Assembly (NCBI GenBank): GCA_965223295.1
Contig: CBDCWC010000002.1
Coordinates: 1,024,001 to 1,088,000, forward strand
Reading direction: 5' to 3'
Length of the DNA: 64,000 nucleotides
Source of the DNA: Nitrospirales bacterium
GTDB taxonomy: Bacteria > Nitrospirota > Nitrospiria > Nitrospirales > UBA8639
In this document: positions 1 to 64,000 of the stretch, piece after piece
Numbering within the stretch: position 1 is the stretch's first letter
How the letters are laid out: every line of letters starts with the position of its first letter
The notes under the pieces: generated by a model
What the model saw: only the letters and a program-made list of their open reading frames with translations
Databases searched by the model: none
Told to the model about the DNA's origin: nothing
Position numbers and translations under genes: made by a program

Positions 1-54
1 AGCTCACCCACTGTCACACTCCATTCCTGAATCTGCTCCAAAAGTTTTTCTTAA

Positions 55-322
55 TATCTAGATATCTAGAGTCTCTACTCCCCCTTCCTCTATCTAGATC
101 AAGCTAGTCGCTCTGCATAAATTTTTTTGGAAAATTTTGAGCCGAACCGAGAGTAACGAGCACAAAAATTTACTAGTCTAGACTAAAAGCGAAGGAAATC
201 TAGATTAAGATGATCGAAATTTCTCCGGACAAAAAAAGAATTGGTTGACTCTGCAAGGTTTGAGAATTTTTGGCGAAACTGAAAAGAATGGCGTGAATCT
301 CTAGAGTGAAATTCGGTCTAGA
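55..322. repeat. Cluster of TCTAGA/CTAG palindromes with A/T tracts
   Basis: TCTAGA at 57, 65, 93, 177, 199, 300, 317. Longer palindromes TCTAGATATCTAGA (57-70), TAGTCTAGACTA (174-185), AATCTAGATT (197-206). Confidence 0.85.
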
Positions 323-369
323 ACTCTCGACTAAATTTTCGTAATCAAAACGAAGAAGACGCTCAACAA

Positions 370-582
370 ATGCTGAAAAACCTGACACTAACGATCCTTT
401 TAGTCACGACTGTCGGGTGTGGCACCCAGATGAGCTCACAACACAGTGACCCTAGACCACACAGACCAGAGTTTTTGCGGCCCCCTCAAAAGGCCTCAGA
501 CACCGAACCTCTCTTGCGGTATGCACCCTATCCGCTCTATCCCGTCGACGAAAATTATACGGTCTATGGACGCTATCAATGA
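370..582 (+). CDS. Small putative lipoprotein
   Basis: MLKNLTLTILLVTTVG-C: basic N-terminus, hydrophobic core and a lipobox-like Cys. No recognisable family. Confidence 0.45.
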   Translation: MLKNLTLTILLVTTVGCGTQMSSQHSDPRPHRPEFLRPPQKASDTEPLLRYAPYPLYPVDENYTVYGRYQ

Positions 583-923
583 ATCTCTAGACCACCACCG
601 ACCGATTCTCCAGAAGGAATCGAGCCAAAACGAAAAGCTTGCTCAGTAACCATTGAGTTTACCTGGCAAACCATAGAACTTCCTAAGAATAGTTATCTCA
701 TCTACTGCTACAACGTTCTTTTCCTTCCCTTGGATTATCGCCAAAAGGAAGAAAGCTCTTAATCTTTCCCCTTACCTTCATAAATCACTGAGACCAAATC
801 TGATTCGCCACCTCCTGCATGCCCCTATACGAGTAAAACGTACCTTTACATAAATTCATCAACTTCTGTACTGTATTTTCATGCCGGTTGTTTAATATTT
901 CCTAAATAAGAGGAGAGTCCTCT

Positions 924-1264
924 ATGCTTTATACAATTCTCAGTACAGTCAAAATCGCTACTCTTCCAGTGCTTATTGTTCTTATGACTGGAGGCTTATC
1001 TGAACATGCCCATGCCTGGTTCCCCGAGTCGACTATGGAGACAGATATTTTGATGACTCTCGATACTCTAGAACCATTCGATGATGAAGCTGAATGTTTA
1101 ATAATTTCTTGAATGTCTTTATCGCTGCCTACATTGCCACCGAGGGCAATATGGAGATTATAGTCTTAGACCCCAATACCATTTGCATCTCAGTTCCAGG
1201 TAATCGCGAGGAATGTTTTAGTAATGAAACCCTCTCCACCCTCTCCCTGAATCACTCATTCTGA
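924..1264 (+). pseudogene. Secreted hypothetical protein, apparently frameshifted near 1093
   Basis: Strong RBS (AGGAG) and a signal peptide ending AHA|W. The ORF stops at 1112, but an overlapping frame (MFNNFLNVFIAAYIATEG...NHSF*) stays open to 1264. Confidence 0.45.
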
Positions 1265-1462
1265 ATGCTAATCCAAGCAGATGGCCTATACCACACTAAA
1301 CCCAATAGATGTGATTCTAGCGCTACACGAGGTTTTCTATAGACCGCTAAAATGCCTCCGACAGAAGTACAACCTAGATCTTCTAGCTTCAGCCTTAGGC
1401 AATTGATCCACAGTGCAGGAAAACGCCTTGCCATGTTACGCGCATAAAGGCACGATAGTCAC

Positions 1463-1691
1463 ATGCCCAAAATGATTCAACTGGCATATGTGACAGACAA
1501 ATTACAGCTAACACTCAAGGCGCGAGCCATCTTGGAAGGACTCGCGCGCCGAATATCTGTTAGGACATAGTCAAGAGTTAGCCGAACGTCCAACCCTCAT
1601 CGAAATGCGCGAACACCTTCGTCATCGAGAATCTGCAGAGGGAACCTTCTCGCCAACTGAGATTCTCCGACAGGAACAGCAACAACGGTGA
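1463..1691 (+). pseudogene. FitA/VapB-like ribbon-helix-helix antitoxin, frameshifted
   Basis: Manual translation MPKMIQLAYVTDKLQLTLKARAILEGL/fs/AEYLLGHSQELAERPTLIEMREHLRHRES...EILRQEQQQR* fits the FitA-type pattern. Its stop overlaps the next GTG (GTGA). Confidence 0.75.
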
Positions 1692-2215
1692 TCGTCTTGG
1701 ACATTTCAGCCAGGCTGGAGCAACTGTTGGACACCCAAAAGAGCAGCTCGTCTGTGAACGTTATCTGATAGAAGACGAATCATTTCACGTCCCTCACCTC
1801 TTCGATGTGAAAATCGTTCAAATTCTTCGACGCTATGCCCATCAGAACTTGCTCGCCAAATGACGTATCATAGAAACCCGCAAAGATTTCCGAGACTTTC
1901 CACTCATCCCGTATTCTTATGGGCACCTCTAAAAGCTGATGTTTTTTGAGGGCAAGGAAGCGGCGCACGGAAAACCGCAGTGTATGGGCCAATACATGAG
2001 GATTTGAGTACGCCGCTGACGCCGCCATCGGGAAAAAGGACGGTTTTTAGAAGTGTCCTTATGATCTTTTCCTTTCACGCATTTGGCCGTTGCGAGATAA
2101 TTGCACGGCCTATGATGCCGTAGATGTGACCTTAGCCGAGACATTCAATATTCCCTTTGTGACTGTGATACATGGTTTGCCACTGCTTCTGGTCATTCTG
2201 CCAATTTGTTCTGAT
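1688..2215 (+). pseudogene. vapC: PIN-domain (VapC/FitB) toxin pseudogene interrupted by a MITE
   Basis: VIVLDISA...HVPHLFDVKIVQILRRYA...DFPLI...YSY[MITE]DLFLSRIWPLRDNCTAYDAVDVTLAE...ASGHSA. PIN motifs are present, with frameshifts and a premature stop. Confidence 0.8.
1921..2058. mobile_element. 138-bp MITE with terminal inverted repeats (TIRs) and 4-bp target-site duplication (TSD)
   Basis: TIRs GGGCACCTCTAAAA / TTTTAGAAGTGTCC (12/14). TTAT is duplicated at 1917-1920 and 2059-2062. Removing the element restores local vapC coding continuity. Confidence 0.85.
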
Positions 2216-2407
2216 ATAATATTCATTCATTGATACTGTTGAACGCACATACAAAGAAAAATGGATCCTGAACAATGAATGGTTAACTTCCGTTCTACAA
2301 TCTCATCCAGGCAATCATCTACTTTTCACACAATTCGTGGACACGGCCAAACCGCTCAAACGTTCCCAATCACATTGTTCATTCATTAACGATAGCAAGG
2401 AGTGAGT

Positions 2408-4171
2408 ATGTCATCCACGTTGCCATCATGGAACTTGAAACATTTGTTGCGTGATCCGCAAAAGGACTCTCAGCAAATCGAGAAGGAGTTAGAGTCAAGA
2501 ATTTCATCTCTTGAAAAGCACCGTGGTCGTCTGACTTCTTCCATAACACCTCAAGTATTTCGACGAATATTGCAGCAGATCGAAGACATAACCGAACACA
2601 TGAATGTTCTTGGAGCTTTCGCTTTTTTATGGTTTGCTGAAAATACAAAAAATCAAACCGCCAGAGCCTTTGAACATCAAATCCAAAACCGCCTCGCTCA
2701 ATTTTCTCCACGACTGTTGTTTTTTGACTTGTGGTGGCAGAGCCTCCCATCCAAGCACCTGAAACGCCTTTCGAGAACAGCCCCACGTTATCGGTATTAT
2801 CTGGAGACTCTCACCCGATTCAACCCTCATACGCTGACTGAATCAGAAGAACGTATCGTGACCATGAAGAATACGACTGGCCGACAGGCTCTTGAAGCCT
2901 TATACGGCGTCGCAACGAATACTATGAAGTTTCCACTGAAATATCAAAGCCGCACCAAGCAACTCACTCGTGAGCAACTCATGAGCTATGTTCGTCATCC
3001 CTTGCCTGCGGTCCGGCGCGACGCCTATCAGTCTTTATTTAAAGTGTATGGGGCACAGCGAGATATCTTAGGAGATCTGTATAAACATCTCGTACAAGAT
3101 TGGGGAAATGAGGGTCAGCAATTACGTCACTATGCGTCACCGATAGCCGTCCGCAATATGGCCAATGACATCCACGACCAAGCCGTGGATGCGTTGCTCA
3201 CCACTTGTCGAAAGAATGTCGGCATCTTCCAAGAGTATTTCCGCCTCAAAAAGCGCCTCCTGAAACTTAAAACATTTCATCGCTACGATCTGTATGCTCC
3301 CTACGGCGCGAAATCACGTCGCTATACATTTTCTCGTGCCCAAAACATGGTCATGGAATCCTATCAGAATTTCTGTCCGACTCTGGCCGAACTAGCGTCT
3401 CGTGTGATTGACGAGCATCATCTTGATGCGGCCATCCGTCCAGGGAAAATGGGTGGAGCGTTTTGTTATAGCGTCAAACCCAAGCAAACGCCATATGTGT
3501 TAGTGAATTTCACGGGAGAAGCGCGCGATGTCTCAACTCTAGCCCATGAGTTGGGACATGCCATGCATGCAATGCTGGCGGAGGCTCATCCCGCCTTGAC
3601 GTTCCATTCCGCCCTGCCTTTAGCCGAGACAGCGTCGATTTTTGGAGAACAATTGCTCTCAGATTCTTTACTGGCTCAAGAACGGAACCCGCACACAAAA
3701 GTCAGTCTTTTGCTGAGCCAACTCGACGATGCCTATGCCACCATTCTCCGTCAGGCCTATTTTGTACAATTTGAACGTGAGGCTCATCGTCGTATCCAAA
3801 CCGGAGCGACAATTGACGAGCTGGCTGAAACGTATCTGAAGCTACTCCGTGAGCAATTTGGGCAAGCAGTGAAGGTTGGTGAGGAATTTCGTTGGGAGTG
3901 GCTCGCCATCCCGCATATTTTTGCCAGTCCGTTTTATTGCTATGCCTACAGTTTTGGGAATTTACTTGTCTTGTCGTTGTTTCAACAATACAAAAAGGAA
4001 GGAAATCCATTTATCCCACGCTATCTTGAGCTACTAGCGGGAGGAGGATCAGCCAGTTCGCAAACTTTGCTGGCTCCTCTCAAGGTCGATGTGAATTCAC
4101 GGAAATTCTGGGAAGGAGGGTTTACCCGCATTCACGCTTTGGTAAATGAGCTTGAGCAGAATATGCCGTAA
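2408..4171 (+). CDS. pepF: M3B family oligoendopeptidase F
   Basis: GKMGGAFC, TLAHELGHAMH (HExxH), LAETAS, PFYCYAYSFG motifs; RBS AGGAG before ATG 2408. Confidence 0.92.
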   Translation: MSSTLPSWNLKHLLRDPQKDSQQIEKELESRISSLEKHRGRLTSSITPQVFRRILQQIEDITEHMNVLGAFAFLWFAENTKNQTARAFEHQIQNRLAQFSPRLLFFDLWWQSLPSKHLKRLSRTAPRYRYYLETLTRFNPHTLTESEERIVTMKNTTGRQALEALYGVATNTMKFPLKYQSRTKQLTREQLMSYVRHPLPAVRRDAYQSLFKVYGAQRDILGDLYKHLVQDWGNEGQQLRHYASPIAVRNMANDIHDQAVDALLTTCRKNVGIFQEYFRLKKRLLKLKTFHRYDLYAPYGAKSRRYTFSRAQNMVMESYQNFCPTLAELASRVIDEHHLDAAIRPGKMGGAFCYSVKPKQTPYVLVNFTGEARDVSTLAHELGHAMHAMLAEAHPALTFHSALPLAETASIFGEQLLSDSLLAQERNPHTKVSLLLSQLDDAYATILRQAYFVQFEREAHRRIQTGATIDELAETYLKLLREQFGQAVKVGEEFRWEWLAIPHIFASPFYCYAYSFGNLLVLSLFQQYKKEGNPFIPRYLELLAGGGSASSQTLLAPLKVDVNSRKFWEGGFTRIHALVNELEQNMP

Positions 4172-4177
4172 GACTTG

Positions 4178-4612
4178 TTACATGATTCCCGCTTGACGTT
4201 GGAGCCAGCGGACATATCCAATAATCTGCGTCACATCTTCCTGGGTCGCGCCTTTAATTTTTGGCATGTTGCCGAATTTCCAATGATGGGCCCGCACCCC
4301 TTGGGCTGCTGCCCGTTGAAAGGCCATGTCCGCATGATGACTGGGCTCATAAATTTTATGGACCAGTGGTGGCCCATTGTTCGTGCCGCGTCCTTGAGCA
4401 CCATGACAGCGTGAACAGAAGTTATTGAATTTTAACTCTCCTTCTGCAAATTCGTCCGGAACGGACGTCTCAACAGAGGCCGACTGAATAGCTGACGAGG
4501 GTGCTAGAGTACTTTGAGCATTGGAACCACTTTCAGAACAACCTGATAGGAACAGCCATGCCAGACAGAGAATGATGGCCATAGTAAGCTGCGATCCTGT
4601 CCAAGGCGTCAT
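4178..4612 (-). CDS. Monoheme c-type cytochrome, lipoprotein
   Basis: CSRCH heme-binding motif and LSGC lipobox. RBS AGGAG; ATG overlaps the queC stop (ATGA). Confidence 0.85.
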   Translation of the reverse strand: MTPWTGSQLTMAIILCLAWLFLSGCSESGSNAQSTLAPSSAIQSASVETSVPDEFAEGELKFNNFCSRCHGAQGRGTNNGPPLVHKIYEPSHHADMAFQRAAAQGVRAHHWKFGNMPKIKGATQEDVTQIIGYVRWLQRQAGIM

Positions 4613-5310
4613 ATTGTTTCTCCTGTTGAGTTGACCTGCATGACGGGATCTGGCAACCGCGCGTCTTGAAACCCTTCTTGACGAATACGACAACTATCAC
4701 AACGGCCGCATGGACGATTGTCAGCCTCAGGCTGATAACAACTGCTCGTGTATTGAAACGGCACCTGAAGCCCTTGTCCTTTTTGAATAATCTCGCGTTT
4801 GGTCATGAAAAGCAAGGGCGCCACGATTTCAACGGCTGCCCCCTCTTGTCCTAACCGGGTTCCCTGTTTTGCTACTTCCGTAAACGCCTTGATGAACTCT
4901 GGACGGCAATCAGGATATCCTGAATAATCACGAATATTCGCGCCAAAGAAAATCTTAAAAGCCCCTAACACTTCAGCATAGGCTAGAGCTAAACTCAGAA
5001 AGATAGTATTACGGGCAGGCACATAGGTTGAGGGAATCTCCCGCTCATTCATGACTCGATCAGTCGGTACGGGAATTTCATCAGTCAAGGCCGAACCACC
5101 AAACACACGCAAATCTAGTTGCAGGATTTTATGATCAAGAACTTCGAACCAGGCTCCAACTTTCTTGGCACATTCGATTTCAAAACGATGGCGTTGCCCG
5201 TAGTCGATTGTTAGAAAATTCAGATCACAACCTTCCCTCTTGGCAATAGCCGCCGTCACAGTCGAATCCAATCCACCACTGGCTAATATTACAACAGGAC
5301 AACCCGCCAT
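4609..5310 (-). CDS. queC: 7-cyano-7-deazaguanine synthase
   Basis: SGGLDS PP-loop, YVPARNTIF, GYPDCRPEF, SCY...CGRCDSC zinc motif. Confidence 0.95.
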   Translation of the reverse strand: MAGCPVVILASGGLDSTVTAAIAKREGCDLNFLTIDYGQRHRFEIECAKKVGAWFEVLDHKILQLDLRVFGGSALTDEIPVPTDRVMNEREIPSTYVPARNTIFLSLALAYAEVLGAFKIFFGANIRDYSGYPDCRPEFIKAFTEVAKQGTRLGQEGAAVEIVAPLLFMTKREIIQKGQGLQVPFQYTSSCYQPEADNRPCGRCDSCRIRQEGFQDARLPDPVMQVNSTGETI

Positions 5311-5509
5311 CACATACCTTTTCTGGACAGATGAAGACCATGGATTTCCAGAAAAATGTCTGGACAAGGACAACAGGTATTGCCGTGAGGCCAACTCATT
5401 GTTATGAAGGTTAACAGAAAGTCTTAAAAAGCGGGAAGTGGCGATCTCGAACATGCGTGAGAAGAGAACAACGAGAAAGCCCAGACTGAGGGAAAAGCTG
5501 TTCGGTTAA

Positions 5510-6061
5510 CTATGAACGTTGTTCTGATCGCTCAATTTTTTCCATCAGTTCACGTTTTGATTGGCACTCCACGCACAAGCGTGCAAACGGCAGAGCGTGA
5601 AGACGTTTTTCGCTAATTTCTTCTCCGCAGTCGGCACACATGCCATAAGTACCTTCCTCCAAACTATCTAAAGCATCATCAATGAGCTGTCGCTCCCGAT
5701 TCCGCATTTCTTGAAGAGAAATGCCCATCTCACGCTCCAAATCCACCAACGCCTGATCACCGCTATCCATGGCAGCTTCCAGGCGACGTTGCTGCTCTTC
5801 GGTGACCGATTGCCCCAATTGCTGTTTAATTTCTTGGATAATCGCCTCACGTTTCGCCAGCAAAATATCCTTGAGCGCAGCATGACGATCAACTGCTCCG
5901 CCTTTTTTCTTGGCTTTTTTTGAAGCAGGGGCCGACTTCGAAGAAACCTTAGCGGGCTCTTTTTTCTTCGTCTTTTTGGGAGAAGATACTGTCGACTTTG
6001 CCGTTTTTTTCACACGTGTCGTGGTGGGCTTTGTTTCCTTCTTCCCCGATCGTGCGGCCAT
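5510..6061 (-). CDS. dksA: TraR/DksA family transcription factor with Lys-rich N-terminal extension
   Basis: DSGDQA coiled-coil tip; YGMCADCGEEISEKRL..LPFARLCVECQ C4 zinc finger. Confidence 0.85.
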   Translation of the reverse strand: MAARSGKKETKPTTTRVKKTAKSTVSSPKKTKKKEPAKVSSKSAPASKKAKKKGGAVDRHAALKDILLAKREAIIQEIKQQLGQSVTEEQQRRLEAAMDSGDQALVDLEREMGISLQEMRNRERQLIDDALDSLEEGTYGMCADCGEEISEKRLHALPFARLCVECQSKRELMEKIERSEQRS

Positions 6062-6181
6062 ACCAATATTCCTTTCCCCATTGGGAGATGAGCCAACTCA
6101 TGACCTTCTTGAGAAGATCATGTCTTCAAAACACCAACACCATAAACATCTACACTTCACTCCATCGTGCCCAACCGTGGG

Positions 6182-6697
6182 TCAGGCATAACTAACTAAG
6201 GAATGGACGTCATACCCATCAATTTTTTTTCGGCCTTCAAGCTCAAGAAGTTCAACTAACACACCGACTCCCGCAATGTTTCCGCCTAACTGTCGGACTA
6301 ATTGGACCGTGGCTGAAGCCGTTCCTCCTGTGGCTAAGAGATCGTCTAAAACAAGAACGGTCTCCCCTTCCTGAATGGCATCACGATGAATCGCGAGAGA
6401 ATTTGACCCGTATTCTAAGTTGTATTTTACTTCAAAAATATCGGCAGGCAGCTTCCCTGGCTTTCGAACAGGAACAAATCCAGCATTTAGGTGATACGCT
6501 AGAGGACTGGCAAAAATAAATCCGCGGGATTCAATGCCAACCACTTTAGCAATATTGGCTCCCTGATAATATTGAACAAGTTCGTCGATAATAGCACGCA
6601 AACATGCCGGTTCCTTTAAGAGTGTCGTGATGTCATAAAACAAAATCCCTGGCTTGGGAAAATCTGGAACTTCTCGAATATAGGACTTGTAATTCAT
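6182..6697 (-). CDS. apt: Adenine phosphoribosyltransferase
   Basis: [40 protein letters not shown]. Confidence 0.96.
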
Positions 6698-6780
6698 TCA
6701 GTAGACTTATCAATACATATCTAAATTTTGACCAGGGCTTAGAACAATATCCCCCTTCTCTAAGGAGAGAATTTTCAAAA

Positions 6781-7065
6781 TTAGTCACGTAGAATGACAA
6801 ACCCTTGAGTGTGCCTGTTTGAATCTTTCCAGTCAACTAATATTTCGGTGACTTCAGAAAATCGAGGACCTTCATTAAGAACTTTCAAGAACGCCTCCAG
6901 CTCTTCCCTTGGACCTTCAGCTTCCAGTTCAACGGACCCATCTGCACGATTTTTCACCCATCCCTGTAGTCTTTTTTGGAAGGCGTGATGCTGAGTAAAT
7001 GCCCGAAAGCCTACACCTTGGACCCGTCCAGTCACGACAGCATGGATACGAACGATCCTGTCCAT
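6781..7065 (-). CDS. acyP: Acylphosphatase
   Basis: VTGRVQGVGFR and GWVKNRADGSVE signatures; RBS before ATG 7065. Confidence 0.93.
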   Translation of the reverse strand: MDRIVRIHAVVTGRVQGVGFRAFTQHHAFQKRLQGWVKNRADGSVELEAEGPREELEAFLKVLNEGPRFSEVTEILVDWKDSNRHTQGFVILRD

Positions 7066-7110
7066 ATTTTCTTCCTCGATCTCTAAAAAAAGCAAACGCT
7101 GATGGATTTT

Positions 7111-8577
7111 TCAGAAACTCGTTCCTGGGGATGTATTTTGAAAGGACTGCATCAGACGCTCAGCAACCTGCCCCCCTTCTCGAATACAATCAGGAATGCC
7201 AATTCCGCAGAGCCCCGCTCCGATGATCTGGAGACGTGGGCTTGACGCCATAAGCTCTTTGAGTTTGGCAACCCTATCTTGATGACCGATGACATATTGC
7301 GGCATCCCCCGGACCCAGCGATGCACTTCCCTATAGTTGGGGGGACTGACGATCCCGATGATGGCTTGCAGTTCTTGACGGATGACTTCCACCAGGCAAT
7401 CATCATCTTGGTCTAGAATATGCTCACGACCTCTTCCCCCCACATAGCACCGAATCAGTGTTTCCCCTTTTGAGCTACGGTCTGGCCATTTTAGCGATGT
7501 CCATGTGCCTGCAAAAATGGGCCGTTGCTCTTTTCGAGGGACAACAAATCCGAACCCTCGAATCTGCCCTATTACCGCTTCCGTGGGATAAGCAAGAGAT
7601 ACCGTTGCTGTTGAAGTATAAGGAATTTGACTTAATACCGCTGCGGCTTCCGGCTGAAAATTCTGAAGAAGCTGTGCCGTTTGATAAGCCGGAGTTGTAA
7701 GAACCACTGCATCTGCTAAAAGCTTGGAACCATTTTCTAAATGGAGAGAATATTTTCTATCATTTTCAACAGTCGCTTGAAACGGGAGACATCCGGCACC
7801 AGACATTAATTGTACACCACCTTCCGTGAGCCGCTGAATTAATGTCTTAATAAGGTCTCCTAAACCATTTCGAAGTGTCATAAATAACGAGGACGGTGTT
7901 GACCCCGAAGGCTTGGGGACTTGCTGAGCTTTAGCTTGAACAGCGCGCATACCTTTAATGACGCTTCCATATTCTTGTTCTAATTCTCGAAACCGTGGAA
8001 ACGTCGCTTCAAGACTGAGTTCCTCTGCATCACCCGCGTATATTCCTGCGACCAACGGCTCAATAAGATAATCAAAGGCTTCCGTTCCAAACCGCCGCCG
8101 AAAAAAACTCGCTAAGGATTCCTCTCCCCTTTTCGAAGATGCTTTAGGCCAAAACCGTTCTGCCCCCATACGAAGGAGCCCGCGCCAGGACAACAAGCCT
8201 CCAGAGACAAGAGTATCCACTCGTTGCGGGCGAAAGCTTAGTAAGCCTTGTGGCAACTCCCGCAACGCGCCACGGCATAATGAAAACGTCCGATTATTTT
8301 CTGTAATGGTCGGAATGAGTTGACTCTCAAGTCCTAAGGTCCGGCACAAGGCCAGAGCCCAGGGCTTGGATGTTAAAAATGAATCTGGCCCCCCTTCGAT
8401 GAGAAGGTTGGCAGGATGATTGGTCAGAATTTTCCCGCCCCATCGGGTATCCCGCTCAACAACCGTGCATTGTATTGGCAATTCATGTTTTTTTGCTTCC
8501 TCCATGACAAAAAATGCCGTAGAGAGTCCTGAAATCCCACCACCCACAACGACGACATGATAGGAAGATTGTGGCAC
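7111..8577 (-). CDS. hemY: Protoporphyrinogen/coproporphyrinogen III oxidase (HemY family)
   Basis: GGGISG FAD motif, EGGPDSF, GIYAGD, GFGFVVP, GIGIPDCI. Confidence 0.92.
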   Translation of the reverse strand: MPQSSYHVVVVGGGISGLSTAFFVMEEAKKHELPIQCTVVERDTRWGGKILTNHPANLLIEGGPDSFLTSKPWALALCRTLGLESQLIPTITENNRTFSLCRGALRELPQGLLSFRPQRVDTLVSGGLLSWRGLLRMGAERFWPKASSKRGEESLASFFRRRFGTEAFDYLIEPLVAGIYAGDAEELSLEATFPRFRELEQEYGSVIKGMRAVQAKAQQVPKPSGSTPSSLFMTLRNGLGDLIKTLIQRLTEGGVQLMSGAGCLPFQATVENDRKYSLHLENGSKLLADAVVLTTPAYQTAQLLQNFQPEAAAVLSQIPYTSTATVSLAYPTEAVIGQIRGFGFVVPRKEQRPIFAGTWTSLKWPDRSSKGETLIRCYVGGRGREHILDQDDDCLVEVIRQELQAIIGIVSPPNYREVHRWVRGMPQYVIGHQDRVAKLKELMASSPRLQIIGAGLCGIGIPDCIREGGQVAERLMQSFQNTSPGTSF

Positions 8578-8686
8578 GTTTTCTTACGTGAGCAAGAGAC
8601 CGGAACTATTGTGAGAAGGAGAGGAGATGATACATCACGAAGGTTCTGACCTGAAAAGCGACCGGAATGTTCACTGAAATTACCAA

Positions 8687-9724
8687 TTAGACAGCCTGAA
8701 CATCTCGGGAGAAGCGATGAACGCAGTCAATCGCAAAGTCTACATTGTGCAATGGCGTGGTTGGGAGAATTCCATGACCCAAATTAAATATATGTCCGGG
8801 CCGCCCGCCAGCTTGTTGCATAATAGCTCGCACACGCCGTTCAATTTCCTTTTCTGATGCAAACAAGACCATAGGATCGAGATTTCCCTGAATTCCCATA
8901 TCATGTCCGACCAAGTTCCATCCTTCATCCAAGCGGACGCGCCAATCAACACCCATGACATCACCTCCGGCTTTGCGCATCAACGGCAGCAATCCAGTTG
9001 TTCCCGTTCCAAAATAAATAAGTGGAATCCCTTCCACTCGCAAGGCCGAAAAAATTGATTGGACATGAGGCAAGACATATTCTTCATAATCGCCAGGGCT
9101 TAAACACCCAACCCAGCTATCAAAGAGTTGGATAGCTTGAGCCCCAGCCCGGCTTTGAACTCGCAAATATTCAATGACGACAGCAGAGAGTTTGGAAAGA
9201 AGCTGATGCCAGACGGTTGGCTGTGAAAACATCAGTTGCTTTGTTCTGGCATAATCTCGAGAGCTGCCTCCCTCTATCGCATAACTCGCTAAGGTAAATG
9301 GCGCCCCCGCAAATCCGATTAATGGAACTCGACTCTCTAAGGCCCCAAGCGCTTGACGGATGGCTTCCCCGGCATAGCCGAATGCTTCACCATCAACGGC
9401 TCGAAGCTCCACAATACCCATCTCTCCCCGAATGGGATTATCAATGACGGGTCCTTTGCCTTCGATAAATTCCAGATGAAGCCCCATGGCTTCTAACGGC
9501 AGCAAAATATCTGCAAAGATAATGGCCGCATCTAACTGAAAACGTTGAATAGGCTGGAGAGTGACTTCCGCAGCCAGTGACGGCGTTTTACAAACTTCTA
9601 AAATAGAATGCCGGCGGCGAATGGCCTGGTATTCTGCCATGTACCGCCCCGCCTGCCGCATAAACCACACCGGCGTCCGGTCCACTGCTTGACGAAGACA
9701 CGCCTTTAAAAATCGATCATTCAT
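8687..9724 (-). CDS. hemE: Uroporphyrinogen decarboxylase
   Basis: PVWFMRQAGRY, GFAGAPFTLASY, QGNLDP, FNLGHGI. Confidence 0.96.
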   Translation of the reverse strand: MNDRFLKACLRQAVDRTPVWFMRQAGRYMAEYQAIRRRHSILEVCKTPSLAAEVTLQPIQRFQLDAAIIFADILLPLEAMGLHLEFIEGKGPVIDNPIRGEMGIVELRAVDGEAFGYAGEAIRQALGALESRVPLIGFAGAPFTLASYAIEGGSSRDYARTKQLMFSQPTVWHQLLSKLSAVVIEYLRVQSRAGAQAIQLFDSWVGCLSPGDYEEYVLPHVQSIFSALRVEGIPLIYFGTGTTGLLPLMRKAGGDVMGVDWRVRLDEGWNLVGHDMGIQGNLDPMVLFASEKEIERRVRAIMQQAGGRPGHIFNLGHGILPTTPLHNVDFAIDCVHRFSRDVQAV

Positions 9725-9812
9725 GTGGGCATTCTACGAAGCACAAAATACGGAGTCAATGAACGAAGGAAGCCCTAGCCTCACATGCTTGCAATGAGTG
9801 TTCTGGTAATAG

Positions 9813-10259
9813 TTAGGATAAAGACCGCACGATTTGTGGGCCTAACGTTTCATAAATACGTTGAGAGTCTTTATGTACCGTATCCCATTCTGCTTCAGCC
9901 ATCACCCAAGCATCATCTGGTTCCAGTTCAATACGATAATGCTGTTCATCTAGAGAGAACCATTCAAAATAGGGATGAGGGGGAAGCAAAGGGTGCGGAT
10001 CAAAAGAGAGCAAACTCACTTTCCCAATGTGTGGAATGGCAAAATCCTCCAAAAACCCTCCAGCATGAGGATCATCGATAAATTTAGGATTTCTAAACTG
10101 AATAACTTGTCCGGCAAGATCATTATGTAATCCGCCAGCCAGACAAAAATCTACGACTCCTAATGCTGCAAAAGTGACTTGACCAACCACGACATCGCCA
10201 GAGCGATTGTCAAAGAATCCTTCTTTCACCCATCGAGCGTTCCCGAATTTTTGTGCCAT
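9813..10259 (-). CDS. Hypothetical protein
   Basis: Long ORF with globular composition; probable start MAQKFG at 10259. Confidence 0.7.
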   Translation of the reverse strand: MAQKFGNARWVKEGFFDNRSGDVVVGQVTFAALGVVDFCLAGGLHNDLAGQVIQFRNPKFIDDPHAGGFLEDFAIPHIGKVSLLSFDPHPLLPPHPYFEWFSLDEQHYRIELEPDDAWVMAEAEWDTVHKDSQRIYETLGPQIVRSLS

Positions 10260-10326
10260 ACAGAAATCCCGTCTACAAAACTTAAGATAATGCTTGGGGC
10301 GCTGGAGTGAAATACGAGAGAGGAAA

Positions 10327-10575
10327 CTACGGCTTACAGACAGGGCATTTAAGTTGGGATGCGGCATCTGTATTTTCCAGCGCATCTAATGCTGAATCTT
10401 TATCGGGATATTCTTCCCACCCACCTTCCCAGAAGTCAGACCGGTGCGGCACGGAAGGCACCTCTAAACATCGATCTTTATGGATCATCGCCTGATCAAG
10501 AGAGCGCTTGAGATGTATCCAATATCCCATCGTGTTCTTCCATATTCTATGCCTTTTCTCATAAATAAAGGGCAT
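10327..10575 (-). CDS. Small hypothetical protein with C-terminal CPVC motif
   Basis: 82-aa ORF, co-oriented with its neighbours; H/C residues suggest metal binding. Confidence 0.55.
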   Translation of the reverse strand: MPFIYEKRHRIWKNTMGYWIHLKRSLDQAMIHKDRCLEVPSVPHRSDFWEGGWEEYPDKDSALDALENTDAASQLKCPVCKP

Positions 10576-10632
10576 ATTGTATGCATATAGAGAGTTTATC
10601 GTGAATGGAAGGAGAAAAACCAGGAAGGGATC

Positions 10633-10812
10633 TTAATCCTCGAGTAGTTGCCATTCATCTTTATCAATAAAGACTTTTTGGCCGGCCTCAAGCTTGGCCT
10701 TACCTTCCTTATCGAAAAATTGCATGTATCGCTCAATGCGATCCGCTTCATCAATACGCTCTTCTTTCATCATGCCTGTGGGCAATTTGAATCGACGAAT
10801 AAGCACTGCCAT
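10633..10812 (-). CDS. 59-aa hypothetical protein (below the ORF-track cutoff)
   Basis: MAVLIRRFKLPTGMMKEERIDEADRIERYMQFFDKEGKAKLEAGQKVFIDKDEWQLLED*, preceded by RBS AGGGAGG. Confidence 0.75.
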   Translation of the reverse strand: MAVLIRRFKLPTGMMKEERIDEADRIERYMQFFDKEGKAKLEAGQKVFIDKDEWQLLED

Positions 10813-11009
10813 TGCAAACCCTCCCTATTATTGACGAACGTTGAGTCTATAGGACTACCTAGGAAGCGTCAAGATCTTCAGGCATCATTCTCCCGTAATC
10901 CTAGGAGGGGCGATGCTTCCCTCACCGTATTGGCGGGACGAACTCAAATTCCTATATAATTTGGTGATTATCCTCTTGAGATTTCGTCTTTCATGAAAGG
11001 AGCCACGTC

Positions 11010-11309
11010 ATGCCATTATATGAATATATCTGTGAAACCTGTGAACATGGGTTCGAAGCCATGCAAGCGTTGAGCAGCAAACCGGAAGAAACCACATGTC
11101 CAAAATGTCAAAAGACTCACTGCCGCCGCATCATGTCCTCCTTTGCCTCGAAAATTGTTGGCACCCATAAACCCGGCTTTGCTGAAGATAAAGCTTATGC
11201 CATGCACGATGAACGAATGGAAAAATTCAAGAAACTTCCACCCATCTCGGGGATGCGTGCCGCCCCAACCGAAGCCAACTCTCAGCCAGGGCCAGGCGAG
11301 TCATGGTAA
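11010..11309 (+). CDS. FmdB family zinc-ribbon protein
   Basis: MPLYEYICETCEHGFE...CPKC; RBS AAAGGAG. Confidence 0.88.
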   Translation: MPLYEYICETCEHGFEAMQALSSKPEETTCPKCQKTHCRRIMSSFASKIVGTHKPGFAEDKAYAMHDERMEKFKKLPPISGMRAAPTEANSQPGPGESW

Positions 11310-11514
11310 AGAACCCGCCATTGGCCTAACAGAGCATTGACTGGCAGATTTCCCTCTACCTTTCTCGATCTCAATAATTTTCCTCTTGACATTCATTTCC
11401 TGAAACGGGAAAGATGCCTCGTTTTTGGCATTCATTTTCGCTGTATTGGCATTGCTCTTTTTGTCGCTGATCCTTACTCAAAAATTTTGAAAACCTTCGG
11501 AATCTTTTTTCTTG

Positions 11515-12408
11515 ATGCTTCGACTTATACACAGAGATCAACCGATTTCCTTATTGGCCTTCGGCATGGCTGGATTAGTTGTCTGCTTACTCCTCCCCAC
11601 CGCTCCTTTGTCTGCACAAAAAACATTTTCCACCCAACACCATAACAATCAAGAGGATTCCCCTCCTTCGAAAACAATTCTTCTCTCTGGGAACGGCCCT
11701 GAGCGATACCTCATGGAAATCCTTGCCGAGGCCTTTGAGCAAAAACATCCGTCGATTTCTGTGGATTTCTTCTGGCATCCAAATGCGAGACCGATCCGCA
11801 TGTTGGAACTTGGAGAAGCCGATATCGCCATTACTGGAGAAAAAATCCCAGCTATGCGTTCCACGATGATGGCTCGGGATGGAATTGCCGTACTGACAAA
11901 TTTTTCGAATCCCGTCAAAGAAATGACCTCTGAACAATTAGCGGAAGTCTTTTCAGGTAAACTTCGTTATTGGTCTGAGGTCTACGAAGAGGCCCCTCAA
12001 ACCAAAATTGTGTTAGTCAATCGTTCAACGAACCAAAACATCAGACAGGGCTTTGAGGCACAGCTTAGGATTCCCAAGGGAATTCCACGAACAGCCTACC
12101 GTGCAGAAACTGAAAAGGAAGCGATTACCATGGTGAGTGGAAATCTTGAAGCTATCACGTTTGTCTCCATGACCCCTGCCCTTCGTGCCAAAGAAGATGG
12201 GGTTGCGATTAATCTCCTCTTCATTGATAAGGTTGAACCTGAAGTCCAAACCGTTCTTGATAAACGCTATCCTTTGCAACGGCCAATCATGCTCATTTCG
12301 AACACACAACCATCTGAGAACGTGTTGGCCTTTGAACAATTCATTCTCTCTCCAGAAGGCCAGCGTCTCGTCAAAAAAGGCCGATACTATCAACTCAGTG
12401 ATCGCTAG
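11515..12408 (+). CDS. PstS-like (phosphate-binding-protein-like) substrate-binding protein
   Basis: Signal peptide, GEADIA, ARDGIAV, IFSG-like VFSGKLRYWSEV, YPLQRP, FILSPEGQ. No permease genes adjacent. Confidence 0.75.
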   Translation: MLRLIHRDQPISLLAFGMAGLVVCLLLPTAPLSAQKTFSTQHHNNQEDSPPSKTILLSGNGPERYLMEILAEAFEQKHPSISVDFFWHPNARPIRMLELGEADIAITGEKIPAMRSTMMARDGIAVLTNFSNPVKEMTSEQLAEVFSGKLRYWSEVYEEAPQTKIVLVNRSTNQNIRQGFEAQLRIPKGIPRTAYRAETEKEAITMVSGNLEAITFVSMTPALRAKEDGVAINLLFIDKVEPEVQTVLDKRYPLQRPIMLISNTQPSENVLAFEQFILSPEGQRLVKKGRYYQLSDR

Positions 12409-12495
12409 AATAAAAGGAACGACAATTGGGTGCTGACCTGTTAGGATCCAGCGGATACAATTCACGACTCAAATTTTTCACGCGAACAACCTTCT

Positions 12496-13914
12496 ATGTT
12501 TAATAAAGTCTTAGTGGCAAATCGAGGCGAAATCGCCATGCGCATCATCCGCGCATGCCGGGAATTCGGCATCGCCACCGCTGCCATTTATTCTGAAAGT
12601 GATGCGACTGCCATCTATGTCAAAAAAGCCAACGAAGCCTATTTGGTGGGTCCAGGCCCAGTACAAGGCTATTTAGATGCACGGCAGATTGTGGGATTGG
12701 CGAAACGTATTCGAGCGGACGCCATTCATCCCGGCTATGGCTTTCTGGCTGAAAATGCAGAATTTGCTAAGCTGTGTGAAGAAGCTGGCATCAACTTTAT
12801 TGGTCCCTCGCCTTATTCCCTTGATTTGTTAGGCGATAAAGTGAAAGCTCGCGAACTCGCTATCAAAATTGGCGTTCCCGTCGTTCCAGGAACAGACGGA
12901 AGCGTCGACTCACTAGAGGAAGGACTCGCCTTTTCCCGAGGAGCGGGCTATCCCGTCATGGTGAAAGCCAGCGCAGGAGGTGGTGGACGAGGATTGCGAG
13001 TGGTGCGCTCGGATGAAGAACTCAAAGATGCCATGGAAGCGGGCGCTCGTGAAGCTCAAGCTGCCTTTGGCAATGGTGAATTGTTTATTGAAAAATATAT
13101 TGAGCGGCCTCATCATATTGAATTCCAATTGTTAGCAGATAAAAACGGTTATGTGATTCATCTAGGAGAACGTGATTGCTCCATTCAACGGCGGCATCAA
13201 AAACTCATTGAAATTGCCCCTTCCCTTGTCTTGACTCCCCGCCTTCGCGCCGAAATGGGGGAAGCTGCCATTGCCATAGCTCGGGCCGCTCAGTTTTACA
13301 ATGCCGGAACCATTGAGTTTCTCCTTGACCCCGATGGCCGCTATTATTTCATCGAAATGAATCCACGCATTCAGGTAGAACATACTGTCACGGAACAAAT
13401 TACCACAGTTGATATTGTCCAATCACAACTCTGGATCGCCGCCGGACGTCCATTGGTCTTTGGCCAGCATGAGGTCAATCTTCAAGGATATGCCATCCAA
13501 ACCCGGATCAATGCTGAAGACCCGCAAAATGACTTTCGACCCTCTTCAGGGAAAATCACCGCCTATCTTTCTCCAGGAGGAGTTGGTGTACGCATAGACG
13601 GCGCCGTCTATAAGGACTATACCGTCCCCCCTTACTATGATGCCCTGTTGGCCAAGCTCACCGTGCATGGCCGCACTTGGGATGAAACCGTCCGCCGGAC
13701 CCATCGCTCACTTGAAGAATTTATGCTGAGAGGCGTCAAAACCACGATTCCATTTTTAACCAAAGTCATGGAAGAACCCGATTTCCGGGCCGGGCGGTTT
13801 GATACCAGTTACTTTGAAAACCATCCAGGATTATTTGATTATGAAGCAATGGAAGAACCAGAAGATTTAGTTGTTGCCCTTTCAGCGGTGATTGCCGCGT
13901 ATGAAGGCTTATGA
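12496..13914 (+). CDS. pycA: Biotin carboxylase subunit of a two-subunit pyruvate (or 2-oxoglutarate) carboxylase
   Basis: ANRGEIA, HPGYGFLAEN, GGGGRG, RDCSIQRRHQK, EMNPRIQVEH. Confidence 0.85.
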   Translation: MFNKVLVANRGEIAMRIIRACREFGIATAAIYSESDATAIYVKKANEAYLVGPGPVQGYLDARQIVGLAKRIRADAIHPGYGFLAENAEFAKLCEEAGINFIGPSPYSLDLLGDKVKARELAIKIGVPVVPGTDGSVDSLEEGLAFSRGAGYPVMVKASAGGGGRGLRVVRSDEELKDAMEAGAREAQAAFGNGELFIEKYIERPHHIEFQLLADKNGYVIHLGERDCSIQRRHQKLIEIAPSLVLTPRLRAEMGEAAIAIARAAQFYNAGTIEFLLDPDGRYYFIEMNPRIQVEHTVTEQITTVDIVQSQLWIAAGRPLVFGQHEVNLQGYAIQTRINAEDPQNDFRPSSGKITAYLSPGGVGVRIDGAVYKDYTVPPYYDALLAKLTVHGRTWDETVRRTHRSLEEFMLRGVKTTIPFLTKVMEEPDFRAGRFDTSYFENHPGLFDYEAMEEPEDLVVALSAVIAAYEGL

Positions 13915-13967
13915 GTATCTTGGTCGACTTAACATTTGGCATCCGTTGAACATGTGAAAGGCTGCTT

Positions 13968-15911
13968 ATGCCACGAAAATCAAAGAAAACCCAAAAACGA
14001 CTGCATGCCGGACGTCCAGTTCCCAAGCGCATGAAAACAGACGCCCCTCCTGCACTGGACATTGAAGCGTCACCGAAACGACAAGTGTACTTAACGGATG
14101 TAGCCTTACGGGATGGGCATCAATCTTTATTGGCCACCCGTATGCGGACTGAAGACCTCTTGGCTGTCGGGACTGAATTAGATGAAGTCGGTTTCTGGTC
14201 TTTAGAAGTCTGGGGAGGCGCCACCTTTGATTCCTGCTTGCGATTCTTAAAAGAAGACCCTTGGGAACGCCTCCGTGCTTTTCGTCAAGCGATGCCAAAA
14301 ACCCGGTTACAAATGTTATTGCGTGGCCAAAATTTAGTGGGGTATCGGCATTATGCCGACGACGTGTTAGAAAAATTCATTGAACTCTCCGCCAAAAATG
14401 GGATCGATGTCTTTCGTATTTTTGATGCCTTAAACGATATCCGTAATATCAAACCCGCCATGGAGGTCGTGAAAGCCTGCGGAAAACATATTGAGGCCAC
14501 AATCTGCTACACAGTGAGTCCCGTACACAGTCTGAACCATTTTGTGGAACAAGCAAAACAACTGGAAGACCTTGGCGCAGACACCATTTGCATTAAAGAT
14601 ATGGCAGGATTACTGCCTCCGTTTGAAGCCTATGAGTTAATCAGCCGCCTGAAAGCAACCGTCCGCACGCCCATTCATCTCCATACCCATTACACCTCCG
14701 GCATGGCTTCGATGTCTGCGCTTATGGCTATCATGGGCGGTCTTGATATTTTAGATACTGCTTTATCACCTTTATCCGGCGGCACCTCTCATCCCCCAAC
14801 AGAATCCTTTATTGCCGCACTTCGCAACACCCCTTATGACACCAAACTCAATCTGCAACAACTGGCGCAGCCTGCCGAGAAACTTCGAAAAGCTCGAAAA
14901 CGCTATCGGCAATTCGAAAGCGATTTCACTGGCGTCGATACCGACATCCTGCTTTCTCAAGTGCCAGGCGGCATGCTCTCGAATTTGGCCGCCCAATTGG
15001 CTGAACAAAACGCGCTGGGAAAAATCAAAGAAGTGTTGGAAGAAATTCCACGCGTTCGAAAAGATATGGGCTATCCCCCTCTGGTCACGCCCACGAGCCA
15101 AATTGTGGGAACACAAGCCACGCTGAATACTTTGACCGGCGAACGGTATAAGGTCATTACCAATGAAACCAAGAATTACTTTCAAGGCTTATATGGGAAA
15201 CCCCCTGGAACCTTGAACTCAAAAATCCGGCATAAATCGTTAGAAGGCGACAAACCGGTGTTAGGGCGGCCAGCCGACAATCTCGATCCGGAACTTGACG
15301 ATGCCCAACAAGAATTAGTCGGGAAAGACATCCCTGAAGAAGATATTTTATCTTATGCTTTGCTGCCTTCTGTTGCCTTGCAATTTTTTGATGAACGGGA
15401 GAGAGGGGAACTCAAACCAGAGCCCTTGCAACCACAATCAGAGAGCGGGCCCGCGGTTGCCCACGATTTACATTTGGCTCCGATTGAATTCAAAGTCACG
15501 GTCCATGGAGAGTCCTACCATATTCGTGTCTCCGGATCCGGACAGACAATTGATGGCACCAAGCCCTATTACATTAAAGTGAATGACAAACTTGAAGAAG
15601 TCTATCTTGAGCCTATCCAAGAAGTGTTAGCCGGTGCTCCAGATGCTCCTCCAACATCCACCTCAACGAAGCAAGAAGGTCGGCCTAAACCATCACAAGC
15701 CGGAGACGTCACAACACCCATGCCGGGCCGTGTGGTCAAAATATTAGTGGCTCAAGGTGATACGGTAAAGGTCGGCGACCCCTTACTTGTCGTGGAAGCC
15801 ATGAAAATGGAAAATCGCGTTCAATCTCCTATCGATGGAACGGTCATAACGATCTTCATTAAAGAAGGCGATGAAGTCAATCCGGACGAAACCCTGATTC
15901 ATCTGGAATAA
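13968..15911 (+). CDS. pycB: Carboxyltransferase/biotin-carrier subunit of pyruvate (or 2-oxoglutarate) carboxylase
   Basis: LRDGHQSLLATR, EVWGGATFD, IKDMAG, VPGGMLSNL, LVTPTSQIVG, EAMKM biotin site. Confidence 0.85.
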   Translation: MPRKSKKTQKRLHAGRPVPKRMKTDAPPALDIEASPKRQVYLTDVALRDGHQSLLATRMRTEDLLAVGTELDEVGFWSLEVWGGATFDSCLRFLKEDPWERLRAFRQAMPKTRLQMLLRGQNLVGYRHYADDVLEKFIELSAKNGIDVFRIFDALNDIRNIKPAMEVVKACGKHIEATICYTVSPVHSLNHFVEQAKQLEDLGADTICIKDMAGLLPPFEAYELISRLKATVRTPIHLHTHYTSGMASMSALMAIMGGLDILDTALSPLSGGTSHPPTESFIAALRNTPYDTKLNLQQLAQPAEKLRKARKRYRQFESDFTGVDTDILLSQVPGGMLSNLAAQLAEQNALGKIKEVLEEIPRVRKDMGYPPLVTPTSQIVGTQATLNTLTGERYKVITNETKNYFQGLYGKPPGTLNSKIRHKSLEGDKPVLGRPADNLDPELDDAQQELVGKDIPEEDILSYALLPSVALQFFDERERGELKPEPLQPQSESGPAVAHDLHLAPIEFKVTVHGESYHIRVSGSGQTIDGTKPYYIKVNDKLEEVYLEPIQEVLAGAPDAPPTSTSTKQEGRPKPSQAGDVTTPMPGRVVKILVAQGDTVKVGDPLLVVEAMKMENRVQSPIDGTVITIFIKEGDEVNPDETLIHLE

Positions 15912-16849
15912 TGAGATGGAGTCATGTCATCGTTTTCATCCTGTGGTCCTTCCTCTTTATGGGATGTTCGTCTTCTCATCTGTTCCCTCCTTGGATTGAA
16001 CTCATCCAACGAGTTCCTTTTCACACCCTCACCGTCAATGATCACCGTATGGCCTACCTGGATGTTGGCGAAGGCCAACCAATTATTTTCATCCATGGCT
16101 TCGGCGGATCCATGTGGCATTGGGAATATCAGTATATCCCCTTGGCTCACCACCATCGGGTGATCATCCCGGACCTCATCGGATCCGGACTATCTGATAA
16201 ACCTGAAACCGTTTACAGCCCGGAACAACTTTTGCGTTTTTTTGTAGAATTTATGGATCGCCTGGAGATTACACAGGCCACCTTGGTCGGCAACTCCATG
16301 GGAGCAGGACTGGCCATGGCCATGGCATTGGACTACCCTAGTCGCGTCGCGAAACTTGTCCTCATTTCTGGATTTCCCCCTCGTGTTGAGGAAAGCGTCG
16401 CCTCACCGGAATATCGCCGGCTTTTATCATATCGTCCGCCGTTATGGTTAGCCACTATCGGCAATCAGGTAGCTGGTCGAGGGACCACAGAACGATTCCT
16501 GAAAGAAATGGTCTACGATCCTTCGCTGATCTCCGCGCCTGTCATTGAACGATCATTTCACAATCGTCAACGAGAAGGCTTGCTCACACCCCTCTATTCA
16601 TTATTAGATCATCTTGAGAGTTGGGAGGCTCAATATGGAGAACGTCTGGCAAAGATCTCCCACCCTATCTTAATTCTCTGGGGAGATCATGACCGCGTCT
16701 TCCCAGCAGATGTCGGAAGGCAACTCAAGGATCTAATCGTTCAAGCTGAATGGCATATCATTCCGGAAGCAGGCCATCTACCTCAATGGGAGCAACCTCA
16801 GATCGTCAATCCGCTTATTTCAGCATTTCTGGAAAAACAAACACCATGA
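15911..16849 (+). CDS. Alpha/beta fold hydrolase, lipoprotein
   Basis: FIHGFGG, GNSMGA nucleophile elbow, WGDHD, AGHLPQWEQP; FMGC lipobox. Confidence 0.9.
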   Translation: MRWSHVIVFILWSFLFMGCSSSHLFPPWIELIQRVPFHTLTVNDHRMAYLDVGEGQPIIFIHGFGGSMWHWEYQYIPLAHHHRVIIPDLIGSGLSDKPETVYSPEQLLRFFVEFMDRLEITQATLVGNSMGAGLAMAMALDYPSRVAKLVLISGFPPRVEESVASPEYRRLLSYRPPLWLATIGNQVAGRGTTERFLKEMVYDPSLISAPVIERSFHNRQREGLLTPLYSLLDHLESWEAQYGERLAKISHPILILWGDHDRVFPADVGRQLKDLIVQAEWHIIPEAGHLPQWEQPQIVNPLISAFLEKQTP

Positions 16850-17514
16850 CATTTTCTGACCATTTACGAGAAATAGCTCAACCCATTTGGGACGCACAAT
16901 TGCATCATCCATTTGTGACCGCCTTAGGAAAAGGGACACTCCCCAAGAGAAAGTTTCGATATTACATTTTGCAAGATGCACGGTATTTAGAGGAACTGGC
17001 CAAGGTATTTGCCGCCGGAGCCCAAAAAGCAGCCGATACCGAGACAGCCCTTCGCTTTGCCAAATTAGTGGAAGAAACGATCATTGTTGAACGAAGTCTT
17101 CACAAATCTTATGGACAACGTTGGAAATTATCCGCGCAAGATATGCATTCGACGCCGCTGTCCCCGACGAATTATGCCTATTGCCGCCACATGCAAAGTG
17201 TGGCTCAAACCGGCAGTCTTGGAGAAATCACGGTCGTGGCGTTGCCATGCGCCTGGATTTATTGTGAGGTGGGCCAACACTTATTACGTCAGGGCCTGCC
17301 AAAATCCTCTCATCCCTATCGTGAGTGGCTAGAACTATATGGATCGCCAGATTTCGCCCGAGTGGCAGCGTGGATGCGGTCAATTGTGAATCAATGCGCC
17401 AATACTGCAGGGAAAGCCGAAAAACTGAGAATGGAGGAGGCCTTTCTTATCAGTTCACGATATGAATGGATGTTTTGGGACATGGCCTGGCGTGAAGAAC
17501 AATGGCCCGTATAG
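16846..17514 (+). CDS. tenA: Thiaminase II / aminopyrimidine aminohydrolase
   Basis: HPFV..LGKGTL, YILQDARY, LPCAWIY catalytic Cys, YEWMFWDMA. Confidence 0.92.
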   Translation: MTFSDHLREIAQPIWDAQLHHPFVTALGKGTLPKRKFRYYILQDARYLEELAKVFAAGAQKAADTETALRFAKLVEETIIVERSLHKSYGQRWKLSAQDMHSTPLSPTNYAYCRHMQSVAQTGSLGEITVVALPCAWIYCEVGQHLLRQGLPKSSHPYREWLELYGSPDFARVAAWMRSIVNQCANTAGKAEKLRMEEAFLISSRYEWMFWDMAWREEQWPV

Positions 17515-17633
17515 CTCAGACTTCAAAAAATGTCATAATCCTCTGAAATTCAACAAGCGACCTTTTACATTACAATCACTATTTTCCGCACACAATATTC
17601 TTCAACTTCTTTTTTCTCACTAGGCCGCTATCC

Positions 17634-18317
17634 ATGAAAAGTAGATACCTCCTTACTCTCCTTTCTTTCTTGGCGTGCGGGACACCTTTCTTCAGCCCTT
17701 TTCCAGCCTGGAGTCAAACAAAAGACAGCATCGGCATTCAACCTCTTCAAAAAATCAGGGAAATGCCCATTCATAAACTCATTCCTCCCTCTGTGTCTCC
17801 ACTTTTTTCCGCACATGAGATGGAACATTTTCTTCAGCGATTAGAAGGGACGCCGCCTAATTGGACTCAACAGCATCACGCGGACATCACGAAACAAAGC
17901 GAAAACCTGTTTCAATTTAATCGCCAACGAGATGCCGCACGAAGGACCAAGAAGGAAATACTGGCGCAGCCAATTGCGTTTCTGTGGACGGGCATACTTA
18001 GGCAATTCTTGCCTGAGTATGAAGGGTTTTCTCTTGCATTAGGGCCAAAACTCACGGCCACATCATGGGGCACCATTCGCTTTAAGCCTGGAATCCTTCC
18101 AGACTATCTCATTGCCATTCCAACGTCTGAGACTCGAAAAGAACTTCTCATCAGGCAACAACAAGGGGAACAGATTGAGATTACGATCGTATGTATTGGT
18201 ACCTTGATTCCAGAAGAATCCGTGATCTACGCATTTTCGCATGACAGCCCCCATGAAGGAATGATTTTACCTGTCGTTTCCATTCAGAGGTTGCTGTATG
18301 TCCTTCAACCATCATAA
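17634..18317 (+). CDS. Secreted hypothetical protein
   Basis: 227-aa ORF with an N-terminal signal peptide. Confidence 0.7.
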   Translation: MKSRYLLTLLSFLACGTPFFSPFPAWSQTKDSIGIQPLQKIREMPIHKLIPPSVSPLFSAHEMEHFLQRLEGTPPNWTQQHHADITKQSENLFQFNRQRDAARRTKKEILAQPIAFLWTGILRQFLPEYEGFSLALGPKLTATSWGTIRFKPGILPDYLIAIPTSETRKELLIRQQQGEQIEITIVCIGTLIPEESVIYAFSHDSPHEGMILPVVSIQRLLYVLQPS

Positions 18318-18363
18318 GCACTGGGACTTACATTCCTCCCTCATTCTTCCGAAAACCCATTCT

Positions 18364-18798
18364 ATGGATGACCCAAAGCTTCGCCCATCATCAACACAAC
18401 ATCTGCTCATCACACGCTGGGCCCCTGTCCTCTTCTATTGCAGCATCATTGTATACCTCTCCTCCCAATCCTATCCGGACCTTCATATTCCTTCATTTTT
18501 ATCGGGCGTCAATGATAAACTTGTTCATGCCATTGAATATGGCATTTTAGGAATCTTGCTCTATCGAGCCTTGTACCAACGAGAGAGAACCATCGGACGC
18601 ATAGGCTTGGCAATCATAGGGGCAGTGGCCTTTGGAATATCCGATGAAATACATCAGTGGTTCGTTCCTCAACGGCATGCCGATATATGGGATATTGTCG
18701 CTGACTCATTGGGGGCAGCATTCTTTATTTTCATCTGGGTCTTCATCACAGAAAAATTTGGCTTACGTAACACACCTCATGAAGTCAGGAGGAAATAG
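18364..18798 (+). CDS. VanZ family membrane protein
   Basis: DKLVHAIEYGILG, SDEIHQWFVPQRHADIWDIVADSLG. Confidence 0.88.
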   Translation: MDDPKLRPSSTQHLLITRWAPVLFYCSIIVYLSSQSYPDLHIPSFLSGVNDKLVHAIEYGILGILLYRALYQRERTIGRIGLAIIGAVAFGISDEIHQWFVPQRHADIWDIVADSLGAAFFIFIWVFITEKFGLRNTPHEVRRK

Positions 18799-18877
18799 AC
18801 ACATGAAGACAGAGGGAGAAAATTTTCTTGTTTCTTCATGACGACATAGTGTAACCACTTGCAGAAAACGACAATAA

Positions 18878-19483
18878 ATGAATACCCTTTTGCATTCTAT
18901 TATAAACAAGCTTTCCGCTCCCCTCACTAAACAAGAAGGCGTCACATACCTTTTTGTCATGATGCTCGTTGTCATGATGAGTATTTCCCTTATGGGAGTT
19001 ACCCAACAATGGTCAGTCATTTTGAAACGAGATCAAGAGGCTGAGCTGCTGTTTCGCGGAACCCGCATTAAGGAAGCCATCGAACGCTATGTCGCAGACT
19101 ATGAAGTTCAAAAGGCTACGAGACCAAATCAGTGGCCTCGCACCCTTGAAGATCTCACAAAGAAAAGCCCCAAACGCTATTTACAGGTTGCCTACACCGA
19201 TCCTATTACAGGAAAAGACTTTGACCTTATCAAAGTAGGGGATCAGCTACATGGCGTTCGTAGTACCAGCACCGATGTCCCCTATGACCAAGTTCACTTT
19301 AAAAATGTGAAAACATATCAGGCTATTCGGTTTGAATCGACAGGCGGTAGCAGTGGCTGCCAACCCAATGCTGTCAATCCCCTTGTTCAACAGAATTGTC
19401 TTCCATCCAACAATGAAACGGCTCCCTCGGCAGACCCGCCAGAATTGAGTCCCAGTCAAAACCCAAGTGCTCCTTCGCTCTAA
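18878..19483 (+). CDS. Type II secretion pseudopilin-like protein
   Basis: Prepilin-like QEGVTYL plus hydrophobic helix; RDQEAELLFRG, WPRTLEDL, DPIT. Confidence 0.8.
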   Translation: MNTLLHSIINKLSAPLTKQEGVTYLFVMMLVVMMSISLMGVTQQWSVILKRDQEAELLFRGTRIKEAIERYVADYEVQKATRPNQWPRTLEDLTKKSPKRYLQVAYTDPITGKDFDLIKVGDQLHGVRSTSTDVPYDQVHFKNVKTYQAIRFESTGGSSGCQPNAVNPLVQQNCLPSNNETAPSADPPELSPSQNPSAPSL

Positions 19484-19752
19484 AAGAAGTTTTGGAAAGA
19501 CCCTGGCTTTTTTTGAACGATATTGTCGGACCCAGTAACGATTTCTGTGAATTTCTTTGCAAGGACTCTTCTCAAATCGCTTATTTTCCCTATATTTTCT
19601 TTGTTTAATATTGAAATACCAGCATCCGATAAGGAAAAGAAGCCGGGCTGTGTAACTAGCCCACACCCAAGAAATATGCTATATTGGAGGGGTTTTTAGC
19701 TTAATTGCATTCCCCCGCCAAGCATTCACAAAAAGGACCTCACATCATTCTA

Positions 19753-22116
19753 ATGCCTACGCTTTTTCGGATTGGGACAATTTTTTGTATATCGCTCTTT
19801 GTCGCCTGTGCGACACAAGAGTTGCAACTCGGAGAGGAACTAGAAAAAGAAGGGAATTGGGATGGAGCCGTGGCAGCTTATCGGGAAGCCTTCCGTCAAG
19901 ACCCCTTCAACAAAGAGCTGGAAGAAAAGCTTTCACATGCCAAATCTCGCGCAGCCGAACAACACTTTGCTCAAGGACGTGCATGGCTCAAACAACGCCA
20001 AGTTGCTGAAGCGTTGCAGGAATTTCAAATCGCTCTGGGATTAGATCCTGAGAACCCCGAACATCATGCTGCACTCAATGATGCCTGGCGGCTAAAAACA
20101 GCCAGACAGACCCTTCTTGATGCCAAGCACATTGAAAATTTGGGGAGATTTGATGAAGCACTCGCCCTCTATGAGACAGCGGTAGAACTGGACCCTTCCT
20201 TAGCCGAAGCCGTTGATGGCATTACCCGGGTTGTTCAACAACAACAAAAGATTGAGACCATCGGCGATTCAGCAGAGCCTGTGACCCTGCGCTTTCAAAA
20301 TACTCGGCTCAAACAAGTTTTTGAAATTCTGGCCCGAACGGCCAATATCGATATCTTATTTGACAAAGATGTGAGAGATGACTTGGTGACAATTTTTACC
20401 AAGGACACACCATTTATCGAAGCGCTCAATCTGATTTTGACCACAAATCAGTTATTCGCGAAACGTGCCGGTCCCGACCGTTTGTTAATTATTCCTGATA
20501 CCAAACAAAAACGGGAACAATATGAGGACCTGCAAATTCGCACATTTTATTTGTCCAACGCCAAGGCAAAGGACATGGCCAATCTCTTACGGACAATCTT
20601 GGAAACCAAACGGGTGTATGTAAATGAACCCCTCAATACCGTCGTGATCCGTGATCACCCTCAAAAAATTGCCTTAGCTGAGAATGTGATACTGGCCAAT
20701 GACCGCCATGATGCAGAAGTCGTTTTGGACCTGGAAGTGTTAGAAGTCAACAGAACAAAAACCAAGCAAGTTGGCTTGAATTTTGCCAAACAAGCGGGAT
20801 TTGGGATCTTTCCTGACGGAGTCGGTGACTTCTCAACCGCTGCACAGACTTTCACATTTCAAAATCTCACAAGCATCGGACAAGATTCTTATTTGTTTAC
20901 CTTTCCCAGCAGTATCTTAATGGATTTCTTCAAACAAGAATCTGACGCCAAAACCCTGGCAAATCCCAAGCTTCGGGTGCTCAACAATGAAAAGGCTTCG
21001 ATCAATATTGGAGACAAACAACCCATTCTCTTGTCCACTACAAATGTGTTGCCAGGCCAAGCCACGACCGGAGCACTCTCTACAACCTCAACCGTGACAT
21101 CCATCGAATTTAAAGATACCGGGATTAAATTAACTGTCGAGCCGACGATTCACTTAAATAATTCTATTACCCTCCGCCTCCAAGTTGAAGTCACCCGGTT
21201 AGGTGATCGCGTAGTCCTTCAAGCTGACCCAGAAATTTCGCAATTTCGATTTGGCACGAGAACAGCCGACACGGCTCTGAGCATGCGGGATGGAGAAACC
21301 GTGGTCCTGGCCGGGCTTATTCAAGAAGAAGATCGACGTTCACGCGAAGCTATTCCAGGTGTTGACGACATTCCAGGTGTCGGCGACCTTCTCAGTAATA
21401 GCAATAGCGACAAGATTACGACCGAAGTGATTGTCGTCATTACACCCCGTATTGTACGAGTTCTGAATCCTCCACAATTGGTGAAGCAAACATTGTGGTC
21501 TGGCACTGCCAAACAATACAACACGAAACCACTGTTTTCACACTACCAGCCTGAACACATGGCGTTTCTTGATGAGTCTCAAGGAGACGAGACGAGTCCA
21601 ACAGCCCCTACGGTTTCTCCAAATAATGAACCCTTTTCTGACAGTCCGACTGTTGATCAAGAACCAACTGGCCCTGAACCAGAGGCCCCCAGCCCCCCAG
21701 AGCCTGATGTGTCAGGACTTCAGATTCTTCCAGCTGCAGCGTCATTCAAAATTGGAGAACCCATTTCGTTGACCTTACAAGGGCAAAACTTTTCCGCTGC
21801 CGAACAAGCATCCCTAACGCTCACCTATGATCCAGCCATCCTAAGATTCAAAGAAGCGACTCAAGGACCTTTTTTAACAGGACAGCAGGAGCCTCCAAGC
21901 CTTACTGTTTCGGCAGTGCCAAACACCGGACAATTGGTGATCCAGATGGGTGAACCGGGAAATCCCGTACAAGGAAGTGGACCATTAGCCTCGCTCGAAT
22001 TTGAAGCGATCGGAACAGGAGCATCAACTATTCAGATTCAAAATCCGACTCTGTTAGAAGCCAACGCCCAACCCGTGCCAGTCGTGGTGCAACATGGAAG
22101 AGTATTGGTGGAATAG
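19753..22116 (+). CDS. gspD: Secretin with N-terminal TPRs and C-terminal cohesin-like domain
   Basis: FVAC lipobox, TPRs, LANPKLRVLNNEKASINIGD, DTGIKLTVEP, DGETVVLAGLI, VVITPRIV. Confidence 0.88.
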   Translation: MPTLFRIGTIFCISLFVACATQELQLGEELEKEGNWDGAVAAYREAFRQDPFNKELEEKLSHAKSRAAEQHFAQGRAWLKQRQVAEALQEFQIALGLDPENPEHHAALNDAWRLKTARQTLLDAKHIENLGRFDEALALYETAVELDPSLAEAVDGITRVVQQQQKIETIGDSAEPVTLRFQNTRLKQVFEILARTANIDILFDKDVRDDLVTIFTKDTPFIEALNLILTTNQLFAKRAGPDRLLIIPDTKQKREQYEDLQIRTFYLSNAKAKDMANLLRTILETKRVYVNEPLNTVVIRDHPQKIALAENVILANDRHDAEVVLDLEVLEVNRTKTKQVGLNFAKQAGFGIFPDGVGDFSTAAQTFTFQNLTSIGQDSYLFTFPSSILMDFFKQESDAKTLANPKLRVLNNEKASINIGDKQPILLSTTNVLPGQATTGALSTTSTVTSIEFKDTGIKLTVEPTIHLNNSITLRLQVEVTRLGDRVVLQADPEISQFRFGTRTADTALSMRDGETVVLAGLIQEEDRRSREAIPGVDDIPGVGDLLSNSNSDKITTEVIVVITPRIVRVLNPPQLVKQTLWSGTAKQYNTKPLFSHYQPEHMAFLDESQGDETSPTAPTVSPNNEPFSDSPTVDQEPTGPEPEAPSPPEPDVSGLQILPAAASFKIGEPISLTLQGQNFSAAEQASLTLTYDPAILRFKEATQGPFLTGQQEPPSLTVSAVPNTGQLVIQMGEPGNPVQGSGPLASLEFEAIGTGASTIQIQNPTLLEANAQPVPVVVQHGRVLVE

Positions 22117-22630
22117 ACCCGCCACCATGCGTGGCGTGACATTAATTGAACTGTTAGTCACCTTGGTCATTATGTTTATCTTAGCCTCTGTGGCTCTCCC
22201 ATTCACTAAGGTGAGCGCCAAACGTTCACAAGAATTGGAGTTACGGCAAACCTTGAGATCACTCCGTATGTCCATTGATAATTTTCGACGAGATTGGGCC
22301 AGAGATGGCGGGACATTGTTGGGCCCCTTGTGCATCAAAAATCAACTTACTTGCAAGGAAGAAACAGGCGTCACTGGATATCCGAAAACCCTTGAGACCC
22401 TCCTAAAGATCGAATTAACTGGAGAAGAAGCACAAGCTGGAGAACAGTCAAGTATTCGACGGTATTTGCGAAAGATTCCCCTTGACCCTCTGACAAATTC
22501 TACCGAATGGGGGCTTCGCTGTTACCAAGATGAGCCCGATGAATCGCGATGGTGCGGAGAGGACGTTTTTGACGTGTATACGACCAGCGATAGAAACGCA
22601 ATGGATGGGACACCCTATCGTGAATGGTAA
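22094..22630 (+). CDS. Pseudopilin (GspG-like)
   Basis: G|VTLIELL N-methylation motif; GYPKTLE, YLRKIPLDP, DGTPYREW. Confidence 0.85.
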   Translation: MEEYWWNRPATMRGVTLIELLVTLVIMFILASVALPFTKVSAKRSQELELRQTLRSLRMSIDNFRRDWARDGGTLLGPLCIKNQLTCKEETGVTGYPKTLETLLKIELTGEEAQAGEQSSIRRYLRKIPLDPLTNSTEWGLRCYQDEPDESRWCGEDVFDVYTTSDRNAMDGTPYREW

Positions 22631-23031
22631 TGGGATCTTTTGTACTTATTGGCAAAAAAGGTTACACTTTACTCGAACTCATGATTGTCGTGGCAATTGT
22701 CGGGATCTTGGTATCTTTGGCTATTCCCAACTTTCAACAATCGGCCATGAAAGCGAAAGAGGTTGCCCTGAAGCAGAATCTTTTTACGATGCGTGCCGTT
22801 ATTGACCAATATTACGCTGATCGTGGAGATTATCCCGACAGCTTGGAATCCTTAGTCGAAGACAAATATTTGCGGTCCATTCCTCTGGACCCATTTACCA
22901 AATCGTCAACGACATGGACCGAAATTTTCGAAGAGCAGGAAGAGGGAGACGACTCACCTCCTGGTGTCTATGATATTAAAAGTGGGAGTGATGACGTCGC
23001 CCAGGACGGCACTCCCTACAAAGATTGGTAG
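22624..23031 (+). CDS. gspG: Major pseudopilin
   Basis: G|YTLLELMIVVAIVGIL; YPDSLESLV..KYLRSIPLDPFT. Confidence 0.85.
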   Translation: MVMGSFVLIGKKGYTLLELMIVVAIVGILVSLAIPNFQQSAMKAKEVALKQNLFTMRAVIDQYYADRGDYPDSLESLVEDKYLRSIPLDPFTKSSTTWTEIFEEQEEGDDSPPGVYDIKSGSDDVAQDGTPYKDW

Positions 23032-23039
23032 GTTCTGTT

Positions 23040-23990
23040 ATGAAACGTTCTCATTTACAACATTTTATCTTAAGTGGAACTTTAATCTTTGCGTTAGAGG
23101 CCTGTGTCCACAAGCCATCAAAAACCATGAAATCTGAAACCCCAATTGAGGCCGCCTCGCCGCTTCCTCAACCTCCTCAACAAGGAAGCTTTTTACGGGA
23201 AGCCCGCCTGGAAACAGAAAATTTGCGAGCGGAACTGGCTAGCTTAAAAATTCTCATGGCCAAGCAAGCAGGAGAACTCCGATCGTTGCGGAAGCAATCG
23301 CAATCCGTCCAGCAACGGGAACAGGAGCAAGGACAACAAATGCAAAATCTTCGCAGTCAGCTTTTGACTGCACAAGCTGAACGGGATCAGTTGCGAAAAC
23401 ACAACATGGAGTTAGAGGGACAAGTCGCGAATACCCCCGATACATCGCAATTGGTCACAGATATTCAAGCTTTACGCAGCTCGTTTCAAAAAGTTATGAC
23501 GAGTCTCAAGGGGTTGAGTTCAGATATCACACTCATTAAACGCGACATGCAAGTCACGAACAAAAACGGCAAGCCCCGACCGATCAAAATAGCCAAACAT
23601 CTGCCTTCTGCGATCTCACCTATCAAACGCTCGCCCGATGCCAATGGGCGTATTACCATTCAAGAGGGAGACACGCTATGGCACCTAGCCCGAGCCTATC
23701 GTGTGCCTGTCAACCAATTGCGAGAATGGAATAACCTGACTTCGGATCTAATTATGACCGGGCTTCATCTCAAAGTTGCTGACCCGGCTGACTCCCAGGT
23801 CTTGGCTCCAGCTCATGTGAAGGGGCCAACAGAAGTGGTCATTCCCGTTGTCCAACATGAAACGGTTGAAGCCCCCAGCCAAGAAACTCCTCAAGTCACC
23901 AGTAAGCAACCTGAAGAAATCCCCTCGGCGTCAACACATATTCTTTCAATCGGTAATAGTCCTCAAGTAGATTCTGATGAGTCCCCCTAG
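23040..23990 (+). CDS. LysM-domain coiled-coil lipoprotein
   Basis: LEAC lipobox, long coiled coil, IQEGDTLWHLARAYRVPVNQLREWNNL LysM domain. Confidence 0.85.
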   Translation: MKRSHLQHFILSGTLIFALEACVHKPSKTMKSETPIEAASPLPQPPQQGSFLREARLETENLRAELASLKILMAKQAGELRSLRKQSQSVQQREQEQGQQMQNLRSQLLTAQAERDQLRKHNMELEGQVANTPDTSQLVTDIQALRSSFQKVMTSLKGLSSDITLIKRDMQVTNKNGKPRPIKIAKHLPSAISPIKRSPDANGRITIQEGDTLWHLARAYRVPVNQLREWNNLTSDLIMTGLHLKVADPADSQVLAPAHVKGPTEVVIPVVQHETVEAPSQETPQVTSKQPEEIPSASTHILSIGNSPQVDSDESP

Positions 23991-25195
23991 TGCCTAGTTT
24001 TCATTACAGAGCTGCTCGTCCCGATGGAAGCATTATTGAAACAGATGCGGAAGGCGAGACTCCTCGTGCCATTCGTTCACAATTAGAATCTCAAGGCCTC
24101 TTAGTTCTTGATTTGAGTGGATCAGGAACAAGTCGCAGTCTCTCATTCACACAACGAAAACGTGCATTAGCCCCGCGGGACTTCCTGGTGTTCAATCAGG
24201 AATTTTTGGCATTAGTCAAAGCCGGATTGCCCATGTTGCGATGCTTTGATCTGCTAACCGACCGGATTGGACAGGGAGGGTTTCAGCAAGCCCTGCAGTC
24301 CGTGCGCGAAAGTATCCGAGGTGGAGCTTCTATATCCGAATCGATGGCCATGCACCCAACATATTTTCCTGAACTATATCAAGCGTCGCTCCGAGCCGGA
24401 GAGCAGGCAGGAAATTTGCCGGAAGTCCTAAAACGCTATATTGACTATTTAAAAATGCTTATCGGGGTCCGCGAGAAAGTGGTGAAAGCCACAATTTATC
24501 CTGTGTTTTTGTTAGGATTTGGTCTTTTGGTCACTTTGGGGCTGTTATTTTTCGTCCTCCCCTCATTCGCAGAAGTGTACAAAGAAAGTCGAGTGGAATT
24601 GCCTTGGGCGACACAATTGCTGTTGGACCTCACCAGTTCAGCAGGTCAATGGATTCCAATACTGTTCATCCTCCTGGGAATCACGGCCGTATGGTTTTAT
24701 TGGTGGCGAACGACTCCTCAAGGGCAATGGCGCCTGCATTGGTTGTTCCTCAATGCTCCCGTTTTCGGCCCATTGTTTTTGAAAAACCAGGTCATTCGTC
24801 TGACCAGAACCCTTTCCACCATTTTGGGCGGAGGCATTCCTTTATTATCCGCACTTGAAGTCACGGCTCAATCCATGCCCAATAAAGTCTTTGCAAAAGC
24901 CCTCAACGCGGTCATCACTCAAGTTCGAGAAGGCGCAAGCCTCTCTGCAGCCCTTAAGAAAGAAAAATTTCTTCCGAGTCTGACATTAGAAATGATCGAA
25001 GTCGGCGAAACAACCGGGTCACTAGAAACCATGTTGTTTGAGGTCGCAGAATTTCATGAGGGTGAATTAGACTTTGAATTGTCCCGCATGATGACCTGGA
25101 TTGAACCCATCTTCATCATTGCAATTGGTATCATTTTGGGCGGAGTCGTGATTGCCCTCTATCTTCCGATCTTTCAAATGGCCGGAGCTGTCTAA
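23990..25195 (+). CDS. gspF: Type II secretion/T4P platform protein (GspF/PilC)
   Basis: LVKAGLP, AGEQAGNL, VGETTGSL, IEP...ALYLPIF. Confidence 0.92.
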   Translation: MPSFHYRAARPDGSIIETDAEGETPRAIRSQLESQGLLVLDLSGSGTSRSLSFTQRKRALAPRDFLVFNQEFLALVKAGLPMLRCFDLLTDRIGQGGFQQALQSVRESIRGGASISESMAMHPTYFPELYQASLRAGEQAGNLPEVLKRYIDYLKMLIGVREKVVKATIYPVFLLGFGLLVTLGLLFFVLPSFAEVYKESRVELPWATQLLLDLTSSAGQWIPILFILLGITAVWFYWWRTTPQGQWRLHWLFLNAPVFGPLFLKNQVIRLTRTLSTILGGGIPLLSALEVTAQSMPNKVFAKALNAVITQVREGASLSAALKKEKFLPSLTLEMIEVGETTGSLETMLFEVAEFHEGELDFELSRMMTWIEPIFIIAIGIILGGVVIALYLPIFQMAGAV

Positions 25196-25220
25196 CAACA
25201 GTCTTACTGAAAATATCGCT

Positions 25221-26951
25221 ATGACCACACCTGTTAAACGCTTGCCTTTCGAAGAGATCTTAGTCAAAAAAGGTCTGATCTTAGAGCGCGAAAAAGACAC
25301 GCTCCTGGAGACAGCCAAGACTTCCAACCAAACCCTCTCCTCGCTACTGCTGGAACGTGGCACCTTAACCGAAGACTCGATGGGACAAATATTGGCAGAC
25401 CAATATGGGTTACCTTGGAATGATCTACAAGAATTCCGAATCCCTGCTGGCCTCATGGAATCTATTCCGGTTGAACTCATGCACCGATATGAATTTGTCC
25501 CCATGGACAAGGAAGGGGACGTCCTCACGATTGCCATCGCCAAACCTCAAGATCTCCGGATGATTGATGAGTTGGAACACCAGCTAGGTTTTGAGTTGCA
25601 ATTAGTCATCTCCTCCAAATCGGCAATCCTCGATGCCCTAAGCAATAGTGAAGGAAACAGTCAAGTCCTCACCCGCATTAAAGCTGAATTAGATCCTGTA
25701 CTCATTAAAGAAGATGAAAAGGGTGAAGAAATTCTTTCCGTTGAACGGATTACCCAAGACCTCAGCCCCGTCGTCAAACTCGTCAATACGATTATTTTAA
25801 CCGCTCTCCAAAAGCAGGCGAGTGATATCCATATTGAGCCAACCGACAAATCGGTGGACGTCAAGTTTCGCATTGACGGTGTCCTCTATTTAGCCATGGA
25901 ACCGTTTGATACCGGGATACACCCTTCTTTGATATCCCGGCTCAAAATCATGTCCGAGCTGGACATTGCTGAACGTCGAACGCCGCAGGACGGCCGGTTT
26001 AAGTTATTGCTGAATCAGCGCACGATTGATTTTCGAGTCTCTATTCTCCCAAGTGTGTATGGCGAATCTGTGGTCATCCGAATTTTGGATAAACAACATG
26101 TCTCGGCTGGCGTCCAAGGTCTTCGTCTTGAAGCCTTAGGCTATACAGGTGAGGACCTTCGGCGATTTCGACGGGCCATTACCAGACCTTATGGCATGGT
26201 CTTAGTTACAGGGCCAACCGGAAGTGGAAAAACCACCACACTCTATGCGGCATTGAATGAAGTGCATAGTGATGAAGACAAAATCATCACAATTGAAGAT
26301 CCAGTGGAATATCAACTCAAAGGCATTGTGCAAATTCCGGTGAATGAGAAAAAGGGCTTGACCTTTGCTCGCGGACTACGTTCCATTTTACGGCATGATC
26401 CCGACAAAATCATGGTCGGAGAAATTCGCGATCTTGAAACCGCGCAAATCGCGATACAGTCGGCCTTGACGGGCCATTTGGTGTTCACGACCGTCCATGC
26501 GAATAACGCCTTTGATGTTCTGAGCCGCTTTGTCAACATGGGCATTGAATCCTATAATTTCGTGGCCTCTTTAAGCTGTATTCTGGCTCAACGGCTCGTG
26601 CGCTCTATTTGCTTGCATTGCCGAGTGCCCGTTGAAATTGACCCAGCTCAATGTCAAGAATCAGGGATTGAGTATGATAACGTGAAACACCATACGTTTT
26701 TTGAAGGAAAAGGATGCAATGAATGCAACGGCTTAGGATTTAGAGGTCGAAAAGCTATTACAGAATTTTTGGATATGCCCGATTCGATTAAAGAAATGGT
26801 GTTAAGCGGGAAATCGTCTTCTGAAATTCGAGTGACCGCGATCGCGCAAGGCATGACCTCCTTACGGCAAGCTGCATTAGAAAAGGTATTCCGGGGAGAG
26901 ACAACCCTGAAAGAAGCGAACCGCGTGACACCTGTTGAAGAAGTATTATGA
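25221..26951 (+). CDS. gspE: GspE/PilB assembly ATPase
   Basis: ASDIHIEP, GPTGSGKTTTLY, TIEDPVEY, LRHDPDKIMVGEIRD, tetracysteine motif. Confidence 0.93.
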   Translation: MTTPVKRLPFEEILVKKGLILEREKDTLLETAKTSNQTLSSLLLERGTLTEDSMGQILADQYGLPWNDLQEFRIPAGLMESIPVELMHRYEFVPMDKEGDVLTIAIAKPQDLRMIDELEHQLGFELQLVISSKSAILDALSNSEGNSQVLTRIKAELDPVLIKEDEKGEEILSVERITQDLSPVVKLVNTIILTALQKQASDIHIEPTDKSVDVKFRIDGVLYLAMEPFDTGIHPSLISRLKIMSELDIAERRTPQDGRFKLLLNQRTIDFRVSILPSVYGESVVIRILDKQHVSAGVQGLRLEALGYTGEDLRRFRRAITRPYGMVLVTGPTGSGKTTTLYAALNEVHSDEDKIITIEDPVEYQLKGIVQIPVNEKKGLTFARGLRSILRHDPDKIMVGEIRDLETAQIAIQSALTGHLVFTTVHANNAFDVLSRFVNMGIESYNFVASLSCILAQRLVRSICLHCRVPVEIDPAQCQESGIEYDNVKHHTFFEGKGCNECNGLGFRGRKAITEFLDMPDSIKEMVLSGKSSSEIRVTAIAQGMTSLRQAALEKVFRGETTLKEANRVTPVEEVL

Positions 26952-28129
26952 ACCTGACCCCAATAAAGAAACCCACTTTTGCGCTCTCCATTTCCGAAGA
27001 CGCCTTGTACTTAATTGAAGCCAAAAAATCCTGGGGGGCAACACGATTACGTCAAATAAGACAGGTCCCGCTGCCAGCAGGAGTTGTTCGCCTTTCCTCT
27101 GCAAAACTTAATATTGAACATGAAGAAACGTTTGTTGAACAATTACGCATTCTGGTCGAACCGCTAAAAAGGCCCCTTTCCATAGCGGTAAGCCTTCCCG
27201 ACCTCTGTGCCAGGACCAATGTGTTTGATTTTTCGACCTTTCCGTCGAAAAAAGCTGAGCAAACAGCTTTATTGACCTGGCGATTCCAACAAGACTTAAA
27301 ACTTGATACGGCTCAATCCCGCCTGTCCTATAGCACATATGCGTCAGAATCCCGTGTTGAGACGTCGAAAGGCAACAGTTCAAAAGAGGTTCGCGTCTTA
27401 GGAACAGCTTTACGCAACGAAATTGTCGAGCAATATGAACGGGTCTGCTTAGACGTCAACCTCATGCCCATTTCTATTAGCATTTCTGGTCTTGATATTT
27501 TCGATCTCTATCATGACACCATTCAACAAGCGTTAAAGGCCCACAACCGGGGAAGCCTCAAGTTTGCAACTGAAGGCATGTTTCTCTTTATTAGTCATTG
27601 GGGATTTACATTTCTGGCTTTCAATGAGGGATGTCCAAATTTCATCCGCACCAAAGCTATGAGTATTCGCCCAGATCCAAAAGGGGCCTTAGAGTTTATG
27701 ACGCTATCTGGACTGGAACAACAAGCAACTCCTTCTCAACACTCAGCAGAGACTAGGCAGACAGCAACTGAGCAACATTCGCAAACCGGAGAAAACCAGA
27801 CCATCCCCTATCCTCCTTATACGGCCAAAAAAGCGGAAAAAGAAATTTTGGCCACGCTTCAATATTATTTTGAAACCTTTCAGCAAGATGCTTCTCTCAT
27901 CTCGACAACCAATCTTTTTGTCGTCAGCGACTTGGAACATGGACATTTATTGTTGCCTGCTTTCGAGGATATGGAACAGACCGCAAAAGTCAGCGGATTG
28001 AACGCTTCACCTATCCACGTCACCCATCTCGCCTACCCTAAGCATTTGGCGAAAAAGAAACGCCGGGTCTCGCAAGAATCGACTATCTGGTCGGCTCTAC
28101 CCGGGTACGCGAGCCTGCAGGTGGCATGA
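26948..28129 (+). CDS. PilM-like protein
   Basis: Operon position after the ATPase and before pilN/pilO-like genes; N-terminus resembles the actin-like PilM fold. Confidence 0.6.
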   Translation: MNLTPIKKPTFALSISEDALYLIEAKKSWGATRLRQIRQVPLPAGVVRLSSAKLNIEHEETFVEQLRILVEPLKRPLSIAVSLPDLCARTNVFDFSTFPSKKAEQTALLTWRFQQDLKLDTAQSRLSYSTYASESRVETSKGNSSKEVRVLGTALRNEIVEQYERVCLDVNLMPISISISGLDIFDLYHDTIQQALKAHNRGSLKFATEGMFLFISHWGFTFLAFNEGCPNFIRTKAMSIRPDPKGALEFMTLSGLEQQATPSQHSAETRQTATEQHSQTGENQTIPYPPYTAKKAEKEILATLQYYFETFQQDASLISTTNLFVVSDLEHGHLLLPAFEDMEQTAKVSGLNASPIHVTHLAYPKHLAKKKRRVSQESTIWSALPGYASLQVA

Positions 28130-28728
28130 TGGTTCCACGAGTTCACCCCAACCTTTCTGCTCCTGGCATCAGACACCTCACGATGACCCAATTCTGGCTC
28201 AAGGTCATCATGGCAGTAGGCATTGCCCTTGCTCTATCTTTCTGGTGGCTGGGCTCTACGTTGCATGAACAAATCGATGCCCTAGAATACCAAACGAATG
28301 TAGTTCACTCACAAACAGCTCAAATGAAATCTGCCGCTCAATCAACTGGAATAGACTTGTCGAACCAAGCTATCCAAAACATTCCCGGGCAAATCTCCTT
28401 TGTGAAACTGGTGCGGGGACGCGTCGGTTTTTCATGGACACAATTGCTGAGTGACTTAGAAACCACCGTCCCAACAAACCTAATCATGAGCGCCGTCTCT
28501 CTGGATGAAAAAACTAACGTGGTTCTCCTCAACGGCTCAACCCCGTCACTTCAGGATTTAAATCAGCTCATTCATCAGTTGGAGCAACATCATGCATTTA
28601 ACGATGTCATCTTGACCCAGCATGCCAATAAAAAAAGGAAACAGACGAAAGGACACCCACCGATCACCTTTTCCATGAAAGTTTCCTATGATCCGAATCA
28701 TCGTCAGACAAAACCTCGTACCTCTTAA
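28126..28728 (+). CDS. PilN-domain protein
   Basis: Single TM plus coiled coil, SWTQLLSDLE..VP, FNDVIL; operon context. Confidence 0.75.
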   Translation: MMVPRVHPNLSAPGIRHLTMTQFWLKVIMAVGIALALSFWWLGSTLHEQIDALEYQTNVVHSQTAQMKSAAQSTGIDLSNQAIQNIPGQISFVKLVRGRVGFSWTQLLSDLETTVPTNLIMSAVSLDEKTNVVLLNGSTPSLQDLNQLIHQLEQHHAFNDVILTQHANKKRKQTKGHPPITFSMKVSYDPNHRQTKPRTS

Positions 28729-28734
28729 AATATT

Positions 28735-29307
28735 ATGATTCCTCTACAAATATTTCAGCAATCTAAAACAACCCTCTTACTCTCACGGTATTTGATGCCT
28801 TTGCTTGGCTTGGCTGGACTGGCTACAGCAGCGGCGATTGCCATGTATGCACTGGTGTTGTACCCTGCACAAACCCAGTTTGAACAAGCGTCGGTAAACT
28901 TTCGTGACGCCCAACAGATCAACAAACAAACCCAAGTCGCCAAACAGACTCAAGTCATCATCAACACAACATGGAAGGGCCTTTCAAATTATCGAGAGTT
29001 CACAGATCTGAGTTTAGAGATCGCGGACTTGGCGAAACACAACCATGTGAGCATTCCTGGCATGGGCTATGACTTCAAACCTCTCTCCAATAAATTGGCC
29101 GCAAAAGGCACATTTGGCTTCGAAGCACAAGGCAAGTACGCATCTATACGTAAGTTTATTTACGAATTAGAAAAACGTTGGCCATACCTCTTTATTGAAA
29201 AATTGTCTGTGGAGCGTTCTAAGAAAAATCGAGGCGTGATCTTTAGAATGACTGTTTCCACATTTCTCAAAGAATTTCCACAAAACCTGAAGAAGTCAAA
29301 AGCCTGA
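28735..29307 (+). CDS. PilO/GspM-like protein
   Basis: TM helix, GKYASIRKFIYELE motif; operon context. Confidence 0.75.
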   Translation: MIPLQIFQQSKTTLLLSRYLMPLLGLAGLATAAAIAMYALVLYPAQTQFEQASVNFRDAQQINKQTQVAKQTQVIINTTWKGLSNYREFTDLSLEIADLAKHNHVSIPGMGYDFKPLSNKLAAKGTFGFEAQGKYASIRKFIYELEKRWPYLFIEKLSVERSKKNRGVIFRMTVSTFLKEFPQNLKKSKA

Positions 29308-29900
29308 TGACCAACCAACAAAAAGGACTCCTCCTCGTGGGATTGTTAGTCGCGTGGGGAGGCGTCACCATCTACCAAGTGTCTGATTTCTCCGGATCGA
29401 GTTCGACCTCACCTTCCTCAAACATGTCAACACAATTAACCAGCCTGCCTTCGATCAAAGAACTCTCTTTAGAGGAATCTTTTCCCAATTCAAGGAATTC
29501 TGTGACATTCACCCAACCACGTAACATTTTTGCTCCAATGAGGAAACGAAAAGTCGTTGTCAAGAAAAAGAAACCCAAGGAAACTTCATCATCAACACAG
29601 ACAATGGCAGCACTTCCTCAAACCCAACCTCCAAAAGGTCCTTCTCCTGAAGATCTTGCCGCGCAACGCGCACGACAACAACTCAACCAATTTCGCTTTC
29701 TGGGATATCTAAAGAAAGGAGGGGAAAGTCAGGCATTTCTCACCAAGGGACAAGCCATCTACATTGTGAAACAGGGAGAAATGCTGGACGGTCAGGTCCA
29801 AGTCAATAAAATCGAGCCTGAAACGATCGTTCTCTCGACTCAAGTTTGGGAAACCGGAAGCCAAGTTCAAGCCACTATTCCTCTAACACCGGAAACCTGA
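29307..29900 (+). CDS. PilP/GspC-like protein
   Basis: TM, RNIF, FRFLGYL...AFL..G..IYIVKQGE beta domain. Confidence 0.6.
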   Translation: MTNQQKGLLLVGLLVAWGGVTIYQVSDFSGSSSTSPSSNMSTQLTSLPSIKELSLEESFPNSRNSVTFTQPRNIFAPMRKRKVVVKKKKPKETSSSTQTMAALPQTQPPKGPSPEDLAAQRARQQLNQFRFLGYLKKGGESQAFLTKGQAIYIVKQGEMLDGQVQVNKIEPETIVLSTQVWETGSQVQATIPLTPET

Positions 29901-29998
29901 ATTTTACACCCGTAACATAGATATTTCCCCATGTACCCTGTTAAGCTTGGAGATGCTTCCATTCGGCAAACCACACAAAAAATGCCTTAATTTTCAAG

Positions 29999-30195
29999 CC
30001 ACAATGGGAATGTTGAACCATGAAGATATCAAGAGCCATATTTCGCAGGAAGCCCTTGGCGATCAACAACATCGGATCGGTTCAAAAAAGTCCGTCCGGC
30101 AAGGCCACAGCCATGTTTGCGCGCGGAGGGTACTGGCACGACCTAAGCACAAAAAAATGGCGGGAACGCCGCTAGCAGCTTTTTTCAACAGACCC
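29999..30195 (+). repeat. ~195-bp dispersed repeat, copy 1 (extension plus MITE-like core 30074-30195)
   Basis: Core bounded by GGATCGGTTCAAAAAA...TTTTTTCAACAGACCC; similar to copies at 32113, 56282 and 63938. Confidence 0.88.
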
Positions 30196-30198
30196 ACA

Positions 30199-30882
30199 AT
30201 GTATCCTCTTTTACTGCTAATCATAGGTATCATGATGTGGCCTTCCCAGGCATCCACCGCAATGTTTCGCTGCTATGATCAAGTGGGCTCACAAATCTTG
30301 ACCGATAATCCCGCCCAACTAACCGACTGTATACAACTGAAGTCCTCGATCATTTCATCATCCCAAGAATACCAAAATCTTCCCCAACCAGCCCCGGCTC
30401 CAGATGCCCTCCCTGCCCAAGGATATTCAGAATATTCTGAGCCCCAGACATCAGAACAACACAATCAAGGGCCACACTCCGAGACAGATCTGAACATTCC
30501 ACTAGAAAAAATTGGCGGCTCATTCATTGCTCAAGCCATCCTCAATAAGGGACGTGCCGCTAGACTGATCGTGGACACGGGAGCTTCGATGACCGTCCTG
30601 TCAACCAACATCGCCATTGATCTTGGCATTCTTGGAACAACTGATAATGAATTGCTCACGGTTAATACCGCTGGTGGTTCAGTACAAGTTAACATGAACT
30701 ATCTCCGCTCTCTCAATGTTGGAGAAGCAGAAGCCCAGCATGTCGCCGTGGCGATTCATGACCTCCCAGATATCCCTGAACAAATCGATGGTTTGTTAGG
30801 CATGTCTTTTCTGAAACATTTCCTGGTTACCTTAGACGCTGAGCATTCCCGCTTAATCCTTCGTTCTAAACCTACCCCCTAA
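30199..30882 (+). CDS. Secreted retropepsin-like (clan AA) aspartic protease
   Basis: Signal peptide, LIVDTGASMT, GLLGMSFL. The 5' ORF extension from 29947 runs through the repeat. Confidence 0.85.
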   Translation: MYPLLLLIIGIMMWPSQASTAMFRCYDQVGSQILTDNPAQLTDCIQLKSSIISSSQEYQNLPQPAPAPDALPAQGYSEYSEPQTSEQHNQGPHSETDLNIPLEKIGGSFIAQAILNKGRAARLIVDTGASMTVLSTNIAIDLGILGTTDNELLTVNTAGGSVQVNMNYLRSLNVGEAEAQHVAVAIHDLPDIPEQIDGLLGMSFLKHFLVTLDAEHSRLILRSKPTP

Positions 30883-30948
30883 ACACAAATTTGCCCAATC
30901 GGGCAGTCTTCTTTCACAGCCAAAACGCAGCAACAGGAGAGAAAAGGT

Positions 30949-32046
30949 TTATTCTTGAGCAGGAAGGGGGGGAAGCGCGCCCAAATGAGAGAATGAATCA
31001 ACGTTCCGCAACAAAGAATCCTGTCGTAAGCGAAAGTCACCTTCCTCTACGTTCACAAAGCCTGGAGAAAGGTTGAGATCAGTGGCACCAGCACGTTCAG
31101 GAGCAGGAGTCTGCTTCGTTCCTTGCATCAGATAATTACCCTTGTTGTCGTACAGAGCATTAAACGCCAAGGTCGTCTGACTTTGTGGAGAAAAGACTAA
31201 CCCCGCCGTACTATAGCCAATAATATTGCCACGAACGTCAGCCGTTGCTTGATCCTGAAAAGCAATGCCGCCGCCATTTCGAACGAGGGTGTTCTGAATC
31301 ATCGTCGCTTTAGATTGATCTGTCATGAGCACGGCTTCAAAGAGACTATTCATGATGACGTTTTTTTGAAGCGTCACCTCTGAGATCCCTCCAAGAACGA
31401 CTCCATGATCGTTCCCATAAATCCTATTGCCTGTTAACCTCCCTGTTGAATTGGCAAAAGCTACGCCAGTCGTCTCGCTTTCCCCAATGATGCAATCTTC
31501 AAGGTGGACATTTTTTACTTGTTGACTAAAGATCATCCCCTCCACCCGTACCTGCTTGAGATGAACTCCGCTTCCATTAAAGATTCCAACACCCAACCCA
31601 CCATGCTGAATAACCGTCAAACCTTGTATCGTCACATTAGTAGCGCCGTATGGCCATTTGCCGATATGAAGTGAACCGACTCGTTTTTCTCCCAGGATGA
31701 TGACACGATCTAGCCCTTCGCCAATAATGCGTAAATGGTCTTTACTATGCACCGTGACATCTTCAGCATACCTCCCAGCCTTAATCAAAATGGTATCGCC
31801 AGATGAGGCCTGCTCAATAGCGTCTTGAATCAAGGTAAATTGCCCAGATCCATCTCGAGCCACATGCCAAACTTTTGCTGATTCAGTTGATGATTTTTGG
31901 GGGCTGGGAGAACTCGCCAACAGCCATCCAGGAAAGAAGAATATGATAGAAAGAACAACAAAAAGCAGAGGGATTTTTTTCACAATACATGACGAAATGT
32001 TCATAATGAACCCAAAGATGACTGAACAGAATAGATAAGCAAACAA
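30949..32046 (-). CDS. Right-handed parallel beta-helix (pectin-lyase-like/NosD-like) secreted protein
   Basis: DGSGQFTLIQDAI..ASSGDTILIKAGRY, repeated PbH1 turns, PGFVN..GDFRL. The start may be 32004. Confidence 0.85.
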   Translation of the reverse strand: MFAYLFCSVIFGFIMNISSCIVKKIPLLFVVLSIIFFFPGWLLASSPSPQKSSTESAKVWHVARDGSGQFTLIQDAIEQASSGDTILIKAGRYAEDVTVHSKDHLRIIGEGLDRVIILGEKRVGSLHIGKWPYGATNVTIQGLTVIQHGGLGVGIFNGSGVHLKQVRVEGMIFSQQVKNVHLEDCIIGESETTGVAFANSTGRLTGNRIYGNDHGVVLGGISEVTLQKNVIMNSLFEAVLMTDQSKATMIQNTLVRNGGGIAFQDQATADVRGNIIGYSTAGLVFSPQSQTTLAFNALYDNKGNYLMQGTKQTPAPERAGATDLNLSPGFVNVEEGDFRLRQDSLLRNVDSFSHLGALPPLPAQE

Positions 32047-32112
32047 GAAAAAGCTATTCTCTATTCACATACCTGATGATATTCAAGAGGGTCAAGCAGG
32101 TTCAGGAAATTT

Positions 32113-32351
32113 CCACCTTGGGAGTGTTGAATAATGAAGATATCAAGGGCCATATTTCGCCAAGAAGACGTTGGAGATCAGTGGATTCGGGTCGATTCAA
32201 AAAAGTCCGTTCAGCAAGGCCGCAGCCATTTTACGCGCAGAGCGTCCTGGCACGACGTAAGCACGGGAAAATGGCGAGAACGTCGCTCCCGGCCTTCGTA
32301 GCCTATCGAGTTACTTCGGCAGAGTAGGCGACGGCTTTTTTCAACAGACCC
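32113..32351 (+). repeat. Dispersed repeat, copy 2 (core 32189-32351) with a 42-bp nested insertion
   Basis: Aligns to copies 1 and 3; extra sequence at 32288-32329. Confidence 0.88.
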
Positions 32352-32393
32352 CTTCTTGATTGTTGCCTCATAGCCCCTATGCTATGGTGAGGA

Positions 32394-33026
32394 ATGGTCC
32401 TCATCGGCTTAACAGGCGGGCTAGGTGTTGGCAAAACAACCATTGCCAGACTCTTTCAAACTTGTGGGGCAAAAATCATCGATGCCGACCAATTAGCTCG
32501 AGAGGTTGTCCAGCAAAAAAAACCTGCGTGGCAAGAGATTAAAAAATATTTTGGAAACACGGTACTTCATACAGATCAGACAGTAAACCGACAAGCCTTG
32601 GCTCAAATCGTTTTTCAAAACCCTTCACAACTGAGGCGCCTTCAACAAATTATTCATCCTCGAGTCGCCCGTGAACAGGCCAAACAAACCAAGGGCATAG
32701 CTCAAGACGACCCCCATGCTGTGATTATTTATGACGCAGCTCTCTTAATCGAATCTGGAGCGCATCGAAGAATGGATCACGTCATTGTGGTTAAGGCTGA
32801 CCGAGCCACTCAAATCGCCCGTGTGAGCCACCGAGACGGTCTGACGAAAGCTGCGGCATTGCGCCGCATCAAACAACAGATGCCACTACCCAAAAAACTT
32901 CTCTATGCTGACATGGTCATAGATGGAACCTTGCCTCGCTCCCAGTTGCGTCGCATAGTGAAATCATTGTATAGGACTTATCACTTAGAAGCCCGACAGC
33001 GAATTCACAATCGTCCACTGACTTGA
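32394..33026 (+). CDS. coaE: Dephospho-CoA kinase
   Basis: IGLTGGLGVGKTT, IDADQLAREVV, IIHPRV, ALLIE. Confidence 0.95.
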   Translation: MVLIGLTGGLGVGKTTIARLFQTCGAKIIDADQLAREVVQQKKPAWQEIKKYFGNTVLHTDQTVNRQALAQIVFQNPSQLRRLQQIIHPRVAREQAKQTKGIAQDDPHAVIIYDAALLIESGAHRRMDHVIVVKADRATQIARVSHRDGLTKAAALRRIKQQMPLPKKLLYADMVIDGTLPRSQLRRIVKSLYRTYHLEARQRIHNRPLT

Positions 33027-33086
33027 TTTTGCCTCAAATATCACTATCTAGTTTTGTATTAATGGCATTCGTAAAGGAGTTTTGAG

Positions 33087-34010
33087 ATGGTACATGACGT
33101 TCTTATCTTAGGGTCAGGCCCAGCTGGACTCACCGCCGCAGTGTATAGTGCACGGGCGAATCTTTCTCCACTCTTAATTGATGGCTCACAACCCGGCGGA
33201 CAATTAACTTTGACGACAGATGTGGAAAATTTTCCGGGATTTCCCAAAGGCATTATGGGCCCGCAACTCATTCAAGATATGCGCGCACAAGCCGAACGGT
33301 TCGGCACCCAATTCCGCCATGGTCACGTCACAGCGGTGGATCTGGATTCACAACCATTTCAAATTACCGTTGATGGAGAGGAAACGATCAAGACCAAAAC
33401 GCTCATTATCTCTACAGGCGCATCTGCCAATTTACTGGGCCTTCCCTCTGAAAGCCGTCTCATGGGCCATGGAGTCTCTACCTGCGCCACCTGTGATGGA
33501 TTTTTCTTTAAAGGAAAAGAAATTGCCGTCGTAGGCGGTGGAGATAGCGCGGTCGAAGAAGCCACCTTCCTCACAAAATTCGCTTCGAAAGTCACACTTA
33601 TTCATCGGCGAGATAAACTACGCGCCTCAAAAATTATGCAAGACCGCGCGATGAACAATGAAAAAATTACGTTTCAATGGAACAGCACATTGGAAGAAGT
33701 GATGGGGGATGAAGTCGTGACCGGAGTACGCCTCCGCAACACCCAAACCGATCAAACAGAAGAATTGGCTCTTTCAGGAGTGTTCGTCGCTATCGGACAT
33801 ACACCGAATACCAGTTTATTCAAGGGGAAAATCGACATGGATGACGCCGGGTATATTCGAACCCAACCCTATCGTTCCTCTACGAATATCCCTGGCGTTT
33901 TTGCCGCAGGCGATGTACAAGATTCCAACTATCGCCAAGCCATCACCGCAGCAGGATCTGGTTGTATGGCCGCCATCGATGCTGAACGGTATTTAGAAGC
34001 CGCGCACTAA
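33087..34010 (+). CDS. trxB: Thioredoxin reductase
   Basis: GSGPAGLTAA, CATCDG, GGGDSAVEEA, FAAGDV...RQAITAAGSG. Confidence 0.97.
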   Translation: MVHDVLILGSGPAGLTAAVYSARANLSPLLIDGSQPGGQLTLTTDVENFPGFPKGIMGPQLIQDMRAQAERFGTQFRHGHVTAVDLDSQPFQITVDGEETIKTKTLIISTGASANLLGLPSESRLMGHGVSTCATCDGFFFKGKEIAVVGGGDSAVEEATFLTKFASKVTLIHRRDKLRASKIMQDRAMNNEKITFQWNSTLEEVMGDEVVTGVRLRNTQTDQTEELALSGVFVAIGHTPNTSLFKGKIDMDDAGYIRTQPYRSSTNIPGVFAAGDVQDSNYRQAITAAGSGCMAAIDAERYLEAAH

Positions 34011-35182
34011 TGTTTCATGTCCTGGTGCATTATCATGAATTAGCGCTCAAGGGCCGCAACCGCAAACACTTTGAATATCGGCTCGTTCAGCATCTGCGAC
34101 GCGCCTTAAAGCCAATTACGCATATCCACGTCGAAGCCCTTCAAGGCAGAATTCGCGTCAGCTTTGAAGATGAAGCCGCTTGGCCGCCTCTGAAGCACCA
34201 ACTTGAGCGAGTGTTTGGCATCGTCAATTTTTCGCTCACTCGATCAGTGCCCCTACCCTTTGACAATCCAGACATCAGAGCTTTGAAAACAGCTATCCAA
34301 TCTGATCTCCCAATCAACTCATACAACACTTTTCGTGTGAGCGCGAAACGCGCTGACAAGCGATTTCCCAAAACATCCATGGAAGTGGAGCAAGAAATTG
34401 GGGCCGCTGTTGTGGAACAGACCGGTAAAAAAGTACAACTCAAGAATCCGGATCTGACAATCCTCGTTGAGCTTGTTCCACCCGAAGCCTACTACTCCTG
34501 CCACCGAGATCAGGGCGCAGGCGGTCTCCCAACAGGAACAGGCGGAAAGGTCGTTTCCCTCATCTCAGGAGGGATCGATTCTCCTGTCGCCACCTACCGC
34601 ATGCTCAAGCGTGGCTGCAAAGCCGTATTCGTCCATTTTCATGGACGCCCCTATTTGTCTCGAGTCTCCGAAGAAAAAGTACAGGATATCGTCAAACTGT
34701 TAACCTCCTACCAATTACATTCCCGCCTCCATCTCGTGCCTTTTGGGGAAATCCAGAGCCAAATTGTCGTCAATTCACCTCCGTCTGTGCGTGTTGTTCT
34801 GTACCGTCGTCTCATGCTTCGCATTGCTGCTAAAATTGCTGAGCAAGAAGAAGCCTGGGGATTGGTCACAGGCGACAGTCTAGGACAAGTGGCTTCCCAA
34901 ACTCCTGAGAATATCGCAGTAATAAACCAAGCCACAACCATGCCGATTCTTCGCCCACTCATCGGTATGGATAAAATAGAAATCACTCAACAAGCTGAAG
35001 CTATCGGTTCATTTGAAACCAGCATCGAACCCGATCAAGACTGCTGCACACTCTTTGTCCCTAAACATCCCCGAACCCGCTGCGACCTACCTAGCATCCT
35101 CAAAGTTGAAGAAAACCTGGACATTCCTAACCTCATTCAGCAAGGCCTGCAAAGCAGAGAACTCCTCGAGTTTTCCCATTAG
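34010..35182 (+). CDS. thiI: tRNA 4-thiouridine(8) synthase
   Basis: ELALKGRNR, THUMP domain, LISGGIDSPVA, GDSLGQVASQT, DCC. Confidence 0.95.
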   Translation: MFHVLVHYHELALKGRNRKHFEYRLVQHLRRALKPITHIHVEALQGRIRVSFEDEAAWPPLKHQLERVFGIVNFSLTRSVPLPFDNPDIRALKTAIQSDLPINSYNTFRVSAKRADKRFPKTSMEVEQEIGAAVVEQTGKKVQLKNPDLTILVELVPPEAYYSCHRDQGAGGLPTGTGGKVVSLISGGIDSPVATYRMLKRGCKAVFVHFHGRPYLSRVSEEKVQDIVKLLTSYQLHSRLHLVPFGEIQSQIVVNSPPSVRVVLYRRLMLRIAAKIAEQEEAWGLVTGDSLGQVASQTPENIAVINQATTMPILRPLIGMDKIEITQQAEAIGSFETSIEPDQDCCTLFVPKHPRTRCDLPSILKVEENLDIPNLIQQGLQSRELLEFSH

Positions 35183-35464
35183 CAACTTGAGACTCATCTA
35201 AAATGCCACAGATACGAACTATTCAATGACTCTACTTTGCTCTAATACCCCTCCACCGTTAACTTTTTTCAGCATCAACAAGTCCTCTCTTAAACAGTTT
35301 TGGTTGGCAATAAGGAAGGTCTGAATGAACCCGTCTCCCCTCAGCATAAAAAATTGATTCCTTTGCTCATTTTGAGTTCGAAAAATTGGATATTGCTTAA
35401 AGCATATTTATCAACAGAGTACGAACAATTGATTTCTAAAGCGTTCTCCCATAGCTACTGACAA

Positions 35465-35492
35465 TTATGAGAAAACTCCCATTTTCTCATGA
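35465..35492. other. 28-bp 11-6-11 palindromic site, copy A (putative tyrosine-recombinase/dif-like site)
   Basis: TTATGAGAAAA-CTCCCA-TTTTCTCATGA; 27/28 identical to the copy at 36463. Confidence 0.6.
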
Positions 35493-35784
35493 CCGTTCGA
35501 CTATCCTGTTCCCTTGAATATATCATTAAAAGCATAATCGTTGAATAACATCAATTGGAACCGGCAAGTTTTTGCCAGGGATGGGAAAGTCTCGGGAACT
35601 TGATGCATGGTTAGTGAAGGAATCCTATGAAGAGTAGCGATGAGAAAGAAAAACGCTCAGGGAATACTCAACTACTCTTTCAGGGCTCAGGTAAGATTTC
35701 GTTTTTGGGGCTTCGAGTTTTATGAGGATGAGGGAATCTGTTCCATGGTCTCTACAGTAAATTAATGTAACAAAACACCCTTTT

Positions 35785-36093
35785 CTAGTGCTGCCGTGCC
35801 GATAAAAGTTCTTTGGCCGTCATGAAGTTTTTAGGCGGGGTAAAGCTATCTGTAACCCGTGCAAGGTCATACTGCTTTTGTAGGTTCAGCCAAAATTCCG
35901 CACTGTTCCCAAAGAACAAGGAAAGCCTTACGGCGGTATCAGGAGTGATAGACCTCTCACCGCTCACAATGGCATTTATGCGGGTTTTAGGAATGTCCGT
36001 TGCTTTCGCAAGGGCATACTGTGAAATTTCCATCTCATCAAGAAATTCCTCTTGCAAGATAATGCCGGGGTGTTCAACGGGTATCTTTCTCAT
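35785..36093 (-). CDS. higA: HigA family antitoxin
   Basis: HPGIILQEEFL, HTH, ITPDTAVRLSLFFGNSAEFWLNLQ. Confidence 0.93.
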   Translation of the reverse strand: MRKIPVEHPGIILQEEFLDEMEISQYALAKATDIPKTRINAIVSGERSITPDTAVRLSLFFGNSAEFWLNLQKQYDLARVTDSFTPPKNFMTAKELLSARQH

Positions 36094-36102
36094 TTTCTTC
36101 TC

Positions 36103-36393
36103 CTAGACCTTGTCGTGATAGTCGCCAAATTCAACATTCAATGCGTCGCCATTCTCCCAGATAAACCATATTCGGTATTGATCTGTTACCCGAATCGCAT
36201 GAAATTTACTCCACTTGCCTTTCATTTTTTTCAGCCTATTGCTGGGCGGGATCTTTAAATCAGTGATATTCCGGGCCGCGTCGATCATTCGTAATTTTGT
36301 GAAGGCTTTGTTTTGCAAGGCCTCAGGAAGCTTCTTAACATACCTTCTACTCCAAATCGATTCTGTTTTCTTGTCCCCAAATGTCTTAATCAC
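36103..36393 (-). CDS. higB: HigB (RelE-family) toxin
   Basis: MIKTFGDKKTE...DLKIPPSNRLKKM...IRVTDQYRIWF...DYH; lies upstream of higA. Confidence 0.92.
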   Translation of the reverse strand: MIKTFGDKKTESIWSRRYVKKLPEALQNKAFTKLRMIDAARNITDLKIPPSNRLKKMKGKWSKFHAIRVTDQYRIWFIWENGDALNVEFGDYHDKV

Positions 36394-36399
36394 ACCCAA

Positions 36400-36428
36400 A
36401 TAGTACCGTTAAACGGTACTAGTGTCAA
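36400..36428 (-). promoter_or_regulatory. Sigma70 promoter of higBA with embedded operator palindrome
   Basis: TTGACA(36428-36423)-17 nt-TACTAT(36405-36400); perfect inverted repeat TAGTACCGTT-A-AACGGTACTA at 36401-36421. Confidence 0.85.
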
Positions 36429-36462
36429 GACAAATAGGAACGTCTCACAAAACAGGAAGGCC

Positions 36463-36490
36463 TTATGAGAAAACTCCCCTTTTCTCATGA
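36463..36490. other. 28-bp 11-6-11 palindromic site, copy B
   Basis: TTATGAGAAAA-CTCCCC-TTTTCTCATGA, in direct orientation with copy A. Confidence 0.6.
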
Positions 36491-36527
36491 GTGAGTGGAA
36501 TCGCTATGGAATCTTTTCTACAACTCC

Positions 36528-39500
36528 CTATTGAGGCCAAGGCGGAGTTTCGGCGCGATAAGACAAAACAAAGAGAATGTCCGTAATCTCTTCCTGAGCA
36601 AACCGGCTACGAAGTTCCTGACTATCCGTCAAACTCAATTCCCACCGCCCAAAAGGCTGCCGTCCGACAAGCGAAAGCCAATTCACGCCATTCCCAAACC
36701 GTGTACTGACTTTACAGTCGATTGATTGTGCCGACCCACCATATGGAGGACCAGATACCTGTTCTTGAAAATGTAAGTGATCTATTGCGACGGGAAACGC
36801 TTCGATACCATCTTTTTTAACAAAGTACAAAACGACGTGCTCAATGCGCACGTTCATAAGGTTGGGTGGAAAATCCTGAGGGCGAGTGTCAAAGCCAACA
36901 ACCATGGGCGTGCTGGTCTGATCAGGATTATTAAGATCGTACCACGGATCAGGAAACTCATGGCGGAAACTAAAGGCGCGATCGGCCTGAACCGTTCGGT
37001 TCAAACGTTGAATGACCTGTTGGCGGTAATCAAAACTATTCAAAGCGGAGTATTCGATCGTGAACAGCACAGTCGCCATCGTGTTAAAATTAAATTGATT
37101 GGAGGCTTTGGGCAAGGTCAGTTTCCACAACCGATCCACTCCACTCCCCTCAAACGTATTGAGGAATTCCGGAGACTCCGGTTGAAGTGGGACGGTCCCA
37201 GATGTCGCAGAGGTAGACGTAAAAGCCATCTGTTCAGGTTCAGTACGAACTATAATGGGTTGGAACAAGCTACCAAATCGACTCACAACCAGTTTGGACG
37301 TACTAGAAGCATCAAGGGTAGCAAGAACCCCCAGAGTTGGAGAGACAACAGCCACGATGGAAAGACTCACCCGCTCAATTAACCGTAGATAGTGTCCAGG
37401 GAAGTCACGATCGAATAATTCCATCGGGGTTGTAAATTCCAGGACTCCAGATTCTCGAAACTCTTGAAACTCGAAAGGAAAAAGCAGAGCCAGATCAAGT
37501 GTCTTAGAAATTTGTAGTTTCCGTTGTTTCGTTTCAAAGACATACTGATCCAATTTATGCACATCCGTGAGCAATCGCACTGATCCTGTCAGGCCATCGG
37601 TCGGATTATTGCGTCCCGGTCGTCCTTGTCCATTTTGTCTAGGAGAAACCCAATAGGAATCTTGGATGATTCCGGGGTCTCCTGTTTGTCCTGCAAAAGC
37701 CGCCGCATTCTCGGCTAACTTCGCCATGGCTGTCCCTGCTTGAAGAAAATATCGATAAATATCTCTGAATACCACACTCATCCATCGATATACCTCCAAA
37801 TTCAACGTTTTATTCATAAGAAAATGCAGCACGTCCATAGCATGTTGGGATTCAATCTGAGAAATTGCATGTTCTTGATTCACGATTGCCAAATGATCTT
37901 GTGCTAATATGATTTGCTGATTACCAATTAAAATGTCTTGCTGAGCCAATTGTTCTTGGAGACGCCATTCCTGATCGCGACGTTCAAAACTGGCTAGGGC
38001 AGAATTGATCTGAGCTGACATTTGTGCAGATATCGCTTGAACATTGAATACACCTGCAGCTAAGTGTGAAGCTGTTGCTGCTGCTGCTGCTGCTGCCCGA
38101 ACCGCATATTCTCCCCATTCCCAAGGGAATACCTTCCTAACTCCTAGTGGCGGAGTAGCTGCAGGAATGGAGGCCGAAAATGCTGCTGCCGCGGCTGAAG
38201 CTTGCGCGGCACCTCGCTGAGCTTCTCCTGCATCTTTGTAGGCCTGAACCATATTGCGTTCATGTTGATTTTGTCCCTGAGAAATCCAACGATCAAATGT
38301 TGCTTGTCTTATAATAGAACTGGAATGCTGCACTGTCGCTAAATCAACTCCATGATTGGCCTCTTGGATACGCACACGTTGCAATTGTTCTCGTGAATTC
38401 GCCAATTGCATACCTTGCTCAGCCTGAATTCTTGATAGGTTTTCTGTATCAATAGCTTGTAGAGTAGCTATGTAGTGGCCTTCAAGTTGCTGGGCCAAGG
38501 ATACGAGTTCCTTCGCTCGTCGAACCAGCTCCGAATATCGGTAAATCGGTGGGGTAATATGATCTCTACCCTGAATCTGAATTCGACCTCTAGATGTCCC
38601 CGGCAATCCTTCATCCGGCGCAATGGAAACAGCATAGGGATCGACATCACGTCGTATTCCGGCAATATTCCGACAGGTTCGTAATTTCCTGAGGTTATTC
38701 TCAGCTCTCAATCGAAGCGCGCTCAGAACAGGATTCGGTGGAATACAAAAAGGAAAAGAAATGCTTTTGCTAGCAAAACGGGTGCTTGTGGAAGTCAATT
38801 GCCCCAATCGTAAATATGGGGAATGACTTTCTTCGATTAATGATCGAGTCGTGGTTCGTGAGGGATTCAGGAGTGTCAACACTCGAGATCGAGACAAATC
38901 TCCATTATCACCAAGGACAGCCAAGCGCGTATTCTCGATAGGCAATTTAAGCCAAGCGGTTGCTGTGTCATCCAACTCAGACTCGGGTTTTTCCGCAATG
39001 ACAGCCACAGCTCGTCGATACTGGTGAGTCCGTTGTCCGGTAACTTCCCCCAAGGATTTCGCCAAAGAGGGTTGGGCTAAAATCTGACGTTCAAAAACTC
39101 TGGCTTCCTTAGAGTGGGAAAAGGCTTTGGCCGTCAACGTTGGCGCTGTTTCATTCTTACCTAACCCTTCATGCAGCAAACTTTTCATCCGCCTGAATTG
39201 ACTTTGGGTATCAAGCGTTTCATCATTCCGAATCTCATTCATTGCTGATACTAGAGTATGAACCCTGTCGCTGTTGTCAACACTGGCTGCGGCCGTCTTT
39301 AACGTTTCAAAAAGTGGTTTCCATTCGGGAGCCACTTCGATGTTCAATGTGCCGATGGTTTGCTTGCAAATTCCAAGAGATTGATCCAGTTCTTTCGTAT
39401 CAAGAAGATCAAGGGCTTTCTGATAATAGCCCCGTGCTTGGGCATTTGTCTCAATTGTATCAATCGTGAAAAGGGAATCTGCCAAATCAAGGTAACATCG

Positions 39501-42500
39501 AATAATGGAAATCAGGCAATACCGAGTATACGCATTCCTTCTCGTAGAGGCGATAGCATGAGAATTAATTGGGTCGCCCTCCCAGCCATCTTGACGAACA
39601 AACTGTGTTTCAAGTTCTTCTTCTTGCTTTAACCAATAATCAATTTTTCTTTTGCCTAGGGGACGTCGATCATCATACACGAGACGAAACCATTTTAAGG
39701 CTTCTTCAAAATACCCTGCGGTGTGAAGTTCGGTACCACAAAACATCGGAACAGCATGAAATGCTTCATAGAGATAGGATACTGTCGATTGCGGAACTTC
39801 TAGATCAGCACCATACAATTCCCTGTAAGCACCGGCTATCTGATTCTTTCTTACTCTCTGTTGCTCTTGCCCATTTGGAACAAGATCAAAGGGACCAGAA
39901 CATGTGACCATTACTTTCCTTTTTTGTGAAGCCTGCAGGGTGTCTCCCGTCCTTCTAACTAACATCCGATAAAAACTTCTATCATCTTTGAAAATAAGCG
40001 TTTTTTCTATACCTTCTATTGTGTCTTCTTCTCCATTCGAAAAAAGTATCTCCCAATTTACCGGCAAATCGTTAGGCCCATTTACTTCACTCTTAATATC
40101 TCTTTGTTTAAAAGGAACAATATTTCTTGGAATTAATGGGTTTATGGATGGCTCAGCATTTACTATTTTGTGAATCGCCTGCAAAAAGGAAATTCCGTCT
40201 AAGGAAAAAAATTGGGTATAGATGTCAGCAATTTTCCATGGACCCTTCTTTCGATCTAGAAAAGAGGACTGAGAAATTTCGGCGAAGTCAGCCTCAAATG
40301 TATGATCAATCCAATACTTTTTTATTCGAGTATTAGCATCCCCCACAATTTCGAGCCCTTCGTCTAATTGGAAGGAATAATATTCCTCAATATCTTTATT
40401 ACTTAATTCCAAAAAATCATGAAGATTTCCATCAAAATCAAAGTTTGGGATTATCCCTTCATAACCTTCCACGACTTCATCTGCCCCTGCTAATCCGCCT
40501 CCATCCGGTTGAACGCCAAATGAAATGGAGCTAGGGAAAGAAAAGGTAACTTTATAGGCCTTAAGATCAATTCCAGCTCTCTGAAGAAGATTGCTACGAT
40601 AATCAATAAAAGCATTGCTATTGCCCGTTTCAATAAGCTTCCCCGTCTCCTGAATAATCACATACTGTAATTTGGTTCCATTCCACCAATAAACATAGAC
40701 ATCGACGCTCTTAGGCCAAACGAATGCACCACGAAACTCACCCTGTCCAATATCTCCAAGTTTAATCCACAAGCCATCATCCCTACTGTCTGGATGATTT
40801 GAAGGAAAATAGATCATTCGATAATGAAGACTTCCGTCATTCTTTCGAAGAATCAATACATACTCTATTGGCGTTCGTTGAATAAACGCACATACGCTAA
40901 CAAACGCTTTAGCTAATACATTTCCAAAAAGAGGGGTCCATTCACTATGCTTCCATTCCGTGGCTGATGCAGTTAGTTGCGGAAGAAAAATAGTGCCATC
41001 GGGGATCCTGATAGCCAAAACCGTTGGAGTGTCATTTGTTGGTAGGTTGGAGTTAGAGATTCCCAAAATCGGGAATATTCCATTTGATGATGATTTCCCT
41101 AGTCGTTTTTGAACAGTTATTGCGGTAAAATCTCGTTCTCCACCTGGCGGCAAATCCAACCCTCGTGCCAACCCCCAAGCCAGGGAATCCAAGCTTAAGG
41201 AAATTACTTGCAAACTAATCTCGTCCAAGTTTCTACTTTTTACAAAAAGGAGGAGAACTCGTTCCTCTAAATGCGTAATATGTGGGACGGCCCCTAATAT
41301 GGCTATGACACCTTCAAGATCAGGAACCGGCCGCCAAGAGTCTTGAGTATCCTGGTTTTCATTGTAGGCATTGACACTTGAGTAATAGACTTTATAACTG
41401 TTAGAGGAAAGACCAAACATATAGATTCGTTCTTCGATTGGGCCTGACGTTTGACAGGGCTCGCCTATTGGAATCGGCACTTTCACTTGACAAGTCACCT
41501 GAAGATCCAAATTACAAATGTCTTGGAAATAAGCACTATAAAACCTGGCTGCTTGACAGGCTTCCTCTGGCGTTGGTTGAGACGATAATTGCTTTACCAT
41601 TTCTTTAAACCCATGAGACTGTTGCTCTCGAAGGGTTGATGAAAGGTACAAAGAGGGATACAAGAAGACGAACATTGCAGACTTCCAATTGGCGTAGGAT
41701 TGGAACCATTTCCACGCTTCCTCAAAATCATCTGCATTCTCCATGGAGAGGTCGGGAAAGGTCAGGTTCAATTCATGCGACCAGATGCCCCACATCAATA
41801 ATTGTATAGTTTCGATGGCTTGACTTACACGAGTCGTTTTCATGCAACCATCCATGTTCATGTCGATCAAAAATCGTTTCGTTAGAACATCGGCTTTGGA
41901 TTCATGGGAATCATGTTCAAATGGTACTTTGCGAATCAGGGCATCCCGCAACTGCGGGAGCATAACTTCTTCCACTTCACTTGCGGATTGTCGTAAGGCT
42001 TCGGGGATGCTATTCAATTGATCAATGCGCGCCTGCAAGGTATATTGCCATTCTTGATGTGCGACTTCATCAATGAGCCACTGCGCAATCCGGCTGTCTT
42101 CTGAACGTTCCCCGTGATATAGGCTGAACAAAGCAGGACGCAGTGTGACACCTTTTTCACGTTCTTCCTGCTTCCACACTTGCGTCAGTCTACGCTTTTC
42201 AATGTTAAGGAGCACGGCTACCGTCTCACGCCATTCACTCAGTGACAAGTCTACTTCTGCAATGACAGACTCATAAAATTGAGTTAAATACGAGAAGTCT
42301 GAATAGTCCATCGTGAGCTGAGACAATCTCGGTGTCATATCAACACCTGAACGGGACTCAGTGATGAGCCCTTCTAAGAACCCCAATCCTCCACCTAGGA
42401 CGCTCTCCAACAATACCGCATCCAAGGCTTCTCGTGTAGTCGGATGATTGAGAGAAGCCGACTGCAGGTCATTCGTTCGACTTGCTGCCCAGGCTTTGCG

Positions 42501-45416
42501 TTCTTCCCACAACTCAAGCATGGGCTCATCATCACCCACAATGGTCCATTCAAACGCATCATTGGACGTGCGATGCAAATGAGCCCGTACAAGATGATGA
42601 GGATCGATGATAGCGGACTTCATACGTTTGCGTAGGGCCTCTTCCCACGTGTTTCGTTCAGCCATCGAGCCTAACCACGGGCGTGAGTCTGTCGGTGGCG
42701 ATAGTGGAAACCAAAAATGTTGAGGACTGAGATGTAACCCTAAACGTTGCTCCTCCTCAATCCATTCAGGAAAGACTTCCACGAGTCGGTGGCGAACTAA
42801 AAGGTTTCGGAGTTCTTCACGTGCCTCTTCAGGTAAAATCTGACTCTGTGCCTGTTGCTCGATGGTCATCAATCGGGTAAACCCGGCGAGGTCTATCCCC
42901 ATTTTCTGAAGTCTGACATCAAACACTTCGGTACGCCCATTAAGTTGAAAATTTTTGTACAGAACGCGTAGCTCATTGAGTGGCTGATTCCATTCTTCTG
43001 CAATCAGAGAACCCACATCCAAAAGGCCTCCGCGCAGGGGGATCAACGCTTCCAGTGTTTGGCTGTGGGATTCCAAGATATTCAATCGAGCTGCAAAGAG
43101 ATCAAAGGCCGGATTACCAGCGGTGGCATGTCGAAAATAGTCTACCGTCAAAATCACCGGATCAATGACGGGGAGTGTTGGTGCATCTTCACGGTACGCA
43201 TCCTGTGCCCAGTCTATCTTCTGCCATTGTTCGACAAGAAAGGCCTTGCGCCACTTTTCCATCTTGGACACGGGTGTATTGGTCAAGGGTTCACGGCGGG
43301 TACTGCCATAGCCGAATAAATCCTCTAAAATATCTTCCGTAATGGGCAAAGGCCGTTCGTGAATGTCCCGCAACAATTCGGGAAGATGAGTTGGTGCAAT
43401 GCCCAATCGTTCCGACAATTGTGCTTGTGATTCCCCTCCAACGACGACGGCCAGTCGCAATTCTTCAAAAGACAACCCGAATTGGCTCAGCAATCGCTCG
43501 TAGCTCTCTCTTCGATAGGCCAGATACGCTTGATCAAACACAGGATCTGGTGTCGTAACCCCACCGGGATCCGCGAAGGTCTGATTGAACGCCCACAGCA
43601 CTTCACAGCAGAGGAACACTTGGCTGATCTCAGCCTTAACCGAATCGCAGGAGGCGGGCAGTTGGCCGAATGGTTGATGGAAAAGATTTTCCAAAAATGA
43701 CAGAGAAATCCCATCGCCATTATCTTCTAAATGCTTGATCGTATACTTCAGCAAGTCCGCCAAATAGGCCAGCGGACTGACGGCCGAGTTGCAATCCTTA
43801 CAGTCGCAATTGGGGAGCACAAATCGTGGAATCTCAATCATCCCCGTATTGCCTCCCTCGCCTGGATCTTCATCGACCGAAATTCCCCAACGCAGACGAG
43901 CCTCCGCCATAGCATTTTCCATCACCCGTTGATACTGCTGGGCTTTCACATGGAGTTCAGCTGTCTTCATGGTTCCTAAGGTATCGCCTAGCTTTTTCAT
44001 GAGGCGCACCCGATTTTCATCCCCGACCTCAAGTACCCCCGTATAACCGGCACTTCTTATAGCTTCAAACACCTGAGGATCTGACTCCCCCAACCGATGC
44101 CATTTCGCCCGACTCATCAGCGCCTGGCCTTCTTCAGTGTCCTCAATCTTTTCGATCTCATCGACCTTAAATACATCGTACAAACGAATCACGTTCATCG
44201 CGGTAAGCTTCGCTAACAACTCCGAAGAGACAAATTCCCGGACAAACGGCGATGGCGCCTCATCAGGAAGAGCGATACGAATCGTTTCAACAGCATCAGT
44301 CTTTATCTTCGCTCCAACCATGATCTGGGTTAATTCCTCACCGGCGGGATTAGAGATGCGAAGACTCAAGTGACGAACGGCCGTTTCAGCTACATCGCTT
44401 AAATGGGAAAAGGACACACGAAAATATCCCCCTGGTCCAGTCTCAACCTCACCCAAATCCTGACGAGCCGACTCCTCTTCACCTGCATCACGAACCTCTA
44501 GCTTAAAACCAACGAGCGGGTGATTGGATTCCTGTGCGAGAAGTCGCCCTACGAACTCATTGACACGAAGGCGTTCAGTCCGAAACTGTTGAGCCTCAAG
44601 ACCTTGGAGGATCGTATCGATCTGCGCAGTAATGTCCGGGATAGTCTTATCGAGAATCTTTTCCCCCCAGACTCGTCGCAGTTTGGACGAAGGTTCTTGA
44701 AGAAGTTGTTCAAGCGTCAATGGCGCGATACCATGATCCCCATGCCCTAAGGCAAACATGGCTTCAATAGATGACCCAAGAATCTCGGCCAACTTGGCAG
44801 CGGCGATGAACACAACCAGGTTCGAAGAAATAAGCGGTTCGTCTCCGAGTTCATTTAATAAGAACTTTTCATGGTCGCTTGTAAGGTCAGCTGGAGCTAT
44901 GCCATCTAAAAGCGGTTCCAGCCGCAACCAAAATTTCTCGTAAAGAGTATCGGGTTCAAATTTCTCAATAGGTTGTAAGGCAAGATTCACTTCCAGTCTA
45001 GGCTCCGCCCGGAAATGAATCTTGGATTCGGCTCGAAGTTTCAACTCAGCATTTTCAGCGACGACTTGGATGTTGGCGCTTGGATCATCAGAGCCAGGTG
45101 TTGCCTCTAGGGCATAAAGAATCCGATAGCTTCCAGCTTCCACCCCGTCTTCATCATTGCCTTCAACGGGATTGGTGGTTCCGAGCACCTGGCTTTTGCC
45201 TAAGCTTTGATTGAGGACTCGAATGACTGTGTCCTTGGGCGCAGGCTTGTCCTCTGCTGTCTTCACGACACCGAACACCAACTGATTTCCCCTGGGCCGC
45301 ACGGCAAAACGACCGGCCACAGGTAACGCTGATAAAGATTTTTCTGAGCTGTCGGCTTTGAGAGCCCCTTTTTCTTCTTGATACTCAATCGATTTTGAAG
45401 GTTTTTTTGAAGCCAT
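36528..45416 (-). CDS. Toxin complex subunit A-like protein (TcA)
   Basis: CDCKDCNSAVSPLAYLADLL (VRP1-like); FLID...TTRVSQAIETIQL..VFLYP (ABC_toxin_N); neuraminidase-like region; FCIPPNP..NLRKLR..NIAG; YRYSEL; ERRDQEW; C-terminal TcB-binding domain LFDRDFPGHYLRLI...FEGSG. Confidence 0.88.
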   Translation of the reverse strand: MASKKPSKSIEYQEEKGALKADSSEKSLSALPVAGRFAVRPRGNQLVFGVVKTAEDKPAPKDTVIRVLNQSLGKSQVLGTTNPVEGNDEDGVEAGSYRILYALEATPGSDDPSANIQVVAENAELKLRAESKIHFRAEPRLEVNLALQPIEKFEPDTLYEKFWLRLEPLLDGIAPADLTSDHEKFLLNELGDEPLISSNLVVFIAAAKLAEILGSSIEAMFALGHGDHGIAPLTLEQLLQEPSSKLRRVWGEKILDKTIPDITAQIDTILQGLEAQQFRTERLRVNEFVGRLLAQESNHPLVGFKLEVRDAGEEESARQDLGEVETGPGGYFRVSFSHLSDVAETAVRHLSLRISNPAGEELTQIMVGAKIKTDAVETIRIALPDEAPSPFVREFVSSELLAKLTAMNVIRLYDVFKVDEIEKIEDTEEGQALMSRAKWHRLGESDPQVFEAIRSAGYTGVLEVGDENRVRLMKKLGDTLGTMKTAELHVKAQQYQRVMENAMAEARLRWGISVDEDPGEGGNTGMIEIPRFVLPNCDCKDCNSAVSPLAYLADLLKYTIKHLEDNGDGISLSFLENLFHQPFGQLPASCDSVKAEISQVFLCCEVLWAFNQTFADPGGVTTPDPVFDQAYLAYRRESYERLLSQFGLSFEELRLAVVVGGESQAQLSERLGIAPTHLPELLRDIHERPLPITEDILEDLFGYGSTRREPLTNTPVSKMEKWRKAFLVEQWQKIDWAQDAYREDAPTLPVIDPVILTVDYFRHATAGNPAFDLFAARLNILESHSQTLEALIPLRGGLLDVGSLIAEEWNQPLNELRVLYKNFQLNGRTEVFDVRLQKMGIDLAGFTRLMTIEQQAQSQILPEEAREELRNLLVRHRLVEVFPEWIEEEQRLGLHLSPQHFWFPLSPPTDSRPWLGSMAERNTWEEALRKRMKSAIIDPHHLVRAHLHRTSNDAFEWTIVGDDEPMLELWEERKAWAASRTNDLQSASLNHPTTREALDAVLLESVLGGGLGFLEGLITESRSGVDMTPRLSQLTMDYSDFSYLTQFYESVIAEVDLSLSEWRETVAVLLNIEKRRLTQVWKQEEREKGVTLRPALFSLYHGERSEDSRIAQWLIDEVAHQEWQYTLQARIDQLNSIPEALRQSASEVEEVMLPQLRDALIRKVPFEHDSHESKADVLTKRFLIDMNMDGCMKTTRVSQAIETIQLLMWGIWSHELNLTFPDLSMENADDFEEAWKWFQSYANWKSAMFVFLYPSLYLSSTLREQQSHGFKEMVKQLSSQPTPEEACQAARFYSAYFQDICNLDLQVTCQVKVPIPIGEPCQTSGPIEERIYMFGLSSNSYKVYYSSVNAYNENQDTQDSWRPVPDLEGVIAILGAVPHITHLEERVLLLFVKSRNLDEISLQVISLSLDSLAWGLARGLDLPPGGERDFTAITVQKRLGKSSSNGIFPILGISNSNLPTNDTPTVLAIRIPDGTIFLPQLTASATEWKHSEWTPLFGNVLAKAFVSVCAFIQRTPIEYVLILRKNDGSLHYRMIYFPSNHPDSRDDGLWIKLGDIGQGEFRGAFVWPKSVDVYVYWWNGTKLQYVIIQETGKLIETGNSNAFIDYRSNLLQRAGIDLKAYKVTFSFPSSISFGVQPDGGGLAGADEVVEGYEGIIPNFDFDGNLHDFLELSNKDIEEYYSFQLDEGLEIVGDANTRIKKYWIDHTFEADFAEISQSSFLDRKKGPWKIADIYTQFFSLDGISFLQAIHKIVNAEPSINPLIPRNIVPFKQRDIKSEVNGPNDLPVNWEILFSNGEEDTIEGIEKTLIFKDDRSFYRMLVRRTGDTLQASQKRKVMVTCSGPFDLVPNGQEQQRVRKNQIAGAYRELYGADLEVPQSTVSYLYEAFHAVPMFCGTELHTAGYFEEALKWFRLVYDDRRPLGKRKIDYWLKQEEELETQFVRQDGWEGDPINSHAIASTRRNAYTRYCLISIIRCYLDLADSLFTIDTIETNAQARGYYQKALDLLDTKELDQSLGICKQTIGTLNIEVAPEWKPLFETLKTAAASVDNSDRVHTLVSAMNEIRNDETLDTQSQFRRMKSLLHEGLGKNETAPTLTAKAFSHSKEARVFERQILAQPSLAKSLGEVTGQRTHQYRRAVAVIAEKPESELDDTATAWLKLPIENTRLAVLGDNGDLSRSRVLTLLNPSRTTTRSLIEESHSPYLRLGQLTSTSTRFASKSISFPFCIPPNPVLSALRLRAENNLRKLRTCRNIAGIRRDVDPYAVSIAPDEGLPGTSRGRIQIQGRDHITPPIYRYSELVRRAKELVSLAQQLEGHYIATLQAIDTENLSRIQAEQGMQLANSREQLQRVRIQEANHGVDLATVQHSSSIIRQATFDRWISQGQNQHERNMVQAYKDAGEAQRGAAQASAAAAAFSASIPAATPPLGVRKVFPWEWGEYAVRAAAAAAATASHLAAGVFNVQAISAQMSAQINSALASFERRDQEWRLQEQLAQQDILIGNQQIILAQDHLAIVNQEHAISQIESQHAMDVLHFLMNKTLNLEVYRWMSVVFRDIYRYFLQAGTAMAKLAENAAAFAGQTGDPGIIQDSYWVSPRQNGQGRPGRNNPTDGLTGSVRLLTDVHKLDQYVFETKQRKLQISKTLDLALLFPFEFQEFRESGVLEFTTPMELFDRDFPGHYLRLIERVSLSIVAVVSPTLGVLATLDASSTSKLVVSRFGSLFQPIIVRTEPEQMAFTSTSATSGTVPLQPESPEFLNTFEGSGVDRLWKLTLPKASNQFNFNTMATVLFTIEYSALNSFDYRQQVIQRLNRTVQADRAFSFRHEFPDPWYDLNNPDQTSTPMVVGFDTRPQDFPPNLMNVRIEHVVLYFVKKDGIEAFPVAIDHLHFQEQVSGPPYGGSAQSIDCKVSTRFGNGVNWLSLVGRQPFGRWELSLTDSQELRSRFAQEEITDILFVLSYRAETPPWPQ

Positions 45417-45554
45417 GTTATCTCCCCAGCAGTGTTAATAGCCTAATTAGGAATCGATAAAAATAAATTGTTGGTTGATTAAAACGTGAAAGTTTCTAGT
45501 GATGTGTCTTCGATTAGCATGATATCCCTCCTGGATAAAGACGAGATTTTTGAC

Positions 45555-46036
45555 TCAGTAAATACGTTTTGATATGGAGGAAAAATTCATAAAGTTTCTT
45601 AGAAATCCATTTTCCCTAATTTCATTGAAGACTTCAAAATGAGACTTTAAACGTGTTCGAAGTTTAAACGCTCCATTCTCAGCGGTGATTTGGATGTTGG
45701 CGCTCAATTCGTCAGTACCACGGGTTGGCTCAAGATGATAAATAATTTGACAACTCCCCGCTTCCACCCACCTTCTTCATTCCCTTGTGCAGGAGTAGTA
45801 GCTCCTGAGACTCTACCGGTTTCGAAAGTTCGATTTAGTACACGAATTGCGGCATCCTTTGGAGCTGGGCTTCCTTAGGATAAAGTTACGACACTGAAGA
45901 CCTTCTGCGTTGGCGTTGGCGTTGGCCTTACCGTGAACGGCAAGGGGATTGCGCCTAGTGTCCGGCCTACCGCCAGGATTTTATTGGCAGTCGTCTCATC
46001 GCTTGTTTGTTATGAATCGGAATAGTCTGTGGGCAT
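45555..46036 (-). pseudogene. Decayed duplicate of the 5' end of the TcA-like gene
   Basis: PAPKDAAIRVLN..GNEEG/fs/VEAGSCQIIYHLEPTRGTDELSANIQITAENGAFKLR..KSHF versus TcA PAPKDTVIRVLN..VEAGSYRILYALEATPGSDDPSANIQVVAENAELKLR..KIHF. Two stops and one frameshift. Confidence 0.85.
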
Positions 46037-46059
46037 GGCATTCACCAACAAATTAGAAA

Positions 46060-46175
46060 GTGAATCTCCGCCAGCTTACGCTGACGGTTTCATCACTGGT
46101 CAAGCTTCGCTTGGCCTTCGTCTTCATTGAAGACGAAGGCAGCGCTTCATCCACCAGCTCACGCGGGTGGTCTTA
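46060..46175 (+). mobile_element. Miniature IS200/IS605-type (PATE-like) element
   Basis: GTGAATCT + hairpin CCGCCAGC-TTAC-GCTGACGG; internal 13-1-13 palindrome at 46114-46140; TTCAT + hairpin CCACCAGC-TCAC-GCGGGTGG. No ORF. Confidence 0.6.
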
Positions 46176-46213
46176 ATGCGCAGATAAATACTTTAATTCA
46201 TCATTTCAAACGG

Positions 46214-49200
46214 TTAATGGATGTAATGTCCTTCAAGCAATTCATGGAAACGTTTATTAAATGAATTTTTTCTATAAAGAAACAAATATTCAAGATCTTC
46301 ATCTATTTCATTAAAAAATTTACTTCCTAGGAGCAACATATTTGCCTCTGTTTCTTCGATGATGTTTTTTAATGTAGGTGAGAAGTTATTATATTGACCA
46401 TTTAAAATAAAACGATAAAGAATATTCATGCTTGCTTCTGTTGTTTTTATTTCTCTTATGCTTTTTATTTCCTTAGGGTAGGAATGGGCTGGACTATGTT
46501 CGGCAATATATCCTCTGTTATAAAGTAAGCTCATTACTGCGACAGAGCTTAAAAGAGAAAGTCCTGTTTCAGCATCAGCTTGAGCGATAGAATTTGGAGA
46601 TGTAATGTCTTTCATACGTTTTTCTATAGATCCGCCAGACGATAAATTGATTGTTCGGTGCCAAAAAAACTCGATGGCAAGCGTACGCCCTTCATTGCTT
46701 TCTTTATAAACTTGCTCCAGCCCATCTTGGTGAGTGTGAGCAAACTCATGGAGAATTATTCCCGCAATAAATGAGATTCTCTCTTGTTCATCATCTATAT
46801 TTCCATGCGTCTCAATGTATTTGTACATTTCACCAAAATAAAATTTAGTTTTTCCACTTTTGGTAACACCAAACGATGGTGTTTTTGGATCGACTGATTT
46901 CAAGTCAATGGAAGAATTTCGGCCTTCATCATAATAAGATGATATTACCGATTTGAACCTTTTCCCAAATCGTTCCCCTATCAGATTTAAAGCTTTATCA
47001 AAATCATGGAGTGCTTGCTCTTCACTTGCTTCAAAATTCAAGTTTTTATTATCGGAATTAAGATTATTAGCTTTTGTTTGATCAACTTCCATACCATTTT
47101 TATCACTAAATAAAATTGGACTACTTAAAACATAACTATACAAATTCAGACCATTGACCGTTCCCGCTGGGTCCGCATTCAGCCAACACCCGAGCCAGGG
47201 AGCATAGTAGCGAGCAACGTGATAATTGAGCCCACTCTCTTCATCGCGTTCTTTTCCAGTAAATCGGTAGCGTTTTCTAGAAAAACTCCCAAAGCTGGTT
47301 TCTCCGTATGGGGTATATTCTTCACGATTAATCAACGTCCCACTTTGGTCAATGGCCACATGACTACTTCCGAGGTGGTCGCCTAAATGAAATTTCAAAT
47401 CAGGAGTTGGATCATCCAAAAATGACTGACCAATACGGAAGGTGGCGATCCGTTGCTGATCGTCCATAATATGCAATGTGTTGTTGACGACTGTCTCACT
47501 CTGAAAATGTTCGAACAGATCATCGATATAGGTCGTGGATTCAAACTCTCCGTTTTGCCTTCGAACGAGTTTTTTGACTCGGTTCCCATCCGCTCCATAC
47601 AAATACTGGGCATGCAATGAGGGCTCTGACTCTCCGGCCTGCACAAAGAACGCTTTCATTTGATTGCTATGGTTGTACGCGAAATTTCTCGTTCCATTTT
47701 CTCGAACCATATTTCCGGCTGAATCGTATTGATAGGGAAACAAATCTTCTCCGATGGTTAAATTTTGGAGACGATTGTTCCCTGTTTGGACATTGAAGGT
47801 TCTCGTAAAGGATCCGGAACTAGCGATGTGCCGAAGTTCCAAAATATTCCCGTTATCATCGTGGGTATAATGTTGTGCATAGGCTCGCGTCAGTGTTGCA
47901 TCTTGTGTTTTGGGTTGATCAATCCAAGGGAATGCTGGTGGAGATTGACCTTGTTCTCGCCCACCATTGGCTTCGACTAATCGATTGAGTGGATCGTACG
48001 AAAAGAGGCGATCGAGTGCGTGTAATCCGAGAAGGGAATTGGAAATCCCACACTCAGGTGTCCGTTCTCGAATACCAAGAATATTGCCATTGAGGTCGTA
48101 CAAATAGGAAAAGTCTTGAAGTGGCGCACCCGTGGGTTCATACGTTGGAATATTGAAGTCTGGTTTTGTATACCGATCACTTCGAAGTCGACTGAGTTGA
48201 AAGGTCTCATGCTCGTAGGCATAGCGAGTCATAATGCCATTGCCATAGGCTACGAGGGTGCGTTGACCTTTAGAATTGTAGGCGATGTGGTCTACGAACA
48301 CTTGGCCATTCATCAATACTTGTTCTAAGGCTCCTGTATGGTTAAAGCGTGGTTCCAGGATTTTTCTTTCTCCCTCCACATCCTCCGGGTAAACCACACG
48401 CCTGCCACGATTTAGAGCATCATAGGAAATGGAGGTTCGATATTCTGTAAGATCAAGAATCTGTTCGGCTTCTAATCCTAGTGATGACGGCCAATTTACA
48501 TGAAAAGCTTCTACCTGGGAGTTCGGAAGCACATTGTCAAACACGGCAAGCATGGCCTCGTTACTGATGACTTGTCTAACTTTTCCTAGAGGATTTCCTT
48601 TGAAATCATACTGTGGAATTTGAACTCGACCGGCCTCGTCATACTGTTCAAGCAATTGCCCCAAGGCATTTCGATTACGGGCATGTTCACGTGCAAGCTC
48701 TGATGGGTCCGAATCTCCGTACCCCAACACTTGCCTCAATGCCATGTCTTGCCGATTATGATCTCTAGCCCAAATGCGATGAGCCCGAGACAATTCGTCA
48801 TAGGCATTCAGCACCAAGGCCTGTTTACTGTCGCGTTGTTCGACAGGATTTCCTAACGCATCAATGATCGTCCGTGTTATTCCTGCATCGATGCTTTCTG
48901 TTCTCAGAGGATTGTTAGCTAAATCATAGTTATAGCGGAAGGCTGAGCGGTTCAGGGGATCGATAATTTCCAGAGCATTGCCCTGAATATCAAACCGGGA
49001 TCGGGTAATGACCTCCCCACTGCCTTCCGGCTCTGAGCTTTTTCTCACCGTGGCTTTGACCGTTCGACCGAGGGCATCGATTTCGATACTGGACGGGGTA
49101 TTCCAATGATCTGCATATCCTTGTGAGGTTTCGGGATGCGTACGACCCGCATTGTCATTGGGATCATAGGCATAGGCTTCCCAGGGCGTGGGGGTAAACT

Positions 49201-50797
49201 CGTCCGGGTTATTCAATTCCACTGGAATGCCAAAGATCATGCGTTCTTCTGACCCATTGGGGTTGACGGTTCGAATCACTTGTCCGCGTGGATCGTAGTA
49301 CATGGTCACGTGTTGCCCCACCAGGGTATCGCCTTCTTCCCCAGCCTCTACAGGTGATTGAAACGCATAGCCATTGCTAAAGAACGGTTCATATTTTTCG
49401 ACCACCCACCCTTTGTTGTTATAGATTTGCCACCCACTAACGACCACACGTGGTTCGTCAGATGTTACGATTTGGCTATTCGCTACTCCTCCGGGTAGCG
49501 ATTGATCCAACGGCAAATTGGCGTTGTTCCCAAATATTGGATCCCCGTAAAAGCGGTCTTCGGCTTGCGTTCGCGTTTGAAGCAGGCGGCCAAACCCGTC
49601 AGAATATTCAACTGTCTTGATCGTCGAATCACGTTCGTCTTCGGGAATGTTGGCATCATTGATATGCCAAATCCGAGCCAGGCTGGTGACTGAAACCGGT
49701 TGACGATCCGTCATGAATGCCAGGAAATTATAGGTCAACTCCACACCGGGAAAGTCTTCCGTATCCCCTTCTCCTTCCCGTCCAATGGTCATAGTTTTTG
49801 ATACGAGGCCTAACGGAGTGAATCTGACGGCTGTTTGATTGCCATTTGGCTCCATGAGGGTATGGGGTTGAAAGACCTGGTAATCATTGGTGGCTTCCAC
49901 CCGTAACCCGGTTGGTCCCGTGATACCAAGAGGTAGTAGGTTGAAACGGTCATATTCAATGTGTGTTTCCTGTCCTAAGGGATCCCGGACAGCAGTTGGA
50001 AGCCCTCTGGGGGTCTCCCCCTCAAGATGAAAGTCGAACTGGTTTTGTGCGGTGGTTACCCAATAGCCTCGAGTGTGTTCATCCGTCCCGTCATGAAAGG
50101 TATACCCGGCAAGCGACGGTATGCTTTCTTGGAATTCTTGTGGATACTCATCCGTCCACTCAGGAGGTCCTGTGGGATTTAAATACGGTGGGATTTCTGG
50201 AGAACTTTCTTCCTCGGGAGCACTCCTATAGGCTTCTTGTAAGATTTCTTCGGTCAACACAAGATTTTCTGTTCTGACTACGACCCCAAAATCTCCTACC
50301 TGGCCTAGTGGCAGCCCCATGAATGCTTCGCCATCATAGTAATTAATGGTATGAGCCAGTAGGCGGAGAGATGCCGTACCGCTCAGCACGTCGGTGAGCA
50401 ATGCTGGATGTATTCTGTCTGCTTGGTGAAAGAGTGCCAGGCTTCCGTCATTTAGAATTTCATGCGTGGTTGCTTGACTTACTCGGCCAATCAGATAGTG
50501 AGTCGGATCGTCTCGATTAATAAACGTCGCTCTTGAAATCGTGCCCAAATAGGGCTCACCCGATGGGGCTACTTCAAGGAACTGTCTTTCCCTGGGTATT
50601 GCAAGGGCCACTTGCACTTGGGCCTGCCCAAACTCATCGAAGGCGCCCGACAGCGAGAAATTCGTCATGGGATCCGCCCCTCGTTCCCATTGGGTGGTAC
50701 GCTGAGCTAATTGATGCGGAAAAAAGATATGAGGATGTGAGGAATCAGATTCACTGGAAGGAGCTTCTTCCCGTAAGCCGTAGATGGTCTCCGTCAC
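46214..50797 (-). CDS. C-terminal part of the TcB-TcC fusion: RHS/YD repeats, RHS core and HExxH toxin tip
   Basis: YSDGFGRLLQTR, YDALNR, DHLGSS, EEYTPYGE, RYRFTGKERDEESGLNYHVARYYAPWLG, PILFSDKNG cleavage motif, then ILHEFAHTHQ. Confidence 0.9.
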   Translation of the reverse strand: MTETIYGLREEAPSSESDSSHPHIFFPHQLAQRTTQWERGADPMTNFSLSGAFDEFGQAQVQVALAIPRERQFLEVAPSGEPYLGTISRATFINRDDPTHYLIGRVSQATTHEILNDGSLALFHQADRIHPALLTDVLSGTASLRLLAHTINYYDGEAFMGLPLGQVGDFGVVVRTENLVLTEEILQEAYRSAPEEESSPEIPPYLNPTGPPEWTDEYPQEFQESIPSLAGYTFHDGTDEHTRGYWVTTAQNQFDFHLEGETPRGLPTAVRDPLGQETHIEYDRFNLLPLGITGPTGLRVEATNDYQVFQPHTLMEPNGNQTAVRFTPLGLVSKTMTIGREGEGDTEDFPGVELTYNFLAFMTDRQPVSVTSLARIWHINDANIPEDERDSTIKTVEYSDGFGRLLQTRTQAEDRFYGDPIFGNNANLPLDQSLPGGVANSQIVTSDEPRVVVSGWQIYNNKGWVVEKYEPFFSNGYAFQSPVEAGEEGDTLVGQHVTMYYDPRGQVIRTVNPNGSEERMIFGIPVELNNPDEFTPTPWEAYAYDPNDNAGRTHPETSQGYADHWNTPSSIEIDALGRTVKATVRKSSEPEGSGEVITRSRFDIQGNALEIIDPLNRSAFRYNYDLANNPLRTESIDAGITRTIIDALGNPVEQRDSKQALVLNAYDELSRAHRIWARDHNRQDMALRQVLGYGDSDPSELAREHARNRNALGQLLEQYDEAGRVQIPQYDFKGNPLGKVRQVISNEAMLAVFDNVLPNSQVEAFHVNWPSSLGLEAEQILDLTEYRTSISYDALNRGRRVVYPEDVEGERKILEPRFNHTGALEQVLMNGQVFVDHIAYNSKGQRTLVAYGNGIMTRYAYEHETFQLSRLRSDRYTKPDFNIPTYEPTGAPLQDFSYLYDLNGNILGIRERTPECGISNSLLGLHALDRLFSYDPLNRLVEANGGREQGQSPPAFPWIDQPKTQDATLTRAYAQHYTHDDNGNILELRHIASSGSFTRTFNVQTGNNRLQNLTIGEDLFPYQYDSAGNMVRENGTRNFAYNHSNQMKAFFVQAGESEPSLHAQYLYGADGNRVKKLVRRQNGEFESTTYIDDLFEHFQSETVVNNTLHIMDDQQRIATFRIGQSFLDDPTPDLKFHLGDHLGSSHVAIDQSGTLINREEYTPYGETSFGSFSRKRYRFTGKERDEESGLNYHVARYYAPWLGCWLNADPAGTVNGLNLYSYVLSSPILFSDKNGMEVDQTKANNLNSDNKNLNFEASEEQALHDFDKALNLIGERFGKRFKSVISSYYDEGRNSSIDLKSVDPKTPSFGVTKSGKTKFYFGEMYKYIETHGNIDDEQERISFIAGIILHEFAHTHQDGLEQVYKESNEGRTLAIEFFWHRTINLSSGGSIEKRMKDITSPNSIAQADAETGLSLLSSVAVMSLLYNRGYIAEHSPAHSYPKEIKSIREIKTTEASMNILYRFILNGQYNNFSPTLKNIIEETEANMLLLGSKFFNEIDEDLEYLFLYRKNSFNKRFHELLEGHYIH

Positions 50798-53439
50798 CGT
50801 ATAGGGGCGATTTTCTCTTCCCCCCCATCCAGGGCATAGAGTTCTGTTCTCAACACCGAACCGCGCAGAGTTCGCATCGCATCTCGCTTAACCCGACGGT
50901 CTGCAATTCCTGCAAGAAAGGACGGAATGTGGTGGGATTGCAGGTGTGCTTCGACTGACGAACTCAGACTTTCTTCTACGTCCGTGACTTGGTCCCACAC
51001 GCCAGGATCGCCATCCCAATATTCATGGCGGCAATCAATTTCATCCCAATCACCAAACTCGGGTCCAACAGGCCCAAGATGATGCCAAATCTTTGTGAGC
51101 GTAGGGGGCGAGAAATGTTCACGTTCTATAGGTTCAAAATGTCGATTCTCGTCATGAAGTCCAGGACTATGGTAGATATCAAAAGTTTCGGTATCGCATT
51201 GTTCGACGAAGCCAAACCCACGAAACTCACGCTCGCCTCCATCCCAGTAACCGTGATGGTATTTGTATTCCGTGGTAAGTTTGCCTCCAGACAGTTCGTC
51301 GATGACTTCCACGCAGGACACGACTTGAACCGGAAAGGGTAACGTGGTCTTCCAGCGCGTTTCGGGTTGGGCTTGATCGCGAAGATATTCTTCAATGGAC
51401 GACCGATATTTCACCTGGGTTAACGCTCCCATGTGATTGTTCATCTGGTTAAGAACATAGGGTTTGACGCCGCCCGTAAAATCCAGAAAGAAATGATGGT
51501 CTCTGGGCGTGTCAAAGACTTCTCGACTCCATAACACTCCACTCACGCCCGTCCCAAGGAGATCTTCTAAACGCAAAGAATCGCTGTTTGATATAGGCGG
51601 TGTTCCATCAATCTCGATGGGCGCACTCCAGCCATTGCCACTTTGGTTTATCCACAGCGTGACTTTACAGTGGTCAACAAACACCAAGTCTGCCAACCCA
51701 TCTCCATCTACATCTCCAATTAGTATCTGCTGTGGAGTATATCCCGCAGGAAAACGGGGACTGTTTCGCATATGAATCCGTTTGCCCCAATTTCCGTAGC
51801 CCAGGTTTGGCCAATATTCGATATTGCCATCATGGACGAGGACGATGTCTTGTAGACCATCGCCAGAAAGATCTGCCCATTTCACGCGAGGATCAGAAAA
51901 ATTCACATCTGGAAATTCCCGGAGATCATGCTGGCGTGTGACTCGCCGAGTTTCACTCCACCCTTCTTGAGGGTCGTTGAAATAACATTCAAGCCGATTC
52001 CCAGACCGAATCGCATCCATCACTCCGTCGCCTGTTAAATCGGCCAATGCAACACTGGGATCCTGGAGGCCAACACTAGGACTATGGCTGTAGCGTCGAA
52101 ACGACTGTCGACTCCACCCACCCTCACGTTGTAATGGATAATAGCCGGATAGGCCTCGCGTGGTGACGATTAAATCCGGCTGGCCGTTACCATCTGCATC
52201 TCCCAGTTGCACTCCCGGTGTTCCTAGCTGCAACCCGGCAGGGGCTTCTTTCATCAGACGAGGTAGATCGAATTTCCCATTGCCCAGATTTCGCCAATAC
52301 CGAACGGCTCCGTTCATTTCCAAAAAATCTGGAAGGCCGTTTCCAAATAGGTCTACGAGTTCTAGCTGTGGACTGGCCAGCGATGAGACGGGCAGGTCTG
52401 CTCCTTCGAGTGGAAAGAAATCCCTTCCGGCGGGTGAAAACTGCGTGTAGGAAAACTCGAGCGGGGGCAGATGTTGCGTCTCTCCTTCTCGATGCCCTTC
52501 GATGAGAAATTGGCTTAAGACTGAAGTTCCGTTAAGGGGAAGTTCATGCTCAAGTCCCTCCCGTTCATCTAAGTATCTGAACTGGTAGGTTCGCACATGA
52601 TGGGTTTCATTCGGGTGTGTGTGGACTTCGATGTGGGTGCAACGTTTTGTCGTACGGATCTCAAAACCTGGCCTATATTCCGAAAATGGATCGGGACGGT
52701 CTTCATAGTGAAAAGAGACCGAAACGAGAAACTGCGTCTCTTCTGAGCCGTCAGTCTGGAAATCTATGTATTGAATGCGGTCGACGTAGAGCTGATCCCA
52801 GTTGTGCGGGCCGTCTTCCCGGACTTCCTCACGTCGGTATGAGTAGCGTATGACATTCCCAAATGGGTCTCGAGTTTCGGTCAGTTTCCATGCAAAGATG
52901 TGGTGCCGATTCTGAGGGTCGGCGATGATGGCAGGATCAACTCCCACCGCTTGAGGGGTTCCATACAGACTCACTAAGCCATCTTTACTCTGCACTTCCC
53001 AGAAATTATTCTGTGCATCTTCATGATGAAGAATACGAGCGAAGAGGCCTTCGGTGCGAGGTCGGTATCGAACAACGCCAGGAGCAAACTCGCCTACCGG
53101 TACCAGGTCCTCAGCACCGGACAGAATGAACGTATCGCGCATTGAGAGTTCAGGATCATGATCTCTATACCGTGGAATGCCCTTTGAGGTTTTTCTGGCA
53201 ACCCCAGGAATGCTTAAATTCCACCCGAGCCCAAACGGTCCATTTCCATTTCCTGTGCTATACCCCAAACTGAGTTGAGGCTGGAAACCGTTCCTACCCG
53301 ACGGCACTTCAATGGGAATGGTAAAGTTTCCGGTTCCGGTGAAGAGATCCGGAGAAAAGGTTTCTCCAATGCCTTTGAGAGCGCCGCCTCCCTTAGGAAG
53401 TGAAATATTTGTCGTGGAAGATGAGTTGGAATCGGCCAT
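50794..53439 (-). CDS. N-terminal part of the TcB-TcC fusion: SpvB domain, FG-GAP propeller, TcdB mid-N
   Basis: ISLPKGGGALKGIGE, PQLSLGYSTGNGNGPFGLGW, RPDPFS.YRPGFEIRT, DxxGDGxxD repeats, YWDGGEREFRGFG. Ends by frameshift at ELYALDG. Confidence 0.9.
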   Translation of the reverse strand: MADSNSSSTTNISLPKGGGALKGIGETFSPDLFTGTGNFTIPIEVPSGRNGFQPQLSLGYSTGNGNGPFGLGWNLSIPGVARKTSKGIPRYRDHDPELSMRDTFILSGAEDLVPVGEFAPGVVRYRPRTEGLFARILHHEDAQNNFWEVQSKDGLVSLYGTPQAVGVDPAIIADPQNRHHIFAWKLTETRDPFGNVIRYSYRREEVREDGPHNWDQLYVDRIQYIDFQTDGSEETQFLVSVSFHYEDRPDPFSEYRPGFEIRTTKRCTHIEVHTHPNETHHVRTYQFRYLDEREGLEHELPLNGTSVLSQFLIEGHREGETQHLPPLEFSYTQFSPAGRDFFPLEGADLPVSSLASPQLELVDLFGNGLPDFLEMNGAVRYWRNLGNGKFDLPRLMKEAPAGLQLGTPGVQLGDADGNGQPDLIVTTRGLSGYYPLQREGGWSRQSFRRYSHSPSVGLQDPSVALADLTGDGVMDAIRSGNRLECYFNDPQEGWSETRRVTRQHDLREFPDVNFSDPRVKWADLSGDGLQDIVLVHDGNIEYWPNLGYGNWGKRIHMRNSPRFPAGYTPQQILIGDVDGDGLADLVFVDHCKVTLWINQSGNGWSAPIEIDGTPPISNSDSLRLEDLLGTGVSGVLWSREVFDTPRDHHFFLDFTGGVKPYVLNQMNNHMGALTQVKYRSSIEEYLRDQAQPETRWKTTLPFPVQVVSCVEVIDELSGGKLTTEYKYHHGYWDGGEREFRGFGFVEQCDTETFDIYHSPGLHDENRHFEPIEREHFSPPTLTKIWHHLGPVGPEFGDWDEIDCRHEYWDGDPGVWDQVTDVEESLSSSVEAHLQSHHIPSFLAGIADRRVKRDAMRTLRGSVLRTELYALDGGEEKIAPIR

Positions 53440-53580
53440 CCCTAGCCCCTTGCCAAATTTTCAGTAGGAATTTGATTAACTTTGATTAGTCTCTAACTTA
53501 ATAATGAATATAGGGAACATGGTGTTATTTTAGTCATAATCGTCGTGTTACACGGGTGCAAACTCATGAAACCCTATCCA

Positions 53581-53704
53581 GTGACACTCCCCGCCCAAAG
53601 GGCGGGGCTTCTTCAAAACCTATTAAGAACTATCGCTTTCGTTTGCCCAAGGCTGCCATTCATCCCCATGCAAAGCAAGGGGCTTTCCTGGCAGGATTAG
53701 TAAA
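53581..53704 (+). mobile_element. Miniature IS200/IS605-type (PATE-like) element
   Basis: Left hairpin CCCCGCCC-AAA-GGGCGGGG (53589-53607); right CATTCAT + CCCCATGC-AAA-GCAAGGGG (53664-53682). No transposase. Confidence 0.7.
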
Positions 53705-53706
53705 TG

Positions 53707-53734
53707 TCATGAGTATTTGGCTCTTTTCTCATCA
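53707..53734. other. Degenerate third 11-6-11 site
   Basis: TCATGAGTATT-TGGCTC-TTTTCTCATCA; right arm 10/11 and left arm 8/11 to the palindromic consensus. Confidence 0.35.
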
Positions 53735-53836
53735 CAGCCTGCATCCTCAATGTATGGTCTCTTTGATCCGCCCCATTGCCCCACATTAAGATAAAAAAGT
53801 CAACCGGCTTCTGCTCAAAAGGGAGAGAGGCGTGGC

Positions 53837-54148
53837 ATGAGTACTTCGGTAGTGCCTAACCCTGTCAGTCCCCGTGCGGAACATGTGACAATCACTGAAG
53901 ATACGTTAAGCGTCGATCTTGGAGACGGACGAACTATTGCCGCTCCGTTGGCCTGGTTTCCACGGCTTGTTCATGCAACTTCCGAAGAGAAAAACAATTG
54001 GCAGCTGATAGGCCAAGGCAAAGGCATTCATCGGGAAGATCTTGATGAAGACATTAGCATTGAGGGGTTACTTGAAGGTCGACCATCTGGAGAAAGTCAG
54101 ACCTCATTCAAAAAATGGTTAGACGCACGCTCTGCTCATGACAAATAG
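53837..54148 (+). CDS. DUF2442 domain protein (putative TA antitoxin)
   Basis: LSVDLGDGRTIAAPLAWFPRL..AT.EE..NW.LIG.G.GIH..LDEDISIEGLL. Confidence 0.88.
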   Translation: MSTSVVPNPVSPRAEHVTITEDTLSVDLGDGRTIAAPLAWFPRLVHATSEEKNNWQLIGQGKGIHREDLDEDISIEGLLEGRPSGESQTSFKKWLDARSAHDK

Positions 54149-54591
54149 TATTCGTAGTTGTTTACATACGAAAGATGCACTAACTCCTTATCAGCTCTAA
54201 GCTTTACCTTTCCTCTCTTGACTCGTTCAAGCCATAACCCACTTTTTTGAATTCCTTCCGGTGCCCATCCATAAGATTCTCCATTCCAAGGAGACTCTTG
54301 CGTTAAGGTTGTGCCCAATCAACCAGCATCCATATAGAAGTACGAAAAATTTCGGCAGAGATTGATTTTGCACTTTGTTGCTCAAAAAGGTTACCAACAA
54401 TATATCCAAGAAGCATGTGATGATGGTATAGTAAGGACCATCGTAGAATGGCACCCACACCTGGTAGAAAGTGATCATTGACACAATATCTGTTTTGTAG
54501 ATTTTGTCATAATTTGTGTAGTCGCAACCTGCCCTTGAGTTATTTGAACTATTCGTCTATAAGTAACTGAAACTATTAAAATATCTTGCGC

Positions 54592-54681
54592 GGAGAGGTG
54601 GCCGAGTGGCCGAAGGCATCGGTTTGCTAAACCGACGTAGGGTCACACCTACCATGAGTTCGAATCTCATCCTCTCCGCCA
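54592..54681 (+). tRNA. tRNA-Ser(GCT)
   Basis: GGAGAGG/CCTCTCC acceptor stem plus G-CCA; anticodon arm TCGGT-TTGCTAA-ACCGA; long variable arm; GTTCGAATC T-loop. Confidence 0.96.
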
Positions 54682-54797
54682 GCCTTCGCTAATGCTACGG
54701 CTGGCATGCCAGCCTAGGAAAATCACCCAAAATCCATATTCACCTAATAATCAGCCTTAAAAAAACGAAGGCTGTCTGCCGAAGCTTTAGCAAAGGC
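54682..54797. repeat. Inverted pair of 25-bp REP-like palindromic units
   Basis: 54682-54706 GCCTTCGCTAATGCTACGGCTGGCA versus 54773-54797 TGTCTGCCGAAGCTTTAGCAAAGGC (20/25 as inverted repeat). Confidence 0.75.
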
Positions 54798-54818
54798 AGA
54801 CACCACGATTTCTCTACC

Positions 54819-55061
54819 GTGAAATACGTATATCTAATAAAAAGTGAGTCTCATGTTAATAAAACCTATGTCGGCGTAACATCAAATTTAAGCAAACGCT
54901 TAGACAGTCACAATGCTGGTAGCTCCATCCACACCTCGAAGTTCAAGCCATGGAAGCTACTAACCTATGTTGCATTTTCTGACGATTCAAAAGCGCTTGC
55001 TTTCGAAGCCTACCTTAAAACAGGTTCAGGGCGAGCATTCGCCAAGAAAAGACTGTGGTAA
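54819..55061 (+). CDS. Stand-alone GIY-YIG nuclease
   Basis: YVYLI...TYVGVTSNLSKRL..HN.G...T..KPWKL...A..FE.YLKTGSGR. Confidence 0.92.
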   Translation: MKYVYLIKSESHVNKTYVGVTSNLSKRLDSHNAGSSIHTSKFKPWKLLTYVAFSDDSKALAFEAYLKTGSGRAFAKKRLW

Positions 55062-55219
55062 TCAAAAACAAGCTAAAATGGGCTCAAAAAGTAAGGCAAT
55101 TACAATCCATAATTTGAAAGTTGTCAATTCATAGTCAAAAACTCCAATTCACTATTAGGCTGCAATAGTTCCATTTCTTCCAATCGACTCTTTCATACCA
55201 CCCTCAATTCCTATTCTTC

Positions 55220-56281
55220 ATGCGTGAACATCGATGGGAATCGGTCTCAACCCTGTCTTTTGCTGAGATTTTATCGGTTACGGACAAACTACGCCAAGCT
55301 GGCTTGACCTCTATGCATCCCAAAAAAGAAATGATTACCTACATCGAAGAATGGGAGGTGGATGATCTTGATGAGATTCGACAGTTAGAACCGTGGCCGA
55401 CTGAAGATGTCACGCAGTTACACATACTCAATCAGTGGACGGGCGACTTTTTTCTACTCGCAGGCGGGTATCATACCGTGTTTCAGAAACACCAATCGGT
55501 CAATACCTATTGTTCAGTCGCCCACCCCTGGCGTATTGGACATCCGCTTGTCACATTACATCCTACGGCATGGCTCTGGGTCGGTTTTCGGCACACGCAT
55601 GGCTTTATTCGTACACGGGTGCATACAACAGAAATCATTGCTCCTGGAGAATCCGTCGAATCGAATCGTGAGCAATTTTGGTTGAATGATCGCAAGGAAG
55701 CTTTCGGTGCGGCTATCAAGATGTTGGATTTACCCATTGAAGTGACAATCAATAACCACAAAGTGACTCTTGCGACTCAACGCCAAGACACTCCCTTGTT
55801 TTGTTCATGGCCCGATGCCTTTGGCCCCTGCCAATTTGAATTAAACTCCCCTGACCCTTTTGAATTTCTGGTCCCAGCCAGTCAACTGGCCGCAACTCTC
55901 TCAAATCAAGCCGAGCAAGTCCGAGTGTATCTGACGGGGTTTTCGTTCCAGGCTTTACGTGACTTTAGGAATCTTTCCACAGACTCTCAATTGATGTATC
56001 GCTGTTCACTCCACTGTCAATTTAATGAAATCCCAGATATTTTTTCCGTACTGCGCGCGAAAGGTCGTCTGTATGGGAGTTTGGCTGAATTTCAAACATC
56101 AGTCTCTATACCAGAAGATATCGATGCTGCAGCGATTATAGGACTGGTAGGATCAGAAGGACAGTTTCGCTTAGAAGTTCGTCTCAACCAACATCCACTG
56201 CCACATCAAGAAACTGAACAATGGCTGGAACAATTGGTTGGCCATGACCTGGCATATGCACCGCTCCCCATCTTCCCTTAG
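55220..56281 (+). CDS. Hypothetical protein
   Basis: 353-aa ORF with no recognised motif; the stop TAG abuts the repeat. Confidence 0.75.
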   Translation: MREHRWESVSTLSFAEILSVTDKLRQAGLTSMHPKKEMITYIEEWEVDDLDEIRQLEPWPTEDVTQLHILNQWTGDFFLLAGGYHTVFQKHQSVNTYCSVAHPWRIGHPLVTLHPTAWLWVGFRHTHGFIRTRVHTTEIIAPGESVESNREQFWLNDRKEAFGAAIKMLDLPIEVTINNHKVTLATQRQDTPLFCSWPDAFGPCQFELNSPDPFEFLVPASQLAATLSNQAEQVRVYLTGFSFQALRDFRNLSTDSQLMYRCSLHCQFNEIPDIFSVLRAKGRLYGSLAEFQTSVSIPEDIDAAAIIGLVGSEGQFRLEVRLNQHPLPHQETEQWLEQLVGHDLAYAPLPIFP

Positions 56282-56474
56282 GGGTCAGTTGAAAAAAGCC
56301 GTCAGCGGCGTTCTCGCCATTGTTCCGTGCTCACGTAGTGCCAGTACGCTCCGCGCGCAAAAATGACTGCGGCCTTGCTGAACGGGCTTTTTTGAACCGA
56401 CCCAATGCCGCTCATCGTCAACAAGTTCCTGGCGAAAAATGCCCCTTGATCTCTTCGCTATTCAACACTCCCAT
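56282..56474 (-). repeat. Dispersed repeat, copy 3 (inverted; core 56282-56403 plus extension)
   Basis: The reverse complement aligns to copies 1 and 2, including the TGGGAGTGTTGAAT..GAAGA.ATCAAGGG.CAT.TTTCGCC extension. Confidence 0.88.
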
Positions 56475-56530
56475 AAATACCCTCGCTCTTTCAGACGTAG
56501 AGTTCTTGCTCCCCTTAAATACATTCCTCC

Positions 56531-57541
56531 TCATGTTTTGAAGACCGGAAGAAAGGATTGGGCAGCGTGGCAGACTTCTTCAAGCGATATTTGCCGCATA
56601 CAACTTTCTTCCCCTCGCGAACAGCCAGGATAAAAACATTCCCGACAATCTAATCCTTTGTAGATCACGTGTACGTTCGAACCGCGTGGGCCCCATACAG
56701 CGGGGTCAGTTGGCCCAAACAAACCTATCACCCGACAGCCAACGGCCGCCGCGATATGGAGAGGGCCTCCATCGTTTCCCACCACTAGGACACTTTGCTT
56801 CATCAAACTGCTTAGAGTAGAAAGATTCGTGTGTCCCATTAAATTTACCGGTTTATGCGCAGTCATATTCATAATTTGTTGACCAAGAGAGGCTTCCCGC
56901 TGATTCCCCACCAGCGCAACCTGAAACCCTTTTTGGGCGAACCAATTGGCCAGCGCCGCAAAACGTTCCAAGGGCCAGGTCTTAAACACATACCGTGCAG
57001 AAGGATAGAGCAAGATCAATGAGGAGCTCTGCAAACCTCGCGAATCAAGCAATTGTTGAACGAACCGCTCTGCGTCTGCATTGACGGCCATTTCCGGATC
57101 TCCAACTGATTCGCTTATTCCCAAGGCCCTTAAGATCTGCGCATGATACTCCACCATATGCATGGAACCATAAGCTGAACGTATGGTTTGGGAATAAAAC
57201 TTTCCCCGCCACAATCGATCCCGGTTAAAACCCAAACGCACCGGCGCTCCTGTTACCCACGACAGAAACGCAGACCGATCTCCATCAGTCAAATCTAGAA
57301 CTGCATCAAATCCTGCCCTGCGCAGTTTCATGATTAGTTGGCTTTGCTGAATCAAAGAATCTCGAGGCACAACCCAGACATCATCAACATGCGAATTGCC
57401 ATGTAAGATTTCTTCTGTTCCTGCATTGACGAGAAATGTAATTCGAGCTTTGGGAAATTGTCTGCGAAGGGAAGAAAGTATCGGAGTACTTAACACGACA
57501 TCCCCAAGATAGCGAAGCTTGATGAGCAGTATGCGCTTCAT
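56531..57541 (-). CDS. GT9 LPS heptosyltransferase (WaaQ/RfaQ-like)
   Basis: IKLRYLGDVVLSTP, KTWPLERF, GNDGGPLHIAAAVG, LFGPT. Confidence 0.9.
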   Translation of the reverse strand: MKRILLIKLRYLGDVVLSTPILSSLRRQFPKARITFLVNAGTEEILHGNSHVDDVWVVPRDSLIQQSQLIMKLRRAGFDAVLDLTDGDRSAFLSWVTGAPVRLGFNRDRLWRGKFYSQTIRSAYGSMHMVEYHAQILRALGISESVGDPEMAVNADAERFVQQLLDSRGLQSSSLILLYPSARYVFKTWPLERFAALANWFAQKGFQVALVGNQREASLGQQIMNMTAHKPVNLMGHTNLSTLSSLMKQSVLVVGNDGGPLHIAAAVGCRVIGLFGPTDPAVWGPRGSNVHVIYKGLDCRECFYPGCSRGEESCMRQISLEEVCHAAQSFLPVFKT

Positions 57542-57611
57542 AAAGCTATACGATGAATGAAAAACGTAACCCTAAGTCGATGGGGTATGCTACCCAGCGT
57601 TGTAAAACCCA

Positions 57612-58343
57612 TTATCCTTCCTCTTCATTCAATGCGAAATGCAAATACGGCCACAAGGAAGCCACAGTGAAAACCGAAAGCGCAAATTCTAAAAACTCTT
57701 CAATTTCCATCAACATGATTTTTCCGGACTCGCCTACTCCCATCACTGGAAGAACATAGGACCCAACTTTGTCAATCGTTAAACAGAGAACGAACAAGAT
57801 CAAGGCTAACAGTAAATGGTTAAACCAAGAATTTCCAGTTCTCCATGCTAAGAGCACCGTCTCCCACAGCCGAAAGCTAAGGATGACGCCTACCACGAGA
57901 CAGGGTACGACCATAAAACCCAGAACTAGCAATCTCTCAGTTAGCGGAAAGTTTGGATTCCAATAATTTGCAAGCTTATCTAGATTCCATCCCGTTACCC
58001 ACACATGAGCATCTAATTCTCGCAATCCCAACAAAAGAAAAAGCACCGAAACACCCAGCCATTCTACGGCTTTCAGCCGTTGGCAATAAGCCGCCGCCAC
58101 ACACCACGTCAATCCCATAAACCAGACCGCGGCGCTCATCCGTTCAACCGGTCCATTTTCAGAGGCAATGACATCTCGCCAGCCTGGCAGCCCGGTTCCC
58201 CATTTCGCCAACATTACCGCAACGGCACAAAAAACAATGGCCCCGCTCAGCTGCCACCACCAAGCGTCATTTCTTTGTGATAGATCTATATTGATGTCTG
58301 GAACCTGATGACACATCGTCCCTGAAAATCTTCTGTGCATCAC
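57612..58343 (-). CDS. Multi-pass membrane protein
   Basis: Several TM helices; SENGPVE, LRELDAH, EEFLE motifs. Confidence 0.75.
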   Translation of the reverse strand: MMHRRFSGTMCHQVPDINIDLSQRNDAWWWQLSGAIVFCAVAVMLAKWGTGLPGWRDVIASENGPVERMSAAVWFMGLTWCVAAAYCQRLKAVEWLGVSVLFLLLGLRELDAHVWVTGWNLDKLANYWNPNFPLTERLLVLGFMVVPCLVVGVILSFRLWETVLLAWRTGNSWFNHLLLALILFVLCLTIDKVGSYVLPVMGVGESGKIMLMEIEEFLEFALSVFTVASLWPYLHFALNEEEG

Positions 58344-58663
58344 ATACCTGCCGAACGTGTTATGGCAAAAAAATACAATGCCCCAAAGCTACAAGAAAGA
58401 ATCAGACTTCCAACTCCCAACGACCAACTCCTGGATTTTCTCTGAGAAGAAACTCGTCTTGCAGTAAGGCCGTTCATAACGCCAAAGACTCCAAGACTAA
58501 AAAATCCTAGTCCAATATACCAGGAGACCAACGCTGGTCCACCCAAGTCATGGAGATAGGGAAGCCCTTCTTGATAATGAGGAACACGAGGCAGCCCCAT
58601 CACCACAATGGTTACGACTAAGAATACCCAGCTAGGCCAGGATCGAATCATCTTCATGATCAA
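58340..58663 (-). CDS. Small membrane protein
   Basis: Three hydrophobic segments; overlaps the downstream gene (ATGA). Confidence 0.6.
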   Translation of the reverse strand: MIMKMIRSWPSWVFLVVTIVVMGLPRVPHYQEGLPYLHDLGGPALVSWYIGLGFFSLGVFGVMNGLTARRVSSQRKSRSWSLGVGSLILSCSFGALYFFAITRSAGM

Positions 58664-58740
58664 AGGTCAGGATGGCTATGAGTTAGTGAACTTCAAAAAC
58701 TTTTGAGAACAAACCCTGCAATTCCCAAAATGATGGCTGT

Positions 58741-59874
58741 TCACGTCACAGGCGACCAATCAGGCATTGCTGTTGCAACAGTCTCCAAAACATCTTCCAC
58801 AGTGATTTGGCACAAGTACTCATAGTCTTTTTGATAGTCAACCTTGTCCCAATAGGCATCTTCTTTTGAGCCTTTCGAAACCATCATGGCATATTTCCCC
58901 CAAGGAGCATATTGTACCGTATCAGCCGCACCATAAATTCCTAGCACTGTAGGTTTAGGGAGGGCCGAGGCCAGATGCATAGGTCCGGTCACGTTCGAAA
59001 TGACTAAATCCAATTCAGCGATGACAGCCATCGACTCTCGCAAGGATGTTTTCCCAGAGAGATTCAGGACGTTACCCTCCATCTTTTCCTCAATTGCCTG
59101 ACAAACGGAACGGTCAGCTTTCCCACCTAACAACACAATTTCGGCTTGATAGATTTTGTTCAACGCATTTCCAAGTTTCACAAATCGTTCAGCTGGCCAC
59201 ATTCGCCAAATAGATCCAGCACATGGAACCAGACCAATTCGTCGGGAGGAAATAATTTTTGCGAGAGACAGAATTGTTTTCCCTGCTTGTCTTTCCTGTT
59301 CCGTCAAAAACAATTCACAGTCCCCTGCCACGATATTCTTTTGTCTCAGTAATGCCTGGACAAGATCTAGCTTTTGCTCGACTAAATGTCTGCCATCACG
59401 CTGAATTTTTATGGGGTGATTGTAGAGAAACCCTCGCCCATGCTGCCGAAAATCTTCTCCATATCGATTCGGTGCCCCCGACAAAAATGTCAGCATCGCG
59501 CTACGGGCTCCACTAAATACATCTAAAACAATATGAAATCGCTCTCGACGTAAATCGCGAACAAGATGAACCCATTTTTTCCCACGTATCCAGTAAGGCT
59601 GCTTTTGAGAGCGCTCTCGATCAATTCGAATCCGTCGATCAATTGATGGATTATTAGACAACACCTCCGCACTCGGACCATCAACCAGAACGGCAAGATA
59701 ACCTGAAGGGTACGCCTTCTTCAAAAGAGAAATGAGTGGTGTCGTCAGGACAATATCGCCAATTGCTCGAATAGCAATAATGAGAATGCGTACAGGCGAA
59801 TCTGAACGAGGAAACTCTAAACCCCTACCTTGCTCTTGCGAATCATCATTCATTAATGACTCATCCATGACCAA
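58741..59874 (-). CDS. GT9 glycosyltransferase (heptosyltransferase family)
   Basis: RAIGDIVLTTP, MWPAERF, NLSGKTSL, TGPMHLASA. Confidence 0.9.
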   Translation of the reverse strand: MVMDESLMNDDSQEQGRGLEFPRSDSPVRILIIAIRAIGDIVLTTPLISLLKKAYPSGYLAVLVDGPSAEVLSNNPSIDRRIRIDRERSQKQPYWIRGKKWVHLVRDLRRERFHIVLDVFSGARSAMLTFLSGAPNRYGEDFRQHGRGFLYNHPIKIQRDGRHLVEQKLDLVQALLRQKNIVAGDCELFLTEQERQAGKTILSLAKIISSRRIGLVPCAGSIWRMWPAERFVKLGNALNKIYQAEIVLLGGKADRSVCQAIEEKMEGNVLNLSGKTSLRESMAVIAELDLVISNVTGPMHLASALPKPTVLGIYGAADTVQYAPWGKYAMMVSKGSKEDAYWDKVDYQKDYEYLCQITVEDVLETVATAMPDWSPVT

Positions 59875-59907
59875 TCACCTTCTGATTCGGTCCTGCATAC
59901 GAATCGC

Positions 59908-61041
59908 CTACCTTTTTGCCAACACACCTTCATACAAGCCATATAAGCCTTCCATCATGACCGTAAGAGAAAATTGCTCGGCAATCCGTTTTTTGGCCTC
60001 AACACCCATTTGCTTACGAGTTTCAGGGTTTTCGCATAGGGTAGAGAGACTCTTGCGTAAATCTTCTACATCAGCTGCCCGGACTAATAGCCCAGTTTTT
60101 TGATGGTCTACAACTTCTGGAATACCGCCGACCTTACTCGCCACTACCGGCTTACCCAAAGCCATAGCTTCAAGCAAGACAATTCCCAAGCCCTCGAGAA
60201 CCGAAGGAAGCACGAACACATCAAAGCGGGCAATAAAAAGTTCAGGATGCTCTTGAAACCCAGCGAACAGTACATGTTCAGTCAATTGCAATTGGTTAAT
60301 TTGAACATGTAACTGACGTTCATATTCCTCATCACCTGTTCCAACAATGACTAAAACGATATGAGGGAAAGCTTTCACCAAACCCTCCATGGCCTGCACG
60401 AGATACCCTAACCCTTTTCTGGGGAAAAGATTGGCGACAGTTCCAATCACAGGAGTTCCTTGTATGTTCTTGAGGATAGCTGAGGTCTCCGGCGAGGGTG
60501 AGGACAGTGCTCTCTTTTTTACCGGGATACCACTCCACAAGACGTGAATGTGCTCTGATGACACACCAGCTTTCCTAAGGACATCTCCAATGCTGTGAGA
60601 AACAGGAACAATAGGATCTCCCCTGTTCAACCAATATTGTGAAATTTTTCGTCGCTCAATTTCCTGTCGAACATGAACGAGACAAGGACGACCCGTCAAA
60701 CGTCCAGCAATAATCCCAAGCGGTGCCCACCAATAATCATTCACATGCAGGACATCAATATGCCATCGTCGAACAATATTGATGAGTCGAATGATAGCGA
60801 GGGGCCGCCAAAATATATGAAGAAGTTTCCTCCATGCTGGCAAAGTGATAGACGCATATGGAATGTTCAACTTCTCTAATTCAGCAAGTAAAGGCCCGTT
60901 ATCTGGACACACCATATAAGGATGGATTCGGGTTCGATCTAAAAATTGCAACCAGGTCAACAGCTCTCGTTCCGCACCTCCAATTTGGGATACACCATGC
61001 ACATACAGGACATTCACAATTTCACAAAACCTTGAAACCAT
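59908..61041 (-). CDS. GT4 glycosyltransferase
   Basis: GGAER, RKG, FVLPSVLEGLGIVLLEAMALGKPVVASKVGGIPEVV. Confidence 0.92.
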   Translation of the reverse strand: MVSRFCEIVNVLYVHGVSQIGGAERELLTWLQFLDRTRIHPYMVCPDNGPLLAELEKLNIPYASITLPAWRKLLHIFWRPLAIIRLINIVRRWHIDVLHVNDYWWAPLGIIAGRLTGRPCLVHVRQEIERRKISQYWLNRGDPIVPVSHSIGDVLRKAGVSSEHIHVLWSGIPVKKRALSSPSPETSAILKNIQGTPVIGTVANLFPRKGLGYLVQAMEGLVKAFPHIVLVIVGTGDEEYERQLHVQINQLQLTEHVLFAGFQEHPELFIARFDVFVLPSVLEGLGIVLLEAMALGKPVVASKVGGIPEVVDHQKTGLLVRAADVEDLRKSLSTLCENPETRKQMGVEAKKRIAEQFSLTVMMEGLYGLYEGVLAKR

Positions 61042-61134
61042 TAAGTTGTGAGATGGGATATTTCATTGAAAGCTTGAAGACAGCAAACCCACACATCAGA
61101 TGAAAGGCCAACGAAAGAATGCCTCTATTTTCCA

Positions 61135-61947
61135 TTATTCAGAATCGTGACCAGAACGATCGGCCCGCTCCCACAATTTGGCATATTTGCCAAATGTATA
61201 GAAGCTTGAAAAACCGCTAGCAATCAAGCCATGAATGCCATCTCTATATCCTTTTCGAACCAGGTAATATTTAAGGAATGTAAACAGAGGACGACCAATC
61301 AAATCCAGATTGGTGGCATTCGCTTTCTGCTTTTGACGTTCCTTGGCCGCACGTGTCGTAAACGCATTCTGTTTCTGAACATGTTTTGTCACAGTGGGAA
61401 AGGTCAAATGCTCCATCGGATGACGACAATAACCCACAGATCCCGAGAGATGAAACCGGGGATGAACTTCTACTTCGCCATACGTTCCCGCGCCCTTTTT
61501 GAACAACCGCAATTGATAATCTGGATAACACCCTCCACCTTGAACCCATTTCCCATAGTAGTAATTTTTTCGAGGAATAAAGTATCCTGCATAGGCTGAA
61601 GAATCAGAAGCAACTAATACTGATTCAATTTCCTCTCGTAAATCAGGCAATATTCGTTCATCCGCATCCAACAAGAACACCCAATCACATTGGGCCTGTT
61701 GGATTGCAAAATTTTTCTGATCGGGCATTCCTGTCCATTTTCGAAAAAGAACCTGGGAAGTGTATTGCCTGCAAATCGCAACCGTTTCATCTTGACTATA
61801 TGCATCAACAACAATGACCTCATCCATCCACTGTACAGACTTCAGTGCGCCTTGAATATTATGTTCTTCATTTAGCGTAACCATCACACATGAAATCGTT
61901 TGTCGAATTTCTCCATCACGGCTGTTCAATTCAACCCTCACTACCAA
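61135..61947 (-). CDS. GT2 beta-1,4-glucosyltransferase (WaaE/KdtX-like)
   Basis: NEEHNI, VVDAYSQD, WVFLLDADE, YPDYQLRLF, GYRDG. Confidence 0.9.
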   Translation of the reverse strand: MVVRVELNSRDGEIRQTISCVMVTLNEEHNIQGALKSVQWMDEVIVVDAYSQDETVAICRQYTSQVLFRKWTGMPDQKNFAIQQAQCDWVFLLDADERILPDLREEIESVLVASDSSAYAGYFIPRKNYYYGKWVQGGGCYPDYQLRLFKKGAGTYGEVEVHPRFHLSGSVGYCRHPMEHLTFPTVTKHVQKQNAFTTRAAKERQKQKANATNLDLIGRPLFTFLKYYLVRKGYRDGIHGLIASGFSSFYTFGKYAKLWERADRSGHDSE

Positions 61948-63154
61948 CTACCGAGACAGAAGTCGCCTGGAGCATTTCACCATAAAACTGCTCAACGCTA
62001 TCAAGCATCCGATCAAGACTATAGGATTGGGCAACAAGCGCTTTGGCCTCTCTTATGACTTTCTCGCGTAAGGCCACATCATTGAGAATCACCTGAATAC
62101 AATGAGTCAGCGCGTTGATATTATTCTCAGGCACTAACATCCCGGTTTTCTCGTGAATAACGACTTCAGGTATGCCGCCAATAGCCGCTGCCACAACTGG
62201 AACGCCCATTGCCATAGCTTGGGTAACTGCCTGAGGCACTCCTTCACCTGCCGTAGATGAAAGAACAAAGACATCCAGGGCAGCCAATACTTGATGAACA
62301 TCTGATCGAAAGCCAGCGAAATGAACATGTTGCTGAAGCCCTAAGGCTTCTGCTTTTTCTCGCAACCGTAGACCTTCCGGCCCCTCTCCCACTACTAAAA
62401 ACCTGACATTTGGAACGCTATGCCTTAATAAGTTGATCGCATCCAAACATAAATGAATCCCTTTATAGTCTCTGAGGAACGCGACGGTTCCAAGCACAAT
62501 AGCATCGTGGGCTAGACCAAACTCCTCCCTCAGATTTCCCCGAATGTTTGTCGCAGAATATACTTCGAGGTCAACACCAGTAGGGACAGACCGTACTTGA
62601 GCAGGATCAAGTGCTTGGCTCATGACCATATCTTTTCGAATGCGTTCTGACGTGGTCATCACTCCATGGGGTAAATGTTTGTACAACCATTGATGTCTCC
62701 ATGTCTGTGATATGGGTGTTGACTTATGCCGAGTACGAATGATGATCGGCTTCAGAGGGGACAGGCGACCGGCAAGAGAAGCGGCCCAACTATCTAATGA
62801 CCCATGGGTATTCACAATCTGAATACGATGCCGATGAATGATTCGCAAATACGTGAAGATCAAATAACTCCAGGCAAGAGTTCCCGACGGTGTTGCCTCA
62901 TAAGACAAACCTTTTTGTTCGGCCAAGAAAGTTATCTGGCTATTCCTCGGAATAGCTAAAATCGCCCTATGACCACGCTGTTCCATACCCCGCGCTTCAT
63001 TTAACACTCGATACTCTTGACCGCCTAATCCCATTGAAGATTCAGTGTGAAGAATTCGCCAGGGCTTACTGACACAACCTGAAGTTCTACACTCGGAAGA
63101 TGTCGCCATAGAGCCATTTACCGCAGAAACTTCCATCTCAGGACTGAGGCACAT
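61931..63154 (-). CDS. GT4 glycosyltransferase
   Basis: ILHTESS..GGQE, KG, EGVPQAVTQAMAMGVPVVAAAIGGIPEVV. Confidence 0.9.
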   Translation of the reverse strand: MCLSPEMEVSAVNGSMATSSECRTSGCVSKPWRILHTESSMGLGGQEYRVLNEARGMEQRGHRAILAIPRNSQITFLAEQKGLSYEATPSGTLAWSYLIFTYLRIIHRHRIQIVNTHGSLDSWAASLAGRLSPLKPIIIRTRHKSTPISQTWRHQWLYKHLPHGVMTTSERIRKDMVMSQALDPAQVRSVPTGVDLEVYSATNIRGNLREEFGLAHDAIVLGTVAFLRDYKGIHLCLDAINLLRHSVPNVRFLVVGEGPEGLRLREKAEALGLQQHVHFAGFRSDVHQVLAALDVFVLSSTAGEGVPQAVTQAMAMGVPVVAAAIGGIPEVVIHEKTGMLVPENNINALTHCIQVILNDVALREKVIREAKALVAQSYSLDRMLDSVEQFYGEMLQATSVSVVGSEG

Positions 63155-63917
63155 TCTTTTGCAGTTCCCATAATTTCGCGTATTTCACAAATGTGTAATA
63201 GGCATACAGGACTGAAAGAATAAGGCCAGGCTTTCTATCCAAAATTCCCCCACGAAATACAAACATCTTAAGAAAGGTGAACAGAGGATGAGATAAGAGT
63301 TGATGGGCATGAAAACGTCGGCCTTCTTGATTCATAACTTCTGCGCGCAACGTTGAATAGCGATCCATTTTCCGCCAATATTGATCAATATTTCGAAATG
63401 GGACTTGTTCGATAGAAGATTGGAGAACACCGGTTTTCCCAGTCACTTCAAACCCCTCATGCACTAGATCTTCTCGATAACGCATTGAGACTTTATGAAA
63501 TAATTGCGGCTGCCGATAATCAGGATACCACCCGCAGTGCTTAATCCATCGACCCAGAAAGTAATTCCGGCGTGGAACAAAATAGGCCTGTGCGAGCGGA
63601 TTTCCTGACAATAAAGACAAAATTTCTTCTTGGATTTCGGGTGTTGCCCATTCATCGGTATCCAAGCTGAAAATCCAATCATGGGTCGCATGAGTAATGG
63701 CTTGATTGCGCAACGTGCCAAATCCTTCGAACAGATAATGAAAGACTTTATCCGTATATTCCCGGCAGATCTCTGTTGTCCCATCAGTGCTATGCGAGTC
63801 AACCACGACAATCTCATCTACCCAATGTAAGCTATCTAAACACCGGCGCATATTGGGCGCATCGTTATAGGCAATGACGACCGCTGTTATTTTCTGTCTC
63901 ATATCGGGAATAGGCAT
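63138..63917 (-). CDS. GT2 beta-1,4-glucosyltransferase (WaaE/KdtX-like)
   Basis: VVDSHSTDGT, WIFSLDTDE, GWYPDY, VHEG. Confidence 0.9.
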   Translation of the reverse strand: MPIPDMRQKITAVVIAYNDAPNMRRCLDSLHWVDEIVVVDSHSTDGTTEICREYTDKVFHYLFEGFGTLRNQAITHATHDWIFSLDTDEWATPEIQEEILSLLSGNPLAQAYFVPRRNYFLGRWIKHCGWYPDYRQPQLFHKVSMRYREDLVHEGFEVTGKTGVLQSSIEQVPFRNIDQYWRKMDRYSTLRAEVMNQEGRRFHAHQLLSHPLFTFLKMFVFRGGILDRKPGLILSVLYAYYTFVKYAKLWELQKNVPQS

Positions 63918-63937
63918 GACGCTGACGTTACAACGCT

Positions 63938-64000
63938 GGGGCTGTTGAAAAAGTCACCAGCGGCGTTCTCGCCATTATTCCATGCTCACGTAAGACCAGT
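63938..64000 (-). repeat. Dispersed repeat, copy 4 (inverted, truncated by the window end)
   Basis: GGGGCTGTTGAAAAAGTCACCAGCGGCGTTCTCGCCATT.TTCC.TGCTCACGTA matches copy 3. Confidence 0.85.

Follow-up and report, generated by a model that had tools for sequence, protein, structure and literature searches.

The short palindromes that bracket a higBA toxin-antitoxin (TA) pair and a Tc toxin locus in this genome are probably (we put the chance at roughly two in three) the core sites of a small and autonomous system for site-specific recombination, which would be served by a 194-aa enzyme, and the island that carries them now appears to be frozen. The island lies in what we call the window, the whole stretch of 64,000 nucleotides that was analyzed. 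No published description of such a system was found in the literature outside supplementary files, and it would represent a new variant of the cassette or integrative systems.

We propose that arms of 9 to 11 bp, ATGAGAAAA and TTTTCTCAT, are bound by a homomeric recombinase and that the asymmetric 6-bp spacer between them sets the direction and the place of strand exchange. There are two spacer classes, CTCCCC (class 1) and TGGCTC (class 2), and the platform seen in relatives comprises a class-2 site, a small TA-like gene pair, the recombinase gene, and a class-1 site 14 to 17 nt past the stop codon. A circular cassette with one site would recombine into a resident site of its own class and so come to lie between two direct sites. 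The higBA pair would be such a cassette, having entered a Tc island upstream of tRNA-Ser(GCT) through the class-1 site on its TcA side. In the present genome, the recombinase gene and its neighbors have been deleted and the remaining copies are pseudogenes, which leaves a frozen array.

Two direct class-1 sites bracket higBA

35465..35492, + strand: s1, putative class-1 recombination site (core 35467-35490, spacer CTCCCA)
35493..35784, unstranded: noncoding stretch of the higBA cassette, which holds a conserved element
35785..36093, - strand: higA antitoxin (HTH; Pfam HTH_3, 1.5e-9)
36103..36399, - strand: higB toxin (RelE-like; Pfam HigB-like_toxin, 2.3e-18)
36402..36420, unstranded: 19-bp perfect palindrome AGTACCGTTAAACGGTACT, immediately upstream of higB, read from the sequence
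36463..36490, + strand: s2, putative class-1 recombination site (core 36465-36488, spacer CTCCCC)

Sites s1 and s2 are 28-bp palindromes that agree at 27 of 28 positions and bracket a 1-kb segment in direct orientation, just as the sequence-only reading had it; none of 100 shuffles gave at least two matches. The conserved class-1 core is 24 bp long, ATGAGAAAA-CTCCC(A/C)-TTTTCTCAT. The higBA cassette has its attL-like junction at s1 and its attR-like junction at s2, and s2 also bounds the Tc segment on the left. The only Pfam-supported genes found between the sites are higA and higB, which agrees with the earlier claim that the segment holds no others. Within the noncoding stretch, a conserved element consists of CCTGTTCCCTTGAAT at 35505-35519 plus ~45 nt beyond; it recurs 3' of sites at six other loci and matched no Rfam family at threshold. 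The AGTACCGTTAAACGGTACT palindrome, a candidate HigA operator, is separate from the 28-bp sites.

Evidence for cassette movement at the sites

A metagenome contig (L082) carries an empty allele with one site, ATGAGAAAACTCCCCAATTCTCAT, and genome G002 (L069) carries the occupied allele, in which ATGAGAAAACTCCCCTTTTCTCAT and ATGAGAAAACCCCCCAATTCTCAT enclose a 1010-bp segment with a DUF433/DUF5615 pair. The flanks of the two alleles are identical at 98 of 100 positions, with one indel, on the left and at 64 of 64 on the right. Both junctions of the occupied allele are hybrids of a resident half and an incoming half, so the crossover occurred within the spacer. Judged from these aligned alleles, cassette insertion evidently proceeds by conservative recombination with the crossover in the spacer.

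The window's higBA cassette recurs with both of its sites in G063 (93% identity over 1005 bp), where the flanks are unrelated, and four TA types were found beside sites (higBA, DUF433/DUF5615, parDE, and RelE/MqsA-like). Metagenome contigs from related strains depart from the window sequence exactly at the cores (positions 35467, 35490, 36479, and 36488), and one 7.4-kb contig contains the window's left flank and a single site, followed by different DNA. The new context of higBA in G063, the empty/occupied pair, and the strain breakpoints support the earlier suggestion that the sites bound mobile modules, moved by site-specific recombination.

A small tyrosine recombinase gene is linked to the sites in relatives

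The candidate enzyme is a 194-aa tyrosine recombinase that consists of the catalytic domain only. It scores 59 and 70 bits against PF00589, has the invariant residues R44, K75, H140, R143, H170, and Y179, and aligns to host XerC/XerD in their catalytic domain only; its AF2 model (pLDDT 79) matches XerA, Tn1549 Int, and Cre. A class-1 site or remnant lies 14 to 17 nt past the recombinase stop codon in L076, L069/L082, and G395, site remnants also lie 3' of the gene in L092 and G045, and in six of the nine recombinase loci scanned, a class-2 site precedes the gene by ~1.1 kb. Among 50 genomes of the genus, 4 have class-1 sites and 6 have recombinase genes or remnants, including all 4 with class-1 sites; in a phylum sample, the recombinase is present in 2 of 401 genomes, both of which have sites. 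This protein is most likely the enzyme acting on the sites, an assignment that rests on adjacency and on co-occurrence among related, non-independent genomes.

Most copies of the gene are pseudogenes. Within the genus, the only intact copy is that of G063, whose platform precedes the same tRNA-Ser gene as in the window and where the site after the gene is rearranged, with AGGCTCTTTTCTCAT fused to the gene end. No intact copy was found in the genome that holds the window (G000), so nothing can move there now.

Formally, the sites could be genuine recombination sites of some other enzyme, either a 399-aa or 408-aa tyrosine recombinase or an unsampled integrase, with the small recombinase a neighbor or passenger. 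G000 does encode two larger PF00589 proteins (C3:1684467 and C2:860611), and close strains differ in their cassettes even though the small recombinase is mostly decayed. We nevertheless consider this rather unlikely: neither larger integrase is near any site, whereas fixed spacings from the stop codon to the class-1 site (14 to 17 nt) and from the class-2 site to the gene (~1.1 kb) recur across genomes, an arrangement typical of a recombinase that acts on sites of its own, such as xerS/difSL (PMC5357621).

A second site class beside the Tc locus

36528..45416, - strand: TcA-like toxin subunit, 2962 aa (Pfam TcA_TcB_BD, 1.9e-43; ABC_toxin_N, 6.5e-17)
46214..50797, - strand: TcC-like RHS-repeat protein, 1527 aa (Pfam RHS_repeat, 1.6e-10)
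50794..53439, - strand: TcB-like subunit, 881 aa (Pfam SpvB, 6e-51; TcdB_toxin_midN, 1.6e-34)
53707..53734, + strand: s3, class-2 site (core 53709-53732, ATGAGTATT-TGGCTC-TTTTCTCAT)

Site s3 lies between the Tc operon and a remnant of the recombinase platform. It had been described as a degenerate third copy of s1 and s2; a real site is present at this position, but its match to s1/s2 is at background (arm mismatches at 5 of 22 positions on the + strand and 4 of 22 on the minus strand, and a spacer that differs at 5 of 6, against 33 strand-hits with five or fewer arm mismatches in the whole genome). It belongs instead to a distinct pattern, ATGAG-N4-TGGCTC-TTTTCTCAT; this 24-mer pattern has 24 matches in 15 of the 50 genus genomes, compared to 2 for a reversed control. 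The 15-mer TGGCTCTTTTCTCAT occurs exactly three times in the 3.78-Mb genome, and s3 is orthologous to the class-2 site of G063. On its sequence, s3 is a genuine member of a second site class that shares its arms with class 1 and has the spacer TGGCTC.

Class-2 sites are located 235 to 550 bp upstream of Tc operons in four genomes (G000, G045, G016:C1, and G059). In both the window and G045, the Tc locus stands between one class-1 and one class-2 site, and finding this pair of site types in another genome bears out the earlier picture of a ~17-kb Tc cargo bracketed by sites. The order in G045 is class-1-like site (equivalent to s2, ~170 bp after TcA), TcA, TcBC, class-2 site, TA pair, recombinase pseudogene, and site remnant. 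Because the two site classes have different spacers, the Tc segment alone is no simple excisable cassette. We infer that an excisable island would be delimited by class-1 sites around the Tc locus, class-2 site, TA pair, and recombinase gene taken together; class-2 sites may themselves serve as recombination sites.

Slightly less probable than a different enzyme is the idea that the palindromes, and especially s3, are operators or other regulatory sites, for example, of an antitoxin-like platform regulator, with the module boundaries produced by homologous recombination from one such repeat to another. Class-2 sites also occur upstream of TA-recombinase operons and thus sit within the divergent promoter regions of these and the Tc operons, a position from which they could act as operators, and s2 is 64 bp upstream of higB. 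However, the TA pairs beside sites come from unrelated families, so there is no common regulator, and higB has the separate 19-bp palindrome of its own. Moreover, the hybrid halves meet in a site of only 24 bp, less than ordinary homologous recombination requires, and solo sites were found between convergent genes.

Island edges and a deletion scar

34010..35182, + strand: thiI (Pfam ThiI, 3.2e-69), last syntenic gene on the left
53837..54148, + strand: DUF2442 gene (Pfam DUF2442, 4.1e-18)
54362..54398, unstranded: 37-bp deletion scar, which replaces 1.9 kb of G063
54592..54681, + strand: tRNA-Ser(GCT) (ARAGORN), right anchor of the island

Synteny with 10 relatives stops at 35121-35188 on the left, and the gene that follows thiI in relatives is a different one, a homologue of G000 C2:926026. 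On the right, synteny restarts at ~54520-54586; the island continues to that point, beside tRNA-Ser, rather than ending at s3. The empty thiI-to-tRNA-Ser allele that had been anticipated does not exist, because thiI and tRNA-Ser are not neighbors in relatives. In G016 and G004, the "empty" tRNA-Ser loci revealed no site, and thus no attB is defined for the whole island.

Window positions 53705-54681 are collinear with the G063 platform before the same tRNA-Ser, minus DUF4160 and minus the recombinase-bearing 1.9 kb. In G063 and G395, a DUF4160/DUF2442 pair comes before the recombinase gene; the window has kept only the DUF2442 member, whose region has 80% DNA identity to positions 841-1375 of the G063 locus (L090). 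On the two sides of the scar, window 53827-54361 corresponds to L090 841-1375 and window 54399-54681 corresponds to L090 3285-3564; the 1.9 kb at the scar position in G063 holds the 194-aa recombinase gene, the downstream site remnant, and a MazE-like cassette. Since the recombinase gene has been deleted from the window, we regard the island as a fossil and the array as frozen. The window does lack an integrase, as reported earlier (all six PF00589 matches of the genome fall elsewhere), but the term "integrase-less" holds only for this decayed copy; relatives carry the dedicated recombinase gene beside the sites, and the window shows its deletion.

Host Xer recombinases and transposases

The sequence-only reading had attributed movement to a host Xer-type recombinase. 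Recombination of dif-like sites by host XerC/XerD, or by a single XerH/XerS-type enzyme, as in Acinetobacter pdif modules or IMEX elements, would account for the 11-6-11 geometry and for modules with no recombinase inside; pdif modules carry TA cargo too. The inner GAAAA...TTTTC also resembles the difH and difSL arms quoted in PMC5357621, so that the likeness pointed out earlier stands, but no XerS/XerH-type recombinase was found in the genome (the XerS model reaches only 119-121 bits versus a cutoff of 267). The host has, instead, a XerD-like protein (TIGR02225, 337 bits) and a XerC-like protein (TIGR02224, 333 bits, slightly below cutoff), together with a canonical dif, ATGTCGCATAA-TAAATA-TTATGTCAAAT, at C2:~633.7 kb; the cumulative GC-skew maximum lies 2 kb away from this dif and the island ~425 kb away. 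The arms of this dif are unrelated to ATGAGAAAA, which speaks against exploitation of the host pair. In addition, symmetric arms suit a homomer, not a C/D heterodimer, the sites go with another recombinase gene by adjacency and co-occurrence, and class-1 sites are confined to those 4 of 50 genus genomes. We therefore regard Xer-mediated movement as improbable. GC skew is negative over the entire window, so the window is not the replication terminus, in line with the original caveat.

It is very improbable that a Y1 (HUH) transposase acts on the palindromes as hairpin ends in single-stranded DNA, in IS200/IS605-derived or REP/RAYT-type elements with passengers: the modules end in palindromes that form direct repeats, like IS608-type elements, Y1_Tnp genes occur in G000 (five matches), G063, G002, and G064, and a 195-bp repeat is abundant throughout the genome, but a whole site remains in the empty allele and the junctions form reciprocal hybrids, which indicates conservative recombination rather than peel-and-paste beside a short target, the hairpins at the sites are weak (-6.2 and -6.5 kcal/mol), no Y1 gene adjoins any site, and G045, with sites and the Tc module, has no Y1 match.

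Relation to known systems

A self-contained system built on a 194-aa recombinase would share features with several known ones. Acinetobacter pdif modules are moved by XerC/XerD, often carry TA pairs, and have 28-bp 11-6-11 sites and no internal recombinase gene; the modules here are likewise discrete, with TA pairs, 28-bp 11-6-11 sites, and no recombinase within. Unlike pdif sites, those described here are unrelated to host dif, have symmetric arms, belong to chromosomal elements, and are physically linked in relatives to a dedicated recombinase gene. They also lie in direct orientation around a module; pdif modules, by contrast, are described with sites that alternate between C/D and D/C orientations.

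As in integrons, there are a recombinase-linked platform, cassettes separated by sites, common TA cassettes, and two kinds of site, and in G045 and the window a site separates the recombinase operon from the first cargo. In contrast with integrons, the recombinase is a 194-aa protein that lacks a core-binding domain, and integron-integrase models are absent from its NCBIfam matches at E <= 1e-5. The sites are near-perfect palindromes of 24 to 28 bp, unlike attC sites, which are 57 to 141 bp long; cargo orientation is variable (higBA against the site, the DUF433 pair with it), and a 17-kb operon is among the cargo.

XerS/difSL and XerH/difH, as presented in PMC5357621, similarly have a recombinase gene immediately beside the site as one module, with near-symmetric arms and GAAAA/TTTTC around the spacer read by one protein. 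According to the same paper, XerS and XerH are proteins of 354 to 362 aa that act at a single terminus site and depend on FtsK; here, the protein has 194 aa, and multiple sites far from the terminus flank mobile cargo. Cre/loxP shares the symmetric arms, the direction given by an asymmetric spacer, and the single protein, and Cre is among the best fold matches, but Cre has an N-terminal DNA-binding domain. FimB and FimE are also proteins of ~200 aa; they invert DNA between inverted sites, whereas direct sites flank insertions here, and the invertase models NF007370 and NF007371 are absent from the NCBIfam matches of the small recombinase at E <= 1e-5 and do match the host Xer proteins. Finally, the island resembles tRNA-integrase islands and IMEX elements such as the gonococcal genetic island in being a toxin island by tRNA-Ser with short repeats and decay after integrase loss. 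It differs in lying 5' of the tRNA gene with its sites outside the tRNA and in being internally modular, with secondary cassettes inserted at its own site.

Two classes of short palindromic site

The features of the window that bear on the analysis are as follows.

35465-35492, class-1 site s1, 28 bp
35505-35565, conserved element beginning CCTGTTCCCTTGAAT
between s1 and s2, minus strand, genes for a HigB-like toxin and an HTH antitoxin (higBA)
36402-36420, perfect 19-bp palindrome AGTACCGTTAAACGGTACT, directly upstream of higB
36463-36490, class-1 site s2, 28 bp, same strand as s1
53707-53734, class-2 site s3
54362-54398, 37 bp at the position of a deletion

The two 28-mers on which the sequence-only reading was built are as it described them: s1 and s2 are identical at 27 of 28 positions, and two or more class-1 matches were found in none of 100 shuffles of the window. 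Comparison of all copies narrows the conserved class-1 core to 24 bp (ATGAGAAAA, the 6-bp spacer CTCCC(A/C), and TTTTCTCAT), with one or two extra semiconserved bases on each side; the full form is TTATGAGAAAA-CTCCCC-TTTTCTCATGA. Arms of 11 bp around a 6-bp center fit the description of Xer/dif-type sites quoted in PMC5357621 (11-bp arms and a central region of 6 to 8 bp). The sites are near-perfect palindromes of 24 to 28 bp. Their hairpins are weak (about -6 kcal/mol) and are not followed by a T run, which speaks against their being terminators.

The site at 53707-53734 had been described as a degenerate third copy. A site is indeed present there, but as a copy of s1 and s2 it scores at background: its mismatches to the class-1 arms number 5 or 4, depending on the strand, and there are 33 strand-matches with five or fewer arm mismatches in the source genome (G000). 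It is, rather, an exact member of a second class, ATGAG-N4-TGGCTC-TTTTCTCAT, and its 15-mer TGGCTCTTTTCTCAT occurs exactly three times in the 3.78 Mb of this genome, which has three contigs; the window is C2:1024001-1088000. The class-2 24-mer pattern has 24 matches in 15 of 50 genus genomes, compared with 2 for the reversed control. Class-1 sites are present in 4 of the 50 (G000, G002, G063, and G064). In a scan of 185,579 species genomes and a metagenome collection, they were confined to Nitrospirales/Nitrospirota records if two or three matches in coding frames, probably due to chance, are set aside. Among the nine metagenome pattern matches, those in L080 and L077/L081 lie within long coding frames and look like chance, and L078 and L071 are one and the same contig.

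A solo, slightly degenerate class-1 site (TCATGGGAATACTCCCCTTTTCTCATAT) lies 3' of a TPR-protein gene at C3:106254-106281 (positions 1498 to 1525 of extracted locus L003), in a spacer that we read as lying between convergent genes; it is possibly an unoccupied attachment site. The element at 35505-35565, CCTGTTCCCTTGAAT followed by ~45 nt ending in CGGTGAATAAC, also occurs in the source genome at C3:1359715 and at L067 5684, L090 2100, L097 2723, L091 2961, and G016:C1 ~38555; some class-1 sites and several class-2 sites have it ~12 nt beyond their right arm. Its role may be that of a cassette-end signal or of an accessory arm belonging to the recombination site. It matched no Rfam family, and a scan of window positions 35000 to 37000 gave one subthreshold snoRNA match.

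Class-1 sites bound mobile cassettes

The gene pair between s1 and s2 is classed as a putative type II toxin-antitoxin (TA) pair by its matches to PF05015 (toxin of HigB/RelE fold, 2.3e-18) and PF01381 (antitoxin, 1.5e-9), with the toxin gene preceding that of the antitoxin. The 19-bp palindrome, which is separate from the 28-bp sites, is likely the HigA operator. The proposal that the sites are boundaries of mobile modules is upheld by the restricted distribution of class-1 sites given above and by three sets of comparisons. First, genome G063 carries the same higBA cassette (93% identity over 1,005 bp), again with a class-1 site on either side, and its surroundings there bear no relation to the window flanks.

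Second, metagenome contig L082 has a single site, ATGAGAAAACTCCCCAATTCTCAT, and its flanks are those of genome G002 (98 of 100 and 64 of 64 positions identical), where a 1,010-bp insert with a DUF433/DUF5615 pair lies between ATGAGAAAACTCCCCTTTTCTCAT and ATGAGAAAACCCCCCAATTCTCAT. In G002, the left junction joins the left half of the resident site to a right arm of foreign origin, and at the right junction the right arm is resident and a spacer base is foreign. Judged from these alignments, such hybrid junctions are what conservative site-specific recombination leaves when strands are exchanged within the spacer; they fit neither a target-site duplication nor a hairpin-end transposon. L082 also carries an insertion sequence with inverted ends (~190 to 1850), 64 bp to the right of the site.

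Third, contigs of related strains (Logan contigs from public runs) track the window to core edges at 35467, 35490, 36479, and 36488 and then differ from it. One 7.4-kb contig runs from the left flank of the window through one site into DNA resembling the L082 right flank, and another joins the cassette to the G063 flank. Since all run sequences are contigs, they show alternative joints and do not bear on circles, on how often excision occurs, or on absence. The TA families beside the sites differ each time (higBA, DUF433/DUF5615, parDE, and RelE/MqsA-like).

A small recombinase gene adjoins the sites

Contig L076 carries an intact gene for a 194-aa tyrosine recombinase, with a perfect class-1 site 17 nt past its end. 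Elsewhere the gene survives as a remnant, and the site follows 14 nt later at L069/L082 and 16 nt later in G395, where it is degenerate. Site remnants are also found 3' of the gene in L092 and G045. The protein matches PF00589 at 59 and 70 bits (cutoff, 27.1), and residues R44, K75, H140, R143, H170, and Y179 are invariant, so that the R-K-H-R-H/W pentad and the tyrosine nucleophile are present. It aligns to the host XerC and XerD solely from about residue 130, and its open frame is at most 223 codons. The fold of an AlphaFold2 model (mean pLDDT, 79) resembles those of XerA, the Tn1549 integrase, and Cre; searching by sequence found only an archaeal Xer-like structure. No NCBIfam model names the protein, and at an E value of ≤1e-5 matches to XerS (NF003462), the FimB/FimE-type invertases, and the integron integrases (TIGR02249 and NF011946) were all absent. 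In the classification as outlined in PMC8138268, tyrosine recombinases are CB+CAT or AB+CB+CAT proteins, i.e., they have at least an N-terminal core-binding domain and a catalytic domain; the small recombinase, in contrast, has the catalytic domain only.

Of 50 genus genomes, 6 carry the recombinase gene or what remains of it, among them all 4 with class-1 sites; in a phylum sample the figure is 2 of 401 genomes, and both have sites. Because the carrier genomes are related to one another, this co-occurrence is suggestive and does not amount to a statistical test. The source genome itself has only a copy that is both frameshifted and truncated (C3:114883-115258) and, at C2:10953-11222, a fragment interrupted by stop codons. 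From its position and its co-occurrence with the sites, the small recombinase is likely the enzyme acting at these sites. That another integrase uses them is improbable and has no positional support.

At an E value of ≤1e-5, 5,633 database proteins match the small recombinase; among the 120 matches listed, most are 191 to 197 aa long and are named merely “integrase” or “site-specific integrase.” Members are found on 336 plasmid records (Acinetobacter, 153; Piscirickettsia, 149; Legionella, 25; others, 9). An Acinetobacter plasmid homologue is 33% identical, and its gene context is uninformative. On Piscirickettsia plasmids, integrase genes lie beside TA pairs and have palindromes or tandem 28-bp repeats after them, and hicAB pairs are directly upstream of other integrase gene copies; by analogy, the logic of a gene next to its site may hold there as well. 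On the Piscirickettsia salmonis plasmid NZ_CP038935.1 (L106, 9541 to 9744), a tandem array of five to six partly palindromic 28-bp repeats starts at the stop codon of a gene for a homologous small integrase.

A platform with TA pairs and possible Tc toxin cargo

A class-2 site lies ~1.1 kb upstream of the recombinase gene in 6 of 9 recombinase loci scanned, with a TA-like pair in between (DUF4160/DUF2442 in G063 and G395, a Gp49/HI1420-type pair in G045, and a RelE/MqsA-like pair on C3 of the source genome). There is thus a recurring unit, or platform, made up of a class-2 site, a small gene pair, the recombinase gene, and a class-1 site.

Positions 53705 to 54681 of the window are collinear with the G063 platform just upstream of the same tRNA-Ser(GCT). 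Identity is 80% over the class-2 site and ~100 bp, 80% over DUF2442 and the region downstream, and 83% over the tRNA gene and the 190 bp before it. The window platform lacks the DUF4160 gene, and its 37 bp at 54362-54398 take the place of 1.9 kb that in G063 contain the recombinase gene, the remnant of a site, and a MazE-like cassette. The earlier remark that no integrase is present is correct in that no PF00589 gene lies in the window, but the G063 counterpart carries one at this point, and the window lacks an integrase because of the deletion. The island is a frozen, decayed relic. A second, decayed platform lies at C3:113347-115258 (L084, 11348 to 13259), with two class-2 sites, the RelE/MqsA-like pair, and the frameshifted, truncated recombinase gene.

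The stretch between the higBA cassette and the class-2 site differs in its cargo: in G063 it holds 13 kb that encode an IS3 transposase and large proteins of unknown function, and in the source genome it holds the Tc operon, with predicted TcA, TcB, and TcC components by Pfam (TcA_TcB_BD, ABC_toxin_N, SpvB, TcdB_toxin_midN, and RHS_repeat). G045 has a Tc locus whose TcB is 65% identical. Its TcA is followed at ~170 bp by a class-1-like site, and its TcB is preceded at 235 bp by a class-2 site; then come, in order, a TA pair, a pseudogene of the recombinase, and the remnant of a site. Together with class-2 sites upstream of Tc-like operons in G016:C1 and G059, this makes the bracketing of Tc loci by two site classes recurrent. 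Because the class-1 and class-2 spacers differ, we regard the Tc segment as something other than a simple cassette. It could instead belong to an integrative element (Tc, class-2 site, TA pair, and recombinase) bounded by two direct class-1 sites, which might excise as a ~20-kb circle bearing its own enzyme. The class-2 sites, being in a divergent promoter region, may also have an operator role.

Host Xer proteins and known systems

The sequence-only reading had a host Xer-type recombinase moving the modules. This is unlikely. The source genome does encode an XerC-like protein (TIGR02224, 333 bits) and an XerD-like protein (TIGR02225, 337 bits) and has six PF00589 genes in all, and it carries a textbook dif, ATGTCGCATAA-TAAATA-TTATGTCAAAT, at C2:~633719-633746, 2 kb from the cumulative GC-skew maximum (C2:631889). 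The 11-6-11 geometry is common to this dif and the class-1 sites, but their arms are unrelated. The window lies ~390 to 450 kb from the skew maximum, with negative skew throughout, which agrees with the doubt already voiced that the replication-terminus dif was involved.

The likeness of the class-1 arms to difH and difSL, put forward earlier, is confirmed by the arm sequences quoted in PMC5357621 (difH, AGTTATGAAAA and AAAAGTTTGA; difSL, TTTCCGAAAA and TTTTCTTGAAA). The XerH/XerS-like recombinase expected with it was not found among the tyrosine recombinases of the source genome. Moreover, an XerH/XerS module has a recombinase of ~355 aa with a core-binding domain beside a single site at the replication terminus, whereas here the adjoining gene encodes 194 aa, the sites are multiple, and the window is far from the skew maximum. 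Similarly, pdif modules have XerC/D-type sites on plasmids, whereas the sites here are unlike dif and their context is chromosomal.

Y1 transposase genes exist in the source genome, and hairpin elements of the IS200/IS605 or REP/RAYT kind would be another source of palindromes. Such elements insert beside a short target, need no resident hairpin, and leave no reciprocal hybrid junctions. Here the empty allele retains a full site and the junctions are hybrid, and we give this explanation very little weight. That the sites are operators only fails, since both the hybrid junctions and the diversity of TA families contradict it.

Integrons differ in two respects. The small recombinase has no match to the IntI-type models at an E value of ≤1e-5, and attC sites are long, imperfect palindromes recombined as folded single strands, in contrast to the short, near-perfect palindromes found here.

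Neither the literature, at the level of listings and abstracts, nor the family libraries yielded a description of such a system. We put at roughly 40% the probability that these sites belong to a gene-capture system not described before, a parallel to integrons and pdif modules in which catalytic-domain-only tyrosine recombinases act on short double-stranded palindromic sites of two or more spacer classes. In this reading, the platform of class-2 site, TA-like pair, recombinase gene, and class-1 site, 2.3 kb in all, would collect TA cassettes and, as an integrative element, would also carry large cargo, e.g., Tc toxin operons of 17 to 19 kb. On the Piscirickettsia, Acinetobacter, and Legionella plasmids, the unnamed family, which numbers more than 5,000 proteins, may have the same role. 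If the small recombinase acts in this way, a ~194-aa protein and a 24-bp site would make up a minimal site-specific recombination system, in which a tyrosine recombinase recognizes and recombines DNA without a core-binding domain. It would be a third kind of cassette platform besides integrons and Xer-dependent dif modules, would account for the shuffling of TA pairs and a Tc-type toxin locus among Nitrospirales genomes, and would give a function to a large protein family also found on plasmids of animal and human pathogens.

Island edges and neighboring rearrangements

The empty thiI-to-tRNA-Ser allele anticipated in relatives was not found: thiI and tRNA-Ser are not neighbors in G016, G012, G004, G014, or G006, being far apart or on different contigs, and so no such allele could be recovered. 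In relatives, thiI is followed by a homologue of C2:926026, and in G016, G012, and G004 the tRNA-Ser gene is preceded by a homologue of C2:1001326-1005622. No site was present in the “empty” regions upstream of tRNA-Ser in G016, G004, G012, G014, and G006. Synteny on the left breaks within 300 bp of s1, and at the strain level it breaks exactly at s1; the 283 bp between thiI and s1 had no match among the sequences compared. On the right, the edge lies at about 54520 to 54586 and not, as had been supposed, at site 3. In G004 (locus L088), a C-terminal fragment of a different tyrosine recombinase lies just upstream of the tRNA-Ser gene of the “empty” locus; the 5' side of this gene seems to be a hot spot for integrating elements in general.

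A stretch of ~73 kb (C2:~1005700-1078500), with housekeeping genes such as trxB-like and thiI, separates blocks that adjoin each other in G016 and G004 (window positions 1 to 54590 compared with relatives). From gene order, this indicates large rearrangements in this lineage. A ~195-bp repeat at window positions 56282 to 56477, 30004 to 30195, 32119 to 32296, and 63938 to 64058 looks like a MITE- or REP-like element; it has 273 blastn matches in the source genome (199 of at least 100 bp), and other genus genomes also contain dozens of copies.
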